Source: a virus (taxonomy: Duplodnaviria; Caudoviricetes). From it: a stretch of 64,000 bases of DNA. The notes beneath the pieces are model-generated. The model ran no database searches and was not told the DNA's origin. It saw only the letters and a program-made list of their open reading frames with translations. Positions 1-64,000 of this stretch are shown piece after piece (positions within the stretch are counted from its first letter, which is position 1; every line of letters starts with the position of its first letter). The position numbers were made by a program, and so were the translations under genes. The stretch is taken from IMG/VR virus record IMGVR_UViG_3300015607_004925, positions 32,001 to 96,000 of that record; one strand, written 5' to 3'.

Positions 1-74
1 TGTGTCGGCGGACCGAGTGCCAGCTTCTCGAGCGCCTTGGCGCAGCCCAGCTTGTACGCGGTGGCGAGCCTCAT
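1..74 (-). CDS. N-terminus of a hypothetical virion protein carrying the shared helical motif (runs off window)
   Basis: Manual translation MRLATAYKLGCAKALEKLALGPPT; TGATG overlap with the upstream gene stop at 74-76; absent from ORF track. Confidence 0.75.
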   Translation of the reverse strand, partial: MRLATAYKLGCAKALEKLALGPPT

Positions 75-622
75 CACATCATCGCTCCTTGCAACGGCGC
101 GTACACGAGGCGCTGGTTCTCGCGATCGTGCTGATTCTGCTGGTGCAGGCCGTACGCGAGCGCGCCAGCCGCGCCGAGCGCGCCGAGCGCGAGCGGGCGC
201 TTCGCCGCACCCCATGCGCGCCCCGGCAACTCCTGCAGCTGTCCGGGCAGCGCGCGCGCCGCGGCCACGAGCGGGTGCGATGGCTTGGGCAGCGACACGA
301 TCTGCGCGCCTTCGGGGGTCATCGGCGGCGGCGCCGGCGCATGCACGGGCGTGCGGACCCTGCTGTTCGGCGCCACGATGCGCGCGGTGGGCAGCGCCGC
401 GACGGTCGCGGCGGCGGCCTTGACCACCTTCTCGAGTCCGGTGGCGAACTTCCGACCCTCGCCGAGGGCCGACTCGAGCGCGCGGCTCGTCTCGGAACGC
501 ATCTTGTCGCCGAGCCCGGGCGTCGCGCGCGCGCTCGGGCGCGGCGCAGGCGCCTTCGGCGGGGGCTTGCTGGCGAAGCCTGGCCCAAGCGACGACATGA
601 CCGCCGCGACCTTCGGGTCCAC
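74..622 (-). CDS. Hypothetical Pro/Ala-rich protein with C-terminal glycine-zipper segment
   Basis: Start moved to GTG 622 just after upstream stop (MDPKVAA...); LALGALGAAGALAYG segment. Confidence 0.7.
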   Translation of the reverse strand: MDPKVAAVMSSLGPGFASKPPPKAPAPRPSARATPGLGDKMRSETSRALESALGEGRKFATGLEKVVKAAAATVAALPTARIVAPNSRVRTPVHAPAPPPMTPEGAQIVSLPKPSHPLVAAARALPGQLQELPGRAWGAAKRPLALGALGAAGALAYGLHQQNQHDRENQRLVYAPLQGAMM

Positions 623-624
623 GG

Positions 625-990
625 CTAGCCCACCGCGATGAAGAGGATCGACGCGGAGCCCGTGGTCGTGAGCAGCACCGCCGTCGGGAACGGCGTCGAC
701 GGGTTGACCCACAGGAAGTAGCCGCCGACGGCGATCGGCCACGCATCCGCGCCGCCGTTGAACTTCACGGTGCACGAGCCTGAGAGCGCCTTGATCAGCA
801 CGCCCTTCGCGCCTGGGCTCGCGAGAGTCCCGAGGTTGACCGCCTCGTCGGTGACCGCGCCCGCGTACGACCGGACGAAGTCGGCGCGGCCGGTATACGC
901 CAGGCTGACCGTCAGGTCGACGGGCGCGGCGTTCGTTCCGTCCTCGAGAGGCAGCGAGGCTGCCCCAGCGACCTTGAAGTTCTGCGCCAT
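625..990 (-). CDS. Hypothetical beta-rich virion protein
   Basis: 121 aa ORF with normal composition; TATAAT 8 nt upstream of ATG. Confidence 0.75.
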   Translation of the reverse strand: MAQNFKVAGAASLPLEDGTNAAPVDLTVSLAYTGRADFVRSYAGAVTDEAVNLGTLASPGAKGVLIKALSGSCTVKFNGGADAWPIAVGGYFLWVNPSTPFPTAVLLTTTGSASILFIAVG

Positions 991-998
991 ACCCTGGA

Positions 999-1004
999 AT
1001 TATA
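999..1004 (-). promoter_or_regulatory. Putative late promoter -10 box (CC-TATAAT)
   Basis: gtcccc-TATAAT-tccagggt-ATG; one of 11 similar sites. Confidence 0.6.
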
Positions 1005-1021
1005 GGGGACGGTGCGAGATC

Positions 1022-1690
1022 TTACGTCGTGCGACGGTGGCCGCGGCTCAGGCCCATCACACCGAGCTTCGCGCGACCCGCGCGCATCATGCCGACTTGG
1101 ACCCATCCCTTGGCCGGGTCGTACTTCTGCGCGTAGCCGCCGGCACGGACTTCCCACGGGCCCTTGCACAGACCGAGGTGGTCGTAGCGTGTGTGCCCGT
1201 CTGGCTTGGGCGGCGGTTCCTGCCACGCGGGGTACTGGAAGTTCGACACGAGCACGTCGTCGATCGTGTACGTGTCCTGCTCGACGGGATCGCAGACCTC
1301 AGTCGCCCACCAGGTGCCCTGGTCATCTTGCGCCCCTCGCCGCAGCCATGGATCCGCAAGGGCCTCGAGGATCTCGTGAGACGCGGTCACGGTCCACGCC
1401 ACACCGTCTTGCGCATCCAGCTCCGGGAAGGTGAAGAGACACGGCAGGCCGGCGTCGGTCGTGTCGTGGAAGCCGAGGGCACCCTCGATCGTCGGTACCT
1501 TGCGCAGCTCGAGCCGCCATTCGTCATCGCGCGCGGGGTCCTGTGGTGTTGCCGCGCGGACCGTCGCGTCGACACCCCACACCGGGTAGAAGTGCTCGAG
1601 CACCTGGCGCTGCAACGCCGCGGCCGCCCGCACGATGTCCGCGTGCGTGACGTGCGTGTCGACGTTCACGATGACGACGCTGTTGCTCAC
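1022..1690 (-). CDS. Putative zincin-like metallopeptidase
   Basis: GTG start overlapping upstream stop (GTGA); motifs GFH, TASHEILEALADP, EVCDPVE, VSNF. Confidence 0.6.
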   Translation of the reverse strand: MSNSVVIVNVDTHVTHADIVRAAAALQRQVLEHFYPVWGVDATVRAATPQDPARDDEWRLELRKVPTIEGALGFHDTTDAGLPCLFTFPELDAQDGVAWTVTASHEILEALADPWLRRGAQDDQGTWWATEVCDPVEQDTYTIDDVLVSNFQYPAWQEPPPKPDGHTRYDHLGLCKGPWEVRAGGYAQKYDPAKGWVQVGMMRAGRAKLGVMGLSRGHRRTT

Positions 1691-2079
1691 GGCGTGGCCT
1701 TGAGGTGGTGGCTCGTCATGAACGTGCGGGCGCGTTTCGCCGAGGCGGATTCCGGGGGCGCCATCGAGCCTGCGGGGTGCGCGGTCAGCTTGGTGTAGAC
1801 GGCTTGCAGCGCGCACGTCAGCGCGTCGTAGCCGTACTTCACGCCGATGTTTTCGAGCGCGGTCTCCCAGCCCGAGGAACCGGCCTGGACGATCGTCGAG
1901 ACGTCCTGGAAGACCGTCATGCCGATCTCGGGAACGGTCTTGCCGATGTCGACGGTCGCGCACGACACGACGAGGTCGCCGACGCTGCTACCGGACCCGG
2001 ATCCCGAGTTGCCGAAGGTGCCCCCGCAGCTCGGCGCGGTGGCGAAGAGGAGGACGATGAGCGCGAGGATGATCTTCAT
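1687..2079 (-). CDS. Putative lipoprotein (spanin candidate)
   Basis: MKIILALIVLLFATAPSC: signal peptide ending in Cys, then Gly/Ser linker. Confidence 0.55.
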   Translation of the reverse strand: MKIILALIVLLFATAPSCGGTFGNSGSGSGSSVGDLVVSCATVDIGKTVPEIGMTVFQDVSTIVQAGSSGWETALENIGVKYGYDALTCALQAVYTKLTAHPAGSMAPPESASAKRARTFMTSHHLKATP

Positions 2080-2091
2080 GACGAGGGCTCC

Positions 2092-2538
2092 TTACACCGC
2101 CGAAGAGGCAGGTGTGTTGCTGGGGGAGGTCGCGATGCCGTCGGTCTTGAGCGTGTGGACTGCTTGCTCGATGAACGTGATGAGCATCTTGATCGCCGCG
2201 TCCTGGTCTTGCAGCCCGAACACGACCTCTAGCTCCTTGAGCCCCTTGTCGCCGAGATGCGACTTCAAGGAGGCCAAGGCGGCGTCACGCGCGGCGAGCA
2301 GCGCGGCTTCGTTCGCCTTGTCTCCGAGCTTGGAGACGACCGTCTGCTCGGTCTCCTGGACGACGGCCATCGCGAGCTGGCTGAGCCGGAAGAGGATGCC
2401 CGCGGCGCGATCGTTCGTCGTCTTGGACTTCAGCCACGCGGGGAAGTGTGCGCTCGCCCAGGCGAGGAAGAGGCCGATGACGGGCACGACGACGCCCTTG
2501 AGGAACAGCATGCCGATGGTCTCGATCGTGTCCTGCAT
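2092..2538 (-). CDS. Putative holin-like membrane protein
   Basis: Single N-terminal TM, then helical domain with AVVQETEQ and FIEQAVH patterns typical of LL-H-type holins. Confidence 0.55.
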   Translation of the reverse strand: MQDTIETIGMLFLKGVVVPVIGLFLAWASAHFPAWLKSKTTNDRAAGILFRLSQLAMAVVQETEQTVVSKLGDKANEAALLAARDAALASLKSHLGDKGLKELEVVFGLQDQDAAIKMLITFIEQAVHTLKTDGIATSPSNTPASSAV

Positions 2539-2807
2539 CAGAATTCCGCCTTTCGTGGGACCGCGACGGATCCCTTCTCCGCCGGGCGATCACCGTGCGT
2601 ATGCACGTAGCCGGCTTTGTTCTTGAGTGACGAGCGGTGCATCGGGACGATGGTCCCGAAGATCGCGCCGCCGAGCCGCTCGTTGTCGGCGCTGACCTGT
2701 CCCCCACACGCAGGACATGTGGGCAGCGCCGCCTCTTCCTCTGACGTCATGTACAGGTGCTCGAAACGGTGACCGCACGAACACACGTACTCCTTCAGCT
2801 TGGGCAC
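2538..2807 (-). CDS. FmdB-family zinc-ribbon protein
   Basis: MPKLKEYVCSCGHRFE...CPACGG; start moved to GTG 2807. Confidence 0.75.
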   Translation of the reverse strand: MPKLKEYVCSCGHRFEHLYMTSEEEAALPTCPACGGQVSADNERLGGAIFGTIVPMHRSSLKNKAGYVHTHGDRPAEKGSVAVPRKAEF

Positions 2808-2812
2808 GCCCA

Positions 2813-2818
2813 ATTATA
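2813..2818 (-). promoter_or_regulatory. Putative late promoter -10 box
   Basis: cc-TATAAT-tgggc-GTG. Confidence 0.6.
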
Positions 2819-2844
2819 GGCCCTTCCACACGCTTACGCGATAA

Positions 2845-4587
2845 TCAACACAGCTCCGACGTGGGGGTCACGTTGGTGTCGCCGGCGAACGGGTTTGCGG
2901 GGTCACTGGCCGTGATGGCAGTTCCGTCGTTGGCGATGACCGGCGTCACGGGAACAGAAGGCAATCCCGTCGCAGGGTCCACGCTCGTCGCTTGCGAGGG
3001 CGTCAGGGGGCGCATGTCAGGACCAAACACCGCGGCCTCCGCCTGCGTGACGACCGTGTCGATCGAGGCGAGGATCCCCATCAGCGGGTTGGTCGCGGTC
3101 GCGGGACCGAACAACGCTTCGAAGAAGGCGATGACCGTCGCCAGATCCGCGAGACGTGGTGCTCCGGCCACGATGCAGAGGCCGCAGACGTATTCGCCGC
3201 CGTCGAACGGAGGGCGCGAGGGATCTGTTTTGTCGTTGAGCCGCCGCGCCAGCTCGGCCATGAGGAACGCGTTGCCGCCCGTCTCACTCGACATCTGCGT
3301 GATGTACAAACTCGGGATCGGCGCCGATAGCGCCGTCGACAGCCGTTTCACGTCGTCGAGCAGCTCCTTCGAGCGCGCGGCGACGCGCTGGGTAGCACCG
3401 GCGGCGAGCGCGATCGCGTCGTTCAATTTGTCGAGCGGCGAGGTCGAAGGCTTGAGCAGCACGCGCGCTTCCTCGATGAGCGCTTGCGTGCCTGCTGCGA
3501 GCCCGGGAAACAGGTTGATCGCGGAACTCGTCGCGCTCCAGTTCGGTGCTTGTCCTGTTTGCTGCGGGGCGGGCGCTTTGGGCACGACCTTGACCACGCT
3601 CGAGAGCCGGCTGAATGGCAACGTGACCGCAGCCTCGTCGTTCTCGAAGACGTCGGTCTCCCACGTCACGCAGTAGAACTGTGGCAGCGTCGCGTCGATC
3701 GTCCCGTCCGTGTCGAGGAACGCCGAGTTCTTCCCGGTGCCGACCGCGACTACCTTGTAGTCACCGTTCGTCATGCCCTCGGTGAGCGTCTGCGTAGGGA
3801 ACAACTCGAGCACGCTCGTCGCCGCCTGCAGCTTGGGATTCGACGAGCGGATGACGGCGTAGCGCCGCACGCTGAAACGCACGCCCGGGAAGGATGCCAG
3901 CGTGATCGGATTCTTCGGCGGGTCCCAGTCGAGGCGGACGCCAACACCGGGCGACGCCGACGTACCTACGACACGCCCGACGACGTTTTGCGGTACGGGC
4001 AACGTGCGCGCCGCCATCGTGTCGCCGTTCTTCGGCTTGGCGATCAGGTCGAGCGTCGTCGCGGCGCTGGTGATGGTCGCGTACCGCGGCGCGCCGACGA
4101 GCAACGTGACCATCACGACGGCGTCGTGTTGGGCGTCATACTGCGGGCGGTTGTGGTCCGCGAGGTCCATGAGGGACTGCGCGAACGTGTTGTAGAAGCC
4201 CGCGTTGCCGCCGTTCTTGGTGACCATGGCGGCGTAGGCGTCTGCCGCGGCAGTGCCTGCAGGGCCCAGCGTGATATCGAGCGCAGCTTGGAGGTCGTTG
4301 ATTGTCGGCGGCAGGGCGGGCAGGGTCTTGACGGGCGGCGTCTTCACGATCGGGATCGGCAACATGTGTACCCGCCCGCCCATGAGGAGCGCTTGCAGCG
4401 TGTCGAGCAGCGCGTTCGCCACCGCCCGCGCGGCGTCGAGCGGCGACGGCAGCGACGGTGTCGTCGGAACCGAGAGCGATGCCGGGACCTCGAGCACCTG
4501 ACCAAGCAGGTCGGCGATCGCGGTGATTGCCGTCACGACCTCGGACGGGACGAGCTGGTTGGGGTTGAGCGTCGTCCAGTCGCTCAT
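2845..4587 (-). CDS. Hypothetical structural protein, probably baseplate-associated
   Basis: 580 aa; central FN3/Ig-like pattern (PQNV...VRLDWDPP); just downstream of spike gene. Confidence 0.6.
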   Translation of the reverse strand: MSDWTTLNPNQLVPSEVVTAITAIADLLGQVLEVPASLSVPTTPSLPSPLDAARAVANALLDTLQALLMGGRVHMLPIPIVKTPPVKTLPALPPTINDLQAALDITLGPAGTAAADAYAAMVTKNGGNAGFYNTFAQSLMDLADHNRPQYDAQHDAVVMVTLLVGAPRYATITSAATTLDLIAKPKNGDTMAARTLPVPQNVVGRVVGTSASPGVGVRLDWDPPKNPITLASFPGVRFSVRRYAVIRSSNPKLQAATSVLELFPTQTLTEGMTNGDYKVVAVGTGKNSAFLDTDGTIDATLPQFYCVTWETDVFENDEAAVTLPFSRLSSVVKVVPKAPAPQQTGQAPNWSATSSAINLFPGLAAGTQALIEEARVLLKPSTSPLDKLNDAIALAAGATQRVAARSKELLDDVKRLSTALSAPIPSLYITQMSSETGGNAFLMAELARRLNDKTDPSRPPFDGGEYVCGLCIVAGAPRLADLATVIAFFEALFGPATATNPLMGILASIDTVVTQAEAAVFGPDMRPLTPSQATSVDPATGLPSVPVTPVIANDGTAITASDPANPFAGDTNVTPTSELC

Positions 4588-4730
4588 CGCGTCGTCTTCT
4601 CCGCAAGTGCGCGCACGCGTGCGGCACGCAGGCGCTTCTTCTCCATGTCGATACGAACAAGGCGGCCATGTAGCTCGGCGAGCTTACCGAGCACGACCCC
4701 GATCGCCGGCTGACCTTGCCACTTAGTCAT
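4584..4730 (-). CDS. Small hypothetical protein (48 aa)
   Basis: MTKWQGQPAIGVVLGKLAELHGRLVRIDMEKKRLRAARVRALAEKTTR; fills the gap and overlaps both neighbours. Confidence 0.6.
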   Translation of the reverse strand: MTKWQGQPAIGVVLGKLAELHGRLVRIDMEKKRLRAARVRALAEKTTR

Positions 4731-6129
4731 TGCGTACCTTCGTCGAGACGTATGGCACCTGGACGCCGACCTTCGCCGCGAAGACAGCGATCTTGGCCAT
4801 CACGGCCGCGAGCCCGATCGGATTCGACGGCACGAGGTTGCCGATCGCGCTCGAGAGGTCGCCGAGAAACGCGGCGAAGTCGATGAGGAACGTATCGAAC
4901 TTCGGGATCGGGTGTTGCCCGTTCGGTCCGAGGATGACTTGCGCGCCGTCGACCTTTGCCTGGCCCGTGGCCTCGAGCTTGGCGGCGGCGCGCGCGACGA
5001 GCGCGATGTCGCCGGTTGCAGAAGCCTTCCAGTCACCGTCGACGGCGTGCGTGTCATCATCGCCGATGCTCGTCGTGCGCTTGCCGGCGACCACCGCGGT
5101 CTGGTCGCCGCCGACGCCGTGCGTGTGATCGCTGCCGACGTACTGCGTAGCAGCTCCTGCCGTCGACCACGTTCCCGACCCGCCGATGCTCGTCGAGTGG
5201 TCGCCGTCGATGAGGTGCGCGTAGTTCCCCTTGATCGCGTGCGTCTCGTCACCGCCGACGGCGGTCGCGCGCGCACCGGCGATGTCGTGACGCTGTTCGG
5301 CTAGCCCGCCGGCGCCTGACGAGATGTCGACGCCGCCGTCGCCGTAGAGCTGGACGCGTCCGTCCGATCCGGCATGCAGGCGGAAGAGGATCTTGCCCTC
5401 GGGTTCGACGACCTTGAAGTCGAGCACGTCACCCGTCGCGCCAAGGTCAAGCTGGATCGTCCAGTGCTGCTCATCGCGCCCTGTCTGCGTGGTCTGGCTT
5501 GCACCTGCACGCAGCACGAAGGACGTGCGGCCTTGCTTGTTCTCCATCCGCCACTGTCCGAAGTCCGAGAAGCCGTCCATGACGCGCGCGACGTGCCGGA
5601 GCAGTCCTTGCGCGGCGAACGATTGCACCTGCGCGCTGGGCGCGCCGAGCAGCGACAGCCCGCCTTCGAGCACGGCGACGTGATTGCCGAGCGTGCCAAC
5701 CTGCGCCCAGTCGCCACCGCCCATATCCGTCGGTGCATGCGGCGGTCGGTAGTTGTTCGAGCCCTCGGTCGGCTGGGTCGCGTCGTCTTGACCAACGCCC
5801 GCGACACCAGTGAGCGTCGGCGCCGGGATCGCGGACTGTGCGGGTCCGACGAGGTCAAGGATGCCGATGATGACCGGCATGCCGAGGTCCCACGACACTA
5901 CGACCTGTGTGCCCGTTTGCAGGTGATCGAAGCTGCCTTGCGTGTGCCGCATCTGCGGCACGTCTTGCAGCGGTCGACCACTGTCTGTGCGTACCAGGGC
6001 TGTGTGTGTGCCCGAGTTGTACGCGATGACCGTGCCGATCTCCCAGTTCCGCCGTCCCGTCGGGCGATCGCGCGCGGCTACGCCTGCGCCAAGGTTGGCG
6101 GCGCCTCGCTTTTGAAGCGGATCGCTCAC
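4723..6129 (-). CDS. Baseplate central spike (gp5/gpV/VgrG-like)
   Basis: N-terminal OB-fold pattern (GTVIAYN...GTQVVV...PVIIG) and C-terminal VGGD/IxGD beta-helix repeats. Confidence 0.8.
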   Translation of the reverse strand: MSDPLQKRGAANLGAGVAARDRPTGRRNWEIGTVIAYNSGTHTALVRTDSGRPLQDVPQMRHTQGSFDHLQTGTQVVVSWDLGMPVIIGILDLVGPAQSAIPAPTLTGVAGVGQDDATQPTEGSNNYRPPHAPTDMGGGDWAQVGTLGNHVAVLEGGLSLLGAPSAQVQSFAAQGLLRHVARVMDGFSDFGQWRMENKQGRTSFVLRAGASQTTQTGRDEQHWTIQLDLGATGDVLDFKVVEPEGKILFRLHAGSDGRVQLYGDGGVDISSGAGGLAEQRHDIAGARATAVGGDETHAIKGNYAHLIDGDHSTSIGGSGTWSTAGAATQYVGSDHTHGVGGDQTAVVAGKRTTSIGDDDTHAVDGDWKASATGDIALVARAAAKLEATGQAKVDGAQVILGPNGQHPIPKFDTFLIDFAAFLGDLSSAIGNLVPSNPIGLAAVMAKIAVFAAKVGVQVPYVSTKVRND

Positions 6130-6142
6130 CCCGCCTACGCTA

Positions 6143-6478
6143 TCACGGACGCCGCGCGGTGCTCGTCGTGTTGGGGGTCGGGATGTTGTCGCTGCTGCGG
6201 GCGCCCTCGAACTTCTTGTCCGACCAGTAGAATGAAACGTAGAAGTTGAGGACGACGACGCTGTCGAACACGAGCAGCGCTGTCGTGAAGAACTGCCACG
6301 TCGTCTGACCTGTCAGCGCGAGCACCAGCAGCGTGTTGGTGTAGGTGAAGAGTAGGCAGCCCGCGAAGATGGCCAGGCTCACCGGGTTCTTGCGGAACTT
6401 CCAGCCGCGGTAGAACCGCACCGCAAGCGGCAGCCACGCAAGCGCCAACACACACGCCAGGACGATGACAGCGGTCAT
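6143..6478 (-). CDS. Membrane protein, 3 predicted TM segments
   Basis: Three hydrophobic stretches in 111 aa. Confidence 0.65.
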   Translation of the reverse strand: MTAVIVLACVLALAWLPLAVRFYRGWKFRKNPVSLAIFAGCLLFTYTNTLLVLALTGQTTWQFFTTALLVFDSVVVLNFYVSFYWSDKKFEGARSSDNIPTPNTTSTARRP

Positions 6479-6711
6479 GGTTCTTTGGAAGATACCTTGT
6501 CCGCGTTGCCATCGTCGATCCGAACGAACGGCGCCGTCGGGTCTCGTCCGAACTTGGCACGGTAGGCGATCATCGCGCTACGGCGCAGTGCGTCGATTTC
6601 CGCGTTGGTCTTGATGAAGAAGTTCTCGCTGCGCCGACCGCACTTGACTTCGGTGAAGACGATCCACGCGATCACGACAGCAAGCACGGCGGTGATGAGC
6701 CAGGGGGTCAT
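6475..6711 (-). CDS. Small single-TM membrane protein
   Basis: Start moved to ATG 6711 (MTPWLITAVLAVVIAWIVF...). Confidence 0.6.
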   Translation of the reverse strand: MTPWLITAVLAVVIAWIVFTEVKCGRRSENFFIKTNAEIDALRRSAMIAYRAKFGRDPTAPFVRIDDGNADKVSSKEP

Positions 6712-6719
6712 CGGGTCAC

Positions 6720-7013
6720 CTACCTTTGGTGCTCCGGCAGGTGGGCCGGCGCACGGTCGTTCGTAGGTTTGGCGTGCCACCCGTCTACGGTCTTGGCCAT
6801 GATGGTCACGGCGGTGAGCAGGTTCTGGATCGCTTCGGTGAAGCGGTCCATCCGCTTTTCGACGCGCCACATGAACCACAGCGCGACGAACACAGGGAAT
6901 CCGAACTCGCGAATGACGCCTAGTGTGTTGTCGGCGCCGCTGCCGTTCGGGTCGGCAGCGCCGGTCCCGAACAGCACGATCGCGAACAGTAGGGCGAGTC
7001 GGAGGGGCTTCAC
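6720..7013 (-). CDS. YvrJ-like small membrane protein (holin-like)
   Basis: IREFGFPVFVALWFMWRVEKRMDRF resembles the YvrJ consensus GFPIxxxxYLLxRxEKKLD. Confidence 0.6.
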   Translation of the reverse strand: MKPLRLALLFAIVLFGTGAADPNGSGADNTLGVIREFGFPVFVALWFMWRVEKRMDRFTEAIQNLLTAVTIMAKTVDGWHAKPTNDRAPAHLPEHQR

Positions 7014-7015
7014 GG

Positions 7016-7783
7016 CTAGGCGTCCACCACGCCGGGGGAGGCCAGGCTCTCGTCGACGTCACCGCTCGACAGGAATGTGCCGTCGACGAAGCTGAGCACC
7101 GAGTCGATGCTCGTCGCCGTGATGCCGTCGCCCGAGGCATGCGGCCGAACGCCCGCCGGCGTGTCGGCGCCGAACGGCAGGAGGCGGTCGCTCATGCCCG
7201 AGACGTTCTCGAGCACGAGGTTCTGGCCGGCGTTCCAGCCGATCGCGTAGCTGGTGAGCATCGACAGCTCGGCGTAGAAGCCGCCACAGTAGCCGTGCGT
7301 CTTGTCGCGGAACACCGCGCCCAGTCCGAACGGGATGAGGAACAGCTCGCTGTCGAGGTTGATGAAGAACTTCTTGCCTGCCGGGTTCGAGTCCGCGGCT
7401 TGGTCGTCGAACTGGCTGGGGTCGATGCCGCCGGCGACCGCGTTGTGGTAGAGGACGCGCAGCAGGTTGCGGCCGTTCACGAAGAGGCGGCCCATCGTCC
7501 ACTGTGTCTGGGCCTTCCCTGAGACGTAGAACGAGCGCCCCGAGCCGATGGCCATCATCGGCTGCGTCGGCTTGGTCTGCGTGAAGTTCACGGCCTGCAG
7601 CATGCCGATCGCGAGCAAGCTCGCGGCGCCACCTTCGCGGAGACCGTGCTTGCGCGCGGGACCTGCCATCACGAGCGTGTCGTCGGGATGCGCCGCGGTG
7701 TACGCGGCGTTGTCCATCACCCGCTCGACGTAGCTCTCCTGGAACTTCCAGGTGTCGAAATTTTTCACCACTCCGAGCGCCAT
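7016..7783 (-). CDS. Putative tail tube protein
   Basis: 255 aa beta-rich; IGMLQAVNFTQTK..AIGSGR pattern; downstream of sheath. Confidence 0.6.
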   Translation of the reverse strand: MALGVVKNFDTWKFQESYVERVMDNAAYTAAHPDDTLVMAGPARKHGLREGGAASLLAIGMLQAVNFTQTKPTQPMMAIGSGRSFYVSGKAQTQWTMGRLFVNGRNLLRVLYHNAVAGGIDPSQFDDQAADSNPAGKKFFINLDSELFLIPFGLGAVFRDKTHGYCGGFYAELSMLTSYAIGWNAGQNLVLENVSGMSDRLLPFGADTPAGVRPHASGDGITATSIDSVLSFVDGTFLSSGDVDESLASPGVVDA

Positions 7784-7785
7784 GT

Positions 7786-8385
7786 TCAGGCTCCTTGTGT
7801 GCCGCGTGCGATCTCGAGGCCCTTGACGTTACCGATTGTAGCGCCGAGACCTGCGAGCAGGGTTGAAAGTGGGACGCCAAGTGGTCCCGTGACAGGATGC
7901 CCGACGAGCTTGTCGATGACGTGGCCGACGCCGTGGCCGACGAGGCCGCCGCCGAGCGTGCCGAGGCCCTGTCCCGCGACGTTGCGCGCGATCTCGCCGC
8001 CGGTCTGTTTACCGCGGACGCCCTCGACGACCGGCCACGCGAGGCCGCCGAGGTCGCCGCCGACGACGTCGCCGAAGTGACCTGCCATCTTCGGGCCGAC
8101 CATCTGCGCACCCGCAACCGCCCACGGTGGGATGTCGGTCATCGCGGCGTCGATGTTGTACGGCGCGCCCGGCGGGATGTTCCGCTCGGCCCGTTCCGCC
8201 TTCTCACGCAGGAGACCGCCGGTGACGCCGCCCGTGACGCCGCCAAGCAGTGCGCCGACGTCGGGCGACAGACCGATCCGTGGACCGAGCGTCTTACCGG
8301 CGAAGCCGCCGAGCGCCGGCCCCGCCACCGCCGGAAAAATGGCGGCGAGGCTCGCGCGCTTGATGAAGAAGCGTTCGACGGACAT
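7786..8385 (-). CDS. Glycine-zipper protein, putative virion cargo/ejection protein
   Basis: Start ATG 8385 (MSVERFFIKRAS...); several GxxxG runs after KRA and KMA. Confidence 0.65.
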   Translation of the reverse strand: MSVERFFIKRASLAAIFPAVAGPALGGFAGKTLGPRIGLSPDVGALLGGVTGGVTGGLLREKAERAERNIPPGAPYNIDAAMTDIPPWAVAGAQMVGPKMAGHFGDVVGGDLGGLAWPVVEGVRGKQTGGEIARNVAGQGLGTLGGGLVGHGVGHVIDKLVGHPVTGPLGVPLSTLLAGLGATIGNVKGLEIARGTQGA

Positions 8386-9113
8386 CAGCCCATCATGCCC
8401 TGGGGCTGTGGGGGCTGCTGCATCTTCTGGCCGAGCGCGCCGCCAGCCATCGATGCGGCCTGGTCGAACGCGGCACCGCCGAGCCCGCCCGCGATGCGCG
8501 GCGCGACCTTGCCCGCGATGCCGCCGAGGGCTTTGCCTGCGACGCCGCGACCGAGCGCGCCGAGGCCCGCGCGCGCGAGCGTCGGGCCCGCGATCGCGCC
8601 GAGCATCGGCAGGAAGGCGACCTTGATGCCGAGCGCGCCGAGCGCGGCTTCGGCGCCGGCGGTGTAGTGGTCGGTGAGCGCGCCGTACTTGCCCGCATGT
8701 CCGTATATGAGCTTCTGTGCCTTGGGCCACAGATTGTAATCCATGCGGCTCAGTGCTTCGGCGGCGGCAGGTTGAGCAAGCGCCGCGGTATCGCGCGCGA
8801 CAGTGTCGATTCCGTGCAGTTGAGAACTGAGGTTTCCGTGCAGCCCGCCCACCCCGGCACCGATGACCGCGTCGCGAAGCGGATGCTCGTCGCCACTGAC
8901 CAGGCTGGCGAGTCCACCGACGCCCGCGCCGAGCGCGGCGCCACCGAGCGGCGAACGCATGAGCGCGCTCGCGTCGAACGCCAGCTTCTCCTCGCGGCCG
9001 TGGTTCTCGCGCGACACGACGATGTTTACGCCGACGCCGCCGTTCTCGCGAAGATGGTGCGAGGCACCTTTCACGAGGTCGGCGATGAACTTGTCGAAGA
9101 AGGCGTCGGACAC
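8385..9113 (-). CDS. Glycine-zipper protein with internal shared helical motif
   Basis: EKLA-FDASAL...GAGVGG; HYTAGAEAALGALGIKVA-FLPMLG. Confidence 0.7.
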   Translation of the reverse strand: MSDAFFDKFIADLVKGASHHLRENGGVGVNIVVSRENHGREEKLAFDASALMRSPLGGAALGAGVGGLASLVSGDEHPLRDAVIGAGVGGLHGNLSSQLHGIDTVARDTAALAQPAAAEALSRMDYNLWPKAQKLIYGHAGKYGALTDHYTAGAEAALGALGIKVAFLPMLGAIAGPTLARAGLGALGRGVAGKALGGIAGKVAPRIAGGLGGAAFDQAASMAGGALGQKMQQPPQPQGMMG

Positions 9114-9128
9114 GGTGGTCTCCTTGGG

Positions 9129-11501
9129 CTACGCCACGAGGTGCAGCTCGATGACGTTCAGGGGCTTGGGCAGGCCGATGGCGAGGTGGGTGATCACCCG
9201 GTCCGCCGACGTCGGCGAGACGCCGATGTCTGTGATGGCGAACGAGGTCAGCGGCGCACCGATCTTGGCGATCGTGCGGAGCTTGAGCAGGTCACCGCCG
9301 GTGTTCAGGGCGCCCTGGAGGAGCGTGAGCGTCTCCTGGGTCACGTTGTACTGGCCGAGGAAGTCCTCGAGGATGTCGACGAAGAACAGCGACACGAAGT
9401 CGAAATTCTTTACCACCGAGTACTCGCCGCTCTCGAGCGTCGACGGGTCGGTGGTCAGCTGGTGGACCGCGAACGGCAGCGACGAGGGCGTCTTCTGCGC
9501 GAACACGAACCAGCCGCCGTTCGACAGGTCAGTGAGCTGCGTGTCGGTGAAGTACGTGTTCGAGTCGTAGATCTGCGACACGCCGGCGATGCCGAGGTTG
9601 GTGAAGCCCTGCTGCGACGGCAGCCCGGCGGTCATGCCGCCGATCGCGCACGCCAGGTAGAAGCCGGGCTGCTGGGTGCCGCCGGTGACACCAGCGACAT
9701 CGCACTTGTCGGGCCACGCGAGGACCGTGCGCTTGCTGTTGAACGACTGCGCCACCGCGATCAGCTCGCTCACCTGCTGGCTCTTCGAGAGCGTGCGAAC
9801 GATCTGGTAGTTGACGGTCGTCGCGCCGACGAGTGCGCTGCCCGCGCGCTTGACGCCGTGTGGCAGCTCGTTCTCGACCGACGAGCTGTCCTGGCCGTTG
9901 TTGACGATCTGGATGCGCTGATCGCTGAGCACCGCCTGCACGACGAACGACGTGAAGACGCTCGCCGTGGTGATCGTCGCGTTGGGGTCGACAGGGATCT
10001 GGACGATGTCGCCGGCGGCGACGGCGCTCGACACGAACGTTCCGCTCGCGTCCTTGAGGATGAGGTAGTAGTCCGGCGCCGCGGCCGTGACCACGCCGGT
10101 GAGCGCCGCGGAGGCGACGCGCACCGTAGTGCCGTCGGCCTCCGTGATGCTCGCCGTGATGTTGCACGAGCCTGCGCCGGCGAACGGCGACTCGACGTCG
10201 ATCTGGAGATCGGTTGCCGACAGCACCGCCGCGATGTTGTAGTTCGCGACCACGATCTTGGTCGCGTCGCTGGTGACCGTGACCTTCAGGATGTCACCCG
10301 GGATGACGCCGCTCGTGATGAGCGACGTGATGCCCGTCAGCGTCACCTTGGTGATCTCGCCGCCACTCGAGCTTGTGAGCTGGAGCGGGTTGCCCGTCGC
10401 CGACGGCTCGACGATCGTCTTGGTCACCGGCAGCGTGCCGTTGCCGATGACGACACGGAAGCGCTGCGGGCGGCCGCGCGTGTTGTCGGGCAGCGCCAGG
10501 CCGACGCAATCCGTGTTCCACATCGCGAAGACCGTCACGTCGGTCGTCAACGGGACGATCGCGTAGACGTCCGAGCGCGCGGAGATGTGGTCGCGCACCG
10601 TGACGTGACCCGTGAGATCGTCGGTGAGCACGCCCACGAACTGCACGACCGAAGTCGTGTTCTCGAGCGCGACGAACGCGCCGGCTGCGAGCGGGTTGCG
10701 AGCGTCGATGCGGCCGATCTTCGACACGATCTCGTCCGCGGACTCGACCGTGTCGAGGTCGCCGAGGTCCTGGCGCAGCGCGCGGTACTGCTCGTAGACC
10801 ACCGCGTACGACACCGGCTTGGAGCCCTGGCCCGTCACCGTGATGCTCACGCCGCCGGCGATCTTGACGATGTTGCCGGTGACCGTGACGTACGAGGCGT
10901 CGATCTGGACGTCGTTGACCGTGCGCTCGATGTACCAGTGCTGATTGGCCGCCGGCGTGAACGTGCCGCCGGTGAAGTCCGACGTGGTGAGCAGGCGCGT
11001 GTCGCTGACCACGGAGGCCACCGTGAGACGCACGATGTTCGAGCCCGCGTCGACGATCACCAGCCGGTCGCCCGGCTTCACCTGGCCTGCGCCTGCCGTG
11101 TTGAACGTGGTCGGCGACGTCTCGGCCGTGTCGAACTGGTTCGGCGTCAGGGACGCCGTCGTGCCCTTCGTCCCGCTCACGATCCGCGCGCGCGCCTGGT
11201 CGAAGAAGATCTTCACGGAGGCGCTGTCGAGCACGGCGCCGACGGCGTTGTTCGGTGGCTCGGCCACGGTGATCACCGCAGGGCCCGTCGGCAACGCGAC
11301 GTCCGGCGACGGCTCGAGCGTGCCGTACGCGGCCGTGACCAGGATGTCCGCCTTGTCCGCGTAGTCCGTAGTTCCGGGCGTGAAGTAGTCCTGGATGTGG
11401 TACGCGGGGCCGACCACCAGACAGTTCAAGTCCGGGTTCGTCGGCGTCACCGTCGGCGTGGCCAGGTCCTGATACACGAGTACGACTGGGCGGATGGCCA
11501 T
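9129..11501 (-). CDS. Contractile tail sheath protein
   Basis: 790 aa; IRPVVLVYQD start; C-terminal sheath pattern (YLACAIGG...QGFTN...HQLTT...FLGQYNVT...PLNVIELHL). Confidence 0.85.
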   Translation of the reverse strand: MAIRPVVLVYQDLATPTVTPTNPDLNCLVVGPAYHIQDYFTPGTTDYADKADILVTAAYGTLEPSPDVALPTGPAVITVAEPPNNAVGAVLDSASVKIFFDQARARIVSGTKGTTASLTPNQFDTAETSPTTFNTAGAGQVKPGDRLVIVDAGSNIVRLTVASVVSDTRLLTTSDFTGGTFTPAANQHWYIERTVNDVQIDASYVTVTGNIVKIAGGVSITVTGQGSKPVSYAVVYEQYRALRQDLGDLDTVESADEIVSKIGRIDARNPLAAGAFVALENTTSVVQFVGVLTDDLTGHVTVRDHISARSDVYAIVPLTTDVTVFAMWNTDCVGLALPDNTRGRPQRFRVVIGNGTLPVTKTIVEPSATGNPLQLTSSSGGEITKVTLTGITSLITSGVIPGDILKVTVTSDATKIVVANYNIAAVLSATDLQIDVESPFAGAGSCNITASITEADGTTVRVASAALTGVVTAAAPDYYLILKDASGTFVSSAVAAGDIVQIPVDPNATITTASVFTSFVVQAVLSDQRIQIVNNGQDSSSVENELPHGVKRAGSALVGATTVNYQIVRTLSKSQQVSELIAVAQSFNSKRTVLAWPDKCDVAGVTGGTQQPGFYLACAIGGMTAGLPSQQGFTNLGIAGVSQIYDSNTYFTDTQLTDLSNGGWFVFAQKTPSSLPFAVHQLTTDPSTLESGEYSVVKNFDFVSLFFVDILEDFLGQYNVTQETLTLLQGALNTGGDLLKLRTIAKIGAPLTSFAITDIGVSPTSADRVITHLAIGLPKPLNVIELHLVA

Positions 11502-11534
11502 CGCTAGATCTCCGTATCCATGGGGGTTGCGGAA

Positions 11535-11540
11535 ATTATA
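11535..11540 (-). promoter_or_regulatory. Putative late promoter -10 box upstream of sheath
   Basis: cccac-TATAAT-ttcc; GGAG RBS follows. Confidence 0.6.
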
Positions 11541-11576
11541 GTGGGACCGCGCCGATTTCCCGACCGAGACCTTCGC

Positions 11577-12290
11577 CTACTTGCGGTCGCGCCAGCCCAG
11601 GGCGATGTCCTCGAAGAACGTCGTCGCGTCATCGTTGCCGGAGGCCACCACCGCCATCGCGATCTCGTTGAGCAGCGGGGCCGTCGGCTTGTTCGTCCAT
11701 CGCATGGGGTACTGGACGTTGAACGTGACCGCGGTGATCCACTGGTCCTTGTCGCGGGTGTTCGGCTGGGTCCGGCCGACGACGACCGGCGTCATGTCGT
11801 GGAACCCGAACTTGGCCTGGATGAGGTCGCTCGAGGCGTGGAGGAACACGCCCACGATGTCGCCCAGGATCGCGCTCTCGGCGCGCTTGCCCGCGATGCA
11901 CTCGATGAGGATCGGCACGACCTGCAGATCCCAGAACCCGACGAGGCCCGTCTTGAGGTTCTGGCCCGCGCGGTCGCCGAGCACGACGCGGCCGTGCGTC
12001 TGGTCGTCGCAGTCGATGAACACCGCGGGTCGGAAGTTACGATGCTCCTTGTCCTCGTTGAACGCGCTCTCGACGGCGAGCTTGGTCTTCTTGATGTCGG
12101 GGTCCCACCGCCACTGGAAATCAGGCGGCACCACGCTCGCCGCGAACCGACGGCGGATCACCTCGACGAACACGCCGAGTACCGCGAGCTTGGAGCCCGG
12201 ACGAATCGAGACGTGCTGCGCGCCTTCGGGCGAGGGTTGCAGCTTGGGGTCGGGCACGAAGCCCGGCGGTGGGATCGGCTTTTCGGACAT
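11577..12290 (-). CDS. Putative tail terminator/neck protein
   Basis: Start ATG 12290 (MSEKPIP); lies between head-closure gene and sheath. Confidence 0.55.
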   Translation of the reverse strand: MSEKPIPPPGFVPDPKLQPSPEGAQHVSIRPGSKLAVLGVFVEVIRRRFAASVVPPDFQWRWDPDIKKTKLAVESAFNEDKEHRNFRPAVFIDCDDQTHGRVVLGDRAGQNLKTGLVGFWDLQVVPILIECIAGKRAESAILGDIVGVFLHASSDLIQAKFGFHDMTPVVVGRTQPNTRDKDQWITAVTFNVQYPMRWTNKPTAPLLNEIAMAVVASGNDDATTFFEDIALGWRDRK

Positions 12291-13138
12291 CAGTAGAGCG
12301 GTGGGACCGCCTCCGGGTCGACGAGGATCTTGTACTCGATCGAGTTGCGCCCGAGCAGCGACGCCGTGAGCTTCTGGTGCACCGGCACGCTCTTCAGCTC
12401 GGTGTGGTGAACGCGCTGCACCTGGTAGCGGTCGTTCCGCACCAGGTCGACGACGATGTCCTTGTACTCGATGAGCGGGTAGTCGAGGACGTTGAAGTCG
12501 GCGTACTTGACGTCGTTGTCGCCGTCGGAGGTCATCTTCGTCTCGACCGACGCGGCCTCGCGGCGGCCGCGGATCAGCGTGGGCGCCCAGTACCCGCCGG
12601 CGTACGACGTGCCGAAACACGTCAGGCAGTGCTCGAGCGTCGCCTGGCCTGTCGCCGCGTCCCAGCACGTCGGGCAGCGCTCACCCCAGCGCCGGCGCTT
12701 GAGTACGACGAGCGGCACGCCGTTGAGTCGCCGGTAGCCGGTAGCCTGGTCGCGGAGGATCTTGCGCTTGAGCAGGCGCGTGCGCGCGTCGAGCCCGGGC
12801 TCGACGGGCGTCGGCTCGCACGTGAACGCGTTGGCGGTCCCCGACGGCGGCGTGACTGTGATCAGGTAGTAGACCACGCGCGCGAGCGAGAACAGGTTCG
12901 TGCCTTCGCGCCCGTTGCTGCCCGCCGGCGCCGGCGGGAAGTTCCAGGTGTCCTTGTCGTCGAGGAAGTTGTATGCGTCGCGCAGGCCGACGGCGATCGT
13001 CTCCCACGGACCCGACGGTGACTCGGCCCGCGCGATGTCGACGAAGTGCGCGCCTGTCTCGTCGGCGTTGATGTCCCACTGGACGAACACCGAGTTCGGA
13101 AAGAGCGCCGTCGTGCGGCGGATCTCGACGCTCGCCAT
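12290..13138 (-). CDS. Putative head-closure/neck protein with Zn finger
   Basis: CPTCWD...CLTCFGTSYAGGY; C-terminal DIVVD..RYQV beta-barrel pattern. Confidence 0.6.
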   Translation of the reverse strand: MASVEIRRTTALFPNSVFVQWDINADETGAHFVDIARAESPSGPWETIAVGLRDAYNFLDDKDTWNFPPAPAGSNGREGTNLFSLARVVYYLITVTPPSGTANAFTCEPTPVEPGLDARTRLLKRKILRDQATGYRRLNGVPLVVLKRRRWGERCPTCWDAATGQATLEHCLTCFGTSYAGGYWAPTLIRGRREAASVETKMTSDGDNDVKYADFNVLDYPLIEYKDIVVDLVRNDRYQVQRVHHTELKSVPVHQKLTASLLGRNSIEYKILVDPEAVPPLY

Positions 13139-14175
13139 CAGCCCAACACGGCCGGGCCGCCGGCGGGCGTCCCGAATCCGCCTCCGACGCTCGTCGTGTC
13201 GACGGCGCCATCCACTTGGTCGAACGCGCGCCGGATGCGCTGCGAGCCCTCGTCGCCGAAGCCGACGGGCGATGACTTGCGCGTCGGGCGCTCCTCGTAT
13301 GGGTTCGGCGTCGGGCCGCGATCCTCGTGCGTCGAGTGGCTGTCGGTGCCCCAGAGCTGCCAGCCGCCGAGTTTTCCGCGTTGGATTGCGTCAGCGAGTC
13401 CTCGCCCCGTCCCTACGTAAGACTGCGCCAGGTTTTTCATCTGTTGCCCGCGCCCGATGAGTCCTTGGAATGCGTTCGCAACCGACGGAGAAAGAGGGTG
13501 TGGTGTCGATTGCAGTGCTGCGCGAAGACGCTGTCCTGCGAGGGCACGGCGTGACAGCGCTTGGATGACCGGGTTTTCCGAGAAAGCCAGCTCTCCGGTT
13601 TGGAAGGCCCGCGGTAGTGTCGCGACCTTGTTGAGGCCGCTGGTCATGCGTCCGGGTTCGTCGGAGAGGTTGACCTGGCCCTGGTGACGGAACAGGTCGG
13701 CGAAGTACGTCGCGGCCTGCTCGTCGGCGGGGCGGCCGTCGCGCGCGCGGGCGAGCGCGCTGTCGGCCGATGTGGCCGAGTGGTAGTGCGGGCTCGTCGA
13801 CGGGTTGTCGCCGGTGCTCGGGTCGCCGCCGTTCATGCCTGCGTTGAAGTCGGCACGTTTGATCGGGATGGGTCGTGCGCACGTGCCGTAGTGCTTCTCC
13901 TTGCGGCACGAGGTGCACAGATTCTCGGCAGAGAGCTTGCGCATCGGCTCGCTGCGTGTGTGCGCCTGCTCGTGCGCGCTGAACAGTTGCGACACGTCGA
14001 ACGGTGTCGTCGGCGGCTGGAGCTGCTGCTGTGTCTGCTGGGATACCGGCTTGGGTGCCCGCGACTGCAACGTCGCGCTCTGCTGCACCACGGGATGTGT
14101 GGCCGCGGGGAACGCGAGCTTGAGCCGTGTGAGCGCGGCGAGCTGGCCATCGGCGTAGCGGCTCTCGAGGTTCAT
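13138..14175 (-). CDS. Low-complexity multi-segment protein with shared N-terminal motif
   Basis: MNLESRYADGQLAALTRLKLAF; further KLSA, KRA, KVA, KLG sites; CTSC-x-H-x-C knuckle. Confidence 0.7.
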   Translation of the reverse strand: MNLESRYADGQLAALTRLKLAFPAATHPVVQQSATLQSRAPKPVSQQTQQQLQPPTTPFDVSQLFSAHEQAHTRSEPMRKLSAENLCTSCRKEKHYGTCARPIPIKRADFNAGMNGGDPSTGDNPSTSPHYHSATSADSALARARDGRPADEQAATYFADLFRHQGQVNLSDEPGRMTSGLNKVATLPRAFQTGELAFSENPVIQALSRRALAGQRLRAALQSTPHPLSPSVANAFQGLIGRGQQMKNLAQSYVGTGRGLADAIQRGKLGGWQLWGTDSHSTHEDRGPTPNPYEERPTRKSSPVGFGDEGSQRIRRAFDQVDGAVDTTSVGGGFGTPAGGPAVLG

Positions 14176-14564
14176 GGCGAGATGACGTCTCCTGGTAGGG
14201 GCATCGATGACGTGGCGTAGTCGTCCTCGTTGCGCTGTAGCGCGCGGTCGATGACGCTGCGCTGGCGGCGGCCGGTGTCGGCCGGCTCGCCGGCGGCGGC
14301 GCCGGTTCCGTCGTGCGAGGTCGACGCGCCCATGCCCACGTTGAACGCGACCTTCGCCGCGTCCACGCCGACGGAGCCCGTCGGGCTGGCGGGAACGGTC
14401 GACGTCACCTTCGGCGGGCCCGGCGGCCGCGCGGGCCCGGGCAGCCCCGGCGCGCTCGGCGTCTTGATGCCGACGGAGCCGAGCGAAGGCTGAGGGATCC
14501 CTAGCCCGAGCGCCGCGAGCGCGGCGCGGGCGCCTTCCTTGTGCCTGAGCGAGAGCAGCGACAA
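14172..14564 (-). CDS. Pro/Gly-rich protein with shared N-terminal motif
   Basis: Probable TTG start 14564: (M)SLLSLRHKEGARAALAALGLG; start uncertain. Confidence 0.6.
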   Translation of the reverse strand: MSLLSLRHKEGARAALAALGLGIPQPSLGSVGIKTPSAPGLPGPARPPGPPKVTSTVPASPTGSVGVDAAKVAFNVGMGASTSHDGTGAAAGEPADTGRRQRSVIDRALQRNEDDYATSSMPLPGDVISP

Positions 14565-14578
14565 GGGGTCCGCATGCC

Positions 14579-14758
14579 CTACTTGCCGAGGGTCTTGAAC
14601 AGCTCGTTGAGTGGGTTGGCGGCGGCGGTCTTCGGAGCCTCGACGAGGCCGAGCGCCTGGGCCTCCTTGATGACCTCGTCGGTCGAGGTGTAGCCGACCG
14701 CTTCGAGGGCCTTCTGGACGCCGTAGTCGTGCGCGGTCTTCAGGTGCGTGTTCGACAT
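14579..14758 (-). CDS. Small protein (59 aa) with shared motif
   Basis: MSNTHLKTAHDYGVQKALEAVGYTSTDEVIKEAQALGLVEAPKTAAANPLNELFKTLGK; below ORF-track cut-off; -10 box upstream. Confidence 0.75.
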   Translation of the reverse strand: MSNTHLKTAHDYGVQKALEAVGYTSTDEVIKEAQALGLVEAPKTAAANPLNELFKTLGK

Positions 14759-14764
14759 GGTGTA

Positions 14765-14770
14765 AGTATA
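14765..14770 (-). promoter_or_regulatory. Putative late promoter -10 box
   Basis: gc-TATACT-tacacc-ATG. Confidence 0.5.
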
Positions 14771-14779
14771 GCGAATCCG

Positions 14780-15508
14780 CTACCCGATCACTTCCTGGCC
14801 GTACGAGCCGTCGGCACGGCCCGGCGCCATCCGGTCGTAGGTCGTGAAGTTGTCCCACAGCCAGTCGGGCATGCCGGCGCGCGCGGCGCTCGTGCCTTCC
14901 TGCTGCGCGGGGTATTGGACGCGCGCGGTGCCGTGGCTTTGCTCGGGCCCCTTCGGCTGCACGCCGGGCTCGGCGCCCATCGGGCCCGCGAGCTTGAGCT
15001 GCGCGAGCGCGGCGCGAGCGCCCGTTTCATAGGCCGTTTTCAGCGCTTTGGACGTTATGCTGCCTGTGTAAATGTTGTCAGGAAGACGCGGCAGTCCATC
15101 CATTCGACGTTCGTGTTGTTGGTAGTGATGGTCGCGCGTGAGTCCGACCTCTTGTCTACCGTTATACGTTTGAACTGCCGCACCCGGGTTCATGTTTACG
15201 TGATACGATGGACTGGCTTGTAGTTTGTTCCATACGCCTTGTGCGGCAGGTGAGACCGATACTCCACTTTGGAGTGTGCCGTTTGGTAAGCGGCGCATAG
15301 TTTCGCCATATAGCTTTCGGCCAAGACCCATTCCCCGAAATTCCGGGGCGAGTTCCGCGTGCGCTATTTCCTGTAGTCCATTACCTGCCTGCGACGGGCG
15401 CAGATGCATGTGGCCTGCAGGCCGAGCACCTACAAACGCTTCAAACCCTTCCACGCTGGGCACGAGACGAAACGCTTTGCGTAACCGTGAACCAGCCGAC
15501 TTGTTCAT
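14780..15508 (-). CDS. GNAT-family acetyltransferase domain fused to the shared helical motif
   Basis: Start ATG 15508 (MNKSAG); acetyl-CoA motif A LAPEFRGMGLGRKLY, then SPAAQGVWNKL; C-terminal LKTAYETGARAALAQLKLAG. Confidence 0.75.
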   Translation of the reverse strand: MNKSAGSRLRKAFRLVPSVEGFEAFVGARPAGHMHLRPSQAGNGLQEIAHAELAPEFRGMGLGRKLYGETMRRLPNGTLQSGVSVSPAAQGVWNKLQASPSYHVNMNPGAAVQTYNGRQEVGLTRDHHYQQHERRMDGLPRLPDNIYTGSITSKALKTAYETGARAALAQLKLAGPMGAEPGVQPKGPEQSHGTARVQYPAQQEGTSAARAGMPDWLWDNFTTYDRMAPGRADGSYGQEVIG

Positions 15509-15984
15509 GAGTGATTGAACCTCGAGGTGTTGCGGTAGCCGGAGCCGAGCGTGTTGTACGCCGACTCCATGTTGTTCTGCGTCTTCACGCCGCGGGTCAG
15601 CTCGTCCCACTCGGCCTTGAGGCTCGCGGAGAGTTGCGCGTAGAGCTGCGCCTTGTCGTCGATGCCGATCGGCGCGATGTCGCCGTCCTGCACCGTCGCC
15701 TGGTTGCGTGCCTGGAGGAACGACTCGCTCATGAGCAGGAAGCGCGTCGTGCCGATGAGCAGGAGGTACTTCAGGTGCGGCGGAAACGTCTGCGGCGTGA
15801 AGTTGGTCTGCGGCGTGACCGCGTTGAAGCCCGACACCGCCATGTCCATCGCGAGGTTCAGCTCGTCGTCGGTGAACTGCACCGTGTCGAGGAGGATGTT
15901 CTTGTCCGCGCGATCGCGCATGAACATCCTCACCTGGTCCTTGGTGACGATGTTCGGGGTGGCGGGCGACGCGACGACCGGCAT
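15505..15984 (-). CDS. Putative head-tail adaptor
   Basis: 159 aa helical; VRMFMRD...FTDDELN pattern typical of adaptor proteins. Confidence 0.6.
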   Translation of the reverse strand: MPVVASPATPNIVTKDQVRMFMRDRADKNILLDTVQFTDDELNLAMDMAVSGFNAVTPQTNFTPQTFPPHLKYLLLIGTTRFLLMSESFLQARNQATVQDGDIAPIGIDDKAQLYAQLSASLKAEWDELTRGVKTQNNMESAYNTLGSGYRNTSRFNHS

Positions 15985-16490
15985 CAGCGCACGTACGTCC
16001 GCTCGAGGCTGGCCACGACCTGCGCGATCTGCGCCTGGCCGCTCGCCGTCGTGACGAGCTGGATCGCTTGGTACGGCAGGAGGACCGTCTTGAAGCGCGC
16101 TTCGTCGAGCGCGATGAAGCGCACCCCCGTCGCCTGTTCGATGATCATCGACTCACCCGACAGGACGCTGGGCAGGTCGTCGTTGACCTTCGTCGGGTCG
16201 AGGTTGACGAGGCTGATGGTGATGTCGCCCGCCGCGCCGAGGTCGACGTGGATCTGGCTACAGACGAGCGGCTCGATGTTGTTCCAGAAGAACAGCCCGC
16301 CCCCATTCGCCGCGAGCTGGGCGTACTTGTAGATCGAGTAGCCCATGTCGAGCGGACTGTCCGCCCGCACGGCGCCGTTCTGTGGCAGCGCGCCGGTGAA
16401 GATCTTGCCCGAGGCGACCCGCTGCTGGATCGCCGTGGCGTTCGTCATCGCGAGGCGCGGCGTGACTGAGGTGACCGACGGAGATGCCAT
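15984..16490 (-). CDS. Hypothetical structural protein
   Basis: 168 aa ORF, coupled to downstream gene. Confidence 0.65.
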   Translation of the reverse strand: MASPSVTSVTPRLAMTNATAIQQRVASGKIFTGALPQNGAVRADSPLDMGYSIYKYAQLAANGGGLFFWNNIEPLVCSQIHVDLGAAGDITISLVNLDPTKVNDDLPSVLSGESMIIEQATGVRFIALDEARFKTVLLPYQAIQLVTTASGQAQIAQVVASLERTYVR

Positions 16491-16503
16491 GGTAGGTGCT
16501 TAT

Positions 16504-16509
16504 ATTGTA
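16504..16509 (-). promoter_or_regulatory. Putative late promoter -10 box
   Basis: cccc-TACAAT-ataag. Confidence 0.55.
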
Positions 16510-16515
16510 GGGGAC

Positions 16516-17166
16516 TTACGCGAAGAATTCCTTGGCGTCCGGCCCCCACTCGTTGGGCTTCTCGAAGCGCGCGACGTACGTGAAGCCGGGCTTGACCAGG
16601 ATCGGGTCGACCCAACCCCCGAACGCGTCTGTCGTGGTGACGCCGATCGGTGCCGCGAGGTTGCCTGCGTCGTAGTCGCTCTTCAAGTACACACGCACTT
16701 GCGCGTTCGCGATCGGCGACCCCGCAGGCGAGACGTACGCTAGATCGTTCGACAGGCGGAAGTTCTCGTCGATCTTGACCGTGTTGTCGAAAACCGGTGG
16801 CGTCGATGTCGCGCTGCCGCCCAGGTTCAGGTCGAGGATGTTCCACGGTACGACATCGAAGATGTCGCCGTTCGCAAGCGTGATCTGGACCTGGTAGAAG
16901 TAGAACGCGATCGGCAAGTCCGCGGTGTCGGCGCCCTGGAAGGTCAGGTCCAGCACGGCGGCGTCGACCGCGAACGCCAGGCGTGTTGGCGTGTCGGCGG
17001 TCGTGTAGCGCAGGACGTTGCTGACGTCGGTCGGCTGCACGCGCAACAGGAACTCGGCCGACGCGCCGACCAGCCGCGCGAGGTCATAAGGGACCCCGTC
17101 GTCATCGACCAGGTCGATCGCGAGGTGCTTGGTGGTGCCGCGGATGAGGTTGATGCGGTTCGACAT
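16516..17166 (-). CDS. Virion protein with BppU-N-like and prealbumin-like beta-sandwich domains
   Basis: IRGTT..IDLVD..PYDL...DTADL..YFYQVQ; PIANAQVRVY...TTTDAFGGW. Confidence 0.55.
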   Translation of the reverse strand: MSNRINLIRGTTKHLAIDLVDDDGVPYDLARLVGASAEFLLRVQPTDVSNVLRYTTADTPTRLAFAVDAAVLDLTFQGADTADLPIAFYFYQVQITLANGDIFDVVPWNILDLNLGGSATSTPPVFDNTVKIDENFRLSNDLAYVSPAGSPIANAQVRVYLKSDYDAGNLAAPIGVTTTDAFGGWVDPILVKPGFTYVARFEKPNEWGPDAKEFFA

Positions 17167-17170
17167 GGCG

Positions 17171-20100
17171 TCAGCCTTTCAGGGTACCCGTCAAGCGTCC
17201 GGCGGGCACGGTGCCGGTCAGGCGGTCGTCCGCCGGGGTCGTGAGTGCGGCGACGCGCGCTGGCGCTTCGGGGTCAGGCACGCGCCCGACCAGCCGGTCG
17301 AGCGGCGGCGTCGCCAAGACGCCGCGGAGCGGCGGGACTGCCGGGTCGTCGACGACGCCCATCAGCCGGTCGGGCGCGCGGAACAGCGCCCGGAACGCTA
17401 GGGTCGCGTCACCGCCGCGGATCACGATCACGCCCGGCGCGGTGTCCGCGCGGAAGCCGTGATCCAGTGCCACTGGCGTGCCCGTGACGGTGACCGCGCC
17501 CGGCGCCGGCGCCACCCGGCGAGTCGCACGTAGGTCGGCGGTGGCGCCGGCCAGTGCAATCGCGCCAGGTGTTGTCGCGAGCGGATAGTCGGGCTGCAGC
17601 TGGACGTCGGTGCCCGTGATCGCGATCGCGCCGTTCGCGGCGGCCAGGCGGCGATGGTCGGCCAGGTTTGTCGCGGTGCCGGTCAGCAGCAACACGCCTG
17701 CGGCTGCCGCAAGCACGCGGTCGGCGTAGAGGCCTGGTGCCGTGCTTGCCAGCGTCACCGTACCGGCGCTGGCGCCCAGCCGACGGGTCGCGCGTAGATC
17801 TGTCGAGATCCCTGCCGTGATGAACGTACCCACCGCTGGCACGAGGCGGCGGGCTGCGCGCAGGTTCGTAGGCGTGCCGTCGATCGTGATGACGCCAGGG
17901 CTTGCGGCCAGCGGGAAGCTACGCCGCAAGGTTGTCGCGTTGCCGGTCAGCGCAAGAGTGCCGGCGGTGGGTGCGAGCACGCGCGTTGCACGCAACCCGA
18001 CCGTCGTGCCCGCGATTGCGAGCGTTCCCAGGTTCGCGATGATGTGCCGCGCCAGCGGTAGCGAGACCGTCGCACCTGCGAGCACGAACGTACCCGCGTT
18101 GACCGTGAGCAACCGGGTCGCACGCAGGTTCGTGGCAGCGCCTGCGAGCACGAACGTACCCGCGTTGACCGTGAGCAACCGGGTCGCACGCAGGTTCGTG
18201 GCAGCGCCTGCGAGCGTGAGCGCGCCCGGCGTCGCGATGATGATGTAGCTGCCGACGGGCGTGTAAACCAGGTTCGCGTTCGTACCGGCGAGCGTGATCG
18301 CGCCGTTCTGCGGCGCGACGCGCCGTGTTGTACGCAACCCTGCCGCCGTGCCGGCGATCGTCAGTGCACCTACTTGAGCGTTCAGCCGGTAGGTGCGCGT
18401 CAGGCCTGCGGCGGTACCTGTGATCGTGACGGCGCCACTCTGTGTGGTCGTGCGGGCCGTGCGTGTCACCGTCGCGGCCGCGCCCGCGATGGTGATCGCT
18501 CCTGACTGCGTCGTCAGCGTGCGTGTTGCCGCCAGGCTTGCCGCGGTGCCTGCGATCGTGAACGTACCCGGCTGCGTCGCAACGACGGCGCCGTGACGCA
18601 GCCCTGCATCGGTGCCCGCGATCGCGACAGCGCCGGCGAGGGCGGTCAGCGTGTAGCTGCTCGCTGGCGTGTACGTCAGCGTGGCGTCGGTGCCCGCGAT
18701 CGTCAGCGCTCCGGGCTGTGCCGTGAGCGTCACATCGCGTCGCAGCGTTGCGGTCGCACCCGTGATCGCCAGCGCCCCCGTCTGGGCAGTGAGCAGGCGC
18801 GTCGCGCGCAGCCCGGCATCGGTGCCCGCGATCGCCAGCGCCCCGGTCTGGGCCGTGAGCAGGCGCGTCGCGCGCAACCCTGCATCGGTGCCCGCGATCG
18901 CGACAGCGCCGGCGAGGGCGGTCAGCGTGTAGCTGCTCGCTGGCGTGTACGTCAGCGTGGCGTCGGTGCCCGCGATCGTCAGTGCCCCGGCTTGGGCAGT
19001 GAGCAGGCGCGTCGCGCGCAACCCTGCATCGGTGCCCGCGATCGCCAGCGCTCCGGTCTGGGCAGTGAGCAGGCGCGTCGCGCGCAACCCTGCATCGGTG
19101 CCCGCGATCGCCAGCGCTCCGGGCTGTGCCGTGAGCGTCACATCGCGACGCAGCGTTGCGGTCGCACCCGTGATCGCCAGCGCCCCCGTCTGGGCAGTGA
19201 GCAGGCGCGTCGCACACAGCCCGGCATCGGTGCCCGCGATCGCCTGCGCCCCGGCTTGGGCGGTGAGCACGTAGGTCGCACGTAGTCCAACAGCCGTGCC
19301 TGCCAGGGTGATCGTGCCGCCTTGCGCGGCCAGCAAGCGCGTCGCGCGCAGCCCTGCAGCGGTGCCCGCTAGCGTTACCGCGCCACTCTGCGCCACTACA
19401 CGCCAAGCCTGGGTTAGTGCGGGCGCGGTGCCGGCGAGCACAAACGCACCGGTTTGGGCGGTGAGCAGTCGTGTTGTGCGCAGCCCAACACTCGAGCCCG
19501 CGATCGCCACGGCACCACTTTGGGCCGTGAGCACGTAGGCGTTCGCACCCGCGGTGACCGATGACGTGTCGAACCAACCGACGCTGCTTGCCGGCGGCGA
19601 GCCGAACCAACCCAACGACGTTGCGGTCGGATCGAAGTTCCCGATCGGAACGTGGATCGTCTCGTCGTTGCGGGCGAAGACGAGGTTCAGCGATCCCGCA
19701 AGCGCAAGCGCGCCACTCGACGTGGTGAGCGACGGCGTGAGTCCTTGCGTGATCGTCGCGGTCTGGCTCAGGCTGAGCTGGACGATCGCGAGCGGCGTTG
19801 AGGTTGCGAGCGTGTACGACCACGTGTCTGCGGCGAGGGTACCTGCGGCCGTCTTGACGCCGTAGAGCGTGTCAAACCCGCCACCGACGCCATCCGTCGT
19901 CTGGCCGAACGCGAAGTACGCCGACGTCGACAGGCCGGCGTTGCTGACCGACGGCGGCGACCCCATCTGGTTGGCGGTATCGCTGACGGCGTTGCCGACC
20001 CAGCACAACACGTCCATGTTGGCGCCGGTGCGTGTCGTGATCGCCGGGCTTCGTGCCGTCGTGCCGCTGGTGTAGACGTCCTTACCGACGGCATCCCACG

Positions 20101-20458
20101 GTCCGTTTGGATCCGCGTTGAAAACACCTACGTTGGGCGTGTAGACCTGGATCTGCGCGAGCGTGTGATCGCCCGAATCCGCGACGACGCAACCGTTGGA
20201 CGATGGCGCGGCCCACTTCCAGAAGATCTGGATTGCCGTTTCACCTGCGGCACCTGGCGTGCCTCCCGTTGAGACACGTGCCGCGACCACTTCCTGGAAG
20301 CCGTTTGGCGTCGCAAGCGTGGTGTACTGTCCCGCGGTCTGGACGACCACGACGATGAGGTCGTTCTCCGCATACGCGCCGCCCATCGGGTCGGGCAACG
20401 TGACGTCCCCGGTCCCGCTGACCGCCGCGTCGACCGGGAGGCGGATTGAGAGCGACAT
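17171..20458 (-). CDS. Long repetitive fibre protein (head, neck or tail fibre)
   Basis: 1095 aa; about 22-aa repeats LTAQxGALAIAGTDAGLRATRL over most of its length. Confidence 0.75.
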   Translation of the reverse strand: MSLSIRLPVDAAVSGTGDVTLPDPMGGAYAENDLIVVVVQTAGQYTTLATPNGFQEVVAARVSTGGTPGAAGETAIQIFWKWAAPSSNGCVVADSGDHTLAQIQVYTPNVGVFNADPNGPWDAVGKDVYTSGTTARSPAITTRTGANMDVLCWVGNAVSDTANQMGSPPSVSNAGLSTSAYFAFGQTTDGVGGGFDTLYGVKTAAGTLAADTWSYTLATSTPLAIVQLSLSQTATITQGLTPSLTTSSGALALAGSLNLVFARNDETIHVPIGNFDPTATSLGWFGSPPASSVGWFDTSSVTAGANAYVLTAQSGAVAIAGSSVGLRTTRLLTAQTGAFVLAGTAPALTQAWRVVAQSGAVTLAGTAAGLRATRLLAAQGGTITLAGTAVGLRATYVLTAQAGAQAIAGTDAGLCATRLLTAQTGALAITGATATLRRDVTLTAQPGALAIAGTDAGLRATRLLTAQTGALAIAGTDAGLRATRLLTAQAGALTIAGTDATLTYTPASSYTLTALAGAVAIAGTDAGLRATRLLTAQTGALAIAGTDAGLRATRLLTAQTGALAITGATATLRRDVTLTAQPGALTIAGTDATLTYTPASSYTLTALAGAVAIAGTDAGLRHGAVVATQPGTFTIAGTAASLAATRTLTTQSGAITIAGAAATVTRTARTTTQSGAVTITGTAAGLTRTYRLNAQVGALTIAGTAAGLRTTRRVAPQNGAITLAGTNANLVYTPVGSYIIIATPGALTLAGAATNLRATRLLTVNAGTFVLAGAATNLRATRLLTVNAGTFVLAGATVSLPLARHIIANLGTLAIAGTTVGLRATRVLAPTAGTLALTGNATTLRRSFPLAASPGVITIDGTPTNLRAARRLVPAVGTFITAGISTDLRATRRLGASAGTVTLASTAPGLYADRVLAAAAGVLLLTGTATNLADHRRLAAANGAIAITGTDVQLQPDYPLATTPGAIALAGATADLRATRRVAPAPGAVTVTGTPVALDHGFRADTAPGVIVIRGGDATLAFRALFRAPDRLMGVVDDPAVPPLRGVLATPPLDRLVGRVPDPEAPARVAALTTPADDRLTGTVPAGRLTGTLKG
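17460..19540 (-). repeat. Coding tandem repeat array, 66-bp (some 78-bp) units
   Basis: Exact 66-bp duplication at 18075-18140 / 18141-18206; near-identical units about 18600-19260. Confidence 0.85.
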
Positions 20459-20466
20459 CGCTCAGC

Positions 20467-21315
20467 TCAGCGGGTCCGCATCCACTGCAAGATCGCACCC
20501 GCCTTGGCAACAACCGCGGACGAGCTGACCTCCGACGCGAACCGCGCGATCACGGTGCCGTTGCTGGATGGCGTGATCACGCCTTCAACCACCGCGACGT
20601 TGCCCGTCGTCAGCGAGGTCGCGTTCGCCGCCGCCGGAGTGTCGTACGCCGTCGCGCTGTTGACCGTGTTCGAGGTCGCCGTCAGCGTGTAGGTGCTGGT
20701 GTAGTTCAACATGGTCGGCGACGCCGGCCCGTTGATCGCCCATCGTGAGCCAGTGGTGGTGGCTGCGCTCGTGTAAGGGATCGTGAACCGGAACCAGTAG
20801 GTCTGCCCCGCCGTGACCGAGAACGACAGCCCCGTCACGTCCGCGATCGTGTTGGCGCTGGCGTTATTGTTCGTGACGTCGCTCGACAGAACAACAGTGT
20901 TGAGGACGCTGACCGTCGGCGACCCGATGACGATCAGCTCCTTGATCCGCCCCGCGATGTCGATGACCTGGGGCTTACCATCCTCGCCGATCGTCAGGGT
21001 CTCGCCGGGCCCAAGCGGCACGGCGTTGACGAGCTGGACGACGTCGGCACCATCGCCGTGGTTCAACGTCACGGTGTTCGACAGCGCGGCGTCGATGTTC
21101 GTGATGTTGATGCACTTCACGCCCTGTGCGGTCGTCGAGCCCACACCTGCGAGGATCGTCGTCGTCGATGCCGTCGTGATCTTGGTGTTGTCATCCTTCG
21201 GCGTCGATGTCGTCGCCGCGTCGACCAGCTCGACCCACGAGACGTGGCAGTCCAAGTCGGCACCTGTGGTGCAGACGACCTCGAGCTTGGCCGACGCGTG
21301 CTTCAGGATGATCAT
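20467..21315 (-). CDS. Fibre-associated beta-rich virion protein
   Basis: 282 aa, Thr/Ser-rich; C-terminal DVTGLSFSVTAGQTYWFRF pattern. Confidence 0.6.
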   Translation of the reverse strand: MIILKHASAKLEVVCTTGADLDCHVSWVELVDAATTSTPKDDNTKITTASTTTILAGVGSTTAQGVKCINITNIDAALSNTVTLNHGDGADVVQLVNAVPLGPGETLTIGEDGKPQVIDIAGRIKELIVIGSPTVSVLNTVVLSSDVTNNNASANTIADVTGLSFSVTAGQTYWFRFTIPYTSAATTTGSRWAINGPASPTMLNYTSTYTLTATSNTVNSATAYDTPAAANATSLTTGNVAVVEGVITPSSNGTVIARFASEVSSSAVVAKAGAILQWMRTR

Positions 21316-21320
21316 GGCGA

Positions 21321-21740
21321 TCAGGTCACGGTCAGGACGGAGGCCCCGAAGTCGACGGTGAAGGTCTCGCCGTTGGACATCGTGATCGAGGATCCGTAGT
21401 CGTAGTACCCGATCAACGGGTCAGCTGGCGATGTCGGTGTGTCGTTGTACAGGACGGCGTACCGGAAGGGCCCCACGGACCCGGTCGCGGTGATGACGAC
21501 GTCCACGCCGGTCATCGTGCCGACACCGCCTGACTGGCTGTAGGTGTTCTGGATGTCCACCGGTCCCGTGTAGCCGTTACCGGTCGAGATCTCGGCGAGG
21601 TCGGCCTTGACCGCCATCGTCGCGACGTTCGGCGCGGTGTTCGACAGGTAGACGTTGACCGTCCCGGTGTTGAGGTTGTGCACCCCGAGGCCGAGGTCTC
21701 CGGGAAATTGCTCGAACTTGACGAAGGCAGCGACGGTCAT
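21321..21740 (-). CDS. Small fibre-associated virion protein
   Basis: EISTGNGYTG...FRYAVLYND...LIGYYDYG; AGGAG RBS. Confidence 0.65.
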   Translation of the reverse strand: MTVAAFVKFEQFPGDLGLGVHNLNTGTVNVYLSNTAPNVATMAVKADLAEISTGNGYTGPVDIQNTYSQSGGVGTMTGVDVVITATGSVGPFRYAVLYNDTPTSPADPLIGYYDYGSSITMSNGETFTVDFGASVLTVT

Positions 21741-21772
21741 CAGGGCTCCTTTGAGGGCAGAACGGTCGTTTG

Positions 21773-21778
21773 ATTATA
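21773..21778 (-). promoter_or_regulatory. Putative late promoter -10 box
   Basis: gcgc-TATAAT-caaa. Confidence 0.55.
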
Positions 21779-21802
21779 GCGCGAAGGGTTTCGCGTCCGC
21801 GG

Positions 21803-22024
21803 TCATGGTCCGTTGTAGAGAAATTCCACCAGGTCGCCGGTCGCCGGTGCGACGTCGAACTGCACTTGCGTCCCGCCGATGAACGAGAAGCCTCGCCATT
21901 GTACGAGACCGTTGCGGACGACGTAGAGCGTCTGCGGCGTCCACGCGACCGGCGCGTTGAACACAACCGTGACACCGTCGGGCGTCTCGGTCGCCAGCCT
22001 GCGCGTGAACTGGCCGATCGCCAC
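21803..22024 (-). CDS. Small beta-rich virion protein
   Basis: DGVTVVF...VVRNGLVQ...APATGD pattern seen in fibre and decoration repeats. Confidence 0.6.
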   Translation of the reverse strand: MAIGQFTRRLATETPDGVTVVFNAPVAWTPQTLYVVRNGLVQWRGFSFIGGTQVQFDVAPATGDLVEFLYNGP

Positions 22025-22027
22025 CGA

Positions 22028-22432
22028 CTACCTCCGGTTCTTGTTGGCCTTGTGCGAGGTCGGCGGCGCTGCGGGCGCCTCGGGGACGACCGGCGGCGCG
22101 ACCTCGGGCAGGACTTCGACCGGCGGCTCGGACAGTGCCGCGGGCTCGGTCGACACCAGCGGCTCGGTCGACACCAGCGGCTCGGTCGACACCAGCGGCT
22201 CGGTCGACACCAGCGGCTCGGTCGACACCAGCGGCTCGGTCGACACTGCAGGCCTTACTACACGTACCCAGCCGGCGCGCACGACGCGCTGGACGATGTC
22301 GTCGTGGAAGGTCTTGTCGTCGACCTCGCGCTCCTCCTTGGCCTTGAGCGTGAGCGTGCGGCCGAGCAGGTCCTTGAGGGGCGACATGTCCAGCACGCTG
22401 GACGTGGCGTTCGCGATCTTGTGGTTGGGCAT
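22028..22432 (-). CDS. Hypothetical protein with VSTEPL tandem repeats
   Basis: Start ATG 22432 (MPNHKIAN); lies directly downstream of the capsid gene. Confidence 0.65.
   Translation of the reverse strand: MPNHKIANATSSVLDMSPLKDLLGRTLTLKAKEEREVDDKTFHDDIVQRVVRAGWVRVVRPAVSTEPLVSTEPLVSTEPLVSTEPLVSTEPLVSTEPAALSEPPVEVLPEVAPPVVPEAPAAPPTSHKANKNRR
22143..22246. repeat. Perfect 18-bp tandem repeat (ggctcggtcgacaccagc x5 plus 14 bp)
   Basis: Read directly; encodes VSTEPL. Confidence 0.95.
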
Positions 22433-22441
22433 GACTTCCAT

Positions 22442-22447
22442 ATTGTA
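22442..22447 (-). promoter_or_regulatory. Putative late promoter -10 box
   Basis: gtcc-TACAAT-atggaagtc-ATG. Confidence 0.5.
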
Positions 22448-22455
22448 GGACGACA

Positions 22456-22534
22456 AAGGCCGCCTTCCTGGGTCCCGTGTCACGGGAGGAAGACGGCCTT
22501 GGCCCTTCACGTAGGTGACCCGGCCTGCGGGTCA
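22456..22534 (-). terminator. Two stem-loops after the capsid gene (terminator or mRNA stabiliser)
   Basis: tgacccg/cgggtca (22516-22534) and aaggccgccttcct/aggaagacggcctt with inner cccgt/acggg (22456-22500); short U-tract. Confidence 0.6.
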
Positions 22535-22540
22535 GGTCGA

Positions 22541-23479
22541 TCAGGCGAACGGGAAGTCGATACGCTGACCCGCGAGCGTGTTGCCGATGCCGATGCCCGG
22601 CACCGCGTAGGACCAGAACTCGATCATGTCGGCTTCCTGCTTGATGAACAGGGTCGCGTCCTGCAACAGGAAGAACACGCCGAGGTAGTTCTGCGGCGCG
22701 AAGATGTACGCCGAGCGACGGCTGCCGCCGGCGACGTCGTCGACGATCTCGCGCTTGATCGTCGAGACGACCGGGATGCCCCACAGCTTCTCCTCGGCCT
22801 CGATGCCGAGGTCGTAGTGGCGCGACGCGACGTCGTTGCCGACGCTGGTCGCCGGCAGGTCGAGCGCCTCGTAGTAGAGGCTCTTCGTCATCAGCATCTT
22901 GCCGATGGGCTGCTTGCGGTTGACGAGCGCCTGGAAGCCGAGCTTGAACGCCGACGAGTTGAACGACGCGGCCACCGTGCGCTGGGTGGCCAGCGCGAGT
23001 GCGATGATCGCGTTCCACGTGTCCGTGAACTTCTGGTCTTCCTGGTCCGCCATGTCCTTCACCGAGTTGTCGGAGAGGATCTTGCGGATGTCGTTCTGGT
23101 ACGTCATCAGCTCGAACTTGTTCTTGCTGAAGCGCTGCGACTCGGTCTTGCCGAAGAAGACCGAGAAGCGCTTGCCGCGGAACCACGTCCGCTGCGCCGA
23201 GCCGTTGAACGGCACGAACGTGGCGACGGAGTCCGGCTCCTTCTCGACGATCTTCTTCGGCTGGTCCGTGTTCTCGTCGCGGTCGATCTCGTCGTCCCCG
23301 AGCATCACGGGCTCGATGATCTCGCGCGCGAAGGACTCCTGGCGGAGCTTCTGGCGGATGAACGCCGTGCCCTCCGCTTCGGCTTCCTTCGTGCGACCGT
23401 CGTCGATCTTGCGCACGAAGTTCGAGTTGATGAACTGCGCGCTGACCTGCTGGGTCTGGGTCTTGTACGCCGTGGGCAT
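22541..23479 (-). CDS. Major capsid protein (HK97-fold expected)
   Basis: 312 aa; follows protease, scaffold and decoration genes; RQESFAREII and LWGIPVVSTIK...YIFA...GIGIGN patterns; strong codon bias; hairpins downstream. Confidence 0.75.
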   Translation of the reverse strand: MPTAYKTQTQQVSAQFINSNFVRKIDDGRTKEAEAEGTAFIRQKLRQESFAREIIEPVMLGDDEIDRDENTDQPKKIVEKEPDSVATFVPFNGSAQRTWFRGKRFSVFFGKTESQRFSKNKFELMTYQNDIRKILSDNSVKDMADQEDQKFTDTWNAIIALALATQRTVAASFNSSAFKLGFQALVNRKQPIGKMLMTKSLYYEALDLPATSVGNDVASRHYDLGIEAEEKLWGIPVVSTIKREIVDDVAGGSRRSAYIFAPQNYLGVFFLLQDATLFIKQEADMIEFWSYAVPGIGIGNTLAGQRIDFPFA

Positions 23480-23512
23480 TGTGGTGCTTCTCCTCTGGAT
23501 GACCCGAGCGGG

Positions 23513-23980
23513 TTAGAGCATCGCGGTGTCGCCACCGTCGTACATGACGACGATGGTACCGTCGGTGGCGGTGTTGTCGGCGAGGACCGAGCCGATGACC
23601 TGGTCGTTCGTGACGGCGGGCTGCCACTTGCCCGCCGAGAACGTCAGGGCCGTGCCCGGGGTGTAGGAACCGGCGTTGAAGTTCGCCGGGTCGAGGCGCA
23701 GCATGGCGTTCGACCGGAGGCAGACGACCTTCGACACGAACTGCGCCGAGTAGTCGTCGTTGCCCTCGATGACCACCCACGTCTTCACGGCGTTGGCCGC
23801 GTTGCGGGCGGGCGTGGTCGCCGCGACGGCCTTGCCGTCGGTGCCGACCTTGATGACCGTGCCTGCGGGCAGCGAATCGTCGGTGCCCGGCGTGGTCTGG
23901 TGGATGCCGAAGGATTCGTCGATAGCGCCTTCCTTCGGGAATCCGCGGAGGATATCGAACTTGCTGTTGAGCCGCGACAT
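23513..23980 (-). CDS. Putative capsid decoration/cement protein
   Basis: 155 aa beta-rich (YTPGTALTF..G), immediately upstream of MCP. Confidence 0.6.
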   Translation of the reverse strand: MSRLNSKFDILRGFPKEGAIDESFGIHQTTPGTDDSLPAGTVIKVGTDGKAVAATTPARNAANAVKTWVVIEGNDDYSAQFVSKVVCLRSNAMLRLDPANFNAGSYTPGTALTFSAGKWQPAVTNDQVIGSVLADNTATDGTIVVMYDGGDTAML

Positions 23981-24004
23981 GTCTGTTTTCCTTGTGAAGG
24001 GCCG

Positions 24005-24358
24005 CTACGAATTGATCCAGCTGAGGAACCGATCGTCGGCGGCGTCCGCAGCTTCCTTGGTGGTCTTCGGGGTCGTGTCTGGCTCCGGCGAAGTGCCGGC
24101 GCCGAGGGAGTCGAGGGTGCCCGCCTGCTTGACGAGCTGGCTCTCGATGTAGTCGAGCGCCGCGTCATCGGCCTTGGCGAGCTTCTGCCGGTCGACGTCA
24201 GACAGCTCCTCGCCGTTGGCGGCGAGGTGTGCCGTCGCGATCTTGTCGAGACGGGCCTTGCGCGCGGTCTCGACCGCGGCCGTCTTCTTGGACTCGTTCT
24301 CGTCGACGTAGTCCGCGGCTGCCTCGAGGACGGCGGCGAGCTTGTTCAGGTCAGCCAT
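24005..24358 (-). CDS. Putative scaffold-like protein
   Basis: Helical, acidic; several KxA sites. Confidence 0.6.
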   Translation of the reverse strand: MADLNKLAAVLEAAADYVDENESKKTAAVETARKARLDKIATAHLAANGEELSDVDRQKLAKADDAALDYIESQLVKQAGTLDSLGAGTSPEPDTTPKTTKEAADAADDRFLSWINS

Positions 24359-24506
24359 GACGCACCCCCAGCTTGCGGCTCAGCAGACCGAGTCCACTGG
24401 CTGCGATGAGGACGGACGCCGCCTTCTCGCGCTTCACGGACGCACGGCGCGCGGCCTCCTTGCGGAGGTCAGCGGCGAGCGCGCGAAGCATCTCGGAGTC
24501 CTTCAC
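24351..24506 (-). CDS. Small hypothetical protein (51 aa)
   Basis: MKDSEMLRALAADLRKEAARRASVKREKAASVLIAASGLGLLSRKLGVRHG; overlaps both neighbours; not in ORF track. Confidence 0.65.
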   Translation of the reverse strand: MKDSEMLRALAADLRKEAARRASVKREKAASVLIAASGLGLLSRKLGVRHG

Positions 24507-24718
24507 AGGGCCTCCATGAGGTCGGCGTAGGTGATGTCGACGGGCGCGTTGCGCACTTCGTCGGCGAGCTTGCGGAGGTCGCGTGCGAGGTCAGTGCGCG
24601 GCGCCGCCGCCGCTTCCTTGACCGCACGCGCTTCGTCGGCACGGCGACGTGTCGCGGCGTTCGCCTCGGCGAGGACCTCGTCGACGACGAGGGAGAGGTG
24701 GTTGCGGGCGCGGCTCAC
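24503..24718 (-). CDS. Small helical head-assembly protein
   Basis: 71 aa; KEAA and KLAD sites. Confidence 0.65.
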   Translation of the reverse strand: MSRARNHLSLVVDEVLAEANAATRRRADEARAVKEAAAAPRTDLARDLRKLADEVRNAPVDITYADLMEAL

Positions 24719-24999
24719 GGCTGAACCGCCTGCATGGGATGCTGCGCCGCGTGGAGTGCGTCGATGATACGCGGGCCAGCGATGCCGGCCGCGACACCCG
24801 CGCCGAACGACGTGTTCCGTGCGCGGTTGCGCGCTTCTTCGTCGTGTGCGTGCGTGAGCAGCGCGCCGAGCGCGCCGCCACCGAGCGCCCCCGCACCGCC
24901 CGCGAGCAACGCCTTGACGAGCGCGGGGTTCGCGGCGGCCTTGACCTCTGCGGCCTGCTTGAGGCGCACGAGGACGTCGATGTTCACGACGGGGCTCAT
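24715..24999 (-). CDS. Glycine-zipper protein
   Basis: LKQAAEVKAAA then LLAGGAGALGGGALGALL. Confidence 0.65.
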   Translation of the reverse strand: MSPVVNIDVLVRLKQAAEVKAAANPALVKALLAGGAGALGGGALGALLTHAHDEEARNRARNTSFGAGVAAGIAGPRIIDALHAAQHPMQAVQP

Positions 25000-25002
25000 G
25001 GG

Positions 25003-25584
25003 CTAGCGGCTCGCCGCCTCCACGAGCGCCTGGCCACGCTTGAAGCCCTCGACGAAGACGTCGCTGGCGAGCTTGTAGACCTGCGCCATCTGGTCGTTCC
25101 AGCCCTTGACGTAGGCGTCCTCGCCGAGCTTCTCGAGCTGAGCGATGGTCGTGGCGTAGCCCAGCTCCGCGGCCTCCTTGACGAGGTCCGGGTTCTCGGC
25201 GGCGAACTTCTCGAACGAGCCGTCGCTCGCGGTCTTCACCGGCGCGGGCTGCGCGGCAGCGACCTTGCGGGCGGCCTCGTCGTACTGCGCGGCACGCGCC
25301 ATGAAGCCGTCGCAGATCGCTGCGCCGTACAGCTGCGCCTCCTTGACGAGCGCCTCGTGCTCGGCCTTCGAGAGGTCGGCGGCGATCTTCGTCATGTCCT
25401 CGATCGGCGAGGTCTGGCTCGCCGTCTTGGTGGACGCGTCGGGCGCGGTCGCCTCTTTGAGCGCCTGCTTGAGGCGCTCGCCCGCGTCACTGGTGGGAGC
25501 AGTCGTCGACGGAGCGGGCGTCGCCGCCGCGGTCTTCGTCGTGGGCGCTGCGCCCATCCTGGTGAGTGCGTCTGAGAGCTTCAT
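25003..25584 (-). CDS. Putative major scaffolding protein
   Basis: Start ATG 25584 (MKLSDAL); Ala-rich helical; many KxA sites. Confidence 0.65.
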   Translation of the reverse strand: MKLSDALTRMGAAPTTKTAAATPAPSTTAPTSDAGERLKQALKEATAPDASTKTASQTSPIEDMTKIAADLSKAEHEALVKEAQLYGAAICDGFMARAAQYDEAARKVAAAQPAPVKTASDGSFEKFAAENPDLVKEAAELGYATTIAQLEKLGEDAYVKGWNDQMAQVYKLASDVFVEGFKRGQALVEAASR

Positions 25585-25609
25585 GGGTGCCGTCTCCGCT
25601 TCGGTGAAA

Positions 25610-25615
25610 ATGATA
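25610..25615 (-). promoter_or_regulatory. Putative late promoter -10 box
   Basis: ccccc-TATCAT-tttc; GGAG RBS follows. Confidence 0.55.
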
Positions 25616-25645
25616 GGGGGCTGGTTGGGAAAAAACAAAAAGATG

Positions 25646-27391
25646 TCACCGGCTAGCCAGGGCCACAGCGCCCAGTGCTTCCGCCACCGCGTCCATGTTC
25701 GTCGTCGAGGACGTCTTGACGTGCGAGAAGTCGATGGTCGGATGCGGCGTGTTCGCGCACTCGATCAGGTGAACGATCGACGAGAGCGATGCGCTCTTCA
25801 TCGTCAGCTCCGTGATGTCCGGGATCTCATATCCCTCGTCGGTGCGCATGGTGTCGCCAGGCCGCTTGCCGAGCGCGCCGGCGCCGAGCGCGCCGGCGCC
25901 GAGCGCGAGCGGTAGCTTGAAGCGGCGCATCCACGGGTACGCGGTGAGCGCCTTGTAGCCGCCGAGGAGTAGTGCGCTGCCGCCGAGCACCTTGCCCATG
26001 TGTGCGCGCGTGACCGCGTCCTGTGCGTCGATGGCCGCGCCGCGCGTCGTCTGGTACGGGCCCACGTTGAGCACGTCCGTCGTCGGCGCCGCGTCGTCGC
26101 GCATGTCGATGCCCTCGGGCACGAGGCGCCGGTACAGGTACTCGCCCATGTACGCGCGCTTGACGAACGCGCCGTCGAAGAACGTCGTCGCGTCGCGCGC
26201 GATCTTCTCCGCTTCGAGCACACCACTGTCGAGCACCTCGTCGAGCAGCTCGGGGCTGTCGGCGAACAGCTCGAGCGCGCGGCGCGACGCCGCCGCGACC
26301 TTCGCGACGAGTTCGTGCGTCAGCGCGACGCGCGCGCCCGCGAGCTTGTTCACCGCGAGCGGGATGAACTCGGCGTCCTTGAGCACGATGCCGCGCGCCG
26401 CCGCCGCGGACAGCGCCTCGCCGAGCGGCCACGCTGCGAGCTTGTCGACGTCGACGTTGATCGAACTCGCGAGCTTGCCGCGTGCGTGGTCGCGGAACTT
26501 GACGATGAGCGACTTCTCGTCGGGCGAGAGCGTGCTCGACGCGATCGGTTCGGCGCGAATCACCTTGTCGATCTCGGACAGCTTCTGCGCGGCCGCGGCC
26601 TTCGCCGCGAGCGCCTCGGACTCCGCGCCGAGATCCGCCGACAGCCGAATCTCGGGGACGTCGGCGACCTTCTTCAGCGTGTAGCCGGTGCGATCCGCCG
26701 GACGGAACACGCGCGAGATGTCGAAGAAGTCGGGCGACGGGTTGTGGACGTAGTCCTTGAACCCGTTCGCGTCGATCTGGTTCATCGCGAACTTGACGTG
26801 GTCGCAGTAGTCCGCGCGCGTCGGCGCCTGGTTGCCGCAGCGCGCGCAGACGTCGTACTTGATCCGACAGCCCATGCTGACGGGCACGAACTCGCCGTCG
26901 TTGGCGCGCTTGACCCATTCGGGGTCCTTCGCATTGTCGACGGAGACGAGCAGCTCCACGCGGTGCATGCGCGGGTTCCAGAACGCACGCTTCACGACGC
27001 CCGACGCCTTCGCGGGATCGCGGTTTGCGTGGTGTTGGAACGTGTGCGCGGGATTCGTCTCGAACGACTGGTAGTGCTTCGTCAGCTCCTGACCGGGCTC
27101 GATGAACCACCGCCGGCCCGACGACGCGAACTTGCCGCGCGCCGGCACGGGGCGCTCGGGGAAGCCATCGCCGTTGCGGTTCGGTCCGTACGTCTCCTCG
27201 GCGCCCATCGCGTTGAGCAGGAGGATCGTCTTGCCCGGCTCGGGCATGACGCTCTTGATGTAGTCAAGTGCTTCGCTCGCGTGCTTCGTGATGCGGCTGG
27301 TGTCGACGCGGCCACCGCCCCAGATGAGCACGGGCTGCACGGTCGCCTCGCCCGTCGGGAAGTACTCGTCCAGCTCGATCAGCTTCCTCAT
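25646..27391 (-). CDS. Prohead maturation serine protease with long C-terminal extension
   Basis: FQHHAN (His), VSMGC (Ser) followed by CARC..C.H, FFDISRVFRPAD: assemblin/HK97-type protease motifs; start ATG 27391 (ATGA overlap) or 27400. Confidence 0.8.
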   Translation of the reverse strand: MRKLIELDEYFPTGEATVQPVLIWGGGRVDTSRITKHASEALDYIKSVMPEPGKTILLLNAMGAEETYGPNRNGDGFPERPVPARGKFASSGRRWFIEPGQELTKHYQSFETNPAHTFQHHANRDPAKASGVVKRAFWNPRMHRVELLVSVDNAKDPEWVKRANDGEFVPVSMGCRIKYDVCARCGNQAPTRADYCDHVKFAMNQIDANGFKDYVHNPSPDFFDISRVFRPADRTGYTLKKVADVPEIRLSADLGAESEALAAKAAAAQKLSEIDKVIRAEPIASSTLSPDEKSLIVKFRDHARGKLASSINVDVDKLAAWPLGEALSAAAARGIVLKDAEFIPLAVNKLAGARVALTHELVAKVAAASRRALELFADSPELLDEVLDSGVLEAEKIARDATTFFDGAFVKRAYMGEYLYRRLVPEGIDMRDDAAPTTDVLNVGPYQTTRGAAIDAQDAVTRAHMGKVLGGSALLLGGYKALTAYPWMRRFKLPLALGAGALGAGALGKRPGDTMRTDEGYEIPDITELTMKSASLSSIVHLIECANTPHPTIDFSHVKTSSTTNMDAVAEALGAVALASR

Positions 27392-27927
27392 GCGAGCCAT
27401 CCTCGCACGAGCCGCATCGAATCGCCGCGATGGACGACCAGCTGGACGAGCGCGGCGTGCTTGTGGCGTTCGTCGACGAGTTGCGCGACGCCGTCCTCGA
27501 GCAAGTCGTCAACCATGATCGCCGCGGCGATCTTCGTCGGGTCGTCGTTGCCGGCCGGCGCGGCCGCGGGGTGCGTGCCCCGGTTCGCCAAGAGCCCGCC
27601 GAGCGCCTGCATGCCGCCGACGCCGGCGGCGGTGAGCAGCGCCTGGTTGCGCGCGTCGCGCACGAGCGCCTCGCCCTGGTGACGCGCATCGCGCGCGAGC
27701 AGGTGGCCGACGCCGAGCGCGGGCAGGCCGAGGCCAACGCCCCAGCCCAGCCCCTTCTGCAGCGCGGAGAGCGCCGCCGGGTCGAGCGCAGCGCGCTTGA
27801 ACAGCCCGAACGCGGCGAAGTCAGCGAGCGCCTGGCGCTGACGTAGCTCGGCGGACGCCGGGCGCGCGCTCGCGACCTTCTCCGCGAAGAAGCGTGAGGT
27901 CTCGACGGCGCGGGCAACGTCGTTCAT
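27388..27927 (-). CDS. Glycine-zipper protein with KxA sites
   Basis: FKRAA...GLGWGVGLGLPALGVG. Confidence 0.65.
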   Translation of the reverse strand: MNDVARAVETSRFFAEKVASARPASAELRQRQALADFAAFGLFKRAALDPAALSALQKGLGWGVGLGLPALGVGHLLARDARHQGEALVRDARNQALLTAAGVGGMQALGGLLANRGTHPAAAPAGNDDPTKIAAAIMVDDLLEDGVAQLVDERHKHAALVQLVVHRGDSMRLVRGWLA

Positions 27928-27930
27928 GGC

Positions 27931-28380
27931 TCACGGCATCCCGCGCAGCGCGCCGGCGACTTCCTGGTTGAGCCCGCCCGGCAGTGCGCCGATGTCGCGG
28001 ATCGCGCCGCCCGCGCCGCCGAGCAGCGCGCCGATGCCCATCGACGGCAGCACGCTGCCCTGGTTCGGGTCGTTCGAGAGGAAGTGCGGGACCGCGGCGA
28101 TCGCAGCGCCACCGAGCGCCGGCATGACCGAGCGCTTGAGCAGTGCGGACAGTGCCGGGTTCTCGGCGATCTTCTCGCCGACGAGGGCGCCGTACGCCGA
28201 GATGCCGTCAGCGATCGCGCGCGCCTCCTTGCGCCGGAGCCACGCCTTCATGCCGACGAGGGCGACGGCCTCCTTGAGGCCCATCTCGGAGACGCCGGAC
28301 ATCGCGCCAGCGACCTTGTGGAGGCCTGCTGCGGCGACGGCGTGACGGACGGACGGCGGAACGAGATCGTCGAGGGTCAT
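27931..28380 (-). CDS. Glycine-zipper protein with KxA sites
   Basis: HKVAG, EKIAE; GIGALLGGAGG. Confidence 0.65.
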   Translation of the reverse strand: MTLDDLVPPSVRHAVAAAGLHKVAGAMSGVSEMGLKEAVALVGMKAWLRRKEARAIADGISAYGALVGEKIAENPALSALLKRSVMPALGGAAIAAVPHFLSNDPNQGSVLPSMGIGALLGGAGGAIRDIGALPGGLNQEVAGALRGMP

Positions 28381-29642
28381 TGGACACGGTCTCCGGGGTG
28401 GTGAGACATCAGTTCGTCGAGCACCGGGGCCACGCCACGCGGCACGGAGCGCTTGAGGGTGGACTCATTGGAGGGAAAATGTTCCATGGAAACGTAGGGC
28501 AGCCCGGCGGCGCCCGTTGCTACGTGGGGGTCCGGTCGGACGCCGCTGAACGTGGGAAAGCTCTCCGTTACCCCGTCGATGCGGCGCTTGTTGGGCGCGA
28601 CGGATGGCGTGGCACCTTGGAAGCGGCCGTCCGAAGCGTCAGGCGTATTCAGGTGTCCATGCAGCGCTCCGCCGAGCCCGCCGAGCGCGCCGCCAGTCAA
28701 CGCGCCGCGCAGCGCGCCGCCGCCGCGGTCGTCCTTGTCGGCCATCGCGCCCGAGATGCCGCCGACTGCGGCGCCGGCGAGCGCCGGCTTCGCCGCCGCC
28801 TGCAGCAACGCGTGCAGGTCGACTGCCTTCTTCTCGCCGGTCACCGCGCGCTCCGCGTCCGCGACGAGCTTGATCGACATGAAGTCTGGGCCCGAGCCCG
28901 ACGTGACGGCCTGGCGGAGGAACGACCGCACGGCGTTCTTGTCGGTCGAGAGGACCGGCGCGAAGCGCGACATCGTGTGGTAGGCCTCCATCAGCGTGGC
29001 GTCGTCGGCGCCGGCGAGCACCGGGTCGTTGCGCTTCAGATCGCCGATGATAGCATCGCGCGCGGCCTGGTCGCCGGCGTGACCCGCGGCCTCCATCGCC
29101 TTGTTCGCGATGTCGCGGAGTAGGCCGAAGCCCGCCTTGCCCGCCTCGCTCGAGAACGAGTCGAGCGCCTTGCGGCCGCCGAGCGAGAGCGCGTCCTGGC
29201 GCTGCCCGAACTCCTGGCCGAACATCTTGCGCTCGACGAGCTTGCTGAGGCCCGACGCGATGCCGCCGGCGGGAGCGCTGGCGATCTGGCCGAGCCCCTT
29301 GGACGCGAAATTCGCGGCCGCACCACCGGCATCCGCGACAGTCTTGCCCGTCGCCAGGTTCGCGCCCATGTTCTTGAGCGGACCGCCGACGTTCTTGCCC
29401 ATCGACTGCCACATCTGCGCGAGCGGCAACGCGAGCGGCAGCGGCAACGCCGCCATCTTGTACGGCGGCGTCGGATCGTGGTTCAGCTGCTGTTCGGTCG
29501 CGTGCGCCCGCTGCACTGCCTTGTGGACGATGCCGGGGATCATCGCCCCGACCGCGAGCGGCAGCATGACGCCGGCGCGCTTCTCGAGGTGGCGACGCAC
29601 GCCCTCACGGGCGGCGAGTTCGAGGACTTCGCTCAGCTGCAC
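28377..29642 (-). CDS. Multi-segment protein with glycine zippers and KxA sites
   Basis: EKRA-GVMLPL, YKMA-ALPL, EKKA-VDL..GAAVGG; central helical domain. Confidence 0.7.
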   Translation of the reverse strand: MQLSEVLELAAREGVRRHLEKRAGVMLPLAVGAMIPGIVHKAVQRAHATEQQLNHDPTPPYKMAALPLPLALPLAQMWQSMGKNVGGPLKNMGANLATGKTVADAGGAAANFASKGLGQIASAPAGGIASGLSKLVERKMFGQEFGQRQDALSLGGRKALDSFSSEAGKAGFGLLRDIANKAMEAAGHAGDQAARDAIIGDLKRNDPVLAGADDATLMEAYHTMSRFAPVLSTDKNAVRSFLRQAVTSGSGPDFMSIKLVADAERAVTGEKKAVDLHALLQAAAKPALAGAAVGGISGAMADKDDRGGGALRGALTGGALGGLGGALHGHLNTPDASDGRFQGATPSVAPNKRRIDGVTESFPTFSGVRPDPHVATGAAGLPYVSMEHFPSNESTLKRSVPRGVAPVLDELMSHHPGDRVQ

Positions 29643-30559
29643 TGGCCCCTCACGTGTTCGATGCCCTGCTTGATGCGCGACGCTTCCGCCGCGATCTTCA
29701 CGAGCGTGGCGAACGTCCGGTTCGCTTCGGTGTCGTCGACGAGGTGGCGGTCCGCCAGCGCGGCCGTCTTGATGGTGGCTTCGTCGGGCGACGTGACGGG
29801 CCAGCCACGCGCCTCTTGCACCATCGCCAGGACGACACGGCCCGCGGAGCTGTCATGTAGCGCGAGCGCGTCCTTCTCGAACACGGCGGGGGTCGGTGCG
29901 CCGTGTGCGCGGCGGAGCTGGGTCTGGAGTGCGCTGAACGCGTCGTCGAACGCCAGCTCGGCCTGCTTGAGTTGGTCCTCGAGGACGTCTGCGAGCTTGC
30001 GCAGGCGGCGACCACGGAACGCGGCTTCCTTGGCCTCGTCCTTCTTCGCGGCTGACGGCGGCGCCTTCTTCGGCTTCTTGTCCGCGTCGTCCTTGGCCTT
30101 CTGTTTTTGGCCCTTGGGGAACGGGCCATCGTTGTCGTCGTCGATCGGAGCGTCGTCCTCGTCGCCGTCGCGGAGGTCCTGGGCCGCCGGCGGCGCGCCG
30201 TGCGCGCCCATCTCGTCGGGCAGCGACATCTCGTCGCCGTCGGGCTCCGCGTGCGGCAGCGCGCCGTCGTCAGGGTGCGCGCCGCCCATCTGGCCCATGA
30301 GCAGCTGCAGGATCTGGCGCGCGTCGATCGGGTCGAACTCGCTCGTCATGTCCGGCGTGCCCTGCGCCTTCTGCTGCTCCATGAGCCGCAGGAACGCCAT
30401 CGTGTTCGCGGAGTGCGCGAGCCGATCGATCTGGTCGGGGTTGAGCTGGCTCTGCTGCGCCTCGGCCGCCGCGACGTCGGCGAGCTTCTCGCCGCGCATG
30501 AAGCGGTCGACCACGCGCGTGGCCATCTTCTCGAAGTCCTGTTCTTGGTACGCGCGCAT
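29633..30559 (-). CDS. Hypothetical head-assembly protein
   Basis: 308 aa; LNPDQIDRLAHSAN; acidic linker; KxA-rich. Confidence 0.7.
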   Translation of the reverse strand: MRAYQEQDFEKMATRVVDRFMRGEKLADVAAAEAQQSQLNPDQIDRLAHSANTMAFLRLMEQQKAQGTPDMTSEFDPIDARQILQLLMGQMGGAHPDDGALPHAEPDGDEMSLPDEMGAHGAPPAAQDLRDGDEDDAPIDDDNDGPFPKGQKQKAKDDADKKPKKAPPSAAKKDEAKEAAFRGRRLRKLADVLEDQLKQAELAFDDAFSALQTQLRRAHGAPTPAVFEKDALALHDSSAGRVVLAMVQEARGWPVTSPDEATIKTAALADRHLVDDTEANRTFATLVKIAAEASRIKQGIEHVRGQCS

Positions 30560-31218
30560 CAGTGAAGGATCTCCCCGCCGAGCTGGACGTCGTCAACACT
30601 GACGGTCATCTCCCGGCTCTTCAGCTTGAACATGATGTCCGTGACATTCGCCGGACGCGTCTTCGTCAGCAACTGGGAGTTCTCGACGGCGGACTTGAGC
30701 AGCGAGTGCGCCGCCGCGGCGTCGACGCTGCCGAGCTTGGCGTGCCGGAGTGCCTGGCCGCGGAAGAAGGTCTCACGCATCGACGCCTCGACGACGTGGC
30801 CCGGGTCAAGCTTGACCATGGCGCCCATCACGTGCGCGACGGCCTCGACGCCGTAGAGCACGGCCTTTTGCAGATACGCGAGGCCTTCGGGCGTGCCCTG
30901 GTAGCGGTGTACCCACAGCTGCTTGTCGAACATGTCACGGAACACGGACACGTCGAAGAACAGGTGTCGGTATGCACGCGTCACCTCGGTCGGCAGCCCT
31001 GTGCGCTCGTAGATGTCGCGATCTTCGGCGCCCGCGATGAGCCACGGCTGAAGACGTTCGCGCTCGAACTCCTCGTCGTAGATCTCTTTCGCGCGGTCGA
31101 TGACCGGTGACACCTCAAGCTGACGCACGTGCCGCCAGCACGCCGCCTCGATCGGTTGCGGCGGTTCGGCGGCCGCGGCCTTGACCGCGATCCAGCGATG
31201 ATCCGGCCTACAACGCAC
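30559..31218 (-). CDS. Hypothetical protein
   Basis: Start moved to GTG 31218 (MRCRPDHRW) with AAGGAG upstream; AYRHLFFDVSVF. Confidence 0.7.
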   Translation of the reverse strand: MRCRPDHRWIAVKAAAAEPPQPIEAACWRHVRQLEVSPVIDRAKEIYDEEFERERLQPWLIAGAEDRDIYERTGLPTEVTRAYRHLFFDVSVFRDMFDKQLWVHRYQGTPEGLAYLQKAVLYGVEAVAHVMGAMVKLDPGHVVEASMRETFFRGQALRHAKLGSVDAAAAHSLLKSAVENSQLLTKTRPANVTDIMFKLKSREMTVSVDDVQLGGEILH

Positions 31219-34048
31219 TGGCGTCGGGCTCCTTGACGGCCTGCACACCGCGGGACAAGCGGAGCACGAGGTCTCCCAATCCCTTGAACGTCGACTGCAG
31301 GTTCTCATCCAGATCGGCGAACGTCTGCTCGCCGATCTGCGGCTTCAGGTCGCCTTCCTGCATCCATAGAGTGAGGCGCACGCGCGCGAGATTGTCGACC
31401 GTCTTCTCGAGGTTCGGCAGGTACTGGGCGACGATGCCGTGCAGCGCTGGCGACTGCGCGAGCGTCGCGACCGCTGCGGCGTCGAACATGTCGGCCGAGT
31501 GGAGCGCGGCGGCCTGGTCGAGGAAGGCCGGATTGACCTCCTGTGGCAGGGCCATCGCGTTCGGGCCGTCGGGCGACATCATCGCGTGCGGCTGCTGCGG
31601 CTGGCCGCCCATCATGGACGGGTCCATGCCGGGCGCGCCGCCGCCGGGCGGCATGCCACCCATCATCGACGGGTCCATGCCGCCGCCGGCGCCGCCCATC
31701 ATCGACGGATCACCCATCGACGGGTCCATGCCGCCGCCGGCGTCGCCCATCATCGACGGGTCGTTGGCCGCCGGCGGGAACGGGCCGGGCGAGCCCATGC
31801 CGGGTGGGATGCTCGGGTCCATGCCGGGCTGCGGGCCCGTCGGCGACGGCCCCATCGTCGGCGCACCGCCGGTCGCGAGATTCATCGACGGCGGGGGAGC
31901 GCCCATCGCCTGCGACTGCACCATCGGCGCGACGGGCGCGCCGCCGCCGATCTCGTGCGAGCGCGCGAGCAGCTGTTGGATGGTCTGCTGGCGCTCGACG
32001 AGCTTCTGCATCTCGTGCTGGATTGCCTGGTCCATCTCCATCGCGGCCAGGTCGAGCGGCGCGGGCGAGGGCGGCGCCGGCGGCGGGGCCATCGCGGCCA
32101 TCGCGGCCTGCTCGCCCATCGACGGATCCATGCTCGGGTCGCCGCCGGCGTCCGGCGCGCCGCCGCCACTCGGCGGCGACTTCTTCTTCTTCGGCTTGTC
32201 GCTGGAGTCGTCGTCGGCCGCGAGCTTGTCGAGCGTCACCTGGACGCGCGCGAGCTGTGCCGGCGACGCGATCCACGCCGACGCGTGCTTGTCGGCGGCA
32301 GCCTTGGTCAGCAGCGCGTCGGCCTCGTCGACGGAGATGCCGTACTCGTGCGCGAGCTTCTTCAGCGCCGCGATGCGTGGCATCGGCAGCGAGCGGTCGA
32401 CCGAGAACTGACGCGCGCCAGCGTCCTTGATCGCGACCTTCTTCGCACCGACCGCCGAAAGCATCGACGACATGCACGCCTGGAGGTCGAGCGCGGACTG
32501 GAAGAAGCTCTTGGCGTTCTTGCGCTCGCCGAGCGGGATCCAGATGAAGTCGGGCGGCATGTACACGACGTCGGCGCCCTTCGGCATCCAGATGGTGCCG
32601 TACGCGTGCGTCGGGTCGGTCGCGATCGTCTTCTCCTGGTAGGAGAGGGCGTTGGTCACCTTGAGACGGCGCACGCCGTCAGCGCCCGTCGAGATCGACT
32701 CGATCTCGAGTGGGACGGTGGCTTGGAACGTCGTGCCCTTCTGGCGGACGAAGAAGCCCTTGCCCACACGTGGTGCGCCGTCGACCTTGTCGAACATGCG
32801 CTCGTGGAGCTTGCCCGCGATGCCGTCGGCGACGAGGTCGCGGCCGACCAGGCGGTTCGGTTCGATGTAGCTGCCGTCGCTGAACACCGCGAGGTACGGC
32901 TTGGCGTCGAAACCGCGGCGCGAGACGTAGTCCGTCTCGTCCGGGCGGCCCATCGGGTAGACCTTGTTCGCCGAGCCGTGCAGCGTCGGGTCGTAGTATG
33001 AGTTGTTGATGAGCGGGTTGTGCCCCGGCACGAGCGGGCGCCGGCCGTAGCGCGTGCCCTCGTCGAAGATGTCGATCGGGTTCGGCATCACGAACGCCGG
33101 CTTCTCCGCGCCGTCCGATGCGTAGAGGCAGTAGATGCCCGGCTGCTTCGGCTCGGTCCAGCGTTCGTACGGCTGCTCCTGCACCGCCATGTTGCGGTTC
33201 AGGCGCTCGTCGCGCGCGGCGAAGCCCTTCTTGCGGACGCCGGCGTACGCCTCCGCAGCGCGGTCGCCGAAGATGCGCTTGAAGTCGGTCGGCGTGTTGT
33301 CGGCATCGGCGATCCACAGCGCGCCGCCATGGAGCTGCTTCGCCGCGACCTTCTCGAGTCGCGGCGCGAGCGCGCGCTGCAGCGCGGTGACGCCGTAGAC
33401 CTCGGCCGCCTGCTTGAGCGTGCGCGGGTGCTTCTTGAGGAACGCCGCGAACGCGGTCTTGATGCCGTTCGGTGCACGGTCGAGCACGTCGATCAGCAGC
33501 GTCGCATCTTCTGACGCCGCCTTGGTGGTGGCGTCGAGGTTCTCGCGCGCACATACGCGCGCGACGTCGACGAGTGCCTTGGGCACCCATGCCGCGTACG
33601 AGAAGCGGCCGGTGATCGGCGGCACGACGACGTTGCGGATGTCGACGTCGGTGTAGAGCGTCTCGGGCGTCTTGACGCCGGTGCCGAGGGACGACAGCGC
33701 CGACTTCTCGATCTCGTCGAGCCAGCCCTTGGTGAGCGGCAGGAAGATGTTGAGCTTCTTGTGATAGAAGATCTCGAGCGGCTTGATCGCGTTGTCGGAC
33801 ATCACGACCGGGATGTAGATCGGCTGCTCGCCGCGCAGCACGACGAAGGCACCGACGCCGGAGCCCTTGTCGAGATCGACGTTCAGGATCTTGAACGTGA
33901 CGACGTCAGCGAGGACGTCGGGCATGCGCGACGACAGCAGCGCGTACGCCATGTCGGAGAATCCCTGCTCGAAGAGCGCGGTCTCCTGATCCGGCCCGGC
34001 CTCCATGCCGGCCTGCATCTGCTGGGTACGTGGAGAGAGTGCCGGCAT
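31208..34048 (-). CDS. Large hypothetical head/core protein with Met-Gly-Pro low-complexity region
   Basis: 946 aa; globular N-terminus, KxA sites, MDPSM(M)G repeats. Confidence 0.75.
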   Translation of the reverse strand: MPALSPRTQQMQAGMEAGPDQETALFEQGFSDMAYALLSSRMPDVLADVVTFKILNVDLDKGSGVGAFVVLRGEQPIYIPVVMSDNAIKPLEIFYHKKLNIFLPLTKGWLDEIEKSALSSLGTGVKTPETLYTDVDIRNVVVPPITGRFSYAAWVPKALVDVARVCARENLDATTKAASEDATLLIDVLDRAPNGIKTAFAAFLKKHPRTLKQAAEVYGVTALQRALAPRLEKVAAKQLHGGALWIADADNTPTDFKRIFGDRAAEAYAGVRKKGFAARDERLNRNMAVQEQPYERWTEPKQPGIYCLYASDGAEKPAFVMPNPIDIFDEGTRYGRRPLVPGHNPLINNSYYDPTLHGSANKVYPMGRPDETDYVSRRGFDAKPYLAVFSDGSYIEPNRLVGRDLVADGIAGKLHERMFDKVDGAPRVGKGFFVRQKGTTFQATVPLEIESISTGADGVRRLKVTNALSYQEKTIATDPTHAYGTIWMPKGADVVYMPPDFIWIPLGERKNAKSFFQSALDLQACMSSMLSAVGAKKVAIKDAGARQFSVDRSLPMPRIAALKKLAHEYGISVDEADALLTKAAADKHASAWIASPAQLARVQVTLDKLAADDDSSDKPKKKKSPPSGGGAPDAGGDPSMDPSMGEQAAMAAMAPPPAPPSPAPLDLAAMEMDQAIQHEMQKLVERQQTIQQLLARSHEIGGGAPVAPMVQSQAMGAPPPSMNLATGGAPTMGPSPTGPQPGMDPSIPPGMGSPGPFPPAANDPSMMGDAGGGMDPSMGDPSMMGGAGGGMDPSMMGGMPPGGGAPGMDPSMMGGQPQQPHAMMSPDGPNAMALPQEVNPAFLDQAAALHSADMFDAAAVATLAQSPALHGIVAQYLPNLEKTVDNLARVRLTLWMQEGDLKPQIGEQTFADLDENLQSTFKGLGDLVLRLSRGVQAVKEPDASAL

Positions 34049-34061
34049 CTGTGGGTCCTGT

Positions 34062-34235
34062 TCAGCTGGTCGTCGGGAAGGAGACGACCTTGGGGATGTT
34101 CGCGGCAGGTGACGCGCCGCCCAGCTCCCGCGTCTTCTTCGCCTTCAAGACGCTGAGGTTGGGGTTGAGGATCTCGGCGAGCTTCTCCTCGATCGCTTCG
34201 CGGCCCGCCAGGCGAATGTGGCGGGGAAGGCTCAC
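34062..34235 (-). CDS. Small hypothetical protein (57 aa)
   Basis: GTG 34235 overlapping upstream stop: MSLPRHIRLAGREAIEEKLAE... Confidence 0.55.
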   Translation of the reverse strand: MSLPRHIRLAGREAIEEKLAEILNPNLSVLKAKKTRELGGASPAANIPKVVSFPTTS

Positions 34236-35548
34236 GACGAGGCGGCCCGCTGCGCCGCGGTCGCGCGACGGAACATGTTGCGGAGCGACGCTTCCTTCTT
34301 GTCGTCGTCCTTGTCGTCGTCCTTCTTGCCCTCCATCTTCTCGCGGATGAAGTCGGGCATGCCGCCCTTGTCCTTGTCGCCATCGTCCTTCTTCTCGTCC
34401 TTCTTCATGAAGGGCGGGAGGGCGCCGTCCTCGGCCGACTTCGTGCCCTGGTTGCCGCCACGGCCGTCGTACGCGCCGGGACGCGAGTGCGTCGCCTCGG
34501 GCGAGTGCTTCTGGTAGCCGTCGGTGCGCGAGCCCGGCGGCGTCGCCGACGGCGCGGCGGCGACGCGCTCCGCGGCCTCCTTCTGGAGGCCGCTGAGGTA
34601 GTGGTACTTCTCCTCGGTGTTGAGGCCCATGCACATGCGGACGGTCGCGATCTTCACGTCCTCGGTCATCGAGCCCGGCAGGAACTCGTGGATCTCGGCG
34701 GCGGTCTTCTTGAACAGCGCGATGTACGGGTCCTCGCCCGCGGCCTTCGCCGAGGTCTCGGTCACCGAGTTCGAGCCGCTCGGGGTCTCCGCCGGCTTGT
34801 TCGGCTGCGGCGTCTCGCGGCCGATGACCGCCGGACCGCGCACGTGTTCCATCATGGCGCCGAGTCCGCCCTGCGAGGGCAGCACGGCGTAGCCCGCGGG
34901 ACGCTGCGCGGCGTCCATCTTCGCCTCGGCGGACGACATCTCCATGTTGCCCTTGTCGCCGCCCATGATCGTCGAGCCCTCGGCCGCCTTCTGGAAGAGC
35001 GCCCGCAGCGACGACGACTTGGTCTGGTCGTTCGGCGAGTTCTCCTTGTGGTCGGTCTCCTTCGGGGCGTTCGGCTGCGGGGCCTCCTTGCCGACCGCAC
35101 CCGGGCGCGTGTCGACGTCGGTCTTGCCGCGGCTGTCCTCGGCGTAGCCCGGCGGGCGCTGCGAGGCGTCCATCTTCGTCTCGCCCGCCGGCGCCTGGCC
35201 CTGATCGTTGCCCTTGTCGCCGCCCTCGATCGTCGAGCCCTCGGCCGCCTTGGTCATCAGCTGCTCCGCGCTGCGATCCGCGAGCGCGCGGACGTCGTCC
35301 CACGAGGCGAGCTTGTTCCATCCGGCCGCCTTGAAGTTCGGCTGGCGCTTGAACCACTCGCTCGCCTCCAGAATCTGCGCCGCGACCTTCTGGTCGTCTG
35401 CGGGGCTCACGCCGCGCTCGAGGTCGAGGTTCACGTGGTCTGCGATGTAGTCGGCGACCTTGTGTGCGGTGCCCTCGTCGGGGAACATGGCGTGGCCGCT
35501 GTTGACCAGCGCAGTCTGGATGCCTCGGACGTACGCGTGCTTGAACAT
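34232..35548 (-). CDS. Head/core protein with shared N-terminal motif and internal duplication
   Basis: MFKHAYVRGIQTAL; two copies of KAAEGSTIxGGDKGN...KMDAxQRPxGYA...PQPN; GAGGAG RBS. Confidence 0.75.
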   Translation of the reverse strand: MFKHAYVRGIQTALVNSGHAMFPDEGTAHKVADYIADHVNLDLERGVSPADDQKVAAQILEASEWFKRQPNFKAAGWNKLASWDDVRALADRSAEQLMTKAAEGSTIEGGDKGNDQGQAPAGETKMDASQRPPGYAEDSRGKTDVDTRPGAVGKEAPQPNAPKETDHKENSPNDQTKSSSLRALFQKAAEGSTIMGGDKGNMEMSSAEAKMDAAQRPAGYAVLPSQGGLGAMMEHVRGPAVIGRETPQPNKPAETPSGSNSVTETSAKAAGEDPYIALFKKTAAEIHEFLPGSMTEDVKIATVRMCMGLNTEEKYHYLSGLQKEAAERVAAAPSATPPGSRTDGYQKHSPEATHSRPGAYDGRGGNQGTKSAEDGALPPFMKKDEKKDDGDKDKGGMPDFIREKMEGKKDDDKDDDKKEASLRNMFRRATAAQRAASS

Positions 35549-35584
35549 GAGATCTCCTCGAGGGGCTCTTGGCGGAACGTTGAA

Positions 35585-35590
35585 ATGATA
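35585..35590 (-). promoter_or_regulatory. Putative late promoter -10 box
   Basis: gccc-TATCAT-ttca. Confidence 0.55.
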
Positions 35591-35616
35591 GGGCGCTCGC
35601 GGGTTTTATCCAACGA

Positions 35617-35814
35617 TCACCCGAGGACCTTCGCCTTCGGCGCGCCGGCTGCCATCGCTGGCGCTGCCGGCGCCGGCGCCGCAGACGGAGGGGGGCTGGT
35701 GCCGGCTTGCCCGGTAAGCATCGGGTTGTAGCCCGCTGCCCCCTGTTGCATGTTGCCGAGCTTGAGATGGGCGAGTGCGTCGCGCGCACCTTGTGTGTAC
35801 TTGGACCGGATCAT
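35617..35814 (-). CDS. Small protein with shared N-terminal motif
   Basis: MIRSKYTQGARDALAHLKLG. Confidence 0.7.
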   Translation of the reverse strand: MIRSKYTQGARDALAHLKLGNMQQGAAGYNPMLTGQAGTSPPPSAAPAPAAPAMAAGAPKAKVLG

Positions 35815-36266
35815 AGGGGTTGCTCCTTCGGGTGTGACCCCAGCAGATGTCCGATGCCACGGCCCAATGAGGCGCCCGCGCGGCCGAGGATTGGTGCGCC
35901 AAGAATGCCGAGCGCGGGGTAGCCGTACATCGAGCCGGCAAGCCCCCCGAGCGCGCCGAGCGCCCCGGCGAGGCGGCCTTCGTGCGGGTCGGGATGTGTG
36001 AGCTGTGAGGCAAGCCCCGCACCCGCCGCGAGCGTGCTCGCGCGCGCAAGCCAGTTGAAGCGCGATCCGGCAGGACCGCTGACCGCGGGCCAGAAGACGC
36101 TCTTGGGCGACAAGAAGCCGCCCTCGCCGAACGCCTTCGGGCCCTCGATGAATGCACGGCCTGGCTGGCCAACGAGACCCTGGGCGACGTGCGACAGCAT
36201 GTTGGCTGCGATCTTGAGGCGCGCGAGCGCGTCAGCCGCGCCGCGTGCGTGGGCCTGTTTCAACAT
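35811..36266 (-). CDS. Glycine-zipper protein with shared N-terminal motif
   Basis: MLKQAHARGAADALARLKIAA; GALGALGGLAG. Confidence 0.7.
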   Translation of the reverse strand: MLKQAHARGAADALARLKIAANMLSHVAQGLVGQPGRAFIEGPKAFGEGGFLSPKSVFWPAVSGPAGSRFNWLARASTLAAGAGLASQLTHPDPHEGRLAGALGALGGLAGSMYGYPALGILGAPILGRAGASLGRGIGHLLGSHPKEQPL

Positions 36267-38047
36267 CAGTACGCCCCCTCGGCGCCTTGGCCGAACTCAG
36301 TGCCCGCGACGTACGCTGGCACAGGCGACGCGCCGTGGAGGTTGGACACGTCGCCGCGATGGATGCCCGCGAGCAACGACTCCTTGAGGTAGCGGTGCGC
36401 GAGGCGCGCCATCCAGTCGGGGTTGAGCAGCGGCGTGCGGGACGCCGGGCGCATGAGCGGCATCGCGCGCGGGCCGCTGTCGGCGATCGCGACCGACGTG
36501 ATGCCGTGGCGCACGAGGTTCTGCGCGATGGTCGGGGTGACCGCAGTGCCCGCGGTGTAGTGGAGGATGCCGTCGGCCAACGTCTCGCCGTGCGCCTCGG
36601 CGATCGGCACGCGCCGGCGCGACGCCGCGAGCGCGGCGTGGAACTTGTTGTAGTCGACGACGTCGCCCTTGATGAACGCGTCGTCGGGCCCGGGGTCGGT
36701 GATCTGCACGTGGTTGAGCACGCTCTTGGCCAGGGTCTCGAGGTGGCGCTTGTCGACCTCGGAGCCTGCTCGCTTGTACACGTCCGCAAGCGCGTCCACC
36801 AGGTAGCGGCGCCCGTCGCCCAGGCCCTTGTGGCGGACGATCTCGTCGGGCTTGGGCACGCCGTCGGAGAGCGTGTCGCCGGCGTACGTCGACTGCCCCA
36901 CGCCGACGAGCACGCGGTGGTCGGGCGGGACGTAGTGGCGCTCGTCGTCGACCATCACGTAGTGGCCGCCCTGGGGCGCCTTGTCGATCGCCTTGATGAC
37001 GCCGTCGCGCCCGGCGAGCACGGCCTTGTGCGCGAACGACGTCGGGATCTCGAGCAGCGAGCGCACGCCCTTCATGCCCTCGAGCTTCTTCTCGTCGTCG
37101 GTCTTCGTGATGCGCCCGCCGTGCTTGGCGTTGAGCGAGAACTGGGTGAGCGGCTCCGACAGCGCCTGCGCCGCGCGCATGCCGACGTTGGTGCCGATCG
37201 GGTGCACCGTGCCCGTCGGCGACAGCCCTTGGCACTTCTGGCAGACGCCGTGCGCGGCCTCGCAGGTCATCGGCGATCGCACGATGACGCTCTTGTTCGC
37301 GGCGGCGAGCTGCGAGGCGACCTGCGGCGTGATGAGGCGGTTCGTGCCCGCCTCGTAGCGGTCGATGATGTGCGGGTCGACGCCGGCCATCGCGATGCCG
37401 TTCTTCGTGCCGCAGTCGACCGTCGTCACGAGCTGGTCGCTCATGTTGTTGACGAGGATCTTGGCGAGGTCGCCGGGCTCGACGACGGAGATGTTCGAGA
37501 GCACCGCGTTGACGCGCGCCTCGCCGCCGGCCACCCACGCGTCGGCGGGCTTGAGGCCCTCGCTGAAGCTCTTGTCGATCAGCCAGGGCACGACCTTGCC
37601 CTTGGAGTCGCGCACCATCACCGGCGCGCCGACGGCGCGCATCAGCTGCGCGGCGTTGCCGCGGCCGCCGGAGCGCACCATCTCGCCCATCGTGCCCGGG
37701 TGCTTCTTCGCCAGCTCGAGCATCGCGTTCTGCGCGCCCGCGAGCGCCTTCTCCTTGTCGGCGGTCGACGTCGCCTTGCGGAACGCGTCGACGTGCGGCT
37801 TGAGCGCGGCGTCGCGCTCGCCCGTGCGGGGCGCGATGTCGTCGAGCCCGACCGAGATGCCGTCGAGCGTCGCGATCTCGTCGCCGAGGCGCTTGAGTTT
37901 GGTGACGACGTCGGGGTACTTGTCCGGCGCCTCCTTCGCGACGCCGACGAGCAGCTCGTTCAGCGACCCCTTGGTGAGCACGCCGCGACCGCGCCACTTC
38001 TCGGGAAGCGCTTGATCGACGAGGTGCCTGCCCAGGGTGGTCGCCAT
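36266..38047 (-). CDS. rpoC: DNA-directed RNA polymerase, beta' C-terminal half
   Basis: TTLGR; MVRSGGRG; bridge-helix-like ARVNAVLSNISVVEPGDLAKIL; DCGT...RSPMTC..GVCQKC Zn site; trigger loop AAQALSEPLTQFSLNAKHGG; DKRHLE. Confidence 0.9.
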   Translation of the reverse strand: MATTLGRHLVDQALPEKWRGRGVLTKGSLNELLVGVAKEAPDKYPDVVTKLKRLGDEIATLDGISVGLDDIAPRTGERDAALKPHVDAFRKATSTADKEKALAGAQNAMLELAKKHPGTMGEMVRSGGRGNAAQLMRAVGAPVMVRDSKGKVVPWLIDKSFSEGLKPADAWVAGGEARVNAVLSNISVVEPGDLAKILVNNMSDQLVTTVDCGTKNGIAMAGVDPHIIDRYEAGTNRLITPQVASQLAAANKSVIVRSPMTCEAAHGVCQKCQGLSPTGTVHPIGTNVGMRAAQALSEPLTQFSLNAKHGGRITKTDDEKKLEGMKGVRSLLEIPTSFAHKAVLAGRDGVIKAIDKAPQGGHYVMVDDERHYVPPDHRVLVGVGQSTYAGDTLSDGVPKPDEIVRHKGLGDGRRYLVDALADVYKRAGSEVDKRHLETLAKSVLNHVQITDPGPDDAFIKGDVVDYNKFHAALAASRRRVPIAEAHGETLADGILHYTAGTAVTPTIAQNLVRHGITSVAIADSGPRAMPLMRPASRTPLLNPDWMARLAHRYLKESLLAGIHRGDVSNLHGASPVPAYVAGTEFGQGAEGAY

Positions 38048-38048
38048 C

Positions 38049-38492
38049 TCACATCGGGCCGTAGCCGCCCTGCATCATCTGCTGCTGGCGGCGCCGCTCC
38101 TCCGCCTGTTGGTTGTGGCGGTGGAGCATGTAGAGCCCGCCGCCGGCGATGAGCGACGGCGCGAGGGTCTTGAGGTTGCCGACCGCCGCGCCGCGCGCGG
38201 CCGCGCCGGCCTCGGGCGACGGCGCGCCGCCGAGCCCCTGGCGGAGGTTGCCGAACAGCGCCTTCGCGGCGTCGAGCTGACCGGAGCCGAACGCCTTGGC
38301 GCGGCCCATCAGGCCGCCGGCCGCCGCCGGCGGCGCCGCGGGCGACGCCGCGGGCGACGGACCGGGCCCGAGACCGGCCGGGCCGAGATCGAGATGCGTC
38401 GCGACCCCCGGTGCGACGGTGTTCGCGTGCTTCTCGAGGCCGAGACAGCGGAGCGCGTCGGCCCGCCCCTGGGCCATGTATCGTTCGAGCAT
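38049..38492 (-). CDS. Gly/Ala-rich protein with shared N-terminal motif
   Basis: MLERYMAQGRADALRCLGLEKHA. Confidence 0.7.
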   Translation of the reverse strand: MLERYMAQGRADALRCLGLEKHANTVAPGVATHLDLGPAGLGPGPSPAASPAAPPAAAGGLMGRAKAFGSGQLDAAKALFGNLRQGLGGAPSPEAGAAARGAAVGNLKTLAPSLIAGGGLYMLHRHNQQAEERRRQQQMMQGGYGPM

Positions 38493-38965
38493 CAGAACAC
38501 CGTCCCGACGGCCGTGGGTTGTCCCATGTCACCGAGCCGGCTGGCCGTGTCGCCGGCGGAGAGATTCGAGGGCGCGCCCCACGCGGTCGCGCGGTCGAGC
38601 GGGTCCCGGGTCGAGAGCTGCGTGTTGGGCGAGATCGGCGCGTCGATCTCCTCGAGCATCTTCTCGAGGTCGTCCGAGTCCTCGGCGCCCGGCGTGCAGT
38701 CGGCCTTCTTGTTCGCCCGCTCCGACTCCGCCTTGCGGGCCGCGTCGAAGCCGTGGAACGTGCGGTCGGGGATCTTCAGGCGCAGCTCTTCGGCGGCCGA
38801 CTTCAGGCCGAGCTTGTCGAGCGCGGCCGCGCCGCCGAGCACGTAGGCGCGCTTGACCTTCTCGGGCAGCTTCTTGCCCTTGGGCGTCGCGTCCGCGAAC
38901 TCGCGCGCGACATCCGGGTGCTTGGCAAACAAGAAACGCCTTTGACTCTCGCTACGGAACGGCAT
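38492..38965 (-). CDS. Hypothetical protein with internal shared motif
   Basis: MPFRSESQRRFLFAKHP N-terminus; VKRAYVLGGAAALDKLGLKSAA. Confidence 0.7.
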   Translation of the reverse strand: MPFRSESQRRFLFAKHPDVAREFADATPKGKKLPEKVKRAYVLGGAAALDKLGLKSAAEELRLKIPDRTFHGFDAARKAESERANKKADCTPGAEDSDDLEKMLEEIDAPISPNTQLSTRDPLDRATAWGAPSNLSAGDTASRLGDMGQPTAVGTVF

Positions 38966-39491
38966 GGAGCCCCTTCCGATTCTTCCAGTTCAAAAGCCCT
39001 GCGTCGCTATGGTCGCGCGCTTTGATCCCCGCGCGCCGCAACCAACCCGCGACCGTGCCTGTCGATTTCGCGTGCGTGATGCGCATGATCTCGGCGAACG
39101 AACGCTGTTCGACGATGTACCACTGATGAAGTTCGGCGGGGGTTGGGCGCCGCGGCCGATAGGTTTCCACGATCGCCTTGAGACGTTCCAGCTTCTTCGT
39201 CGATCGAAGAGGCACCATCGCTAGCAACCGCTCCAGGGCTTCTCGCTTGGAGATAACGACGTCCCATGCACGCGCCCAGTGCGCGGGCCGCTTGGTACCG
39301 GCGCGTTCCACGATCCGGACGTCGACACAGAGGACGTCGCAGCATTCGGCCACCGCTTCGATCAAACCCCAATCTGTGTTGGTGATACGGACGACGCGAT
39401 TTCGGTTTGAAGGTGCGGGGATCGCGACCGTACCTTCGCCGTCGATCATCGCGGCAAGGTAGGCACTCGCGGTTTCCGCGTTGAAGGGCAC
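38952..39491 (-). CDS. Free-standing LAGLIDADG homing endonuclease with C-terminal HTH-like segment
   Basis: AYLAAMIDGEGTV; VRITNTD; LRSTKK; ELHQWYIVEQRSFAEI; codon usage differs from neighbours. Confidence 0.85.
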   Translation of the reverse strand: MPFNAETASAYLAAMIDGEGTVAIPAPSNRNRVVRITNTDWGLIEAVAECCDVLCVDVRIVERAGTKRPAHWARAWDVVISKREALERLLAMVPLRSTKKLERLKAIVETYRPRRPTPAELHQWYIVEQRSFAEIMRITHAKSTGTVAGWLRRAGIKARDHSDAGLLNWKNRKGLHAVP

Positions 39492-39496
39492 GCCTA

Positions 39497-39502
39497 ATTA
39501 TA
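39497..39502 (-). promoter_or_regulatory. Putative late promoter -10 box
   Basis: ccc-TATAAT-taggc-GTG. Confidence 0.6.
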
Positions 39503-39507
39503 GGGTC

Positions 39508-42500
39508 TTACCGCTCGACTTCGATCGGATCGTTCAGCGAGATCTCGCCGCGGTGGTAGGCGGCCATCGCTTCCTCGGTCGAGGCGAAGTGGCGGGTCTT
39601 CTTGTCGTTCGGCGCCTGCGTCGCCCGGTGCAGGCCGAGCAGGCTCTCCATCTCGGGCGCGACGTTGAGCACGCCCGGCCGCTTGTCGGCGAAGATCATG
39701 TGCGAGAGCGTCATCCGCTTGACGTCCTCGACGCCGCCCGGCGTGACCGGGGCGTGGATCTGCATCGCGTCGCCGTCGTAGTCGGCGTTCGTGCCCTTCT
39801 CGGCGAAGGGGTTCAGCTTGAGCGTCTTGCCGTCGATGATCTTCGGGTAGGCGCCGACGATGTTGAAGCGATGGAGCGACGGCGCACGGTTGACCATCAC
39901 GGGCCGCTCGCGACTCTCGTTGACCAGCTCCTCGCGCGCGATCGGCACGCGGTCGTCGACCATCTTCTGCGCGTCGGTCGCCGAGTAACCGCGGCGCACG
40001 AGCCGACCGATCACGAACTTGCCGTACATGCCCCAGAGCATCCCCTCGGGCACGCCGATCTCGTCCATCGAGAGCGTCGGGTCCGGCGCGATCGTCGCGC
40101 GGCCCGACACGTCCTGCTGGCGCTTCATGATGCGCGACTGGAAGAAGCCCGAGCCCGGCCGCGTGCCGGTGATCGCCGCGAGGTAGCCCTTCGCGCCGCG
40201 CTTCTCCGCGCCCGGCGACACCGGCTCGCCGACGCCGAACAGCGCGCTCACCGCGTCGTAGAGGTGCTGGCGCGGCGCGGCGTGCTCGGGCGCCGGCAGC
40301 GACTCCTTGGCGCCGTGGAGCTGGTCGTTCGCGAGGAACGCGTCCTTGTAGAGCAGGTTCGCGTCGCCGACCTGGAGCTTGCCGTCCTTGAGCGGCAGGA
40401 TCGGTCGGATGACCGGCGGCGTCACCGGGATCTTCGAGAGGACGTACGCGTTCTCCGGCTTGAGGTCGCGTTCCTTCAGGGCCTCGAGGTACTTGATCTG
40501 CTTCACGACGCCGTCGAGCGCGGGGCCGCGCGCCTTCTTCGACTGCGCGCGCAGCTCGGCGAGCTTGTCGTCGACGTCGATCGCGCCGAGCGCGCTCTTG
40601 AACCAGTGGCCGCCCTTGCCGACGTGCGCGGTGAACTCCTTCTGCGTGAGCCCGAGCAGGCGCCGCACGGGCTCCTCGAACACCGGGTTGACGATCGGCT
40701 CGGCGAGGTCGACGTGCGACCACTTCGTGCCCGCCATGCCGCCGGTCACCGTCGGGTCGAACAGCCCGCCGCTCTCCGGGCGCAGGTCCTTGGCGCGGAT
40801 CAGCTTCTGCGGGTCCTTGAGCACGCCGGCCGACATCGCCGCGACGTCGGCGTCGGTGAGCGGGCCGAGCGAGAGCCGCGAGCCGCTCTTGTTCACCTTC
40901 ACGCCGGCGCCGGTCAGCATGCCGAGGAACTTGTCGTAGGCGAACGGCGACTTCGGCGCGGGCGTCGGCAGGCCGAGCTGCACCGCGCGCCAGAACTCGT
41001 CGTTGCGCTGGCTCTTGATCGCCGCGGCCTCGCGAAGCACGTTGCGCGCGTTGTGGGCCACGAGCCCGTCGAACTCCATCTTGCCGATGCCCTTGGCGCC
41101 GTCGTCGCCGCCGCGCGCGGGCTGCTGGTTGTAGTCGTAGCGCTCGGCGCCGTGCGCAGCCCAGTTCGAGTCGGTCGTCTTGAACAGCTTCAGGATGTAG
41201 CTCTTGCCGACCATGATGTCGGGGATCTTCTTCCCCGTGATCGGGTCGAGCACGGTCTCCTTGTCGGTGAGGCCGTGTTCCTCGAGCAGCTTCTTCGCGT
41301 AGGCGACGTTGTCGCGGCCCGGCACGTAGGGCGGGACGACGATCGGCTTGCCGGTCTTCTCGGCGACCTTGCCGAGCATCGACTCGATGGTCTGCGCCGG
41401 GTTGATGCGCGAGACGATGCCCGCCGACGTGAACAAGATGTCCACGGGGCGGCCGTGCTGGTCCTGGATCATCTGGTGGTCGGGGATGATCTTCGCGATG
41501 ACGCCCTTGTTGCCGTAGCGGTTCGACAGCTTGTCGCCGATCTGCAGCGCCTCCTGCGTGCGCACCGACGCGCTCACACGTCCCGCGGTGTCCGCGACGT
41601 CGACGACGGTGCCCGGCTTGTCGTGGCTCCAGACCTCGACGACCTCGTCGAAGGGCTTGACCAGCGACTTGGACAGCTTGCCGAGCAGCGCGGCGTCGCC
41701 GGTCGTGCGCGCCTCGCGAACGCCGACCATGATCGGGTCGCCGGGGTGGAGCACGACGCCCGGGCGCGCCACGCCGTTCTCGTCGAGCTTGTCGTACTGC
41801 GCCTTGGTGTAGCGGCTGCCGAAGTACGCGCGGTGCTTCTCGCGGTTGAGCTTGGTGGTGTCGTTCTTGTCGATCGTCGACTGGTACATGTGCTCGGACA
41901 CGAGCTTGTCCGCCGCGCCTTGGCTGACGACGATGCCGTCGTTCGTGTTGAGCCCGCGGTAGGGCATGTACGCGACGCGCAGGTTCGTGCCGAGCGCGAG
42001 CGTGCCGTCCTTGGTGAAGTTCGACTCGGCGAGCGGCTGCCCCGCCTCGACGCGATCGCCGGCCTTCACGGTCAGCGTGTTGTGCAGCGCGGTCTTCGCG
42101 GCGAGCGGGAAGTCCGTGTCGTAGTGGATCCGCTGCGCCTCGGCCGAGGTCTTGTGCGCGCCCGGCGTGAAGTGGATGTAGTCGTCGTCGATCTTGGTGA
42201 TCGTGCCCGCGCTCGGCGCCGTCGGCACGACGAGCCGGACCATCTCCTTCTCGACGGAGACGCCGGGCTTCCACGACTCGACCTGGACCAGCGGCGCCTC
42301 GCGGTGCACGAGCGGCAGCGCCTGGCCCTGGTGCTTGGACGCCATGAGCACGCGGTTGCCCTGGATGCCGTAGACGAACGGCAGGAGGTTCGACGTCGGC
42401 CCGTACTGGTCGGCGTCGTGGATGATCTGGTGCGTCACCTCGTCGGCGCGCACGCGCGAGACCGCGCCGTCCTTCATCGCGTCGACGAGCTTGCCCGGCG

Positions 42501-43857
42501 CGACGTGCTCGCCCGGGAACGCCACCACCGACCTCGCCATGTCGGCGGCCTTGAGCCAGATCTCCTTGCCCGACTTCACGTCACGCACCGGCGCGTAGAC
42601 GTCGCCCTTGTCGTCACGCTTGGCCCCGATGGCCATGCGGAGGTCGACGCCGATCTTGAAACTTTCGGGCGAGCGCGCCGGATCGATGATGCCGAAGTGG
42701 GTCGGATGGAGGTCGCGAGCCTCGAGCGGGATGGCGCGCTCGGACGCGATCGCACCCTCGCCGAGCATCGTGACGCGCGCCGCCTCATCAATCAGCTCCA
42801 TCGGGTTGATCTGCATCGGCACCGCCGATAGAGATGACCCGGTGAGCAGATCCCGCAGCGAGCGCGTGAACGGGCCGGCAGGCATCGCCTTCTTCAAGTT
42901 GCCGTGCGCGGCGTCGAGCTTGTAGCCGAGCTTCGAACGCATCGCGCGCGCGTCGAGCTGGACGCGCTCCTTCACGAAGTCGTCGACCGAGTGGAACGTC
43001 TTGAAGGCGAGCGAGTCGCGGTCATCGACGTCCGCCGCCGCCGCCTTGTGGATGTCGAGCAGCTTCTTCGACGCGGCGAGCATCGCTGCCGGCGACGCCT
43101 TCTCGTGCGGGTAACCCAAGGTGTGGAGGTTGACCTCGGGGTCCATCACGGTCTGGTCGAAGTACTCGCGCAGCACCCGTGCCCGCTCCTCGGGTGTCGC
43201 GGCGGTCTGCCGCGCCGGATGGATGAGCGTCTCGTACAGCTTGTCGACGTGCTTCTCGGGCGCCTTCCACGCGTCGCGGTTCACCGCCGCGACGGCATGT
43301 CCCCACGCGGACGCGATGTCCTGCTGGGGGACACCGAGCGCGCGTAGCACCGGGTGCAGCGGGATGCGTGACGTCGTGTGCGACGGCTGCATGTAGAGCA
43401 GGCCCTTCTCGGCGTCCATCGACACCTTGAAGTTGGCGCCCTTGGCGAGGTTGAAGCCTGCCTCCAGTTCTTCGTTGCCGCGCCGGCGCACGTACGCGCC
43501 AGGCTTCTGGCGCAGCTGGTTGGACACCGAGTACTCGGTGCCGTCGACGATGAACGTGTGCCGTGGCGTGAAGTACGGCAGCTGCAAGAGCGTGAAGTCC
43601 TTCGCGTGGTCGACCTGCGTGCCGGTCGCGTCCTTCACGGTGATGTCGCCCCGCACGCGCTCGGACAGCGTTCGACCCTCGAGGATCGCGCGTTTCTGCT
43701 CACGCGACGAGAACTCCTTGGGGTCGACGCGGACGTTCGTCAGCTCGAGTGTGTGCTTGCCCGCCTTGATCGGGAACGCCTGCGCAAGGCCTTCCACGAC
43801 CTTCTTGCGGATCATCTCGCGCCGCGTGGCGGAGTCCTCGAGGACAGGGCGAAGCAT
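39508..43857 (-). CDS. rpoBC: DNA-directed RNA polymerase, beta fused to beta' N-terminal half
   Basis: Beta motifs TFIVDGTE, RDLHPTHFGIIDP..SPE, NRVLMASKHQGQA, GDKLSNRYGNKGVI, GIVSRIN, GIGKME; then beta' motifs GGLFDP, HVDLAEP, SGRATI, NRAPSLH, catalytic NADYDGD. Confidence 0.93.
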   Translation of the reverse strand: MLRPVLEDSATRREMIRKKVVEGLAQAFPIKAGKHTLELTNVRVDPKEFSSREQKRAILEGRTLSERVRGDITVKDATGTQVDHAKDFTLLQLPYFTPRHTFIVDGTEYSVSNQLRQKPGAYVRRRGNEELEAGFNLAKGANFKVSMDAEKGLLYMQPSHTTSRIPLHPVLRALGVPQQDIASAWGHAVAAVNRDAWKAPEKHVDKLYETLIHPARQTAATPEERARVLREYFDQTVMDPEVNLHTLGYPHEKASPAAMLAASKKLLDIHKAAAADVDDRDSLAFKTFHSVDDFVKERVQLDARAMRSKLGYKLDAAHGNLKKAMPAGPFTRSLRDLLTGSSLSAVPMQINPMELIDEAARVTMLGEGAIASERAIPLEARDLHPTHFGIIDPARSPESFKIGVDLRMAIGAKRDDKGDVYAPVRDVKSGKEIWLKAADMARSVVAFPGEHVAPGKLVDAMKDGAVSRVRADEVTHQIIHDADQYGPTSNLLPFVYGIQGNRVLMASKHQGQALPLVHREAPLVQVESWKPGVSVEKEMVRLVVPTAPSAGTITKIDDDYIHFTPGAHKTSAEAQRIHYDTDFPLAAKTALHNTLTVKAGDRVEAGQPLAESNFTKDGTLALGTNLRVAYMPYRGLNTNDGIVVSQGAADKLVSEHMYQSTIDKNDTTKLNREKHRAYFGSRYTKAQYDKLDENGVARPGVVLHPGDPIMVGVREARTTGDAALLGKLSKSLVKPFDEVVEVWSHDKPGTVVDVADTAGRVSASVRTQEALQIGDKLSNRYGNKGVIAKIIPDHQMIQDQHGRPVDILFTSAGIVSRINPAQTIESMLGKVAEKTGKPIVVPPYVPGRDNVAYAKKLLEEHGLTDKETVLDPITGKKIPDIMVGKSYILKLFKTTDSNWAAHGAERYDYNQQPARGGDDGAKGIGKMEFDGLVAHNARNVLREAAAIKSQRNDEFWRAVQLGLPTPAPKSPFAYDKFLGMLTGAGVKVNKSGSRLSLGPLTDADVAAMSAGVLKDPQKLIRAKDLRPESGGLFDPTVTGGMAGTKWSHVDLAEPIVNPVFEEPVRRLLGLTQKEFTAHVGKGGHWFKSALGAIDVDDKLAELRAQSKKARGPALDGVVKQIKYLEALKERDLKPENAYVLSKIPVTPPVIRPILPLKDGKLQVGDANLLYKDAFLANDQLHGAKESLPAPEHAAPRQHLYDAVSALFGVGEPVSPGAEKRGAKGYLAAITGTRPGSGFFQSRIMKRQQDVSGRATIAPDPTLSMDEIGVPEGMLWGMYGKFVIGRLVRRGYSATDAQKMVDDRVPIAREELVNESRERPVMVNRAPSLHRFNIVGAYPKIIDGKTLKLNPFAEKGTNADYDGDAMQIHAPVTPGGVEDVKRMTLSHMIFADKRPGVLNVAPEMESLLGLHRATQAPNDKKTRHFASTEEAMAAYHRGEISLNDPIEVER

Positions 43858-43862
43858 GGAGA

Positions 43863-44141
43863 CTACTCCGGGTTCTGTGCGTCGAACGCACTCCAGCGTG
43901 CCGCGATCTCGACAGGGTCATGCGTGATGTCGGGATACGCTTTCTTGAAAGCGATCGAGCGCTTCGCACCCTTGATCGCCGCGTCCGGGTCGTCATACAC
44001 GAGATAGACGTTTTGGACGCCGTTCGGCTGCAGGACGCTGGGGAGCAGACATCCGGTTGGGATGTGGATGAAATGCAGTCCAACACCCGCGCCCTCGTTG
44101 CAGATGATGGTCCACGCGTCCCGTTGTTCTTGAGTCAGCAT
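43863..44141 (-). CDS. Hypothetical protein
   Basis: Start ATG 44141 (MLTQEQ); AT-rich upstream gap. Confidence 0.6.
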   Translation of the reverse strand: MLTQEQRDAWTIICNEGAGVGLHFIHIPTGCLLPSVLQPNGVQNVYLVYDDPDAAIKGAKRSIAFKKAYPDITHDPVEIAARWSAFDAQNPE

Positions 44142-44171
44142 ATGCACCCTTTCTTTGGTAGAAGTAGTTAC

Positions 44172-44546
44172 TTAGGGCATTTTCCGCGGTCGCGCCGCAG
44201 GTTCGGCGTCGCCGGCGGCGATGTTATCCGCCGGCGCGAGGCGCCGCCGGGGCGTCATCCAGCAGATCGCCACCAGGAAGTCGCCGTCCTTGGTGAACGT
44301 CTTCTCCTCGTAGCGGAGCACGGCGTCACCACGGAGGATCTCGTTCATCACGTCCTCGTAGTCCGCGGCGTCCGTCGGCACGGCGAACACCTTGATGTGC
44401 GCCTCGAAGTCGTACTCGACGCCGGGCTTCCCGCGCGCCGGGACGAACGCCTCGCGCCCTGCGAACGGGCTCGCGACGTCGCCCGGGCTCACGCGCTGCG
44501 CCTTCTCGATGACGTCGCCGAAGTCGGTCGATTCTGATCCAGCCAT
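44172..44546 (-). CDS. Hypothetical protein
   Basis: 124 aa between portal and RNA polymerase. Confidence 0.7.
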   Translation of the reverse strand: MAGSESTDFGDVIEKAQRVSPGDVASPFAGREAFVPARGKPGVEYDFEAHIKVFAVPTDAADYEDVMNEILRGDAVLRYEEKTFTKDGDFLVAICWMTPRRRLAPADNIAAGDAEPAARPRKMP

Positions 44547-44550
44547 AGGC

Positions 44551-44565
44551 GTTTATCCTATCACC
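44551..44565. promoter_or_regulatory. Palindromic operator-like site (GTTTAT-N3-ATAAAC family)
   Basis: gtttat-cct-atcacc, 4 nt upstream of ATG 44546. Confidence 0.55.
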
Positions 44566-44566
44566 C

Positions 44567-46354
44567 TCACGCCACCGGAAGCATGCCGCCACCGGAGAGG
44601 TCTCCGCCGCCGTTCTTGGCCGCCGCGATCGCCTGGTGGTTCTGCAGCGTCGTCTGCGTCTCGAGGCGGTCCTTCACGACCGCGTACATCACCGCGTCTT
44701 CGCCCTGGAGCGCGTGGAGTTGGGAGCGCCGCGAGCCCTCGTCCAACCCCATGAGCTGCTGGACGATCTGGTCGGCGTTCGCGATCACCATCTGCTGGTC
44801 GTAGCCGAGCCCGCCCTGCTGTCCCATCGCCGCCTGCGCGCGCGCCTGGTTGGCCAGGTTCGACTGGCGCTTCTGCATCTCGTTCTGCAGTTCCTGCTGG
44901 ACGCGCGCCTCCTCGAGCGCCTCCTGCTTGCGCCACTTCCGCTCGTCCTGCGGGTCGACGTCGAACGCCTCGCCGAGCGTGCGCTTCGACAACCATGGGC
45001 CCGTCGTCGGATCCGCCATGTTGAGTTGCAGGAGCAGCGCCTTCTGTTGGACGTCGTCGATGAACCGGAACGGCGCGAGCGAGCACTCGACCGTGCCGCG
45101 GCCGAGCTTCTTCGCCGACATGTCCGTGATCCACTGGAGCAGGTCGTTGAGATCGCCGGTCTGGTGGACGAGTTGGTTTTCGAGCACGCGGAGCTGGATG
45201 CCCGAACCCATCGCCGAGAAGCCGCCGTAGATGAACTCCTTCGGCAAGCCCAGCGCGGCGATGATGTTGTCCTCGGCCGCCTGGACCTCGCCGAGGGTCA
45301 TGAGCGCACGGGCTTGGCCGCCGAGGTGCGTGACCTCGGCGGGAATCGGCGACCACATGATGTGGAGCGGGTCGCGGCGCCACTTCTTGACCGAGTGCTT
45401 CATCTCGTCCGACCACTTCGAGAGCGAGATGGTCAGCATCGGGTCTGCGTTGCCGCTGGCGACCTTGGGCGAGATGATCCGAAGCGGGACGACGTAGTCG
45501 AGCGCGATGGCCTCGTTTGCCTTGCGCAGCACCGCCGCGTAGAAGAACAACTTGATCGTCGACGCGAGCGGCGGGAAACCCCACTGGGCCTCGATGCCCG
45601 CCGGCGCGTCCATGCGCATGTGGAAGACCTGCCCCTCGGCGAACTTGAAGATCTTGTCGTCGCGGAGCGCCTTCAAGAACTCCATCGGCATCGTGTCGAT
45701 GAGGTGCTTGGACCCCTTCGCCGCGCGCTCCTTCAGTTCCTTGGGGATGGTGTAGAAGTACTCGCTGTGGCCGGTGATGGGGTTGTAGTCGATGTCCATC
45801 AGCTTCGGGTCCCAGCGGATCACCGAGAGCCGGTCCTTGCGGGTGATCGGCTTATCGACGACGTGTCGGTGATCGATCAGCACGCGCTGCCGACACCCGG
45901 CGCACTCGTAGTCGAACGAGAGCTTCTTCAGCTTGAACTTGTACGTGACCTGCGTGATGTTGGTCAGCTGGTCGCACTTCGTGCACTTCAGGAAGCGCGC
46001 GAAGGGTGAGTACATCGAGAAGAACGCGTTGCCGTAAACGAACTTGTCGACGGCGGCGCGGATGAGGATGCGCTTGGTCTTCAGCGTCTTGTCGTGCAGG
46101 TTCTCGTAGTAGTCCTTGAGCGACTCGTTCTGCGTCTCGTAGACGATGTCGGTCACCGGGTACGTGCAGAACTTCTGCAACGCGGCGTAGATCTGGGAGC
46201 TGTTGAAGTAGAGGTACTCGCACAGCCGAAACAGGTCCTTCAGCTTCCGCGGCGCGAACGCCGTCAAGAAGTCGAACAGGGGGCTGCCATGCGAGGCCGT
46301 GTTGTGGCCTGCAAGGTCCGCGACGCCAGGGTCAAACATTCCGTCAGCCATCAT
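44567..46354 (-). CDS. Portal protein with inserted Zn ribbon
   Basis: 595 aa; DKFVYGNAF, RWDPK, VFHMR..WGFPPL, IIAALGLPKEFIYG; CTKC...CAGC insertion. Confidence 0.8.
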   Translation of the reverse strand: MMADGMFDPGVADLAGHNTASHGSPLFDFLTAFAPRKLKDLFRLCEYLYFNSSQIYAALQKFCTYPVTDIVYETQNESLKDYYENLHDKTLKTKRILIRAAVDKFVYGNAFFSMYSPFARFLKCTKCDQLTNITQVTYKFKLKKLSFDYECAGCRQRVLIDHRHVVDKPITRKDRLSVIRWDPKLMDIDYNPITGHSEYFYTIPKELKERAAKGSKHLIDTMPMEFLKALRDDKIFKFAEGQVFHMRMDAPAGIEAQWGFPPLASTIKLFFYAAVLRKANEAIALDYVVPLRIISPKVASGNADPMLTISLSKWSDEMKHSVKKWRRDPLHIMWSPIPAEVTHLGGQARALMTLGEVQAAEDNIIAALGLPKEFIYGGFSAMGSGIQLRVLENQLVHQTGDLNDLLQWITDMSAKKLGRGTVECSLAPFRFIDDVQQKALLLQLNMADPTTGPWLSKRTLGEAFDVDPQDERKWRKQEALEEARVQQELQNEMQKRQSNLANQARAQAAMGQQGGLGYDQQMVIANADQIVQQLMGLDEGSRRSQLHALQGEDAVMYAVVKDRLETQTTLQNHQAIAAAKNGGGDLSGGGMLPVA

Positions 46355-46369
46355 TCATCTCGCTTTGGT

Positions 46370-46384
46370 GTTTATCCCATAGAC
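46370..46384. promoter_or_regulatory. Palindromic operator-like site
   Basis: gtttat-ccc-atagac in the portal/helicase divergent gap. Confidence 0.6.
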
Positions 46385-46394
46385 GTCGACCGTC

Positions 46395-46400
46395 ATGGTA
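46395..46400 (-). promoter_or_regulatory. Putative late promoter -10 box upstream of portal
   Basis: ttc-TACCAT, with the palindrome 10 nt downstream. Confidence 0.4.
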
Positions 46401-48398
46401 GAAAGACAGCCGCGAATGCCTGCACGTATGGAAGTCCGCGTTGGCCGCGCGGGGAACGGCACCCCTGTGTTCATGGTGGCCGGCAACCACCCATCCTTCA
46501 GCCGCCCCTTCGGTGCGATCTGGGACGAGACCCGCGCGATGTGGATGTACCCGGCTTTCTTCCCGGCGTCCCAGAAGGTCCTCTCGGACCTCGAGGTGAT
46601 CTCGGGCGAGGTCGATGTCATCCTGTCCGACCCCGTGAAGCGGCACGTGGCCGCCCTCGAGCAGGTCCGTGACCGACTCGCGCAACGCGCGCTGCCCCCG
46701 GGCTTCGAGTTCGTCACCAAGCCGTACGAACACCAGATCGACGGGTTGTGTCACGTGTACTACCTGATGCGCGCGGCGCTTTTCTACGAGCAGGGGCTCG
46801 GCAAGTGCAAGATCGCCGTCGATCTTGTGCGCCTGCTGCGGGCGACCGGCGTCCGCACGACGGCCCTGGTTCTTGGGCCCCGTGTCACCGTCCAGAACTG
46901 GGGCCGTGAGATCGACCTTCATTCGGGCAGGGCCCTCTCGTGGATCACGATCACCGGCACGCCCAAGCAGAAACAGGCCGCGATCGAACGGGCGGCTGCT
47001 GAGGGTACAGACATCGTGTTGTCCACGTACGACACCGCTAGAAGTTTAGTGGATTCGCTGGTCTCGCGGCTACCTTACGGCATCCTCGTCTGCGACGAGA
47101 GCCACAACGTCAAGTCCTGGCGGTCGGAACGGACGAAGACGACGTGGGAGATCGCCCAGAAAGCGAGCCGGCGGATCCTCATGACGGGCTCGCCGACCGA
47201 AGGCAACCCGCTCGACTTGTACGGGCCGTACAAGATCCTGGGCGACTGCTTCATGCCGGAGAACTACTTCGCCTACAAGAAGAAGTTCGTCGAGACCGCC
47301 GGCCCCAACTCCCCCATCGTGCGCGGCTTCAAGCACCTCGACGTCCTGAACGCGCGAACCGTCTTCCTCAGCTCGCGGCGCACCAAGGCGCAATGCCTAG
47401 ACCTGCCGCCGCGTACGTTCGTCGACGTCGAGTACGAGCTGAGCGACACCCAAGGCGTTGCGTACAACCAGATCGTCACGACGCTCGGCATCGACCCGGT
47501 CACGATCCACGAACTGGTGACCGTCCTGCGCAGCGGCGACCCGACGCGTGCGCTGCAAGCGCCGGCTTTGCCGCCCGCCATGGAGCTACCCCACCGTGCG
47601 GCTGCGCTCATCAAGCTGCAGCAGATCACGAGCGGATTCCTGGTGAAGAACGAGAAGGACCCTTCGTTCTGTGACAATGCCGGCGCCGGTGGCGGTCCGT
47701 GCGTGTACATGCGGGGCTGTGTCGACAACGGCATCAAGCCGCACACGCCCCGCTGCGAGGTCGACAAGACGCCGTGGCCCCGCTCGATCTCGTTCTTTGA
47801 CAAGAACCCCAAGCTCGACGCGATCGTCGAGAAGCTCGCCGATGTTCTCGTCCAGGCCGAGAGCAAGGTCATCGTGTGGTGTACGCACATCGACGAGATG
47901 AACCTGCTCGCTGCACGGATCACCGAGAACGACATCCGCTACGTGCGCCTCGACGGTGGTGCTGACCCACAGCCCGTCATCGACGCGTTCAACCTCGATC
48001 CAGAGGTCCGCGTCCTCATCGGACAGGAGTCGATGGGCGTCGGCATCACCCTCAACGCCGCCGACTACGTGATCTACAGCTCGCTGCCGCTGTCACTGAA
48101 CCGCTGGACGCAGACGCTCGACCGCAACTATCGCATCGGTCAGAAGCGCAACGTCACGGTCTACCGCATGGTCGGGCGCGGCACGCTCGAGGCTCCGATC
48201 GCTCACCTGCTCGACCACAAGATCAACGTGGACGAACTGCTGACCGTCAAGATCGAGTGCGGCCTCTGCCCGCGCGTCGTCCCGTGCCGGGACGCCGGCA
48301 TCGAACCCTTCGATACCGGCTGCATCCACCCCACCCGCGTCGCGCGCCCGACCATCAAGGCGCGTGTCTTGCCGATGTTCCCTGGAGGCAACTCGTGA
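46395..48398 (+). CDS. SNF2-family helicase
   Basis: PYEHQ, EQGLGK, CDESH, MTGSP, GVGITLNAA, RNYRIGQ; start may be 46416 or 46428. Confidence 0.9.
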   Translation: MVERQPRMPARMEVRVGRAGNGTPVFMVAGNHPSFSRPFGAIWDETRAMWMYPAFFPASQKVLSDLEVISGEVDVILSDPVKRHVAALEQVRDRLAQRALPPGFEFVTKPYEHQIDGLCHVYYLMRAALFYEQGLGKCKIAVDLVRLLRATGVRTTALVLGPRVTVQNWGREIDLHSGRALSWITITGTPKQKQAAIERAAAEGTDIVLSTYDTARSLVDSLVSRLPYGILVCDESHNVKSWRSERTKTTWEIAQKASRRILMTGSPTEGNPLDLYGPYKILGDCFMPENYFAYKKKFVETAGPNSPIVRGFKHLDVLNARTVFLSSRRTKAQCLDLPPRTFVDVEYELSDTQGVAYNQIVTTLGIDPVTIHELVTVLRSGDPTRALQAPALPPAMELPHRAAALIKLQQITSGFLVKNEKDPSFCDNAGAGGGPCVYMRGCVDNGIKPHTPRCEVDKTPWPRSISFFDKNPKLDAIVEKLADVLVQAESKVIVWCTHIDEMNLLAARITENDIRYVRLDGGADPQPVIDAFNLDPEVRVLIGQESMGVGITLNAADYVIYSSLPLSLNRWTQTLDRNYRIGQKRNVTVYRMVGRGTLEAPIAHLLDHKINVDELLTVKIECGLCPRVVPCRDAGIEPFDTGCIHPTRVARPTIKARVLPMFPGGNS

Positions 48399-48811
48399 AG
48401 ATCAAGGTGACGTACGAAGAGTCCGACCTCAAGCAGCTCATTCGCCTCGACCTGGCGCGCCAGGGCATCGTCGCGACGGACGCCGACATCGTGCTCGCCA
48501 AGGGCAAGGCTGAGATCGCCGTCGAGGTGTCGCGTGATGATGCCGCCTTGGCTGAACCCACCCCGACGCTCGAGCACACACCGCCGCCACCGCCGGCGCC
48601 GGCACCGCCGCCACCGCCGGCGCCGGCGCCGGCGCCGGCGCCGACGAAGGAGCCCGGGCTGCAGGTTGTCGAGGGCGGCAACAACCCGGTCGACATGTCC
48701 GACGTGCTCGGGCAGTCGGCGCGGATCGCGCGGTCTGGTGGCGGCAAGTTCCCCGTCCCCGAACGGCAGATGATGGATGGCGAGTCGTTCGACTTCCCCA
48801 CGGACAAGTAG
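48395..48811 (+). CDS. Hypothetical protein with Pro/Ala linker
   Basis: GTG 48395 (GTGA overlap, GGAGG RBS): MKIKVTYEE. Confidence 0.7.
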   Translation: MKIKVTYEESDLKQLIRLDLARQGIVATDADIVLAKGKAEIAVEVSRDDAALAEPTPTLEHTPPPPPAPAPPPPPAPAPAPAPTKEPGLQVVEGGNNPVDMSDVLGQSARIARSGGGKFPVPERQMMDGESFDFPTDK

Positions 48812-48816
48812 CCACG

Positions 48817-49008
48817 GTGCCCCACTACTCACGGCACTGCGAGACGTGCGCCGTGGTCATCAAGTCCCCGCACGTCTTCTGCGCGGCCTGCGAGCCGCCC
48901 CTCACGCTCCACGAAGAACTGACGCTGCTGACGCCGGAGGAATGGCGCGTCGTGCATCCGTACTTGCCGCGTCAGCGTTGGCTGAACTTGCTCAAGGAGA
49001 CGACATGA
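48817..49008 (+). CDS. Small Zn-finger protein
   Basis: CETC...CAAC. Confidence 0.55.
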   Translation: MPHYSRHCETCAVVIKSPHVFCAACEPPLTLHEELTLLTPEEWRVVHPYLPRQRWLNLLKETT

Positions 49009-49967
49009 CCACAGGCCTCGAAGAAGTAGAGAACATCCTCGACCCCGAGATCGACGTGCCGGTCGAGATCGAGCCGGAACTCGTCGACATCCTGCCGCGC
49101 GGCTACTTGTCGCCCTCGCAGATCAACATGTACCTGAACTGCCCACGTGCGTGGGAGCTGGCCTACGTGCAGGGCAAGCAACGCAAGACCGTGGCGCGCA
49201 TGTTCCAGGGCATCTTCGTCCACAACGCCACCGAGGCGGTGCTCAAGGAGCGCCTCACGACCGGTGCGCTGCCGCCGGTCGAGCTGGCGACCGACACGTT
49301 CTCGGACGCGTTCGAGAACGGCAAGAAGCACATCGAGGACTGGGAGGACGAGGACGAGGGCGCAGTCAAGGACACCGGCATCAAGTGCACGCGCGCCTAC
49401 TACGACGAGGCCGCGCCGGACGCGACGCCGATCACCGTCGAGAAGACGTTCACCACCATCATCCGCTCGGCGGACGGCAAAGTGAAGCTGCCCATCCTGG
49501 GGCGCATCGACTCCGAACAGGTGCAGGCCCACACGGACCGCGAGTATCAGGAGATCCGCCAGAAGCTGGCCGCCCTGCCAAAGTCCGACGACAACGTCAT
49601 CCTGACCAAGGAGGCGATGCAGGCGATCAAGAAGCCACTGCGCATCCACGACCTCAAGGTCACCACCGACAAGTGGAACCAGAGCGACCTCGACAACGAC
49701 CTGCAATTCATCCTGTACGCCGGCGCCGAGCACATCCCTGACGTGCAGGTTGACCAGGTCGTGAAGGGCCGCGCGAAGACGCCGCGCCCCCGCTACGAGA
49801 AGCTCACCGGCGTCATCACGAACCAACAGGTCCAGCACGCCACCAAGGTGGTCGAAGGCGTTGCTCGCGGCATCGCGCTCGGACACTTCCCGATGACCAA
49901 TCCGGGCAACTGGTGGTGCAGCGAGAAGTGGTGCTCGATGTGGCGGCATTGTCGGGGGAAAAAGTAG
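49005..49967 (+). CDS. PD-(D/E)XK (RecB/Cas4-like) nuclease
   Basis: ATG 49005 with AAGGAG; LSPSQ..CP, GRID, HDLK, QFILY, C-terminal CSEKWC...C cluster. Confidence 0.8.
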   Translation: MTTGLEEVENILDPEIDVPVEIEPELVDILPRGYLSPSQINMYLNCPRAWELAYVQGKQRKTVARMFQGIFVHNATEAVLKERLTTGALPPVELATDTFSDAFENGKKHIEDWEDEDEGAVKDTGIKCTRAYYDEAAPDATPITVEKTFTTIIRSADGKVKLPILGRIDSEQVQAHTDREYQEIRQKLAALPKSDDNVILTKEAMQAIKKPLRIHDLKVTTDKWNQSDLDNDLQFILYAGAEHIPDVQVDQVVKGRAKTPRPRYEKLTGVITNQQVQHATKVVEGVARGIALGHFPMTNPGNWWCSEKWCSMWRHCRGKK

Positions 49968-49997
49968 ACGCGTCGCCGTGTCTCGTGTTACGGGTAG

Positions 49998-50012
49998 GTT
50001 TATGACGCAAAC
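49998..50012. promoter_or_regulatory. Palindromic operator-like site
   Basis: gtttat-gac-gcaaac overlapping ATG 50002. Confidence 0.55.
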
Positions 50013-50352
50013 ACAGCCGAACAAGAGCAGTCCTTCCGTAGGCACCGCGGCGGCCCAGGCGGCCGCCGGTCACGCCACCACGAACAAGTCCGCCGAGACC
50101 AAGCCCGTGGACGCCAAGGCCGCCGCCACCGGCACCGGCACCAGCACCGGCGCCACGACGGACGAGCAGGCCCCGACGGACAAGAAGCGTGCGTCGAAGA
50201 AGCGGGTCTTCGTCGCCGTCGGCGAGGTCTACGAGTTCGAGACCGTCAACCAGGCCGAGAAGTTCCTCAACGGCCCGGAGGCGCCGACCGGCGAGTACGC
50301 CGTCCTCCGAGGCACCCGAACCCGCACCAGCAAGCGCGTGTCCCTGCGCTAG
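50002..50352 (+). CDS. Hypothetical protein
   Basis: MTQTQPNK; low-complexity N-terminus, small basic C-terminal domain. Confidence 0.65.
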   Translation: MTQTQPNKSSPSVGTAAAQAAAGHATTNKSAETKPVDAKAAATGTGTSTGATTDEQAPTDKKRASKKRVFVAVGEVYEFETVNQAEKFLNGPEAPTGEYAVLRGTRTRTSKRVSLR

Positions 50353-50361
50353 AGTCAAGGG

Positions 50362-50526
50362 ATGGACAAGTACGCAGTCGAGACCGACCCCGAGGCCGTG
50401 AAGACGGCTTCCGAGAGCAAGGAGCCGGCATGTCCGTCCTGCGGCAGCAAGTTGATGCCGGGAGCCAACGTGCCGCGGTGCCCGCGGTGCGGGACCCAGC
50501 CGTTCGAGGCGAAGCGCGCGCCGTGA
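50362..50526 (+). CDS. Small Zn-ribbon protein (54 aa)
   Basis: MDKYAVETDPEAVKTASESKEPACPSCGSKLMPGANVPRCPRCGTQPFEAKRAP; not in ORF track. Confidence 0.7.
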   Translation: MDKYAVETDPEAVKTASESKEPACPSCGSKLMPGANVPRCPRCGTQPFEAKRAP

Positions 50527-50765
50527 GCCGCAAGCGCGGTAGCCGGAGCGGCATCAGCGGACGTGTCGCACAGGACATGGCCGGGCGCCTCGCGCGCGTG
50601 CGTGCGCTCTGGTTCGCTGTGCAGAACGACCCGAAGGCGACCGTCGAAGACGTCGCGTCGGAGTTCTATTTCGCGGTCGGCGAACTGCTCGAAGGCAAGG
50701 CCATCGACGCGATCACGTTGCGTACCATCGACCGTGAGCGCGTCCGCGCGCACACGGAGGAGTAA
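50523..50765 (+). CDS. Hypothetical protein
   Basis: GTG 50523 overlapping upstream stop. Confidence 0.6.
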   Translation: MSRKRGSRSGISGRVAQDMAGRLARVRALWFAVQNDPKATVEDVASEFYFAVGELLEGKAIDAITLRTIDRERVRAHTEE

Positions 50766-50767
50766 GC

Positions 50768-50920
50768 ATGCGCCTAGTGACCTCGGCACGCTTGCGTGCC
50801 GTGGCCCTGCTGTTGATCGAGGCTGCCGGCTTCGCGCTCCTGATCTACGACCGCGTCGGCGGCGATGGTCAGGTGCGCGAAGCCGTCGTGCGTCTACGGT
50901 TGAAGGCAAGGGCTCTGTGA
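50768..50920 (+). CDS. Small hydrophobic protein (50 aa)
   Basis: MRLVTSARLRAVALLLIEAAGFALLIYDR...; GGAGG upstream; fills the gap exactly. Confidence 0.5.
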   Translation: MRLVTSARLRAVALLLIEAAGFALLIYDRVGGDGQVREAVVRLRLKARAL

Positions 50921-51402
50921 AGATCATCTCCCTCGACGACCTTGGCAACCCTGAGGAGGACCTCGAGTTCCCGGCGCGCGTCGACGATTTCGACATCCGC
51001 GAGCCGCTGACAGAGGCGGCCCTCAAGAACCTCAAGACGATGCGCAAGCTCGGCGTCCTGACTGCAGAGGGCATCATGGCCCTCGTCGCGGCGGCCCCGA
51101 TCGACCCTATCAACCTGGCGGGCACGCTGATGAAACTGATGCCCGACGGCTGGGTGTTCTCCGCCGTGGACTTCACGTTGATGCGCGTGTTGTCGCGCGA
51201 CCACAAGAAGCAGGTCGAAGCGGCACTGCGCATCGACCTCATCGGCGGCGACGCTATCATGGCGCTCGCGCGCGACAAGAATGGACGCCTGATCGAGTTC
51301 CGCACGCTGGCGATCGAACCAGGCAAGAAGGACCAGCTCGACGCGGTGCAGGCGCTATGCGCCGAAGCGGTTGCCGCCGCGCGGCGTGAGGCGAAGGTCT
51401 GA
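50917..51402 (+). CDS. Hypothetical protein
   Basis: GTG 50917 (MKIISLDDLG). Confidence 0.65.
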   Translation: MKIISLDDLGNPEEDLEFPARVDDFDIREPLTEAALKNLKTMRKLGVLTAEGIMALVAAAPIDPINLAGTLMKLMPDGWVFSAVDFTLMRVLSRDHKKQVEAALRIDLIGGDAIMALARDKNGRLIEFRTLAIEPGKKDQLDAVQALCAEAVAAARREAKV

Positions 51403-51404
51403 CG

Positions 51405-52229
51405 CTACAGGTAGGCGTCTTCGAGCGAGAGCTTGACGTCGCTCTTGAGGACGTCTTGTAGCAGCTGCATCCCGTTGATCTTGATCTGACGAACACGCTC
51501 GGGGCACATACCCATGAGGTCCGCGATCTGGACCAGGTTGCGGGGTTCGTCCTTCACTCCGAAGTAGAGATTCAGGACGGTCTGCTCACGTACAGGAAGC
51601 TGCGCGATCCCATGGCGAACCAGGAAACGAAGCCGCTCCATGCCGTAGGCCGTGGTCGGCTCGCGCGCATCGCAGGTGTTACGCGCTGCGTCGAGCGTCG
51701 TGACGACGCCCTCAGGATGTCCAGGGTCCATGTCTCGCACACGCGCATGCTCGGGGCCGTGCTCCTGAAGGGCGGCACGGAACTCGCGCGCGGCGCGACG
51801 CTGGGCCTTCTGGCGGTGCGCCGGCACGTGTACCAGCGACGAGGACGTGTAGTCCTGGTTGGACATCTCCTCGTAGACCCACCAGCCGGCGTAGGTCAGG
51901 AAGCGGATGTACGGCTTGCGTCGGGTGTCGAACCGGTCGGCTGCCTTGAGCAAGCCGAGGTTGCCTGCGGCGATGAAATCCTTCACCGCCTCCGGGTCCT
52001 TGGTCCGCTTGTGGGCTTGCTGGACGACGAACTTGAGGTGTGTCTGGACGATCGCGTCGCGCGCCTTGGTGTCGTGCTTCTCCTGCCAGCGGCGGAGAAG
52101 GTGCTTCTCTTCGTCTGGATCGTCGATCGTCGGGGCGCGCGCGACCTCGGCGTAGTATGCCGCGGATGTACGACAGACCGTGTTCCCCATGTGTACGGGG
52201 ACTCTACGCCGAAGCGGGGCGTTCATCAA
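51405..52229 (-). CDS. Sigma-70-family RNA polymerase sigma factor
   Basis: Region 2 HLKFVV...DFIAAGNLGLLKAADRFD...FLTYAGWWV; region 4 LPVREQTVL...CPERVRQI; start uncertain (52229, 52226 or 52190). Confidence 0.9.
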   Translation of the reverse strand: MMNAPLRRRVPVHMGNTVCRTSAAYYAEVARAPTIDDPDEEKHLLRRWQEKHDTKARDAIVQTHLKFVVQQAHKRTKDPEAVKDFIAAGNLGLLKAADRFDTRRKPYIRFLTYAGWWVYEEMSNQDYTSSSLVHVPAHRQKAQRRAAREFRAALQEHGPEHARVRDMDPGHPEGVVTTLDAARNTCDAREPTTAYGMERLRFLVRHGIAQLPVREQTVLNLYFGVKDEPRNLVQIADLMGMCPERVRQIKINGMQLLQDVLKSDVKLSLEDAYL

Positions 52230-52235
52230 ATAAAC
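52221..52235. promoter_or_regulatory. Palindromic operator-like site over the sigma start
   Basis: gttcat-caa-ataaac. Confidence 0.6.
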
Positions 52236-52313
52236 ACTCGTCGACTACCCCATCCCGCGGGCACGATCTCCTCGGGACCTCCGAGGATAGCACGAATAAT
52301 TTCATAGCTTGAT

Positions 52314-52328
52314 GCTTGCCAAATAAAC
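52314..52328. promoter_or_regulatory. Palindromic operator-like site
   Basis: gcttgc-caa-ataaac upstream of ATG 52381. Confidence 0.55.
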
Positions 52329-52380
52329 ATCGGACTCACTAGAGTCGCGATCCACCGATGACATTTCAAAGGGACATGAC

Positions 52381-53436
52381 ATGACCGACACCGCCGACAA
52401 GAAGACCACGTCCACCGCCCTCGCCACCTCGTCCAAGACCTCGCTGATCAAGCTCTCTCGCGGCGCCGAGATGGCCAAGCTCGATCCGGCCGTGCTCGAC
52501 GCCGCCATCACGCAGAAGCGTGACGAGCTGCTCAAGCTGGCCGACGACACGGCCATGCCTGACAACCTGCGTCAAGTCGTCCGCAACCTCGTGGCACTCG
52601 CGGCCCCGAACAAGCCGGGCCTCGAGGAGATGGCGGGCGCGTGGAACATCCCGCGCATCAACATCGCACAGCCGACCACCCGCTCCGAGGCGAAGCCGGA
52701 GTCGGCGAAGAACGGCAGCCTCTACACCACCGAGGGCAAGCTGCTCGAGATGCCGTGGGGCGGCATCCCGCTCCACTTCTCCGAAGAGAACATCAACTTC
52801 CCCAAGGGCGGCGGCAACAACCCGGTGTGTCAGTCGCCGGACGCCAAGCTCGGCTCGCCGTTCGGCACGTGCGAGAACTGCCCCCACCTGCCGTTCGGCA
52901 AGCAGAACGGTGGCCGCGGCGACCAGAAGCAGACCGACTGCTACTCGAACATCGTCGTCGTGATGCTCGCGACCGACCTCAGCCAGGTCTACAAGGTGCA
53001 GTTCGGCAAGACGAGCCGCAAGGCCGGCGCCGCGCTGCTCGCGCTCGCGCGCCAGCAGCCGTTCGTCTGGAAGCAGAGCTACCTGCTGGACACCGAGAAG
53101 AAGAACGGCGATCAGGGCATCTACTGGATCTTCCGGTCGCAGCCCACCGGCAAGGACAACGACCCGAACGTCCTGAAGCTGTGCGAGAAGCTCTACGGGC
53201 TGTGGGCGGCCGAGCGCGATCGTTTCCTCGCCGACTGGTACGCGCGCCCGGCGCGCGCGCCGATGGCAGCGGCGGAGGCCGAGGGTAGCTTCGAGGGCGG
53301 TGCGCTCGACGTTGGCCTGGATGCTGGCGTGAGTGACGGCGTGGAGCCGGACCTCTCGACGCCGACGCCGGCGCCGGCCGCGTCCAAGACGCCGTCCAAG
53401 ACGTCTGGCGCGCGCTCGTCGTCGAAGCCCATGTGA
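52381..53436 (+). CDS. Putative ssDNA-binding/recombination protein
   Basis: IPRINIAQP, CQSPD..G...CENCP...C Zn motif, acidic/low-complexity tail; replication-block context. Confidence 0.55.
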   Translation: MTDTADKKTTSTALATSSKTSLIKLSRGAEMAKLDPAVLDAAITQKRDELLKLADDTAMPDNLRQVVRNLVALAAPNKPGLEEMAGAWNIPRINIAQPTTRSEAKPESAKNGSLYTTEGKLLEMPWGGIPLHFSEENINFPKGGGNNPVCQSPDAKLGSPFGTCENCPHLPFGKQNGGRGDQKQTDCYSNIVVVMLATDLSQVYKVQFGKTSRKAGAALLALARQQPFVWKQSYLLDTEKKNGDQGIYWIFRSQPTGKDNDPNVLKLCEKLYGLWAAERDRFLADWYARPARAPMAAAEAEGSFEGGALDVGLDAGVSDGVEPDLSTPTPAPAASKTPSKTSGARSSSKPM

Positions 53437-53441
53437 CCGAC

Positions 53442-53502
53442 GGGCCTCGCGCGAACATAGAGCCCAACGCGCGAGGCCCTGTTCCAGGGCCGTTCGTTTT
53501 TT
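53442..53502 (+). terminator. Overlapping hairpins plus U-tract (intrinsic terminator or attenuator)
   Basis: gggcctcgcgcg/cgcgcgaggccc; ggccctg-ttc-cagggcc; tttttt at 53497-53502. Confidence 0.6.
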
Positions 53503-53515
53503 CGAGGGGGGAGAC

Positions 53516-54358
53516 ATGCCGAAGTTCGAGATCACGGAGCTGGCACGCAAGTTCGCCCCTTGGTCGTTTTCCAAGATGGAAGCGGCCGAGACGTGTCCCG
53601 CGCAATTCGGACACAAGCACGTGACCAAGACAGGCGCGGCGCCCGCGCCGTCCGACACCAAGGTCGGCATCGTCGCGCACGAGATCCTCGAGCACCGTAC
53701 CGGCGGTACCGCCGCGCCCGAAGCGCGCAAGCTCGCGCTCGCCAAGAACCCGCTCACCGACGGCGAGCTAGAGATGCTGCGGACGCTCAACGGGAACATG
53801 GAGTCGTTCCTCAAGCGGTTCGACACGTTCTGCAAGGCGCAAGGCGTCACCGAGGTCCTGTGCGAAAAAGACTGGGCCTTCAACGACGTCTACGAGAAGA
53901 CGGGCTTCTTCGACAAGAACGTGTACTTTCGCGGCAAGTTGGACCTCGGGGCCATCACGCGCGACCGTGACCTGTTCTTCATCGACCACAAGGCCGGCGC
54001 CGTGAAGAAGCTCGGCGAGGACCGCGTGAAGCGCGAGCAGCTACAGTCCTACGCCGTGCTCGCGTTGGTCAACGTCCCGAACCTCAGCGGCGTGCGCGGC
54101 GGGATCAACTTCTTGCAGGCCGACGATGCAGAGGCACAGATCCAGTGGGGCGACTATGTCCCCGCGTCGCGTGTGCGTGACCTGTATGTCGGGTGGTTGT
54201 TCCAGCGCGTCAACCGTGCCGCGGACAACCTCCTTGAGCCATTCGAGGCGCGGCCCGCGAAGTCCCGCATGAAGAAAGACAACCGTCCGGGCTTCCCGTG
54301 CGGCTGGTGTTCGTACACGGCGTCGTGCGCGGCGTTCCAGGAGAAGTTCGGTGGCTAG
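53516..54358 (+). CDS. PD-(D/E)XK nuclease
   Basis: ATG 53516; WSFSK..CP, GKLD, IDHK, QLQSY, CGWCSY..C. Confidence 0.8.
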   Translation: MPKFEITELARKFAPWSFSKMEAAETCPAQFGHKHVTKTGAAPAPSDTKVGIVAHEILEHRTGGTAAPEARKLALAKNPLTDGELEMLRTLNGNMESFLKRFDTFCKAQGVTEVLCEKDWAFNDVYEKTGFFDKNVYFRGKLDLGAITRDRDLFFIDHKAGAVKKLGEDRVKREQLQSYAVLALVNVPNLSGVRGGINFLQADDAEAQIQWGDYVPASRVRDLYVGWLFQRVNRAADNLLEPFEARPAKSRMKKDNRPGFPCGWCSYTASCAAFQEKFGG

Positions 54359-57300
54359 ACGGAAGGAAGCGGACAACCGGGTCTTGTTCCAGCGCCTCCA
54401 ACGCGTCTGGACGGACATCGCGCATGGCGAGTGGCTCTCGCTGCTTTCCGAAGCGGCACCGGAAGGTCGCTTCATTCGCTTCAAGCACCACATCAAGGGC
54501 GGTTGCCCGTTCCACGACGACTCGACGCCCTCGTTCATCGTGACGCCTGAGAAGGGCATCGCGAAGTGCTTCGGGTGTCACAAGATCTTCGTCAACCCGA
54601 TCCACCTGGTCGCGGCGCTGCAGAAGTGCAGCTACGGCGACGCCGTCCTCTTCGTCCGCAAGCGCTTCGGGCTGAAGGCGTCGATCCCTGACGCGCTGTT
54701 CGAGAAGGTTCGCGACCACGAGATCTACCAACGCCACAAGGCCGCGCTGATGCGCTTCTTCAGCGAGCTGCTGTTCCAGGCGATGGGCGCCTACGCGAAC
54801 AACACGCTCGACGCCGACGGCCTCTCGTGGGCGCAGCCCGTGGTCGAGTACCTCGTGAAGCGCCGCCTCGGCGAGAGCGCGCCCAACGAGTTGGTGCCTG
54901 AGGAAGATCAGTCGAACGGCACGTTCGACCAGTACGGCGTGTGGCAGGCGATCTGCGGGCAGCAGCTGCTCGGCGTGTTTCCGCCCAAGGCGTTCGTCGA
55001 GAACAAGTTCGGCACGACGAGCGAGGAGTTCAAGTTCTATAACTCGTACTTCGGCAAGTACACCGACGGGTTCAACTACCTCGGCTTCCTGGTGTTTCCG
55101 TACAACGACGCGCCGGACTCGATCTGCCGGTTCAAGATGCGCGAACCGACACGCGAGAAGCCGGGCATGGCCTGGGTCGACGACGCGTACGAGGCCGAGA
55201 TGGGCGGCTTCCGCGGCTTCTATGGGCTCGCCTATTACCGCACGTTTCTGTCGATGCGGGACCACGGGGACGACGGGCCGAAGGAAGGCCATGTGGCGCT
55301 CCTGCACGAGGGTGAATTCGATGCGTTGGCCAGCATCGCGCAACAGATCCGCCGCTCGAGCGAGGACTTCGTCGCGCTCGCACTCGGCGGTGCGTCGTCG
55401 CAACCGGTCGACCGACTGGCGGACCTGGGCGTGCTACGTGCGTGGCTGGTCGGTGATCGCGACAAGGGCGGCGATAACTTCGCGCGCCGTGTGATGAACG
55501 ACACCAAGTCCAAGACGATCACGTTCCGGGTGTTCCAGTGGCCCGACGAGTACATCGAGTGGACGGACCCGACGGACCCGAGCGCGCGCATCAAGGACCC
55601 TGACGACGCGATCAAGCGCCTCGGCTACCCGCGCTTTGCGCGCTACGCCTGCGACGCCGGGATGTACTGGCACGCGCACGAGTGGTGTTACGACCAGGCG
55701 AGCGCGGAGATCCGGCGCGGCAACCCCGAGGACATCCCGTTCGTCAACCGCATCGCCAAGGACTGGGGTTCCGTGCTGCGCGACGCGCAGTCAAGCGCCG
55801 CCTTCTGCGACGCCGTCGCGAAGAACTTCGGGCTCGACGCAACGATCCTGAAGCGCGACATCTGGACGAAGGACGAGAAGGAGTCGACGTTCATCGAGCG
55901 CCTGATGCGCACGGTCATCGAGAAGTTCCATGTCGTCGGCGTGCAGAACGCGGAGAGCCGCAAGCGCCTGCTCGTGCTCTGGCACAAGGACACGCGTGCG
56001 ATCGAGACGGTGGTGCTCAACGATGAAAAAGGTGCCGAGACCTTCGTGGCGCGCTACTACGGCCCGATCTACAACTTCGTGAAGGACCACGTCGGCGAGC
56101 CCGGTTTCATCGTCGGCGACGATGGCGACGACACGCCGTTCGACGTCTCGCTGCGATCGAAGCGCTACCGTGAGTACCTGAACCAGGCGTTGCTTGCCCT
56201 CGCCCAGGACCGTGCGTCGATCGACACGTCGAACACCAAGAGCCAGGGCATCCACATGCTCGACTACTCGGCACACCACATGCGGTCGTACATGGTCAAC
56301 GGGCGCGACGTGTTCCGCATCAACCACGACGAGACCGGCATGCGTGTGGTCCGGCTCGAGGGCCCGAGCGACGAGGGGGTGATCTTCGACAACGTCGACG
56401 AGCCCTGGATCGACACGATCAAGACGGAGGCGGACTTCTTCCCCGAGAAGCCGACGAGCCTGGTCGACCTGTACCTCCAGCTCAAGGACATGATCGACAC
56501 GGGCTGGGGCTTCCGCAACCAGTGGCTCGACGCGACGTTCCTTGCGGCGCACGTGCTGACGATCGCGCCGATGACGATCTTCACGCGCCAGACGGCGGTG
56601 ATCGTCAACGCCGAGGCCGAGTCGGGCAAGTCGAAGTTCACCGCAGGCTTCGTCGGCGGTTCTGGTTTCCCGCGCATCAACGTCGTCGCACACGCACGGT
56701 CGATGCAGGGCTACACGGCCGCGTCGATCCGGCAGAAGCACAACAACTGCAGCCTGTGCCTGTGTCTCGAGGAGTTCGAGGACTATGGCGGCAACGACGC
56801 GAAGTCGGTGGCCGTCCGCAAGGTGCTCGAGCTGTGCCGCGACCTCATCAGCGAGGCCCCCGTGAACTGGTCCATCGGCACGACGACCGGCGAGAGCAAG
56901 ACGTACCGCCTGCGCTTCCCGCTGGTGGCATCGGCGATTCGCCCGCTGCGCGACGCCGCGTCGCTGTCGCGCTTCGTGCAGTTCGAGCTGGTCAAGGACT
57001 CGAGCCGCGGTGACCCCGTGCTCGCGCTCCTCGACAAGTTCAGCGACGAGACGATGAAGCGTGCCAAGCACGACGTGGTCGTCTCGGTGCTGCCGTACAT
57101 GCACGCGCTGCGGCGTCACCAGGCCGTCGTCGAGAAAGAGTATGCCACCGGCGCGTCGCTACCGGCGCACGCGTCGAGCCGCTTCCGTGAGGCGCTCTAC
57201 CCGGTGCTCTGCATGCTGCGCCTGCTGGGCGAGCTTGCGAAGGCCGAGGGGCGACCGAGCGCGGTGCCCGACTACAAGCAGTTCGCCTACGACTTCTCGG

Positions 57301-57848
57301 AGTCGCGACGCGACCAGCTGGCGCGCCTCAAGACGACGTCAGAGAACGAGCAGATCTTCGAGACCATCCTCAGCTCGCCGATCCAGACCGCGAGCGTCGG
57401 CGACAAGGACCTGGCCGCCGGCGTTACGAACCTGCGCGAGATGCTCTCGAACCTCAACGACCTCAACGCGATCAACAAGACGAAGAAGGGCGTCTACATC
57501 GACGTCAAGATGGAGTGGCTGATCGTCAACTGGGTCGAGGCCACGCAGGGCTTGCTCTACCAGAGCAAGTACCGTGCGGAAACGCCGACGTTCCTGAAGC
57601 AGGTGTCGGAACGTTCCCCGCATCACGTGAAGACCGAAGACGTGCGCGCAGGCCGTGTGCTTGAGCGCCTCGTGTCGGTGATGGGTCCGTGCCAGCCGAT
57701 CGACCTCATCTCGGTGTTCAGTGTCAAGCACTTGCTCGACCAGATGCGCGACCTACGCCATGCCGCGATGGCCGTCGTAACCACGCCGGTCGATGCGGAC
57801 AAGGTCGACGTCGACAAGTCACAAGTCATCGACGACATCGTCGTCTGA
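54351..57848 (+). CDS. Primase-helicase fusion (CHC2 Zn finger, TOPRIM, P-loop NTPase)
   Basis: CPFHDDSTPSF...CFGC; HEGEFDAL; GDRDKGG; KDPDD; AESGKS; LEEFE. Confidence 0.85.
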   Translation: MARRKEADNRVLFQRLQRVWTDIAHGEWLSLLSEAAPEGRFIRFKHHIKGGCPFHDDSTPSFIVTPEKGIAKCFGCHKIFVNPIHLVAALQKCSYGDAVLFVRKRFGLKASIPDALFEKVRDHEIYQRHKAALMRFFSELLFQAMGAYANNTLDADGLSWAQPVVEYLVKRRLGESAPNELVPEEDQSNGTFDQYGVWQAICGQQLLGVFPPKAFVENKFGTTSEEFKFYNSYFGKYTDGFNYLGFLVFPYNDAPDSICRFKMREPTREKPGMAWVDDAYEAEMGGFRGFYGLAYYRTFLSMRDHGDDGPKEGHVALLHEGEFDALASIAQQIRRSSEDFVALALGGASSQPVDRLADLGVLRAWLVGDRDKGGDNFARRVMNDTKSKTITFRVFQWPDEYIEWTDPTDPSARIKDPDDAIKRLGYPRFARYACDAGMYWHAHEWCYDQASAEIRRGNPEDIPFVNRIAKDWGSVLRDAQSSAAFCDAVAKNFGLDATILKRDIWTKDEKESTFIERLMRTVIEKFHVVGVQNAESRKRLLVLWHKDTRAIETVVLNDEKGAETFVARYYGPIYNFVKDHVGEPGFIVGDDGDDTPFDVSLRSKRYREYLNQALLALAQDRASIDTSNTKSQGIHMLDYSAHHMRSYMVNGRDVFRINHDETGMRVVRLEGPSDEGVIFDNVDEPWIDTIKTEADFFPEKPTSLVDLYLQLKDMIDTGWGFRNQWLDATFLAAHVLTIAPMTIFTRQTAVIVNAEAESGKSKFTAGFVGGSGFPRINVVAHARSMQGYTAASIRQKHNNCSLCLCLEEFEDYGGNDAKSVAVRKVLELCRDLISEAPVNWSIGTTTGESKTYRLRFPLVASAIRPLRDAASLSRFVQFELVKDSSRGDPVLALLDKFSDETMKRAKHDVVVSVLPYMHALRRHQAVVEKEYATGASLPAHASSRFREALYPVLCMLRLLGELAKAEGRPSAVPDYKQFAYDFSESRRDQLARLKTTSENEQIFETILSSPIQTASVGDKDLAAGVTNLREMLSNLNDLNAINKTKKGVYIDVKMEWLIVNWVEATQGLLYQSKYRAETPTFLKQVSERSPHHVKTEDVRAGRVLERLVSVMGPCQPIDLISVFSVKHLLDQMRDLRHAAMAVVTTPVDADKVDVDKSQVIDDIVV

Positions 57849-57851
57849 CGT

Positions 57852-57866
57852 GTTTGTGTGATAAAC
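57852..57866. promoter_or_regulatory. Palindromic operator-like site upstream of DNA polymerase
   Basis: gtttgt-gtg-ataaac. Confidence 0.6.
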
Positions 57867-57882
57867 CTGGACCAGGAGCAAC

Positions 57883-60828
57883 ATGTCGCCTAAGTCGAAG
57901 CTGCCTGTCGTCCAGTACGGCGAGGACGTCGTCGCGCCCGAGCACCAGACCGCGATCAAGGGCATCCCGTGCCAGGGGTGCGAGCTGGAGAAGAAGGGCC
58001 GCGTCTGCGGGCAGGGCACGTCGGGCGAGGTGGACATCATGTTCGTCTCGGAGTCGCCGTCGTCCTGGTCGCTCAGCAACCAGGAGGTCTTCTACGGCCG
58101 CGGCGGCCGCATCATCCGTTCGGCATGGAAGAACCTCAAGGACCTCGACGCGCGCAGCGGGGAGAAGCTCCGCATGCGGTACATGCGGAAGTGGGACACG
58201 TACGCTGTCCAATGCCAGGTCGAGGAAGGCCGCGACCAGAGCGCGACCGCGAGCAAGACGACCATTGACCGCTGCGCGCAGTACCTGCACGCCGCCGTCA
58301 AGAACAAGCGCCCGAAGATCATCGTCGCGTTCGGGGCGACAGCGCTGAAGTCCCTCGGCCACAAAGGCGAGGGCTTCATGGACTCGCGCGGACGCGTACT
58401 CGAGCTGGAGATCGCCGGGCACAAGTGCAAGGTCATCCCGACGTTCTCGACCAAGCACATCCAGGCCAAGTCCGGCCTCTACAACCTGCTCCTCGCCGAC
58501 TTCACGCGCGCCGTGCGCATCGCCGCCGGTGTCGACGACGCCGGTGCGAACGCCACGCTCGAGGAGATCACCAAGGACTACCGAACGCCGCGGACGGTCG
58601 AAGAGGTCGCCGCGGTCTGCGACGAGATCATCAATCATGTCGTCGAGGGCGCCAAGACGGCGTCGCAGTGCGCGATCGCGGTTGATACCGAGACCAACAC
58701 GGTCAACCCGCACCGTCAGGACGCGAAGGTCCTGTGCGTCTCGTTCGCGTGGGACACCGGCAAGGCGACGGCCATCCCGCTGTTCCATCGCGGGTCGCCG
58801 TGGTCGCCGGAGGAGCTAGAGCAGGTCATCGAGCACGTCAAGCGCGTGCTCGCCTGTCCCAAGCCCAAGGTCTTCCACAACGCGAAGTTCGACCTGAAGT
58901 TCCTCGAGATGCGGCACGGCTGGCCCGTCAACAACGTCCAGTGGGACTCGATGCTCGGCGAGCACCTGCTGCGCGAGGACATGGGCGGTAACTACGGCCT
59001 CAAGACGCTGGGTCGTAGCTACTTCCCAGCGTTTGGCAACTACGCCGACCGCATCCACGAGTTGGCCGAGCAGCTCACGCCCGAGGAGGAAGGCGTCGCG
59101 GCGACGACGGTCGGCGTACGCAAGGGCAAGATCCCGAAGAAGGCGACGATCGGCATCGAGGAGGGTCTCGTCGTCGAGATCTCGAAGAAGGAGCTGGACG
59201 AGTACATCTTCGGGAACAAGCGTGACCGCAAGAAGAAGGTCATGGACGCCGGCTACGAGCGCGTGCCGATCGACACGCTGCTCATCTACGCCGCCGTCGA
59301 CACCGACCTGACGCGCCGGCTCTTGCGCCACCAGTTCGCGCGCATGCAGGCCGAGGGCTTCGTCGGTCCGGCGCGCAGCCTCATGGCCACGCACTGCGTG
59401 CCGGCGTCACGCGCGCTTGGGCGCATGGAGTTCGACGGCTTCCGTGTCGACCGCCCATACCTCGAGCAGAGCGAGGCCGCGCTCGCCAAGGTCGTCGCCG
59501 AAAAGAAGGCCATCCTCCATTCGTTCTGGGACAGGCCGAACGAGGAGTTCAATCCGAACAGCACCGCGCACGTCGGGCACATCCTGTTCATGGCGGGCGT
59601 CAAGAACCCCGAGACGGGCCTGCGTGAGATCCGCCAGGGTCCATGGCTCGAGCGCAACAAGAAGAGCCAGCAGTACAAGACCGACAAGAAGACGCTCAAG
59701 GCGATCGCCGAGAAGCTGTCGTGCCCGTTCTCGAAGCACTTGCTCGAGTACCGCGCCGCTGACAAGGCGCTCAACGGGTTCCTCTACGAGATCAAGCTGC
59801 TCTCGGCGTACGACAACTACCTGCACACGAGCTTCCACTTGCACGGGACCTCGACGGGCCGCACCAGCTCGTCGAAGATCAACATGCAGAACCTCACCGG
59901 CTGGCTCGCCGGCGTGAACATCAAGAAGATCTTCATCCCGGATGACCCCGAGGAGGAGATCATCTTCAACGTCGACTGGAAGGGCGCCGAGATCCGCGTC
60001 TTCACGGCGTACGCGCCGGACGAGGAGCTGATCAAGGCGCTCAACTCCGGCCTCGACGTGCACAGCTGGTTCACGCAGGAGATCTTCGGCATCCCGTACG
60101 CCGAGGTCGAGCGGCTCAAGGACATCGACAAGCAGATGAAGGCGACGCGCACCACGGTGAAGCGCGTCGTGTTCGGCATCCTGTACGGCGCGATGGCGAA
60201 GAAGATCGCTGAGACCGCCGGCATCTCGGAGGAGGCGGCGCAGCAGGTCATCGACAAGCTGTTCGTGCGCTTCCCGTCGCTGCGCAACTACATGGACGAG
60301 GTCGTGGCGCAGATCCACGTCAAGGGCTTCGTCGAGACGCTGTTCGGGCGCCGTCGCCGGTTCCCGTTGCAGGGCGTCAACGGCTTCTTCCGCGGCCAGG
60401 CCGAGCGCCGCGGCAAGAACATGAAGATCCAGTCGACGTCATCCGACATCGTCATCGGGCAACTCGTCGAGATCTTCGAGCACATCCGCGAACTGGGCGG
60501 GCGCCTCTGCATCACGGTGCACGATTCGATCGTGGGCACGATCAAGAAGAAGTACCTGTCCCAGGTGCAGGCATTCTTCGACTACTACTGCGTGACGCGC
60601 GTGCGCGAGAAGTACCCGTGGCTGCCGGTCGACTTCGCCCACGATATCAGTGTCGGGCCGAACTATGGCGAGACCATCGCGCTCGACGACTACCTCAAGA
60701 AGCACGCCCCTGTCATCCCGTCGGACCAACAGGCGTTCGAGGCGATGCTGGACGCCGAGTCACTGGACGAGCTGCGTATGGACGAGGAAGAAGAGCGCGA
60801 GGCCGCGCTCGCGACGAAGAGCGTGTGA
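57883..60828 (+). CDS. polA: Family A DNA polymerase with N-terminal UDG-like and 3'-5' exonuclease domains
   Basis: DTET, FHNAKFD, YAAVD; TGRTSS, NMQN, DWKGAEIR, KRVVFGILYG, TVHDS; N-terminal CQGCEL..MFVSESP. Confidence 0.93.
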   Translation: MSPKSKLPVVQYGEDVVAPEHQTAIKGIPCQGCELEKKGRVCGQGTSGEVDIMFVSESPSSWSLSNQEVFYGRGGRIIRSAWKNLKDLDARSGEKLRMRYMRKWDTYAVQCQVEEGRDQSATASKTTIDRCAQYLHAAVKNKRPKIIVAFGATALKSLGHKGEGFMDSRGRVLELEIAGHKCKVIPTFSTKHIQAKSGLYNLLLADFTRAVRIAAGVDDAGANATLEEITKDYRTPRTVEEVAAVCDEIINHVVEGAKTASQCAIAVDTETNTVNPHRQDAKVLCVSFAWDTGKATAIPLFHRGSPWSPEELEQVIEHVKRVLACPKPKVFHNAKFDLKFLEMRHGWPVNNVQWDSMLGEHLLREDMGGNYGLKTLGRSYFPAFGNYADRIHELAEQLTPEEEGVAATTVGVRKGKIPKKATIGIEEGLVVEISKKELDEYIFGNKRDRKKKVMDAGYERVPIDTLLIYAAVDTDLTRRLLRHQFARMQAEGFVGPARSLMATHCVPASRALGRMEFDGFRVDRPYLEQSEAALAKVVAEKKAILHSFWDRPNEEFNPNSTAHVGHILFMAGVKNPETGLREIRQGPWLERNKKSQQYKTDKKTLKAIAEKLSCPFSKHLLEYRAADKALNGFLYEIKLLSAYDNYLHTSFHLHGTSTGRTSSSKINMQNLTGWLAGVNIKKIFIPDDPEEEIIFNVDWKGAEIRVFTAYAPDEELIKALNSGLDVHSWFTQEIFGIPYAEVERLKDIDKQMKATRTTVKRVVFGILYGAMAKKIAETAGISEEAAQQVIDKLFVRFPSLRNYMDEVVAQIHVKGFVETLFGRRRRFPLQGVNGFFRGQAERRGKNMKIQSTSSDIVIGQLVEIFEHIRELGGRLCITVHDSIVGTIKKKYLSQVQAFFDYYCVTRVREKYPWLPVDFAHDISVGPNYGETIALDDYLKKHAPVIPSDQQAFEAMLDAESLDELRMDEEEEREAALATKSV

Positions 60829-60834
60829 TCCCGC

Positions 60835-60849
60835 GTCGGCGAGATAAAC
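60835..60849. promoter_or_regulatory. Palindromic operator-like site (degenerate left half)
   Basis: gtcggc-gag-ataaac in intergenic gap. Confidence 0.4.
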
Positions 60850-60907
60850 GTCGATTTCACTAAAAGTGCGCCGTGTCTTGGTATAAGTTTTCGTCAGAGG
60901 ACCATCC

Positions 60908-61468
60908 ATGCCCCGCCCCCTGATGAAAGACTGCAACCTGTTCTTCTTCGACTCTGAGACCGGCGGTCTCAGCAACCACGAGCACGACATGGTCGAGATG
61001 GCGTGCGTGGTCACGGATCCCTCCGGCGAGACCGTGCTCCACGAGTACGCCGCCAAGGTCTTCCCGCGCAAGCCCGTGGATCCGCGCGCGGCCGCCGTGA
61101 ACGGGTACTCGAAGGAGAAGTGGGCCAGCGAGGCCGTCGACGTCGACACCGCCATGGTGAAGATGTTGACCCTCGCACGCGACAGCGTGTTCGTGGCGCA
61201 CAACACACCGTTCGACTGGGGCTTCTTCTCGGCGGCGCTGGCCGCGCGCGGCGGCCGGTGGCCAGGCGACTACCACAAGATCGACACCGTCGCGCTGGCA
61301 ACGCCGTTCCTCAAGGCAGGGCTCGTGCCGAACGTCAAGCTCGTGACGCTGTCGGCGTTCTTCGACGTGCCGCACGATGACGCGCACTCCGCGCTCGGCG
61401 ACGCGCGCGCGTGCCGCGGCGTGTACCTGGCGATGATGAAGCGCTTCGCTGCCGCACTGACCGCGTAA
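60908..61468 (+). CDS. DEDDh 3'-5' exonuclease (DnaQ-like)
   Basis: DSETGG, AHNTPFD, IDT, AHSALGD. Confidence 0.9.
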   Translation: MPRPLMKDCNLFFFDSETGGLSNHEHDMVEMACVVTDPSGETVLHEYAAKVFPRKPVDPRAAAVNGYSKEKWASEAVDVDTAMVKMLTLARDSVFVAHNTPFDWGFFSAALAARGGRWPGDYHKIDTVALATPFLKAGLVPNVKLVTLSAFFDVPHDDAHSALGDARACRGVYLAMMKRFAAALTA

Positions 61469-61478
61469 CGGTTCCCCT

Positions 61479-61551
61479 TCGACGGAATGGTTCCGTCGAT
61501 GCCGGCATATTGGAAAAACAAAATCCCGGTGGGCCGGACCGGGTACTTTTT
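61479..61551. terminator. Bidirectional terminator between convergent genes
   Basis: tcgacggaa-tgg-ttccgtcga; cccggt...accggg flanked by an A-run and a T-run. Confidence 0.7.
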
Positions 61552-63185
61552 CAGATCGCGAACTGCAGATCGCGGTTCATCACGCGCCACGCGAACCAGC
61601 CGAACAGCTGCGCGTGGAGGCAGTCGTCAGGCATCGTCGGTGAGTGGCGCCAGACCTTGCGCCCTTGGGTCGTGACCTCCTCGTAGACGTTGAGGATGTC
61701 GTCGATCGCGGGCTTGGCCTGCGGCAGCATCGGGTAGACCGCCTGCTTGTGGAGCAGGAACCGGGCGAAGTTGTCGATCAGCGTCGTGCGGTCGACGTGA
61801 TACACCGCCGCGTTCGGGTTCCAGTCGACGGGCTTCGACAGCGCCATGTAGCGCACGGCGAGGACCCGATGGTCGCCGAGCTTGGCACGCAACATGGCGT
61901 TGGCGAGCGCACCCTCGCCGGCGTCGCCGACGACCATCGTCACACCCCAGGCGTTGCACAGCTCGGCGATCTCATCGATCCAGCCGACGGCGTGGCCGTT
62001 CGGGAAGATCTTGTAGAACATCGTCTTCAGGCGTCCGTCTGCCTGTTGACCCCAGATGTGGAGGACCGTCCGCGATTTGAACAGACCCTCGCTCCCCTTC
62101 ACCTCGGCGCCGCCGCCGGACCAGTCGACGCCGGCGTACGTGCCCGTGATGCCCGCCTTCGACAGCGGCAGCGGCAGCCGCGTCATCTCGTGCCGCGGGT
62201 CGCATAGCGTCTCGAGCGCCTCCTTGGTCAGCAGGCGCACGCCGGTCGAGGTCGAGACGCCGATGCACTCGTTGAGAAACTTCGACTCGCCGTAGAGCGG
62301 CGAGTTCATCTTCCACAGGAGCTTGCCCCACCGTTCGACAGCGGCCTCCCACTGCGGTGAGCCAAGAGGCCACGCCGCGGGCACGTTCTCGAGCATGATC
62401 GCCTGCGAGACGTGGAAGCCCTTGATGCCGGCGCCTTCGTCGCCTGCGCGCGTGGCGTACTTCGCCATGTCGACCCACTGCCCGGTGCGCGGGTTGAGGG
62501 CCTTCCTGCAGTTCATGCACTCGGGACCCATCTTCCCGAGCGGCTTGACGCTGTCGATGAACGTGTGCTTGCCGCACCCGTCACACTTCATGCACCACTC
62601 GGTCATCGACGACTGCGACCACAAGAACTCGATCGTGTTCTCCGACGTCTTCGGCGTGCCCGCGTAGACGGAGTACTGGTACTTCGAGTTGGCCATGCAC
62701 TCCTCGATGACGGGGATGACCGCCTCGTAGAGGATGTCCTGCACCTCGTCGAAGCAGCAACGGTCCGCCGAGAAGCCGCGGGCACGGTCCGGGTCGTCGA
62801 GGGCGTAGGTGAACGCCATCTCGGAACCGTTGCGGAGCATGCGCAGGAACACGTTGTCGATCGACTCCTGACCGACGAAGCCCTTCCGCAGGTCGGGGCT
62901 GTAGGCCAGGATCTTGGCGACGCGTGTGTGCGAAAACTTGCTGGTCTGCTCCTTGGTGGGCGACACGTAGTACGACTTGAACCCCGGCACGCCGATGGCC
63001 TCGGCGATCATGCAGGCGGCGATCGTCGTCGACTTCGAGACCTGACGCCCCGTCTTCAGCAGGAGACGCGGGTACTTGCCGTCGTACGCGGCAAGGAACA
63101 TGGGGTAGTTCTCCAGCGACAACGGCTGGTTGTCGACGTAGAACAGCCCCTGCGCGATGCTTGAACGATAAACCTCGTCAGACAC
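61551..63185 (-). CDS. terL: Terminase large subunit
   Basis: GRQVSKST, RARG, FDEVQD, GTPK; CxxC pairs as in lambda GpA-like terminases; nuclease GVDW...PDDCLHA. Confidence 0.9.
   Translation of the reverse strand: MSDEVYRSSIAQGLFYVDNQPLSLENYPMFLAAYDGKYPRLLLKTGRQVSKSTTIAACMIAEAIGVPGFKSYYVSPTKEQTSKFSHTRVAKILAYSPDLRKGFVGQESIDNVFLRMLRNGSEMAFTYALDDPDRARGFSADRCCFDEVQDILYEAVIPVIEECMANSKYQYSVYAGTPKTSENTIEFLWSQSSMTEWCMKCDGCGKHTFIDSVKPLGKMGPECMNCRKALNPRTGQWVDMAKYATRAGDEGAGIKGFHVSQAIMLENVPAAWPLGSPQWEAAVERWGKLLWKMNSPLYGESKFLNECIGVSTSTGVRLLTKEALETLCDPRHEMTRLPLPLSKAGITGTYAGVDWSGGGAEVKGSEGLFKSRTVLHIWGQQADGRLKTMFYKIFPNGHAVGWIDEIAELCNAWGVTMVVGDAGEGALANAMLRAKLGDHRVLAVRYMALSKPVDWNPNAAVYHVDRTTLIDNFARFLLHKQAVYPMLPQAKPAIDDILNVYEEVTTQGRKVWRHSPTMPDDCLHAQLFGWFAWRVMNRDLQFAI
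63159..63173. promoter_or_regulatory. Palindromic operator-like site near the terL/ATPase divergent starts
   Basis: gcttga-acg-ataaac. Confidence 0.5.
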
Positions 63186-63210
63186 GACACACCTCAGAAG
63201 GAACTCTCAC

Positions 63211-64000
63211 ATGAGCAAGACCGAGCACGTCATCTCCGAAGAAACGTTCGCTTCGAAGCTCGGCATCGACATGGTGTCGACGCGCACGTTCGAAGAGCTG
63301 ATCGAGATGCATGCCGGCACGCGCATCGTCGTGTGCGCCGTCGGCGCCTCCGGTATCGGCAAGACCGCCATCCCCAAGCAGATCGCGAAGCGCCGTGCCG
63401 GTGGTGACGGCGTGCCGTACGTCGCCCTGCACGTCCCGACCATGACCCTCGAGGACTGTCACATCCCGACGATGTCCGAGGAGAAGTCGTACTTCGACCG
63501 GCGCGTGTCGCGGCGCTTCAAGCTCCTGTTCGACTACGTCGAGGGCGTGAAGAAGACCCTGAAGAAGGGCCAGGCGTACCCGCCGGACAAGTGCCCGATC
63601 CTGGCGATCGAGGAGCTGAACCGCGGCGCCGACAAGAGCGTCACGCGTGCCATCTTCACGATGCTCGACGACCGCATGGTCGGGGACATGCTGATCCCCG
63701 ACGAGGTGCAGATGGTCGTCACCATGAACCCGACCGGCGGGGGCATGGCCGTCAACGAGTTCGAACGTGACCCGGCGATGCGTCGCCGGCTCCTGCCCGT
63801 CGGCATCACGTACAACTTCGGCGACTTCATGAAGCACGCCACGCACGCCAAGTTCCATCCGAGCGTCGTCGCACACCTCGGCGCGCACCCTGACAGCCTC
63901 TACGACGAGAAGGCGGCAGCCGCGGGCAAGGTGTTCGCCTGCCCGGCGACGTGGGAGAACGTCTCGCGTATCGCGTGGCGCTTCCAGGAGCTGGGCGTCA
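63211..64000 (+). CDS. MoxR/dynein-related AAA+ ATPase (runs off window)
   Basis: Manual translation: GASGIGKT, IEELNR, TMNP, DPAMRRR; AAGGA RBS; not in ORF track. Confidence 0.85.
   Translation, partial: MSKTEHVISEETFASKLGIDMVSTRTFEELIEMHAGTRIVVCAVGASGIGKTAIPKQIAKRRAGGDGVPYVALHVPTMTLEDCHIPTMSEEKSYFDRRVSRRFKLLFDYVEGVKKTLKKGQAYPPDKCPILAIEELNRGADKSVTRAIFTMLDDRMVGDMLIPDEVQMVVTMNPTGGGMAVNEFERDPAMRRRLLPVGITYNFGDFMKHATHAKFHPSVVAHLGAHPDSLYDEKAAAAGKVFACPATWENVSRIAWRFQELGV

Follow-up and report, generated by a model that had tools for sequence, protein, structure and literature searches.

A short helix common to eleven otherwise unrelated proteins encoded among the virion genes of an uncultured phage: a candidate capsid-loading label

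The window analysed here is a stretch of 64,000 nucleotides (positions 32,001 to 96,000 of IMG/VR record IMGVR_UViG_3300015607_004925) from the 184,915-bp genome of an uncultured phage (Duplodnaviria; Caudoviricetes). Eleven otherwise unrelated, mostly small proteins of this genome have in common a helix of 16–20 residues, hereafter the tag, and all of them are encoded among capsid, tail and RNA polymerase (RNAP) genes. An earlier note on this DNA had reported the motif on about 11 proteins, and all 11 instances are where it placed them, on the minus strand, in the coding frame and within window positions 1–38,965:

1..74 (-), 5' end of a gene that encodes a 99-aa tagged protein and extends out of the window, to genome position 31775; tag-coding positions 12-71, HMM 23 bits
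8385..9113 (-), 242-aa protein; internal tag, residues 145-164 (8622-8681), HMM 21 bits
13138..14175 (-), 345-aa protein; tag at residues 2-21 (14113-14172), by HMM
14172..14564 (-), 130-aa protein (start codon TTG); tag at residues 3-22 (14499-14558), by HMM
14579..14758 (-), 59-aa mini-protein; tag at residues 5-24 (14687-14746), HMM 29 bits
14780..15508 (-), tagged gene whose start is ambiguous; tag at 14987-15046, by HMM
34232..35548 (-), 438-aa protein; atypical tag (ends ALVNSGH), residues 1-20 (35489-35548)
35617..35814 (-), 65-aa mini-protein consisting of a tag and a Pro/Ala-rich tail; tag at 35755-35814, HMM 30 bits
35811..36266 (-), 151-aa protein; tag at 36207-36266, by HMM
38049..38492 (-), 147-aa protein encoded between two RNAP genes; tag at 38433-38492, atypical in that Met replaces the aromatic residue
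38492..38965 (-), 157-aa protein, or 146 aa from 38932; tag at residue ~30 or ~41 (38801-38860)

The strict pattern [YH]xxGxxxALxxLx[LI] has eight matches in the window, all on the minus strand and in the coding frame, and none in any of the six frames of the rest of the genome; a slightly looser pattern adds a single off-frame match (22265-22306, plus strand). The earlier note had proposed a profile-HMM check of the motif against shuffled proteins, and the observation proves stronger than first described: with a 20-column HMM run on 287 predicted proteins and 20 shuffled proteomes, the 11 instances score 21–30 bits, compared to at most 4.3 bits in the other 276 proteins and a best score of 8.1 bits in the shuffled sequences. 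In a leave-one-out analysis 9 of the 11 outrank every untagged protein, the weak ones being the two atypical tags (34232-35548 and 38049-38492). A six-frame scan of the genome revealed no further instance, and neither the HMM nor the scan detected a tag in the replication block (46.4–64 kb), in agreement with the earlier note. All-against-all BLASTP of the tagged proteins with the tag masked identified no similar pair (best E = 0.5), which upholds the view that they are otherwise unrelated; a paralogous family by whole-protein descent is thereby rejected. Searches of Pfam-A and PHROGs with 10 of the tagged proteins (E <= 0.1) returned no family match to the tag region. Their sole match lies outside the tag, in the N-terminal half of the 8385..9113 protein (Gly-zipper_YMGG, residues 57-96, 30.9 bits, above cut-off).

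The consensus of the tag is M-phi-K-x-A-[YH]-x-x-G-x-x-x-A-L-x-x-[LF]-[GK]-phi. The core of the motif as first defined needs correction: G9, A13 and L14 are invariant, position 6 is aromatic and position 5 is Ala. The small-residue stripe A5-G9-A13, Tyr6 and Leu/Phe17 share one helical face; the hydrophobic moment (0.228, versus 0.221 in shuffles) reveals no amphipathicity. AF2 supports the helix at low confidence; for the 151-aa protein (mean pLDDT 58) it predicts a helix at residues 2-16 and a low-confidence linker at 18-39. The tag usually occupies the very start of the protein, is internal in two to four carriers of this genome, and is C-terminal in none of the 11. The bodies behind it are mostly disordered and unrelated to one another.

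Individual carriers add to this picture. Orthologues in genome G002 retain the tag of the 99-aa protein (with Phe at position 17), the 345-aa protein (with Tyr) and the 59-aa mini-protein (29.5 bits). The 130-aa form of the 14172..14564 gene is called identically in public collections. For the 14780 gene, which the earlier note read as a 242-aa protein with an internal tag, the evidence is divided: the long form from ATG 15508 is favoured by an ATGA overlap, a fully open frame and a weak GNAT-like segment ahead of the tag (four GNAT Pfam families, E = 0.0025-0.06, all below cut-offs), whereas public gene callers and a codon-usage caller choose ATG 15103 (107 aa, tag at residues ~20-39), upstream of which GC3 drops to ~0.5. 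The start of the 38492 gene is likewise ambiguous between the 157 aa originally given and 146 aa (38492-38932); the string KKLPEKVK upstream of its tag is kept in relatives. The 438-aa protein has no match in Pfam, PHROG or Atlas; it is conserved immediately downstream of RNAP beta'C in 39 related loci, with F2, K3, A5, V7, R8, G9 and L14 among its best-conserved columns. A search of 1.84 billion proteins identified significant relatives of the 65-aa mini-protein (P0127, P0130 and P0131). The 151-aa protein consists of the tag, a K-x-A junction, a linker and a Gly-rich hydrophobic body. The 147-aa protein has a lineage C orthologue with a canonical tag and Phe17, and is fused to its neighbour in P0123.

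The tag is kept across a large uncultured clade of 145–190-kb phages in which RNAP beta'C is only 46–90% identical. We collected 67 unique instances, with G9 and A13 at 100%, L14 at 94% and the aromatic residue at 95%; the latter lies exactly 5 residues after Met in 30 of the 67 and at most 9 residues from Met in 46. All 77 matches in related loci are on the coding strand. Within tagged families the G/A/L positions of the tag are among the best-conserved columns and the linkers drift, and in distant relatives the same slots are filled by unrelated tagged genes. Altogether ~35 protein clusters, as defined by BLAST, carry the tag. Tagged genes occupy variable slots, and the conserved virion genes around these encode portal, RNAP, protease and HK97-fold capsid protein. 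The status of the tag as a modular element, as first proposed, and one under selection on unrelated proteins is supported. The suggested confinement to late genes holds in this genome, where only the virion/RNAP block is tagged, but not in distant ones, where a few tagged genes are found outside the late block, isolated and on the opposite strand. We found no cultured member of the tag-bearing clade. Two cultured relatives, Salmonella phage Arash and Vibrio phage D181, share capsid, protease, portal and RNAP yet have no tag, which implies that it is dispensable for RNAP and head assembly in the wider group.

Position 17 differs systematically between lineages (Fisher p = 1e-9): in lineage A 12 of 15 tags have Leu there, and in lineages B and C 29 of 38 have Phe or Tyr. 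The change from Leu to Phe/Tyr runs parallel between lineages in six unrelated tagged families, and the DNA encoding the tags is on average 51% identical, which indicates a switch without gene conversion. Such a parallel change in unrelated families suggests a single binding partner, and points to one co-evolving putative receptor shared by all tags.

The genes between and beside the tagged ones include the following:

22541..23479 (-), major capsid protein, HK97 fold, 312 aa (AF2 model, pLDDT 49, and structure searches)
25003..25638 (-), scaffold-like protein of 211 aa; K-x-A occurs 11 times, and an element [YF]xxG...HKxA is conserved at the C-terminus
25646..27391 (-), prohead-protease-like protein, homologue of Arash gp222 (phrog_18299 'head maturation protease', E = 2.6e-8, residues 106-202)
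31208..34018 (-), homologue of Arash gp218 'structural protein', a conserved protein of the head module (936 aa, 14 K-x-A strings)
36266..38047 (-), C-terminal half of RNAP beta' (Pfam Rpb1_5), homologue of Arash Gp216
39508..43857 (-), multisubunit RNAP, fusion of beta with the N-terminal half of beta' (Pfam Rpb2_6 and Rpb1_2, among others), homologue of Arash Gp206
44567..46354 (-), portal protein homologue (tblastn to Arash gp204 'portal protein', E = 3e-82)

The capsid protein model matched only capsid or encapsulin shells, both in Foldseek (33 of 33 matches at E <= 1e-3) and among the top 50 VIA-align matches (Z 9.1-11.8), and the protein shares 42% identity with the major capsid protein of Arash. 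The RNAP subunits, the single set in the genome, carry no tag, and the beta'C gene, for which 44 related loci were found, is flanked by tagged genes on both sides. In purified Arash particles the portal protein gp204 was found and the homologous RNAP is abundant, Gp206 being the most-detected protein (PMC10585845), although the same 'virion' proteome lists a primase and helicases and may therefore include contaminants. Between such conserved, particle-detected genes the slots of the tagged genes are empty or otherwise filled in Arash; that of the 8385..9113 gene, for instance, is empty between gp236 and gp237.

The earlier note had also remarked on K-x-A/G beside the tag. K-x-[AG] follows 60 of the 67 tags, compared to 11.4 of 67 control windows, a count that is partly circular since HMM positions 16–20 include K-x-[AG]; in the 151-aa family [IV]-K-x-A is conserved right behind the tag. 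K-x-A is moreover enriched in the head and cargo proteins of this phage (98 observed, 39.9 +/- 5.5 in shuffles; for K-x-A-[ASG] 52 and 12.2 +/- 3.2), and only there, reaching ~4–5-fold in the head-assembly proteins. The head modules of tag-less Arash (27 versus 5.6 +/- 2.1) and D181 (27 versus 5.4 +/- 2.2) are enriched as well. Based on this specific enrichment, which extends to tag-less relatives, K-x-A/G after the tag is probably a prohead-protease site, and the 25646..27391 product is a candidate for the enzyme.

Most likely, the tag docks all its carriers to one common partner during capsid assembly. As a lineage-specific modular docking helix it would attach varied small, largely disordered accessory proteins to a partner inside the assembling prohead, for which the 211-aa scaffold-like protein is a candidate, as it is for the evolutionary source of the tag. 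The docked proteins would be packaged along with the DNA and probably the virion RNAP, and the prohead protease would cut K-x-A/G at or just past the end of the helix, freeing the mature cargo from it. That the tag is such a protease-released capsid-loading label, similar to the capsid targeting sequence (CTS) of T4, is in our judgement about evenly poised between right and wrong; that the carriers are packaged, that the tag is cut off and which protein receives it are points that we infer from the genes.

The same data can be read in other ways. The tags could pack together, or on Gly-zippers of the head module, to form a heteromeric internal body or ejection complex and stay uncleaved. The A5-G9-A13 face is a small-xxx-small arrangement, a classic pattern of close helix-helix packing, Gly-zipper-like segments are frequent in tagged and neighbouring proteins, P0123 and P0124 carry two tags each, and a concerted change of all tags is equally expected if they bind each other; however, K-x-A/G at the end of the tag suggests that it is parted from the body, and mostly disordered, unrelated bodies would be odd in a defined complex, so that we regard co-assembly as rather unlikely. 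Docking of accessory or regulatory factors to a common site on the phage RNAP we consider improbable: the two RNAP genes have five of the 11 tagged genes as immediate neighbours, an arrangement kept across the clade, and no alpha, omega or sigma partner was recognised in this block, but the other six lie among tail-side structural genes 20–37 kb away, Arash and D181 have a homologous RNAP without the tag, and the K-x-A strings link the tag to head maturation.

We see an equally slim chance that the helix has no targeting role and only provides an exosite or extended substrate context for cutting at K-x-A. Most tags are followed by K-x-A/G, in about half of them K-x-A precedes the aromatic residue, and in the natural fusion P0123 K-x-A stands immediately before the internal tag. 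On the other hand, tags of distant relatives begin directly at Met with no K-x-A before them, the many K-x-A strings of head proteins have no adjoining tag, and the K-x-A code persists where the tag is absent. Least probable in our view is a role outside the virion, as a helix by which injected or cytoplasmic effectors bind a host target or membrane, or as a chaperone-binding signal. The net charge of about +1.5 and the few tagged genes outside the late block in distant genomes would agree with it, but the tag has no amphipathic signature, its invariant Gly and Ala imply specific protein-protein packing, and both this genome and G002 show a strong linkage of tagged genes with those of the virion.

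Several known systems resemble the capsid-loading label considered above. Encapsulin cargo-loading peptides are likewise short conserved peptides on diverse cargo that use one docking site on an HK97-fold shell, and the structure of the capsid protein modelled here matches encapsulin shells as well as phage capsids. The encapsulin peptides are usually C-terminal, have another motif and are not removed; the tags of this phage depart from them in position, being N-terminal or internal. In P22-type scaffolding proteins, too, a short helical element, the C-terminal coat-binding helix-turn-helix, docks to the inside of the shell. The C-terminal [YF]xxG...phi...HKxA of the 211-aa protein resembles the layout of the tag, but lacks its invariant Ala-Leu, and the profile comparison was not significant (hhalign probability 0.4%).

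In T4, a short N-terminal peptide is common to otherwise divergent proteins, as here (11 carriers, with 46 of the 67 clade tags near Met), the cargo set differs between related phages in both systems, and the T4 signal is bounded by a site where the prohead protease cuts and so frees the cargo inside the head, for which K-x-A/G would be the counterpart. The tag differs in being about twice as long as the 10 aa of T4, sometimes internal or duplicated, present on 11 carriers in one genome and associated with a head module that is not T4-like (312-aa HK97-fold capsid protein). In sequence, the T4 motif appears to be unlike the tag. The putative cleavage rule also differs, since the tag consensus ends in K-x-A/G and gp21 of T4 cuts at L/I-x-E, and we do not claim kinship by descent. 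The T4 CTS is found on the internal proteins IPI, IPII and IPIII and on Alt (Mullaney & Black 1996, reviewed in PMC9026906), and both T4 and P1 have short N-terminal signals that bring foreign proteins into the head (PMC9026906, PMC9024508). In P1, a myovirus, an N-terminal signal of at most 30 aa from DarB is sufficient for loading a foreign protein, and its authors found no common consensus among the Dar proteins (PMC9024508); here, in contrast, a strict consensus is found on many proteins, and where the P1 signal is proven that of the tag is predicted. The giant phages SPN3US and phiKZ package many proteins and have a multisubunit RNAP associated with the virion; their prohead protease removes N-terminal propeptides of ejection and head proteins, some of only 20–24 residues, and their cleavage motifs recur within head proteins (PMC10052503, PMC5694885), as the predicted K-x-A sites do here. 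They differ in a cleavage rule that ends in Glu and in that no comparable shared propeptide consensus has been described for them (PMC10052503, PMC5694885), and in the present phage the RNAP forms one set only, which includes a beta-beta' fusion, and the head genes are unrelated in sequence to theirs. If the capsid-docking reading is true, the tag would be a new natural protein-loading signal.

The tag (consensus M-phi-K-x-A-[YH]-x-x-G-x-x-x-A-L-x-x-[LF]-[GK]-phi, positions numbered from M1) is carried by eleven genes on the minus strand: 1-74, 8385-9113, 13138-14175, 14172-14564, 14579-14758, 14780-15508, 34232-35548, 35617-35814, 35811-36266, 38049-38492 and 38492-38965. The earlier note had proposed that it recurs in otherwise unrelated late proteins, and this recurrence was borne out: the strict pattern was matched eight times, each match being in the coding frame of the minus strand, and a search of all frames found it nowhere else in the genome. 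A 20-column profile-HMM built from the eleven instances scored them at 21–30 bits, while 20 shuffled proteomes reached at most 8.1 bits, so that the motif is significant against shuffled proteins; the best untagged protein among 287 scored 4.3 bits. As testing an HMM on its own eleven instances is circular, leave-one-out models were run as well, and nine of 11 tags still scored above every untagged protein, the weak ones being the atypical tags of 34232-35548 and 38049-38492. With the tag masked, the best E-value between carriers was 0.5, in agreement with the claim that they are unrelated outside it. G9, A13 and L14 are invariant in the eleven instances. A loose pattern (aromatic-xx-G...phi...phi) was rejected, as many unrelated proteins match it and only the full motif is therefore meaningful. 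Leu14 is encoded by CTC in 10/11 tags, versus 54% of Leu codons in the late block (p = 0.012); we discounted a special bias, since the excess over the genome's own preference is mild and probably reflects codon preference.

The carriers are small (59–438 aa) and rich in Pro, Ala, Gly, Gln, Ser and Thr (42–65% versus 40% for the proteome). Ten of them have no match in Pfam or PHROGs, save a Gly-zipper_YMGG segment in the 242-aa protein. Glycine-zipper-type, Gly-rich hydrophobic stretches are found in many tagged proteins and their head-module neighbours (8385-9113, 7786-8385, 24715-24999, the C-terminal part of 25646-27391, 27388-28380, 35811-36266 and 38049-38492), and one of them attains the Pfam Gly-zipper_YMGG cut-off; their sequences suggest that the putative cargo has helical segments that pack tightly or act on membranes. 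The 438-aa tagged protein (34232-35548, minus strand) has an internal duplication (AAEGSTI-x-GGDKGN, residues ~101–114 and ~189–202) and 15 K-x-A strings; Pfam, PHROG and Atlas searches gave no match for it (best ESM Atlas score 0.75, under the noise level). The segment 15104-15505 (minus strand, 402 bp) has 55.5% G+C against 66.5% for the genome and a GC3 of ~0.49, and is open throughout in the frame of the downstream tagged gene, with an ATG at 15508 that overlaps the upstream stop (ATGA). Public gene callers leave it out, its matches to four GNAT acetyltransferase families are weak (best E = 0.0025, 18.5 bits, under the cut-off), and an Rfam scan of 14700-15700 gave no match. An enzyme domain acquired recently and fused ahead of a tag is one possible reading, a decaying insert another.

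The source record (184,915 bp) has direct terminal repeats and 66.5% G+C, at which spurious ORFs abound; for this reason the gene calls rest on a model of codon usage that was trained on this genome. Positions 1-46,354 form a single minus-strand block, followed by a plus-strand block with an SNF2 helicase, PD-(D/E)XK nucleases, a primase and a PolA with a UDG domain; in this family-A DNA polymerase (57883-60828, plus strand) an N-terminal uracil-DNA-glycosylase-superfamily domain (Pfam UDG, E = 4e-9) precedes the 3'-5' exonuclease. The following genes were identified:

61551-63185, minus strand, large terminase
39508-43857, minus strand, RNA polymerase (RNAP) beta fused to beta'-N
36266-38047, minus strand, RNAP beta'-C
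25646-27391, minus strand, prohead-protease-like protein
22541-23479, minus strand, capsid protein of 312 aa with an HK97-fold match in a low-confidence predicted fold

The low-confidence model of the capsid protein matches only HK97-fold capsid and encapsulin shells, both with Foldseek (33 hits, E <= 1e-3) and with VIA-align (top 50 hits, Z 9.1–11.8). Just downstream of its gene, 22028-22441 (minus strand) encodes a 137-aa protein with the hexapeptide VSTEPL six times in tandem. The two RNAP genes are the sole RNAP set in the genome; their unusual split, with beta and beta'-N fused and beta'-C apart, is also found in Salmonella phage Arash (Gp206 and Gp216). The ORF between them (38952-39491) has a low coding score and, by eye, a LAGLIDADG-like string.

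Megablast of 24 kb against GenBank phages gave no identification, nor did phmmer searches of the PDB with the capsid protein, the protease and the 936-aa head-module protein (31208-34018). A protein-level search of GenBank phages revealed Arash and Vibrio phages D69, D148 and D181 as relatives; the Arash capsid protein is 42% identical. Arash is a myovirus, and LC-MS/MS of its purified particles found the homologous RNAP beta to be the most abundant protein and beta' abundant too, in a list of 116 proteins that includes primase and helicases and for which its authors raise carry-over as possible (PMC10585845). By homology with Arash, these genes correspond to proteins detected in its particles:

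44567-46354, portal
31208-34018, gp218 orthologue
25646-27391, gp222 orthologue, the protease-like protein
15505-15984, gp233 orthologue
12290-13138, gp234 orthologue
9129-11501, gp236 orthologue
7016-7783, gp237 orthologue

All tagged genes occupy slots between conserved genes whose Arash homologues are particle-detected: four lie between the orthologues of gp233 and gp234, which adjoin in Arash, one between those of gp236 and gp237, and five around the RNAP genes. Distant relatives fill the same slots with tagged genes of unrelated sequence. The tag itself is absent from 50 kb each of Arash and D181 (best HMM scores 3.6 and 2.8 bits), and is therefore an innovation of the uncultured sub-lineage.

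This lineage was delineated with beta'-C as the query, which retrieved 44 related loci from IMG/VR (46–90% identity, contigs up to 190 kb); they contain 77 tag hits, every one in coding orientation and N-terminal in a gene that flanks the RNAP genes. Four complete relatives (G002–G005), for which genes were called in the same way and the tag HMM was iterated, all possess tags, with shuffled proteomes scoring at most 8.7 bits. Among 67 unique instances G9 and A13 are present in 100%, L14 in 94% and an aromatic residue at position 6 in 95%, most commonly placed exactly five residues past a Met (30/67). The non-tag portions fall into ~35 BLAST-level clusters, an upper bound for the true families, and within families the tag core ranks among the best-conserved columns. 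A collection of 5.8 billion proteins contains 1,043 homologues of the capsid protein, and the clade is therefore large; no source gives a name to any of the 120 homologues listed, and thus none of these is named as a cultured member.

When 1.84 billion representative proteins were searched exhaustively with the tag profile, eight small metagenomic proteins were added that have a significant tag at residue 1 or close to it; P0123 and P0124 among them have a second tag. P0123 resembles the homologues of two neighbouring genes, 38492-38965 and 38049-38492, fused by nature, and K-x-A stands directly ahead of its internal tag; this arrangement is consistent with polyprotein-like processing. Three large hits were discarded as artefacts: P0121, a 74-aa tandem-repeat protein in which 34 partial matches score 5 bits apiece, and the pair P0122 and P0129, which have no tag according to the tag HMM. 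When IMG/VR was scanned with the back-translated pattern, 46 matches came up, ~26 of them on clade contigs; the others come to about the number expected by chance (a rough estimate) and none has a second tag at its locus, so that occurrence outside the clade was rejected. The tag is essentially confined to clade contigs.

Arash and D181 have the same head module and lack the tag. Confinement to late genes, a further point of the earlier note, holds here, where all tagged genes lie between homologues of virion genes, but in the distant genomes a few lie outside the late block (genome coordinates G003 100456 and 101690, G004 112734 and G005 157393; loci L063, L072 and L084), isolated and on the strand opposite to that of their neighbours.

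The K-x-A string adjoining the tag is in excess in head and cargo proteins alone: K-x-A was observed 98 times versus 39.9 +/- 5.5 in within-protein shuffles, and K-x-A-[ASG] 52 times versus 12.2 +/- 3.2, whereas K-x-A in tail-side proteins and the rest of the genome is at expectation. The head modules of Arash (L087 17730-25171; 27 versus 5.6 +/- 2.1) and D181 (L088 14891-22134; 27 versus 5.4 +/- 2.2) show the same ~5-fold excess of K-x-A-[ASG], and their other late proteins show none; the enrichment, 4–5-fold, is thus specific to head-assembly proteins (24005-35548 here). As both phages are tag-less, the code predates the tag. K-x-[AG] starts in the last five tag positions or shortly past them in 60/67 instances versus 11.4/67 for control windows, a count that is partly circular because those positions belong to the HMM, and the 151-aa family has a conserved [IV]-K-x-A between the tag and its variable linker. 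The propeptides of T4 and SPN3US terminate at repeated protease motifs and are cut up at them (PMC9026906, PMC10052503); the pattern here, read from sequence alone, matches that picture. We regard K-x-A-[ASG] as a conserved candidate prohead-protease code.

For the 151-aa protein AlphaFold2 predicts a helix at residues 2–16 and, after it, a linker of low confidence; confidence in the tag is itself low (pLDDT about 54). An amphipathic helix was rejected (hydrophobic moment 0.228 versus 0.221 for shuffles). On a helical wheel the conserved phi2, A5, Y6, G9, A13 and L/F17 fall within 40–160 degrees, making up a small-xxx-small-xxx-small stripe of the kind typical where helices pack closely. Position 17 differs between lineages: in lineage A (this phage and its 90% relative) it is Leu in 12/15 tags and never Phe or Tyr, whereas in lineages B and C (54–81% beta'-C identity) it is Phe or Tyr in 29/38 and Leu in 1/38 (Fisher p = 1e-9). 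Since tags within a family are not phylogenetically independent, the fairer figure is six of six: the unrelated families of 1-74, 13138-14175, 35617-35814, 35811-36266, 38049-38492 and 38492-38965 each show the switch separately. The two families with atypical tags retain their own residues, and the most distant group has Leu17 plus Phe or Met at position 19. Gene conversion was rejected as the cause of the concerted change, because tag DNA is on average 51% identical and shares no run longer than 15 nt. Such parallel change at one position in unrelated proteins is predicted by co-evolution with one common binding site. A comparison of the tag with the 211-aa scaffold-like protein (25003-25638) as its possible source was dropped as evidence: hhalign of the tag profile with the scaffold-family alignment picks AYVKGWND, at a probability of 0.4% and E = 0.14.

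The tag is well supported as an observation, and its mechanism is supported only circumstantially. The evidence fits a docking helix that would recruit accessory proteins of various kinds to one site of the head during assembly and be split from them at K-x-A/G, as a functional analogue of the T4 capsid targeting sequence; we give this putative role an even chance. Among the findings that make it uncertain, the RNAP subunits bear no tag (they might enter together with tagged neighbours, which is speculative), the same head module is assembled by relatives without the tag, and a few tagged genes of distant genomes lie outside the late block. A helix for permanent co-assembly would fit the packing stripe, whereas the K-x-A/G at the tag's end suggests separation of the tag; we consider it unlikely. 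An RNAP-docking motif, for which the tagged genes around the RNAP genes speak and those among the tail-side genes do not, appears improbable, and equally so a pure protease-recognition element, against which the presence of the code in tag-less phages speaks. A function unrelated to the virion, for which the few genes outside the late block would speak and the slots between homologues of particle proteins would not, is the most improbable.

Taken to its full extent, the docking-helix reading would make the tag with K-x-A/G a clade-wide programmable address label and cut site of 145–190-kb uncultured phages. Dozens of unrelated, fast-exchanged proteins, including accessory partners of the packaged multisubunit RNAP and possibly enzymes, would be loaded into the capsid for injection, the label docking to a single conserved site on the HK97-fold shell or scaffold like an encapsulin cargo peptide. 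This combination is doubtful; if true, it would provide a mechanistic bridge between internal-protein loading in phages and cargo loading in encapsulins, and a ready-made handle for protein delivery. How large phages select the proteins that enter the head and are injected is, to our knowledge, understood at the molecular level for the 10-residue T4 signal alone, to some extent for P1 DarB, and not yet for giant phages with packaged RNA polymerases. The sharp consensus on many unrelated carriers, the candidate cleavage code and the signature of a shared receptor make it directly testable. The tag also offers a sequence handle for cataloguing, from metagenomes alone, the putative injected cargo of an abundant, wholly uncultured clade and, if confirmed, a portable protein-loading tag for HK97-fold shells.

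No curated family in Pfam or PHROGs matches the motif, and no published description of it was found in the literature searched. By function, the nearest systems are the T4 capsid targeting sequence, the P1 DarB signal, the short propeptides of SPN3US head proteins and encapsulin cargo peptides; we claim no membership by descent in any of them.

Follow-up and report, generated by a model that had tools for sequence, protein, structure and literature searches.

The 64,000-nucleotide stretch analyzed here (hereafter the window) is part of the complete 184,915 bp genome of an uncultured phage, which encodes about 229 proteins. The gene for the major capsid protein was used as an anchor in the search for relatives and returned at least 138 IMG/VR contigs, many of them 150-197 kb long. 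The features considered below are the following.

7786..8385 (-): Gly-zipper protein 1, 199 aa, ATG at 8385, with KRA at 8353-8361
8385..9113 (-): Gly-zipper protein 2, 242 aa, with KLA at 8979-8987 and a helical tag followed by KVA at 8616-8624
22541..23479 (-): major capsid protein, 312 aa, by synteny with gp226 of Salmonella phage Arash
24005..24358 (-): small head-module protein, 117 aa, 6 K-x-A, from K-x-A count and orthologue alignment
24715..24999 (-): Gly-zipper protein 3, 94 aa, with a leader, KAA at 24934-24942 and two conserved Gly-rich helices
25003..25584 (-): scaffold-like acidic Ala-rich protein, 193 aa, 11 K-x-A, from K-x-A count and orthologue conservation
25646..27400 (-): prohead maturation protease, 584 aa, from phrog_18299 and an AF2 fold match
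26663..26671 (-): candidate autocleavage site KVA/D, protease residues 244-246, invariant in orthologues
27278..27286 (-): candidate autocleavage site KHA/S, protease residues 39-41, from K39 conservation
27388..27927 (-): Gly-zipper protein 4, 179 aa, with KRA at 27790-27798 and a zipper 12 residues downstream
27931..28380 (-): Gly-zipper protein 5, 149 aa, with KIA at 28165-28173 and a zipper 10 residues downstream
28377..29642 (-): Gly-zipper protein 6, 421 aa, with KRA at 29574-29582 and KKA at 28824-28832
35811..36266 (-): Gly-zipper protein 7, 151 aa, with an N-terminal helical tag ending in KIA at 36207-36215
36266..38047 (-): RNA polymerase beta-prime C-half, 593 aa (Pfam Rpb1_5)
38049..38492 (-): Gly-rich protein 8, 147 aa, with a similar N-terminal tag ending in KHA at 38424-38432
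39508..43857 (-): fused RNA polymerase beta and beta-prime N-half, 1449 aa (Pfam Rpb2_6, Rpb1_2)

The original prediction held that glycine-zipper peptides begin right after K-x-A sites in at least eight proteins of the head region. The ten K-x-A tripeptides and the residues that follow each of them are all present in the minus-strand open reading frames at the coordinates checked. The eight proteins account for eight of the ten highest Gly-zipper densities in the genome, but the two encoded at 7786-9113 lie outside the head block, beside a baseplate-hub-like gene, and may not be head proteins given these neighbors. Against the Pfam glycine-zipper clan, the product of 8385-9113 scores above threshold (Gly-zipper_YMGG, 30.9 bits for a cut-off of 28.9), and the other seven remain below it (17.1 for 7786-8385 and 15.5 for 28377-29642) or have no match. 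A PHROG search at E 0.01, made with described ejection-protein families in view (T7 gp14-16, P22 gp7/16/20, N4), gave no match for any of the eight, although a distant relationship may exist.

The arrangement of sites and zippers varies from protein to protein. Protein 1 has an 11-residue leader, then KRA, with the zipper immediately after; in protein 2, KLA and the tagged KVA each precede a zipper; in protein 6, a hydrophobic segment directly follows KRA. In protein 3, residues G34, F65-G-A-G68, A70, G72 and P76 are invariant in orthologues, and an AF2 model of low confidence predicts three helices with a break just past the KAA site. Protein 6 is orthologous to Arash gp221 and to the ORF at 8698-9354 of the relative L003, as judged by eye from a shared C-terminal domain. 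Zipper segments were defined as hydrophobic Gly-rich stretches with a Kyte-Doolittle 15-residue mean of at least 1.2, and adjacency as a distance within 12 residues. With this rule, the first zipper segment is adjacent to K-x-A in 6 of the 8 proteins (permutation p 0.007), whereas the segments of proteins 7 and 8 lie 78 residues downstream of KIA and 85 residues downstream of KHA, respectively. When all zipper segments of the window are counted, adjacency falls to 7/15 (p 0.11). It is found for 4/4 in Vibrio phage D69 (p 0.015) and for 2/10 in Arash (p 0.79). Adjacency of zippers to K-x-A is not general.

The motif itself has a wider distribution. Among the 400 patterns of the form a-x-b, K-x-A is the top outlier in the head module, with 98 occurrences versus 44.7 expected from the composition of each protein itself (p 3.9e-12, ~2.2-fold). 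The remaining virion genes on the minus strand (33 versus 26 expected) and the remainder of the genome (203 versus 178.7 expected) show no K-x-A excess. Within the head module, the 2.19-fold enrichment is restricted to this spacing and order, KA, KxxA, AxK and RxA not being enriched (0.6-1.24). K-x-A is not peculiar to the zipper proteins; its enrichment spans the whole head module, scaffold-like protein and protease included. The residue after the motif (P1') is Ala in 33% of the cases and Ser in 13%. The densest carriers are the protease (15 motifs), the scaffold-like protein (11 in 193 aa) and the product of 24005-24358 (6 in 117 aa), which are those that would be expected as substrates of a prohead protease. 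K-x-A also ranks first in 28/28 IMG/VR loci tested, with protease identity down to 37%, these loci being kin to one another and hence not independent tests. The same rank is found in Arash (48 versus 24.8 expected) and in D69 (44% GC; 49 versus 21.9 expected).

Orthologue alignments show that Lys and Ala are conserved, while the P2 residue and the flanks drift. The scaffold-like protein illustrates this best: 53/53 orthologues retain its site at residue 17, where flank identity is 0.18, and 50/53 retain that at residue 53. Eight of the ten flagged sites keep Lys and Ala, with ratios of 14/16 for KAA of 24715-24999, 11/12 for KRA of 27388-27927, 9/9 for KIA of 27931-28380, 9/10 for KRA at residue 21 of 28377-29642, and 4/5 for KRA of 7786-8385, where P2 is variable. 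In 35811-36266 and 38049-38492, a K-x-A is found at most 1-2 positions from the KIA and KHA sites in 10/11 and 7/10 orthologues, respectively. KKA at residue 271 of 28377-29642 is poorly conserved (3/10). None of the four K-x-A sites of 8385-9113 is kept in its single full-length orthologue (0/1). In three relatives (L130, L132 and L037), proteins 1 and 2 are fused in a single ORF, with K-x-A at the junction in two of the three and K-G-G in the third; these fused orthologues carry a K-I-A counterpart of the KLA at residue 43 of protein 2. For the KVA at residue 164, the one support is the helical tag before the site.

The gene at 25646..27400 encodes a candidate for the enzyme acting at these sites. 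Its product matches phrog_18299, head maturation protease (E 2.6e-8), and belongs to a large family whose 1188 protein clusters all lack a name; Pfam contains no entry for this protease domain. Pfam Peptidase_S77 (T4 gp21) and S78 (HK97) have no match in the whole genome, even at E 10, and a search of the protease against PDB chains gave no sequence-level match. The AF2 model (pLDDT 68.8, 70-90 in the core) nevertheless superimposes on T4 gp21 (5jbl_B, Z 9.7, rmsd 3.2, 131/164 residues) and on the herpes assemblins, i.e. the VZV, PRV, HSV, HCMV and KSHV proteases (Z 6-8.5), although the Foldseek E-values are weak (0.02-0.8). As modeled, its fold is that of T4 gp21 and the herpes assemblins. 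H123 and H124 (His-His) and S175 (Ser-Met-Gly) are invariant in 26 orthologues, in the order His before Ser. Two conserved K-x-A sites bracket the folded N-terminal domain (about residues 42-246), one at each edge. At the first, K39 is near-invariant (90% or more of the 26 orthologues), Ala occupies P1 in most of them, and S42 follows; residues 1-40 are disordered in the model, and a cut at KHA/S would remove an N-terminal propeptide. At the second, K244-V-A246 is invariant in the 26 orthologues and falls in a low-confidence linker (241-253). The C-terminal extension contains many further K-x-A and a Gly-zipper segment of its own (residues 471-512).

A short N-terminal leader ending at K-x-A is common to unrelated putative cargo proteins. 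K-x-A occurs in the first 13 residues of 10/51 virion-module genes versus 8/178 genes elsewhere (p 0.0014). A regular expression for the helical tag gives 15 matches versus 3.9 in shuffles, 35811-36266 and 8385-9113 among them; with K-x-A just after, there are 6 matches versus 0.2 in shuffles, all in virion genes.

The zipper genes are also interspersed with those of an RNA polymerase. The fused subunit of 39508..43857 is 36% identical to Arash gp206, which has the top spectra count in Arash virions, and Arash gp216 (606 aa, annotated as an RNA polymerase subunit), the positional counterpart of 36266..38047, is detected there as well. RNA polymerase homologues are the most abundant proteins of Arash virions, and the polymerase of 39508..43857 is probably a packaged cargo encoded among the zipper-protein genes. 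The Arash Gly-zipper proteins gp213, gp220, gp221 and gp224 were detected in the same virion preparation, which also contains many replication enzymes: ribonucleotide reductase and primase are among its 116 "structural" proteins. Peptide coverage of gp221, gp223 and gp224 is about 100%, leaders included. Because leaders are covered and replication enzymes are listed, the Arash proteome shows no processing and proves no packaging; with its low specificity, it suggests that the zipper proteins are packaged.

Overall, we consider that K-x-A is the P3-P1 recognition motif of the phage's own prohead protease, and that the zipper proteins are processed, packaged and ejected, with a probability of roughly two in three. 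Action of the protease at K-x-A, as originally proposed, is well supported, albeit indirectly, by the spacing-specific enrichment, the conservation of Lys and Ala, the recurrence in relatives and the assemblin-fold protease gene next door. Cleavage at these sites is inferred from sequence. The motif would place Lys at P3 and Ala at P1 and leave P2 free; by analogy with known systems, the protease would cut after Ala, and not after Lys. It would trim itself at its two conserved sites, cut core proteins, the scaffold-like one among them, at many positions, and strip N-terminal leaders of 11 to ~70 residues from small head proteins. The helical tag present in some leaders may direct proteins into the prohead, as the capsid targeting sequence of T4 does. 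Substrates would include the eight flagged proteins and the C-terminal extension of the protease, and the mature parts would start at or near Gly/Ala-rich, marginally hydrophobic helices. The mature zipper proteins would be packaged, probably remaining in the head with the two-gene RNA polymerase, and would be ejected along with the DNA. Once exposed by the cut, their Gly-rich N-termini could insert into the envelope of the host; this membrane action appears to be the least supported part of the explanation.

The zipper helices are marginally hydrophobic (Kyte-Doolittle 19-residue maximum 1.0-1.86 for the eight proteins, 3/8 reaching 1.6) and too Gly-rich for classical transmembrane helices. 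This weakens the proposal that the peptides form an ejection conduit or act on membranes. GxxxG motifs pack soluble helices too. A possible alternative, which we hold at well under even odds, is that the proteins are cut as proposed, with helices unrelated to membranes that serve as packing or oligomerization modules of the prohead core, or as inner-body-type filler. The marginal hydrophobicity, the similar segment in the C-terminal extension of the protease and the need for these segments to stay soluble within the capsid fit such a role, whereas their long uncharged runs and conserved Gly spacing, the one protein above the Gly-zipper_YMGG threshold and the likely resemblance of a freed Gly-rich N-terminus to a membrane-inserting peptide argue against it.

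More speculatively, maturation cleavage might prime capsid-internal fusion-peptide-like proteins that, on ejection, insert into the inner membrane of the host and open or line a route for DNA and the large packaged RNA polymerase. The nodavirus gamma peptide is a capsid-internal membrane-active peptide freed by maturation cleavage, and influenza HA2 and HIV gp41 carry Gly-rich fusion peptides exposed by cleavage. Here too, cleavage would uncover an N-terminus rich in Gly/Ala and weakly hydrophobic, to be kept inside or on the particle until entry, a functional analogy with no homology claimed. Equally doubtful is the idea that, among viruses of bacteria, these primed proteins might play the part of the gamma peptide or parallel the priming of HA2.

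It is unlikely that the zipper segments tether core proteins to the cytoplasmic membrane during assembly, with K-x-A cutting freeing the prohead as in T4. T4 and SPN3US proheads do leave the inner membrane at proteolytic maturation (PMC9026906, PMC10052503), and K-x-A sites lie right beside hydrophobic segments; however, most of the proteins would lose the leader, so that the zipper stays on the larger fragment, and no segment reaches signal-anchor hydrophobicity. Just as improbable is a K-x-A that is not cleaved and acts as a binding or targeting motif, or as a lysine-modification site, read by the scaffold, the portal or an enzyme. Enrichment and conservation reveal selection on the motif, not its chemistry, Arash peptides cover the leaders, and K-x-A often ends a shared helical tag. 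Nevertheless, the scaffold-like protein and the linkers of the protease are rich in the motif, which also stands at both edges of the protease domain, and its form, a free residue between two fixed ones, is that of the cleavage codes known for proteases of the same fold. Finally, secreted, leader-cleaved, bacteriocin-like pore formers are very improbable, the original analogy with class II bacteriocins being a loose resemblance (a leader, then a Gly-rich hydrophobic peptide) that fails because the sites are K-x-A and not G-G, double-glycine leaders and signal peptides are absent, the complete genome has no C39 peptidase transporter (no match to PF03412, with positive controls that worked), and the genes sit inside a head-assembly block with which they are conserved across the phage family.

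If the K-x-A code is confirmed, the head cargo of a whole phage group becomes readable from sequence, including the RNA polymerase packaged in the virion, whose subunits are unusually arranged, and the code and the leader tag could serve to direct foreign proteins into the capsids. The recurrence of Gly-rich hydrophobic helices just after putative cut sites offers a testable idea of how a contractile-tailed phage moves large proteins across the inner membrane.

As to known systems, the likeness of the zippers to Pfam PF13441 (Gly-zipper_YMGG) and PF13488 (Gly-zipper_Omp) consists of repeated G-x-x-x-G in short hydrophobic helices, a low-complexity similarity that says little on descent. Herpes assemblins cut at Ala/Ser, with the consensus V/L/I-x-A then S. 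They share with the phage protease, as read here, the predicted fold, Ala at P1, a preference for Ser/Ala at P1', and a protease fused to a scaffold-like C-terminal part from which it releases itself. In contrast, their P3 is aliphatic where Lys is found here, and the present case is a phage with dozens of putative substrates. In T4, phiKZ and SPN3US, the known P1 of prohead proteases of the gp21/assemblin fold is Glu (PMC9026906, PMC10052503), and the literature searched holds no description of a Lys-x-Ala code for any phage. Precedents for a P3-x-P1 code, for short targeting propeptides at the N-terminus and for a scaffold cut at multiple sites come from T4 and SPN3US (PMC9026906, PMC10052503). 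T4 gp21 cuts at L/I-x-E sites, and capsid targeting sequences (CTS) are carried by the internal proteins IPI-III and Alt (PMC9026906). On the present reading, the phage resembles T4 in its protease fold and in a code of three residues of which P3 and P1 are fixed. In both, scaffold and core proteins contain many sites, the cargo has short leaders at its N-terminus, the protease is probably trimmed at both ends, and its gene lies beside those of the scaffold and the capsid. T4 differs by its Leu/Ile-x-Glu code in place of Lys-x-Ala, with no sequence-level similarity, and lacks the multisubunit RNA polymerase cargo and the Gly-zipper protein set found here. The closest parallels in head content are the giant phages phiKZ and SPN3US, whose heads contain ejection proteins as well as a virion RNA polymerase (PMC10052503, PMC9026906). 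Their gp175 and gp245 are likewise diverged gp21-like proteases with many processed internal head proteins (PMC10052503, PMC9026906), and the virion-packaged polymerase (packaging being probable here) is multisubunit in both cases. Another shared trait would be the propeptides, which measure 20-24 residues or far more and contain repeated motifs; we found no report of Gly-zipper cargo in these two phages in the literature searched. They differ from the present phage in having Glu at P1 (S/A/G-x-E, and A-x-E for the SPN3US protease; PMC10052503) and a polymerase split into four or five subunits, whereas here beta and the N-half of beta-prime are fused.

The window corresponds to bases 32001-96000 of a single 184,915-bp contig (66.5% GC) with direct terminal repeats at its ends, and the virus record is rated 100% complete. 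Between about 600 and 46354, the genes of the window are encoded by the minus strand. Listed in their order of transcription, the main features of the head block are:

44567-46354, minus strand: portal-sized gene
39508-43857, minus strand: RNA polymerase beta fused to the N-terminal half of beta-prime (Pfam)
36266-38047, minus strand: C-terminal half of RNA polymerase beta-prime (Pfam)
25646-27400, minus strand: protease-like gene, matching phrog_18299 (head maturation protease)
25003-25584, minus strand: scaffold-like gene, product Ala-rich and acidic
22541-23479, minus strand: capsid-protein gene (312 aa)

Several unannotated proteins are also encoded between the polymerase genes and the protease-like gene. 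The nearest named phage is Salmonella phage Arash (36% polymerase identity, same gene order), followed by Vibrio phages D181, D148 and D69. In Arash virion preparations, the two polymerase proteins rank with the most abundant components (PMC10585845). With the capsid protein as query, 138 related contigs were retrieved from IMG/VR, many of them 150-197 kb long, and the protease retrieved 1188 protein clusters, all unnamed; the window therefore belongs to a large, essentially uncharacterised phage group. Two small genes have features of their own. Just past the capsid gene, the product of 22028-22483 (minus strand) carries the unit S-T-E-P-L-V six times in tandem, ahead of a Pro/Ala-rich tail. 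The interval between the two polymerase genes contains a 179-aa ORF (38952-39491, minus strand) shared with just 4 related loci; its product has a LAGLIDADG-like motif close to the N-terminus and probably represents a homing endonuclease of the free-standing type.

Across the head module, the tripeptide K-x-A (Lys-any-Ala) is the strongest outlier among 400 a-x-b patterns, with 98 occurrences against 44.7 expected from the composition of each protein (p 3.9e-12), the runner-up reaching p 5e-4. The remaining virion genes show no such excess, nor does the rest of the genome. The enrichment (2.19-fold) is peculiar to Lys and Ala in this order and at this spacing: KA, KxxA, AxK and RxA are not enriched, so that a simple by-product of Ala/Lys-rich helices is ruled out. 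K-x-A is not confined to glycine-zipper proteins, as it occurs 11 times in the scaffold-like protein (193 aa), 15 times in the protease, and 6, 9 and 15 times in the products of 24005-24358 (117 aa), 29633-30559 and 34232-35548, respectively. The residue that follows is Ala at 33% of the sites and Ser at 13%. Among orthologous head modules, K-x-A ranks first of the 400 patterns in 28/28 IMG/VR loci tested, and likewise in Arash (48 vs 24.8) and in D69 (49 vs 21.9, in a genome of 44% GC). These loci are mutually related, so the tests are not fully independent, but protease identity across them falls to 37% and base composition differs widely.

When orthologues from IMG/VR loci are aligned, the Lys and Ala of the motif are conserved against a variable middle residue and variable flanks. 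One site of the scaffold-like protein is retained in 53/53 sequences at a flank identity of 0.18, and another in 50/53. The sites associated with the eight flagged zipper proteins, all on the minus strand, behave as follows:

7786-8385: pre-zipper K-x-A kept in 4/5 orthologues
8385-9113: none of the four K-x-A sites present in the sole full-length orthologue; K-I-A in front of the counterpart of its first zipper in three fused orthologues
24715-24999: pre-zipper K-x-A kept in 14/16
27388-27927: pre-zipper K-x-A kept in 11/12
27931-28380: pre-zipper K-x-A kept in 9/9
28377-29642: K-x-A at residue 21 kept in 9/10, KKA at residue 271 in only 3/10
35811-36266: K-x-A one or two positions away at most in 10/11
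38049-38492: K-x-A one or two positions away at most in 7/10

The protease (584 aa) itself carries conserved K-x-A sites. In an alignment of 26 orthologues, His123-His124, Ser175-Met-Gly and Lys244-Val-Ala246 are invariant; Lys39 is near-invariant and is followed in most sequences by Ala two residues later, then Ser42. The AlphaFold2 model (pLDDT 68.8, 70-90 in the core) is disordered at exactly residues 1-40 and 241-253, and the two conserved sites therefore bracket the folded protease domain. Nearly all top Foldseek matches of this model are herpesvirus proteases, with weak E-values, and VIA-align superposes it on T4 gp21 (Z 9.7, rmsd 3.2, 131 residues) and on herpes assemblins (Z 6-8.5). 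Pfam S77 and S78 gave no sequence-level match, and a profile of the alignment searched against PDB sequences returned only noise, matching no PDB chain; the assignment therefore rests on the PHROG match and on the fold. Within the protease domain, residues 185-201 (26800-26860, minus strand) form an invariant Cys-x-x-Cys...Cys-x-His cluster that may be a zinc site; we know of no zinc site in T4 gp21 or herpes assemblins. In some relatives (P0018, P0027, P0030, P0049 and others), the protease gene reaches about 945 aa and contains intein and homing-endonuclease domains (PF05203, PF14528, PF14890), which suggests that an intein has inserted in it.

The original prediction held that glycine-zipper peptides begin right after K-x-A in at least eight head-region proteins. 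All ten cited sites and their following residues are present as described (10/10). The start of the first flagged ORF should be placed at the ATG at 8385, not 8730. Ranked by glycine-zipper density among about 229 predicted proteins, the flagged eight fill 8 of the top 10 places. With hydrophobic Gly-rich segments picked by a fixed rule, adjacency holds for the first segment, which lies at most 12 residues from K-x-A in 6/8 proteins (permutation p 0.007), and weakens when all segments are counted (7/15, p 0.11). For 35811-36266 and for 38049-38492, some 80 residues separate the cited site from the zipper downstream. Such segments begin at K-x-A in 4/4 cases in D69 (p 0.015) versus 2/10 in Arash (p 0.79), so adjacency should be seen as a trend and not as a general rule. 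Gly-rich hydrophobic helices recur at the same gene positions in a related locus (L003), in Arash (gp213, gp220, gp221, gp224) and in D69, and a ninth zipper lies in the C-terminal extension of the protease itself. Region 7786-9113 adjoins a baseplate-hub-like gene, so the two flagged proteins encoded there may belong elsewhere than in the head. Orthologues of these two neighbors are joined in one ORF in three related loci (L130, L132, L037), a polyprotein-like layout whose junction is an exact K-x-A in two and K-G-G in the third.

A helical tag, aromatic-x-x-G-x-x-x-A-L-x-x-L, runs straight into K-x-A in several otherwise unrelated virion proteins, among them those of 8385-9113, 35811-36266 and 38492-38965. 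The tag alone gives 15 matches against 3.9 in shuffles; with K-x-A just after it, 6 against 0.2, all in virion genes. In addition, K-x-A occurs in the first 13 residues of 10/51 virion-module genes versus 8/178 elsewhere (p 0.0014). By analogy with T4, tag and early K-x-A look like a targeting leader ending in a cut site. K-x-A also lies 3-11 residues from the start codon in the products of 74-622, 625-990, 20467-21315, 24005-24358 and 34232-35548 (minus strand), which suggests that very short leaders at the N-terminus are not limited to the head block.

The zipper helices were expected to be membrane-active, and their hydrophobicity proved only marginal (Kyte-Doolittle 19-residue maximum 1.0-1.86). 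Insertion energies of +2.5 to +8.6 kcal/mol, simple sums on an approximate Hessa scale, are rough and indicative only. True transmembrane segments in this genome are illustrated by 1687-2079, 2092-2538, 6143-6478 and 6720-7013 (minus strand), small proteins that carry either a lipoprotein-type signal or helices of strong hydrophobicity and may be a lysis cassette or membrane proteins. For the 94-aa zipper protein (24715-24999), AlphaFold2 gives three helices with a break directly after the site, in a low-confidence model (pLDDT 57, pTM 0.23) used for helix boundaries only; an ESM Atlas search with it stayed at chance level (scores <=0.84). None of the eight proteins matched a PHROG family, and in Pfam only 8385-9113 exceeded a glycine-zipper threshold (marginal Gly-zipper_YMGG). 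Literature searches on glycine zippers in ejection proteins, or on a protease code of the K-x-A type, turned up nothing of relevance.

Overall, the association of zippers with K-x-A is real, but it forms part of a K-x-A code that extends across the head module, and cleavage by the phage's own assemblin-fold prohead protease is most likely the mechanism. Cutting would free mature internal head proteins with Gly/Ala-rich helices in their N-terminal regions. Packaging of the zipper proteins is plausible from gene position and the Arash data. The Arash virion proteome comprises 116 proteins, replication enzymes included, at near-complete coverage that extends to the leaders; given this low specificity, it neither shows nor excludes processing. 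It is an attractive hypothesis that the helices might insert in a membrane or form a conduit; the analogy with class II bacteriocins fails.

Herpes assemblins cut at Ala|Ser, and the P1 and P1' preferences at K-x-A are alike. In T4, gp21 recognises L/I-x-E and cuts behind it; it breaks down the scaffold at numerous positions and takes 10-residue capsid targeting sequences off internal proteins (PMC9026906). In SPN3US, whose head contains a virion RNA polymerase, gp245 cuts after A-x-E, and the propeptides that it takes off are 20-24 or 111-254 residues long (PMC10052503). The present phage shares with both the form of the motif, with P3 and P1 fixed and P2 free, and the same substrate distribution, whereas the code itself, K-x-A, differs.

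Follow-up and report, generated by a model that had tools for sequence, protein, structure and literature searches.

A fused and split two-chain bacterial-type RNA polymerase layout shared by a large clade of tailed phages

Bacterial RNA polymerase is assembled on an alpha-subunit dimer and recognises promoters via sigma. In Helicobacter and Wolbachia rpoB and rpoC are fused, the C-terminus of beta being covalently joined to the N-terminus of beta', and these cellular enzymes keep a complete beta', alpha and omega, without any split. In cyanobacteria and plastids (rpoC1/rpoC2) it is beta' that is cut, after the catalytic barrel. Among phages, the polymerases of phiKZ and AR9 are phage-encoded, lack alpha and omega, have beta' cut after the double-psi barrel, and include one set that is packed in the virion (PMC7598289). 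A second group, mReC, has been described from uncultured tailed phages, some with genomes of about 180 kb, which carry compact cellular-type beta and beta' subunits with the NADxDGD catalytic loop (Weinheimer and Aylward, 2020; PMC7481178). The entries of its Supplementary Data 2 that we compared are separate, adjacent genes for beta (1011-1377 aa) and a complete beta' (903-1005 aa). Finally, the Salmonella phage Arash encodes two polymerase proteins, gp206 and gp216 (OQ632216), that its authors annotated simply as beta and beta', leaving the fusion described below unmentioned (PMC10585845). We found no published description of the layout reported here, a beta joined to half of a split beta' in two chains, nor of phage polymerases with beta and beta' in one chain.

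The DNA that we analysed (the window, 64,000 nucleotides, positions 32,001 to 96,000 of IMG/VR record IMGVR_UViG_3300015607_004925) has 67% G+C and is part of the complete genome, 184,915 bp, of an uncultured phage. This genome has its own bacterial-type RNA polymerase in two chains of 1449 and 593 aa, both encoded on the minus strand. The initial annotation had placed their genes within 36266-43857, with three more between them, and all five open reading frames are found exactly as given and on that strand, at 39508..43857 and 36266..38047 for the two chains and at 38952..39491, 38492..38965 and 38049..38492 for the genes between. There is a single polymerase set, Rpb2_6 and Rpb1_2 each having just one locus in the whole genome. 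The phiKZ and AR9 enzymes, on the other hand, come as two paralogous sets of far more diverged proteins, without sigma and with beta cut into two or three polypeptides that are never joined to beta', whereas the window encodes a sigma and a single set in which beta is intact and joined to beta'. The catalytic loop is as in mReC and so, for some of them, is the genome size; the mReC entries compared, however, contain neither fusion nor split, while in the window the catalytic half of beta' lies inside the beta chain and the rest is a protein of 593 aa. The mReC definition, a separate beta and a complete beta' of at least 800 aa each, thus does not describe the window. A megablast search of the polymerase region against phage records returned no DNA match. 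We consider it quite probable that these genes are the phage's own, single, two-polypeptide RNA polymerase core, with the sigma, the probable packaging and the origin by one break that are discussed below.

The first chain was said in the initial annotation to hold beta followed directly by the N-terminal half of beta' with its catalytic loop, and Pfam and alignments to PDB chains agree on this. Pfam recognises Rpb2_3 and Rpb2_6 followed by Rpb1_1 and Rpb1_2 (E 1.4e-21), the beta catalytic barrel region (Rpb2 domain 6, PF00562) spanning residues 588-907 with an E value of 1.3e-46. Beta is complete and occupies approximately residues 1-990, the N-terminal half of beta' residues 991-1449. Against PDB chains, residues 89-1008 align to residues 99-1077 of the beta chain 8gzg_C, the beta region aligning also to beta of many other solved enzymes, and residues 1074-1447 align to beta' 160-550. 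The chain is 36% identical over its full length to Arash gp206. An AlphaFold model of residues 890-1449 is of moderate quality (pLDDT 68) and its Foldseek matches are beta'. The catalytic Mg loop NADYDGD (residues 1357-1363; 39769..39789, minus strand) aligns to NADFDGD of bacterial beta' and keeps the three aspartates; the asparagine, both flanking aspartates and the Gly-Asp pair are invariant in 21 relatives.

The join itself has no linker. The end of beta passes into beta' at about beta' residue 35, the beta' portion starting with LSLGPLTD (residues 995-1002; 40852..40875, minus strand) in a profile alignment to 8i23_D, where profile positions 1-100 correspond to the beta C-terminus and 102-144 to beta' residues 35-76. 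The N-terminal Zn-binding domain of beta' is missing from the fusion chain, 43 profile positions of the family standing in place of beta' residues 76-193, and the whole chain contains no cysteine. The beta' clamp helices are kept and align well to cellular enzymes. In the predicted rifampicin pocket the classic resistance positions are altered, Q513, D516, H526 and S531 of E. coli aligning to A, M, E and T.

The second chain is the C-terminal half of beta', as had been proposed, and is identified by Pfam (Rpb1_5), by alignment to beta' and by 31% end-to-end identity to Arash gp216. It begins with MATTLGR, that is, with the TTxGR motif, and contains the bridge helix, the second Zn site (Cys 212, 262, 269 and 272, invariant among relatives) and the trigger loop, without a lineage insertion. 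A single-sequence PDB search with its first 150 residues gave only chance matches, and placing the start needed a profile of four sequences, which aligns to Thermus thermophilus beta' 906-1126 and 1182-1407. Across 44 loci, and for Arash too, end-to-end alignments begin within residues 1-5. The cut had been described as near, but not exactly at, that of cyanobacteria, and this held: it lies before TTxGR, in the same region as the cyanobacterial and plastid cut but about 20-25 aligned residues upstream of the cyanobacterial rpoC2 start, with profile positions 27-29 aligning to residues 6-13 of the cyanobacterial beta' and chain 1 ending at gamma residues 552-556 of 624-626; about 45 further gamma residues have no counterpart.

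A gene arrangement of this kind could come from a frameshift, a misassembly or a pseudogene, or an intron or a split intein could bring its halves back together, and rejoining does occur in this polymerase family, since the apparent break in the fusion gene of Vibrio phage D181 is a group I intron. For the window we regard such explanations as scarcely credible, nothing having turned up in their favour, and the frameshift or assembly artefact that the initial annotation named as its refutation is excluded. The same boundaries recur across hundreds of independent assemblies, with the same fused domain set in more than 120 metagenomic clusters and the same layout in 40-odd IMG/VR loci (45-93% identity), as well as in cultured phages, namely Arash and the Vibrio phages D69, D148 and D181. 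No Rfam family was found in 35000-47000, and the gap between the halves holds conserved protein genes, and that of Arash includes opposite-strand genes. Because chain 1 ends and chain 2 starts exactly at homologous positions, there is no room for the halves of a split intein. An endonuclease-made split in D181, which we entertained for its interrupted gene, was rejected when Rfam showed the group I intron; D148 carries such an intron too. As a side observation, the polymerase gene of these phages is targeted to an exceptional degree by inteins, group I introns and free-standing endonucleases.

The two-chain rearranged layout is therefore real, ancient and clade-wide. Portal, fusion gene and beta'C follow each other on one strand in every locus with enough DNA, and fusion and split are found also in the distant half of the polymerase family, for which a metagenome search returned 1131 representatives at E < 1e-30, cellular beta' being included in this number. 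The cultured phages share with the window the two chains, the beta'C start, a portal gene just upstream, a sigma encoded in the genome and a similar genome size (181-187 kb). Arash differs in that its two polymerase genes lie 4.7 kb apart, with nine genes in the interval of which six run on the opposite strand, and in its host, the window's phage having a different one. The layout is inherited and marks a huge clade of phages of roughly 185-195 kb that includes Arash.

A glimpse of how the split came about is offered by relatives of about 2050 aa that are unsplit. Two of them, P0179 (2077 aa, with all beta and beta' domains in one chain) and P0235 (2042 aa), are collinear with window chains 1 and 2 at 34-36% identity with about four residues at the break point; in P0179, residue 1470 corresponds to the end of chain 1 and residue 1475 to the start of chain 2. 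Phylogeny had been suggested as a check, and in trees with 12 bacterial beta' sequences as the outgroup all split forms fall in one clade (SH-aLRT 95) with the one-chain forms basal; a midpoint-rooted tree had suggested the opposite, a split ancestor with derived one-chain forms, a reading dropped after rooting on bacteria. The root could be misplaced, because the outgroup branch is long and the branching order among the basal one-chain forms is weakly resolved. On this topology the simplest origin, and the one favoured, would be that a one-chain beta::beta' ancestor broke once, just before TTxGR, to give the two-chain form.

The polymerase had been described as embedded among head genes, and the neighbourhood bears this out: it is a short way downstream of the portal gene and flanked by small proteins with a helical head tag. 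The portal protein (595 aa; 44567..46354, minus strand) was identified solely through comparison with Arash (29% identity to the portal gp204, E 5e-89), Pfam and PHROGs giving no match for it or for its small neighbours. Between it and the fusion gene there is a 124-aa open reading frame (44172..44546, minus strand) that is 70% identical to a 123-aa gene at the same place in the related locus L006; a 94-aa open reading frame had no match in a comparison with Arash gp205. Directly abutting beta'C is a 151-aa protein (35811..36266, minus strand) with the head tag (HARGAADALARL), homologues of which lie directly 3' of beta'C in near relatives.

As to the three genes that had been reported between the halves, all three are present, but one of them is no part of the ancestral arrangement. 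The other two are small head-type proteins, one of 157 aa with the head tag (YVLGGAAALDKL; 38492..38965, minus strand; 82% identical to a 153-aa gene of L006 at the same place) and one of 147 aa that is rich in Gly and Ala (38049..38492, minus strand; 63% identical to a 127-aa gene of L006, again at the same place) and for which no family match was found. The third is a free-standing LAGLIDADG homing endonuclease of 179 aa (38952..39491, minus strand; Pfam LAGLIDADG_3, E 7e-6), inserted as some 540 bp right after codon 4 of the gene that follows, with a duplication of that gene's MPF start. It is absent from this site in L006, L007, L011 and L012, L008-L010 and L019 have it at 51% identity, and as judged from these comparisons it is a recent mobile insertion outside the ancestral layout. 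A CTATAATT element (39496..39503, minus strand) occupies part of the 16-nt gap that follows the fusion-gene stop and stands 5 nt ahead of the start codon of the next gene. Genome-wide there are nine TATAAT hexamers, all preceded by C and eight of them reading CTATAATT; seven stand 5-12 nt ahead of a visible ATG or GTG. A scan of 35500-46600 for sigma-70 promoters and terminators gave background level only.

No alpha or omega gene had been recognised in the initial annotation, and neither the alpha models PF01000 and PF01193 nor the omega model PF01192 has a match anywhere in the 184,915-bp genome, with positive results in all 14 control genomes. The description as a minimal two-chain polymerase rests on these HMM negatives, and such searches would miss a further subunit that is diverged or specific to the phage. 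The covalent beta-beta' join probably replaces the alpha dimer as the assembly platform.

On cellular enzymes sigma docks on the beta' clamp helices, and in bacterial holoenzymes the beta' Zn-binding domain contacts it as well. The window encodes a sigma-70-family factor of 274 aa with regions 2 and 4 (51405..52229, minus strand; Pfam Sigma70_r2 and Sigma70_r4), 7.5 kb from the polymerase genes, with a homologue in the same neighbourhood of L006 (82% identity). Its best 15 listed matches among phage records are bacterial-type sigmas or unannotated records, Arash not being among them. It is a likely candidate for the promoter-recognition subunit, and would dock on the clamp helices. One could instead suppose that this sigma redirects the host core and that the phage enzyme depends, in the manner of the phiKZ and AR9 non-virion enzymes, on a phage-specific factor that has gone unrecognised; phiKZ-type enzymes work without sigma and have gp68- or gp226-like subunits (PMC7598289, PMC7824862), and the Zn-binding domain is missing here. 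We think this improbable, as the main sigma dock is kept and well aligned, and sigma and polymerase occur together in the window, L006 and Arash, both being detected in Arash particles.

The capsid probably carries the enzyme, which would be injected to begin transcription, a proposal that draws on Arash particle mass spectrometry and on gene position. In particles of Arash purified on sucrose gradients gp206, gp216 and the sigma gp10 are abundant, gp206 having the highest spectral count of all particle proteins (PMC10585845). Carry-over of abundant proteins is possible in that preparation, as its authors say, since it held 116 proteins, ribonucleotide reductase included (PMC10585845), and the window chains are only 31-36% identical to the Arash proteins detected. 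We looked for the helical head tag in both polymerase chains and it is absent. K-x-A sites, whose depletion or excess was scored as a sign that a protein meets the head protease, show neither (12 observed against 11.1 expected in one chain, 3 against 4.3 in the other), and in this the chains, being at expectation, differ from true head-cargo proteins.

The untagged chains, their ordinary K-x-A counts and the many obviously cytoplasmic enzymes in the Arash list would also suit a polymerase that stays out of the virion and transcribes middle and late genes only, the early ones being read by the host polymerase, perhaps redirected by the sigma, and large phages with a sigma but without a polymerase do use the host enzyme (PMC7824862). 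We judge this unlikely in view of the top count of gp206 in gradient-purified particles, with gp216 and sigma alongside (PMC10585845), and of polymerase genes lying between portal and head genes in every relative; moreover, with only one polymerase set there is no separate virion enzyme. Under the packaged reading, chain 1, in which the whole of beta runs head-to-tail into the first half of beta', and chain 2, the remaining beta' with bridge helix, Zn site and trigger loop, would be made from a late head module after the portal, enter the capsid, and upon injection start transcription at promoters recognised by the phage sigma, with the covalent join standing in for the alpha-dimer platform. 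Only tentatively do we extend this to a complete packaged and injected holoenzyme without alpha and omega that might be independent of the host from the first minute and indifferent to rifampicin.

The phage enzymes known to lack alpha, those of phiKZ and AR9, dropped sigma too. The present family appears to keep sigma and to swap the assembly platform for a covalent join, in two chains or in one. If so, nature would have supplied here a minimal sigma-type enzyme, one with which to ask why alpha and omega are needed, to do structural work and to build a compact orthogonal transcription system, and if the packaged-holoenzyme reading is true, no natural bacterial-type polymerase core in a single polypeptide would be smaller than the one-chain relatives, at about 2050 aa. 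The family is very large in metagenomes and almost unstudied, and its cultured members, Arash and the Vibrio D phages, already put these questions within reach of bench tests.

The polymerase of this phage is encoded by two genes on the minus strand. The 1449 aa product of the first (chain 1, 39508-43857) carries Pfam Rpb2 domains 3 and 6 and, after them, Rpb1 domains 1 and 2, and the 593 aa product of the second (chain 2, 36266-38047) carries Rpb1 domain 5, giving 2042 residues in total. Compared with solved structures, residues 89-1008 of chain 1 match nearly all of cyanobacterial beta (99-1077 of 1104) and residues 1074-1447 match beta' 160-550, with the Mg loop preserved as NADYDGD (residues 1357-1363). 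The alignment of chain 2 covers the beta' regions containing the bridge helix and trigger loop, and the second Zn site is kept as four invariant cysteines (212, 262, 269 and 272). Given the Pfam domains, the structure alignments, the Mg loop and the chain 2 alignment, the initial annotation was correct in all particulars: beta followed by the N-half of beta' with the catalytic loop in one chain, the C-half with the bridge helix and trigger loop in a separate gene, and three ORFs (179, 157 and 147 aa) between them.

To locate the join we have used a profile of 21 family members (residues 890-1449), in which positions 102-144 match residues 35-76 of beta' and the following block starts from position 187 at beta' residue 193. 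The end of beta therefore passes into beta' at about residue 35 without a linker, and some 75 residues, including the beta' Zn-binding domain, are missing from chain 1, a protein with no cysteine along its whole length. Chain 1 ends at E. coli beta' position 548, equivalent to residues 552-556 of cyanobacterial gamma (624-626 aa). Chain 2 begins MATTLGR; in a profile of four members its position 6 matches proteobacterial beta' 571-574 and positions 27-29 match residues 6-13 of cyanobacterial beta'. The phage cut is near that of cyanobacterial rpoC1/rpoC2, preceding it by about 20-25 aligned residues, in keeping with the "near, but not exactly at" first proposed. No RNA families were found in window 35000-47000, so the cut is not an intron.

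The source record is a complete genome of 184,915 bp with direct terminal repeats and about 67% G+C, of which the window represents bases 32001-96000. The module, all on the minus strand, opens with a 595 aa ORF (44567-46354) and a conserved 124 aa gene (44172-44546). Chain 1 is followed by a LAGLIDADG-type homing endonuclease (179 aa, 38952-39491), a 157 aa protein with the helical head tag (38492-38965), a 147 aa protein conserved in the near clade (38049-38492), chain 2 and another protein with the tag (151 aa, 35811-36266). A 94 aa ORF (43863-44147, minus strand) between the 124 aa gene and the fusion gene has no counterpart in the 47 related loci and no family match, and may be newly inserted or non-coding. 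A SNF2-family helicase (46395-48398, plus strand) is divergent from the portal, an arrangement shared with the close relative L006; in the cultured Salmonella phage Arash a helicase directly follows beta'C, and in phiKZ-type phages a Swi2/Snf2 helicase is likewise linked to the polymerase genes (PMC7824862).

Full-length tblastn matches to chain 1 were obtained in Arash (36%) and Vibrio phages D69, D148 and D181 (34%). Arash has the order portal gp204, gp205, gp206 (1525 aa) and, after 4.7 kb, gp216 (606 aa); its portal is 29% identical to the 595 aa protein and gp216 aligns end to end with chain 2. In a large protein database, more than 120 clusters (64-93% identity) combine the same four Pfam domains in a single chain; their contigs reach 185-197 kb. 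With chain 2 as query, 44 loci (46-90% identity) were recovered from IMG/VR, and all those with enough upstream DNA have portal, fused chain, a gap of 0.85-5.4 kb and chain 2 on a single strand; the alignments span query residues 2-1447 of the fused chain and begin at residues 1-5 of chain 2. Two loci of the distant half of the family have this fused gene upstream as well. The recurrence of this layout in cultured phages, in the clusters and in the IMG/VR loci excludes a frameshift or assembly artefact as the origin of the fusion; judged from these genomes, the two-chain layout is real.

In L006 (92% identical) only two genes lie between the polymerase genes. The DNA alignment reveals an insertion of about 540 bp immediately past codon 4 of the next gene, with the MPF start duplicated; four other loci have a 51%-identical endonuclease at this site and the rest have none. 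By these comparisons the 179 aa endonuclease is a mobile, free-standing element. It has captured from the 157 aa gene both the ribosome site and the initial codons (MPF); that gene restarts at the duplicated MPF at the 3' end of the element. The 157 and 147 aa proteins are kept across the near clade; distant relatives have different intervening genes, some again small and glycine-rich, and nothing in the intervening genes of either suggests polymerase subunits. In distant members of the family, the gene for beta'C or for the one-chain polymerase has neighbours encoding small glycine-zipper-like proteins, with no detectable homology among them (L053:3620-4045, L002:13675-13854, L051:12569-13216; window 38049-38492 and 35811-36266).

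Other insertions are frequent in these genes. In relatives, the barrel of beta or of beta' can hold a LAGLIDADG intein, and beta a GNAT insert. The intein load of the family is very high (P0002, P0040, P0078, P0104, P0157 and P0176): LAGLIDADG inteins occupy both barrels and beta'C, and some proteins have two. Sister lineages of the window clade carry GNAT acetyltransferase domains at the beta'C C-terminus (P0128-P0133 and P0135, beta'C plus about 340-500 aa; domain checked in P0128) or inside beta (P0034, P0038). In D181, what looks like a break in the fused gene is a group I intron accompanied by an endonuclease. This phage (L002) has two group I introns (L002:5661-5868 and L002:9458-9738), the second interrupting the beta::beta'N gene and followed by a homing endonuclease gene; the pieces are annotated in its record as separate hypothetical proteins.

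An exhaustive search with chain 2 returned 5189 matches (1131 at E < 1e-30), and we classified the best 150 representatives. Among these, 127 start at the cut (61 plain, 49 with inteins or other inserts and 17 with C-terminal extensions, e.g., a GNAT domain), 14 are beta::beta' proteins in a single chain (2013-2578 aa) and four have a longer N-terminus, the one checked (P0198) being an unsplit beta'. The one-chain P0179 (2077 aa) has all beta and beta' domains; the end of chain 1 falls at its residue 1470 and the start of chain 2 at 1475, a loss of only about four residues at the cut. Midpoint rooting of the tree nested one-chain forms inside split ones, a placement that rooting with 12 bacterial beta' sequences did not support. 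The phylogeny of beta' rooted in this way (FastTree, and IQ-TREE with LG+C20+F+G4 and 70 rows) agreed with both programs on a phage clade (support 100) and a single clade of all split forms (support 95), the one-chain forms being basal with their branching order not settled. The simplest history, given a root that is placed by a long branch and is not firm, would be that beta and beta' were fused first in an ancestral phage and that a single break before TTxGR then produced the split forms.

The genome has one Rpb2_6 and one Rpb1_2 locus, and hence a single polymerase set. Neither alpha (two HMMs) nor omega was matched in the genome, with control genomes positive in 14/14 cases, and neither gene had been recognised initially. 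A 274 aa protein with sigma-70 regions 2 and 4 (51405-52229) has an 82%-identical copy in the same neighbourhood of L006, and the beta' clamp helices show a good alignment with their bacterial counterparts. A weak second match to sigma-70 region 2 (E 0.018) lies outside the window in a 198 aa frame (genome 130398-130493, plus strand). Resistance to rifampicin in bacteria arises from changes at beta positions 516, 526 and 531. Here A, M, E and T stand at E. coli positions 513, 516, 526 and 531, and with 516, 526 and 531 changed the predicted polymerase should therefore be insensitive to the drug. The hexamer TATAAT occurs nine times in the whole 185-kb, 67% G+C genome, always preceded by C and in 8/9 cases as CTATAATT; elements are at window 39496-39503, 11534-11541, 2812-2819 and 998-1005 (minus strand) and, as CTATAATC, at 21773-21779. 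For seven of the nine an ATG or GTG can be seen 5-12 nt downstream, and most of these seven belong to the structural module; a -35 element is not evident. This looks like a late promoter giving leaderless or nearly leaderless transcripts.

Packaging in the virion, initially considered probable, is plausible but unproven on this analysis. In Arash particles (sucrose gradient, then pelleted) gp206 ranked first of all proteins by spectral count (3516), with 1210 for gp216 and 467 for the sigma gp10, in a preparation where 116 proteins were detected and the authors allow for carry-over of abundant enzymes (PMC10585845). The polymerase chains of the window have no helical tag and their counts of the head-cargo site K-x-A equal expectation, several neighbouring head proteins having a two- to three-fold excess, so packaging would have to be independent of the tag.

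We found no published description of the beta::beta'N plus beta'C layout in the open-access literature. The Arash proteins were called beta and beta', the fusion going unmentioned (PMC10585845), and the mReC lineage differs in having separate beta and complete beta' genes among the rows consulted of PMC7481178. Reviews of jumbo-phage polymerases (including PMC7598289 and PMC7824862) cover only the phiKZ/AR9 type, stated to be without sigma. Two clade contigs binned into bacterial MAGs, L055 (Pseudomonadota, 67% identity) and L056 (Acidimicrobiaceae, 131-kb contig, 43% identity), provide weak and conflicting host hints. The window polymerase is a new member of a large clade, and the architecture of this clade is a variant undescribed in the open-access literature consulted. 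It is a real, conserved and probably functional bacterial-type polymerase in two chains, and it would be a candidate minimal sigma-type enzyme, a claim that is testable.
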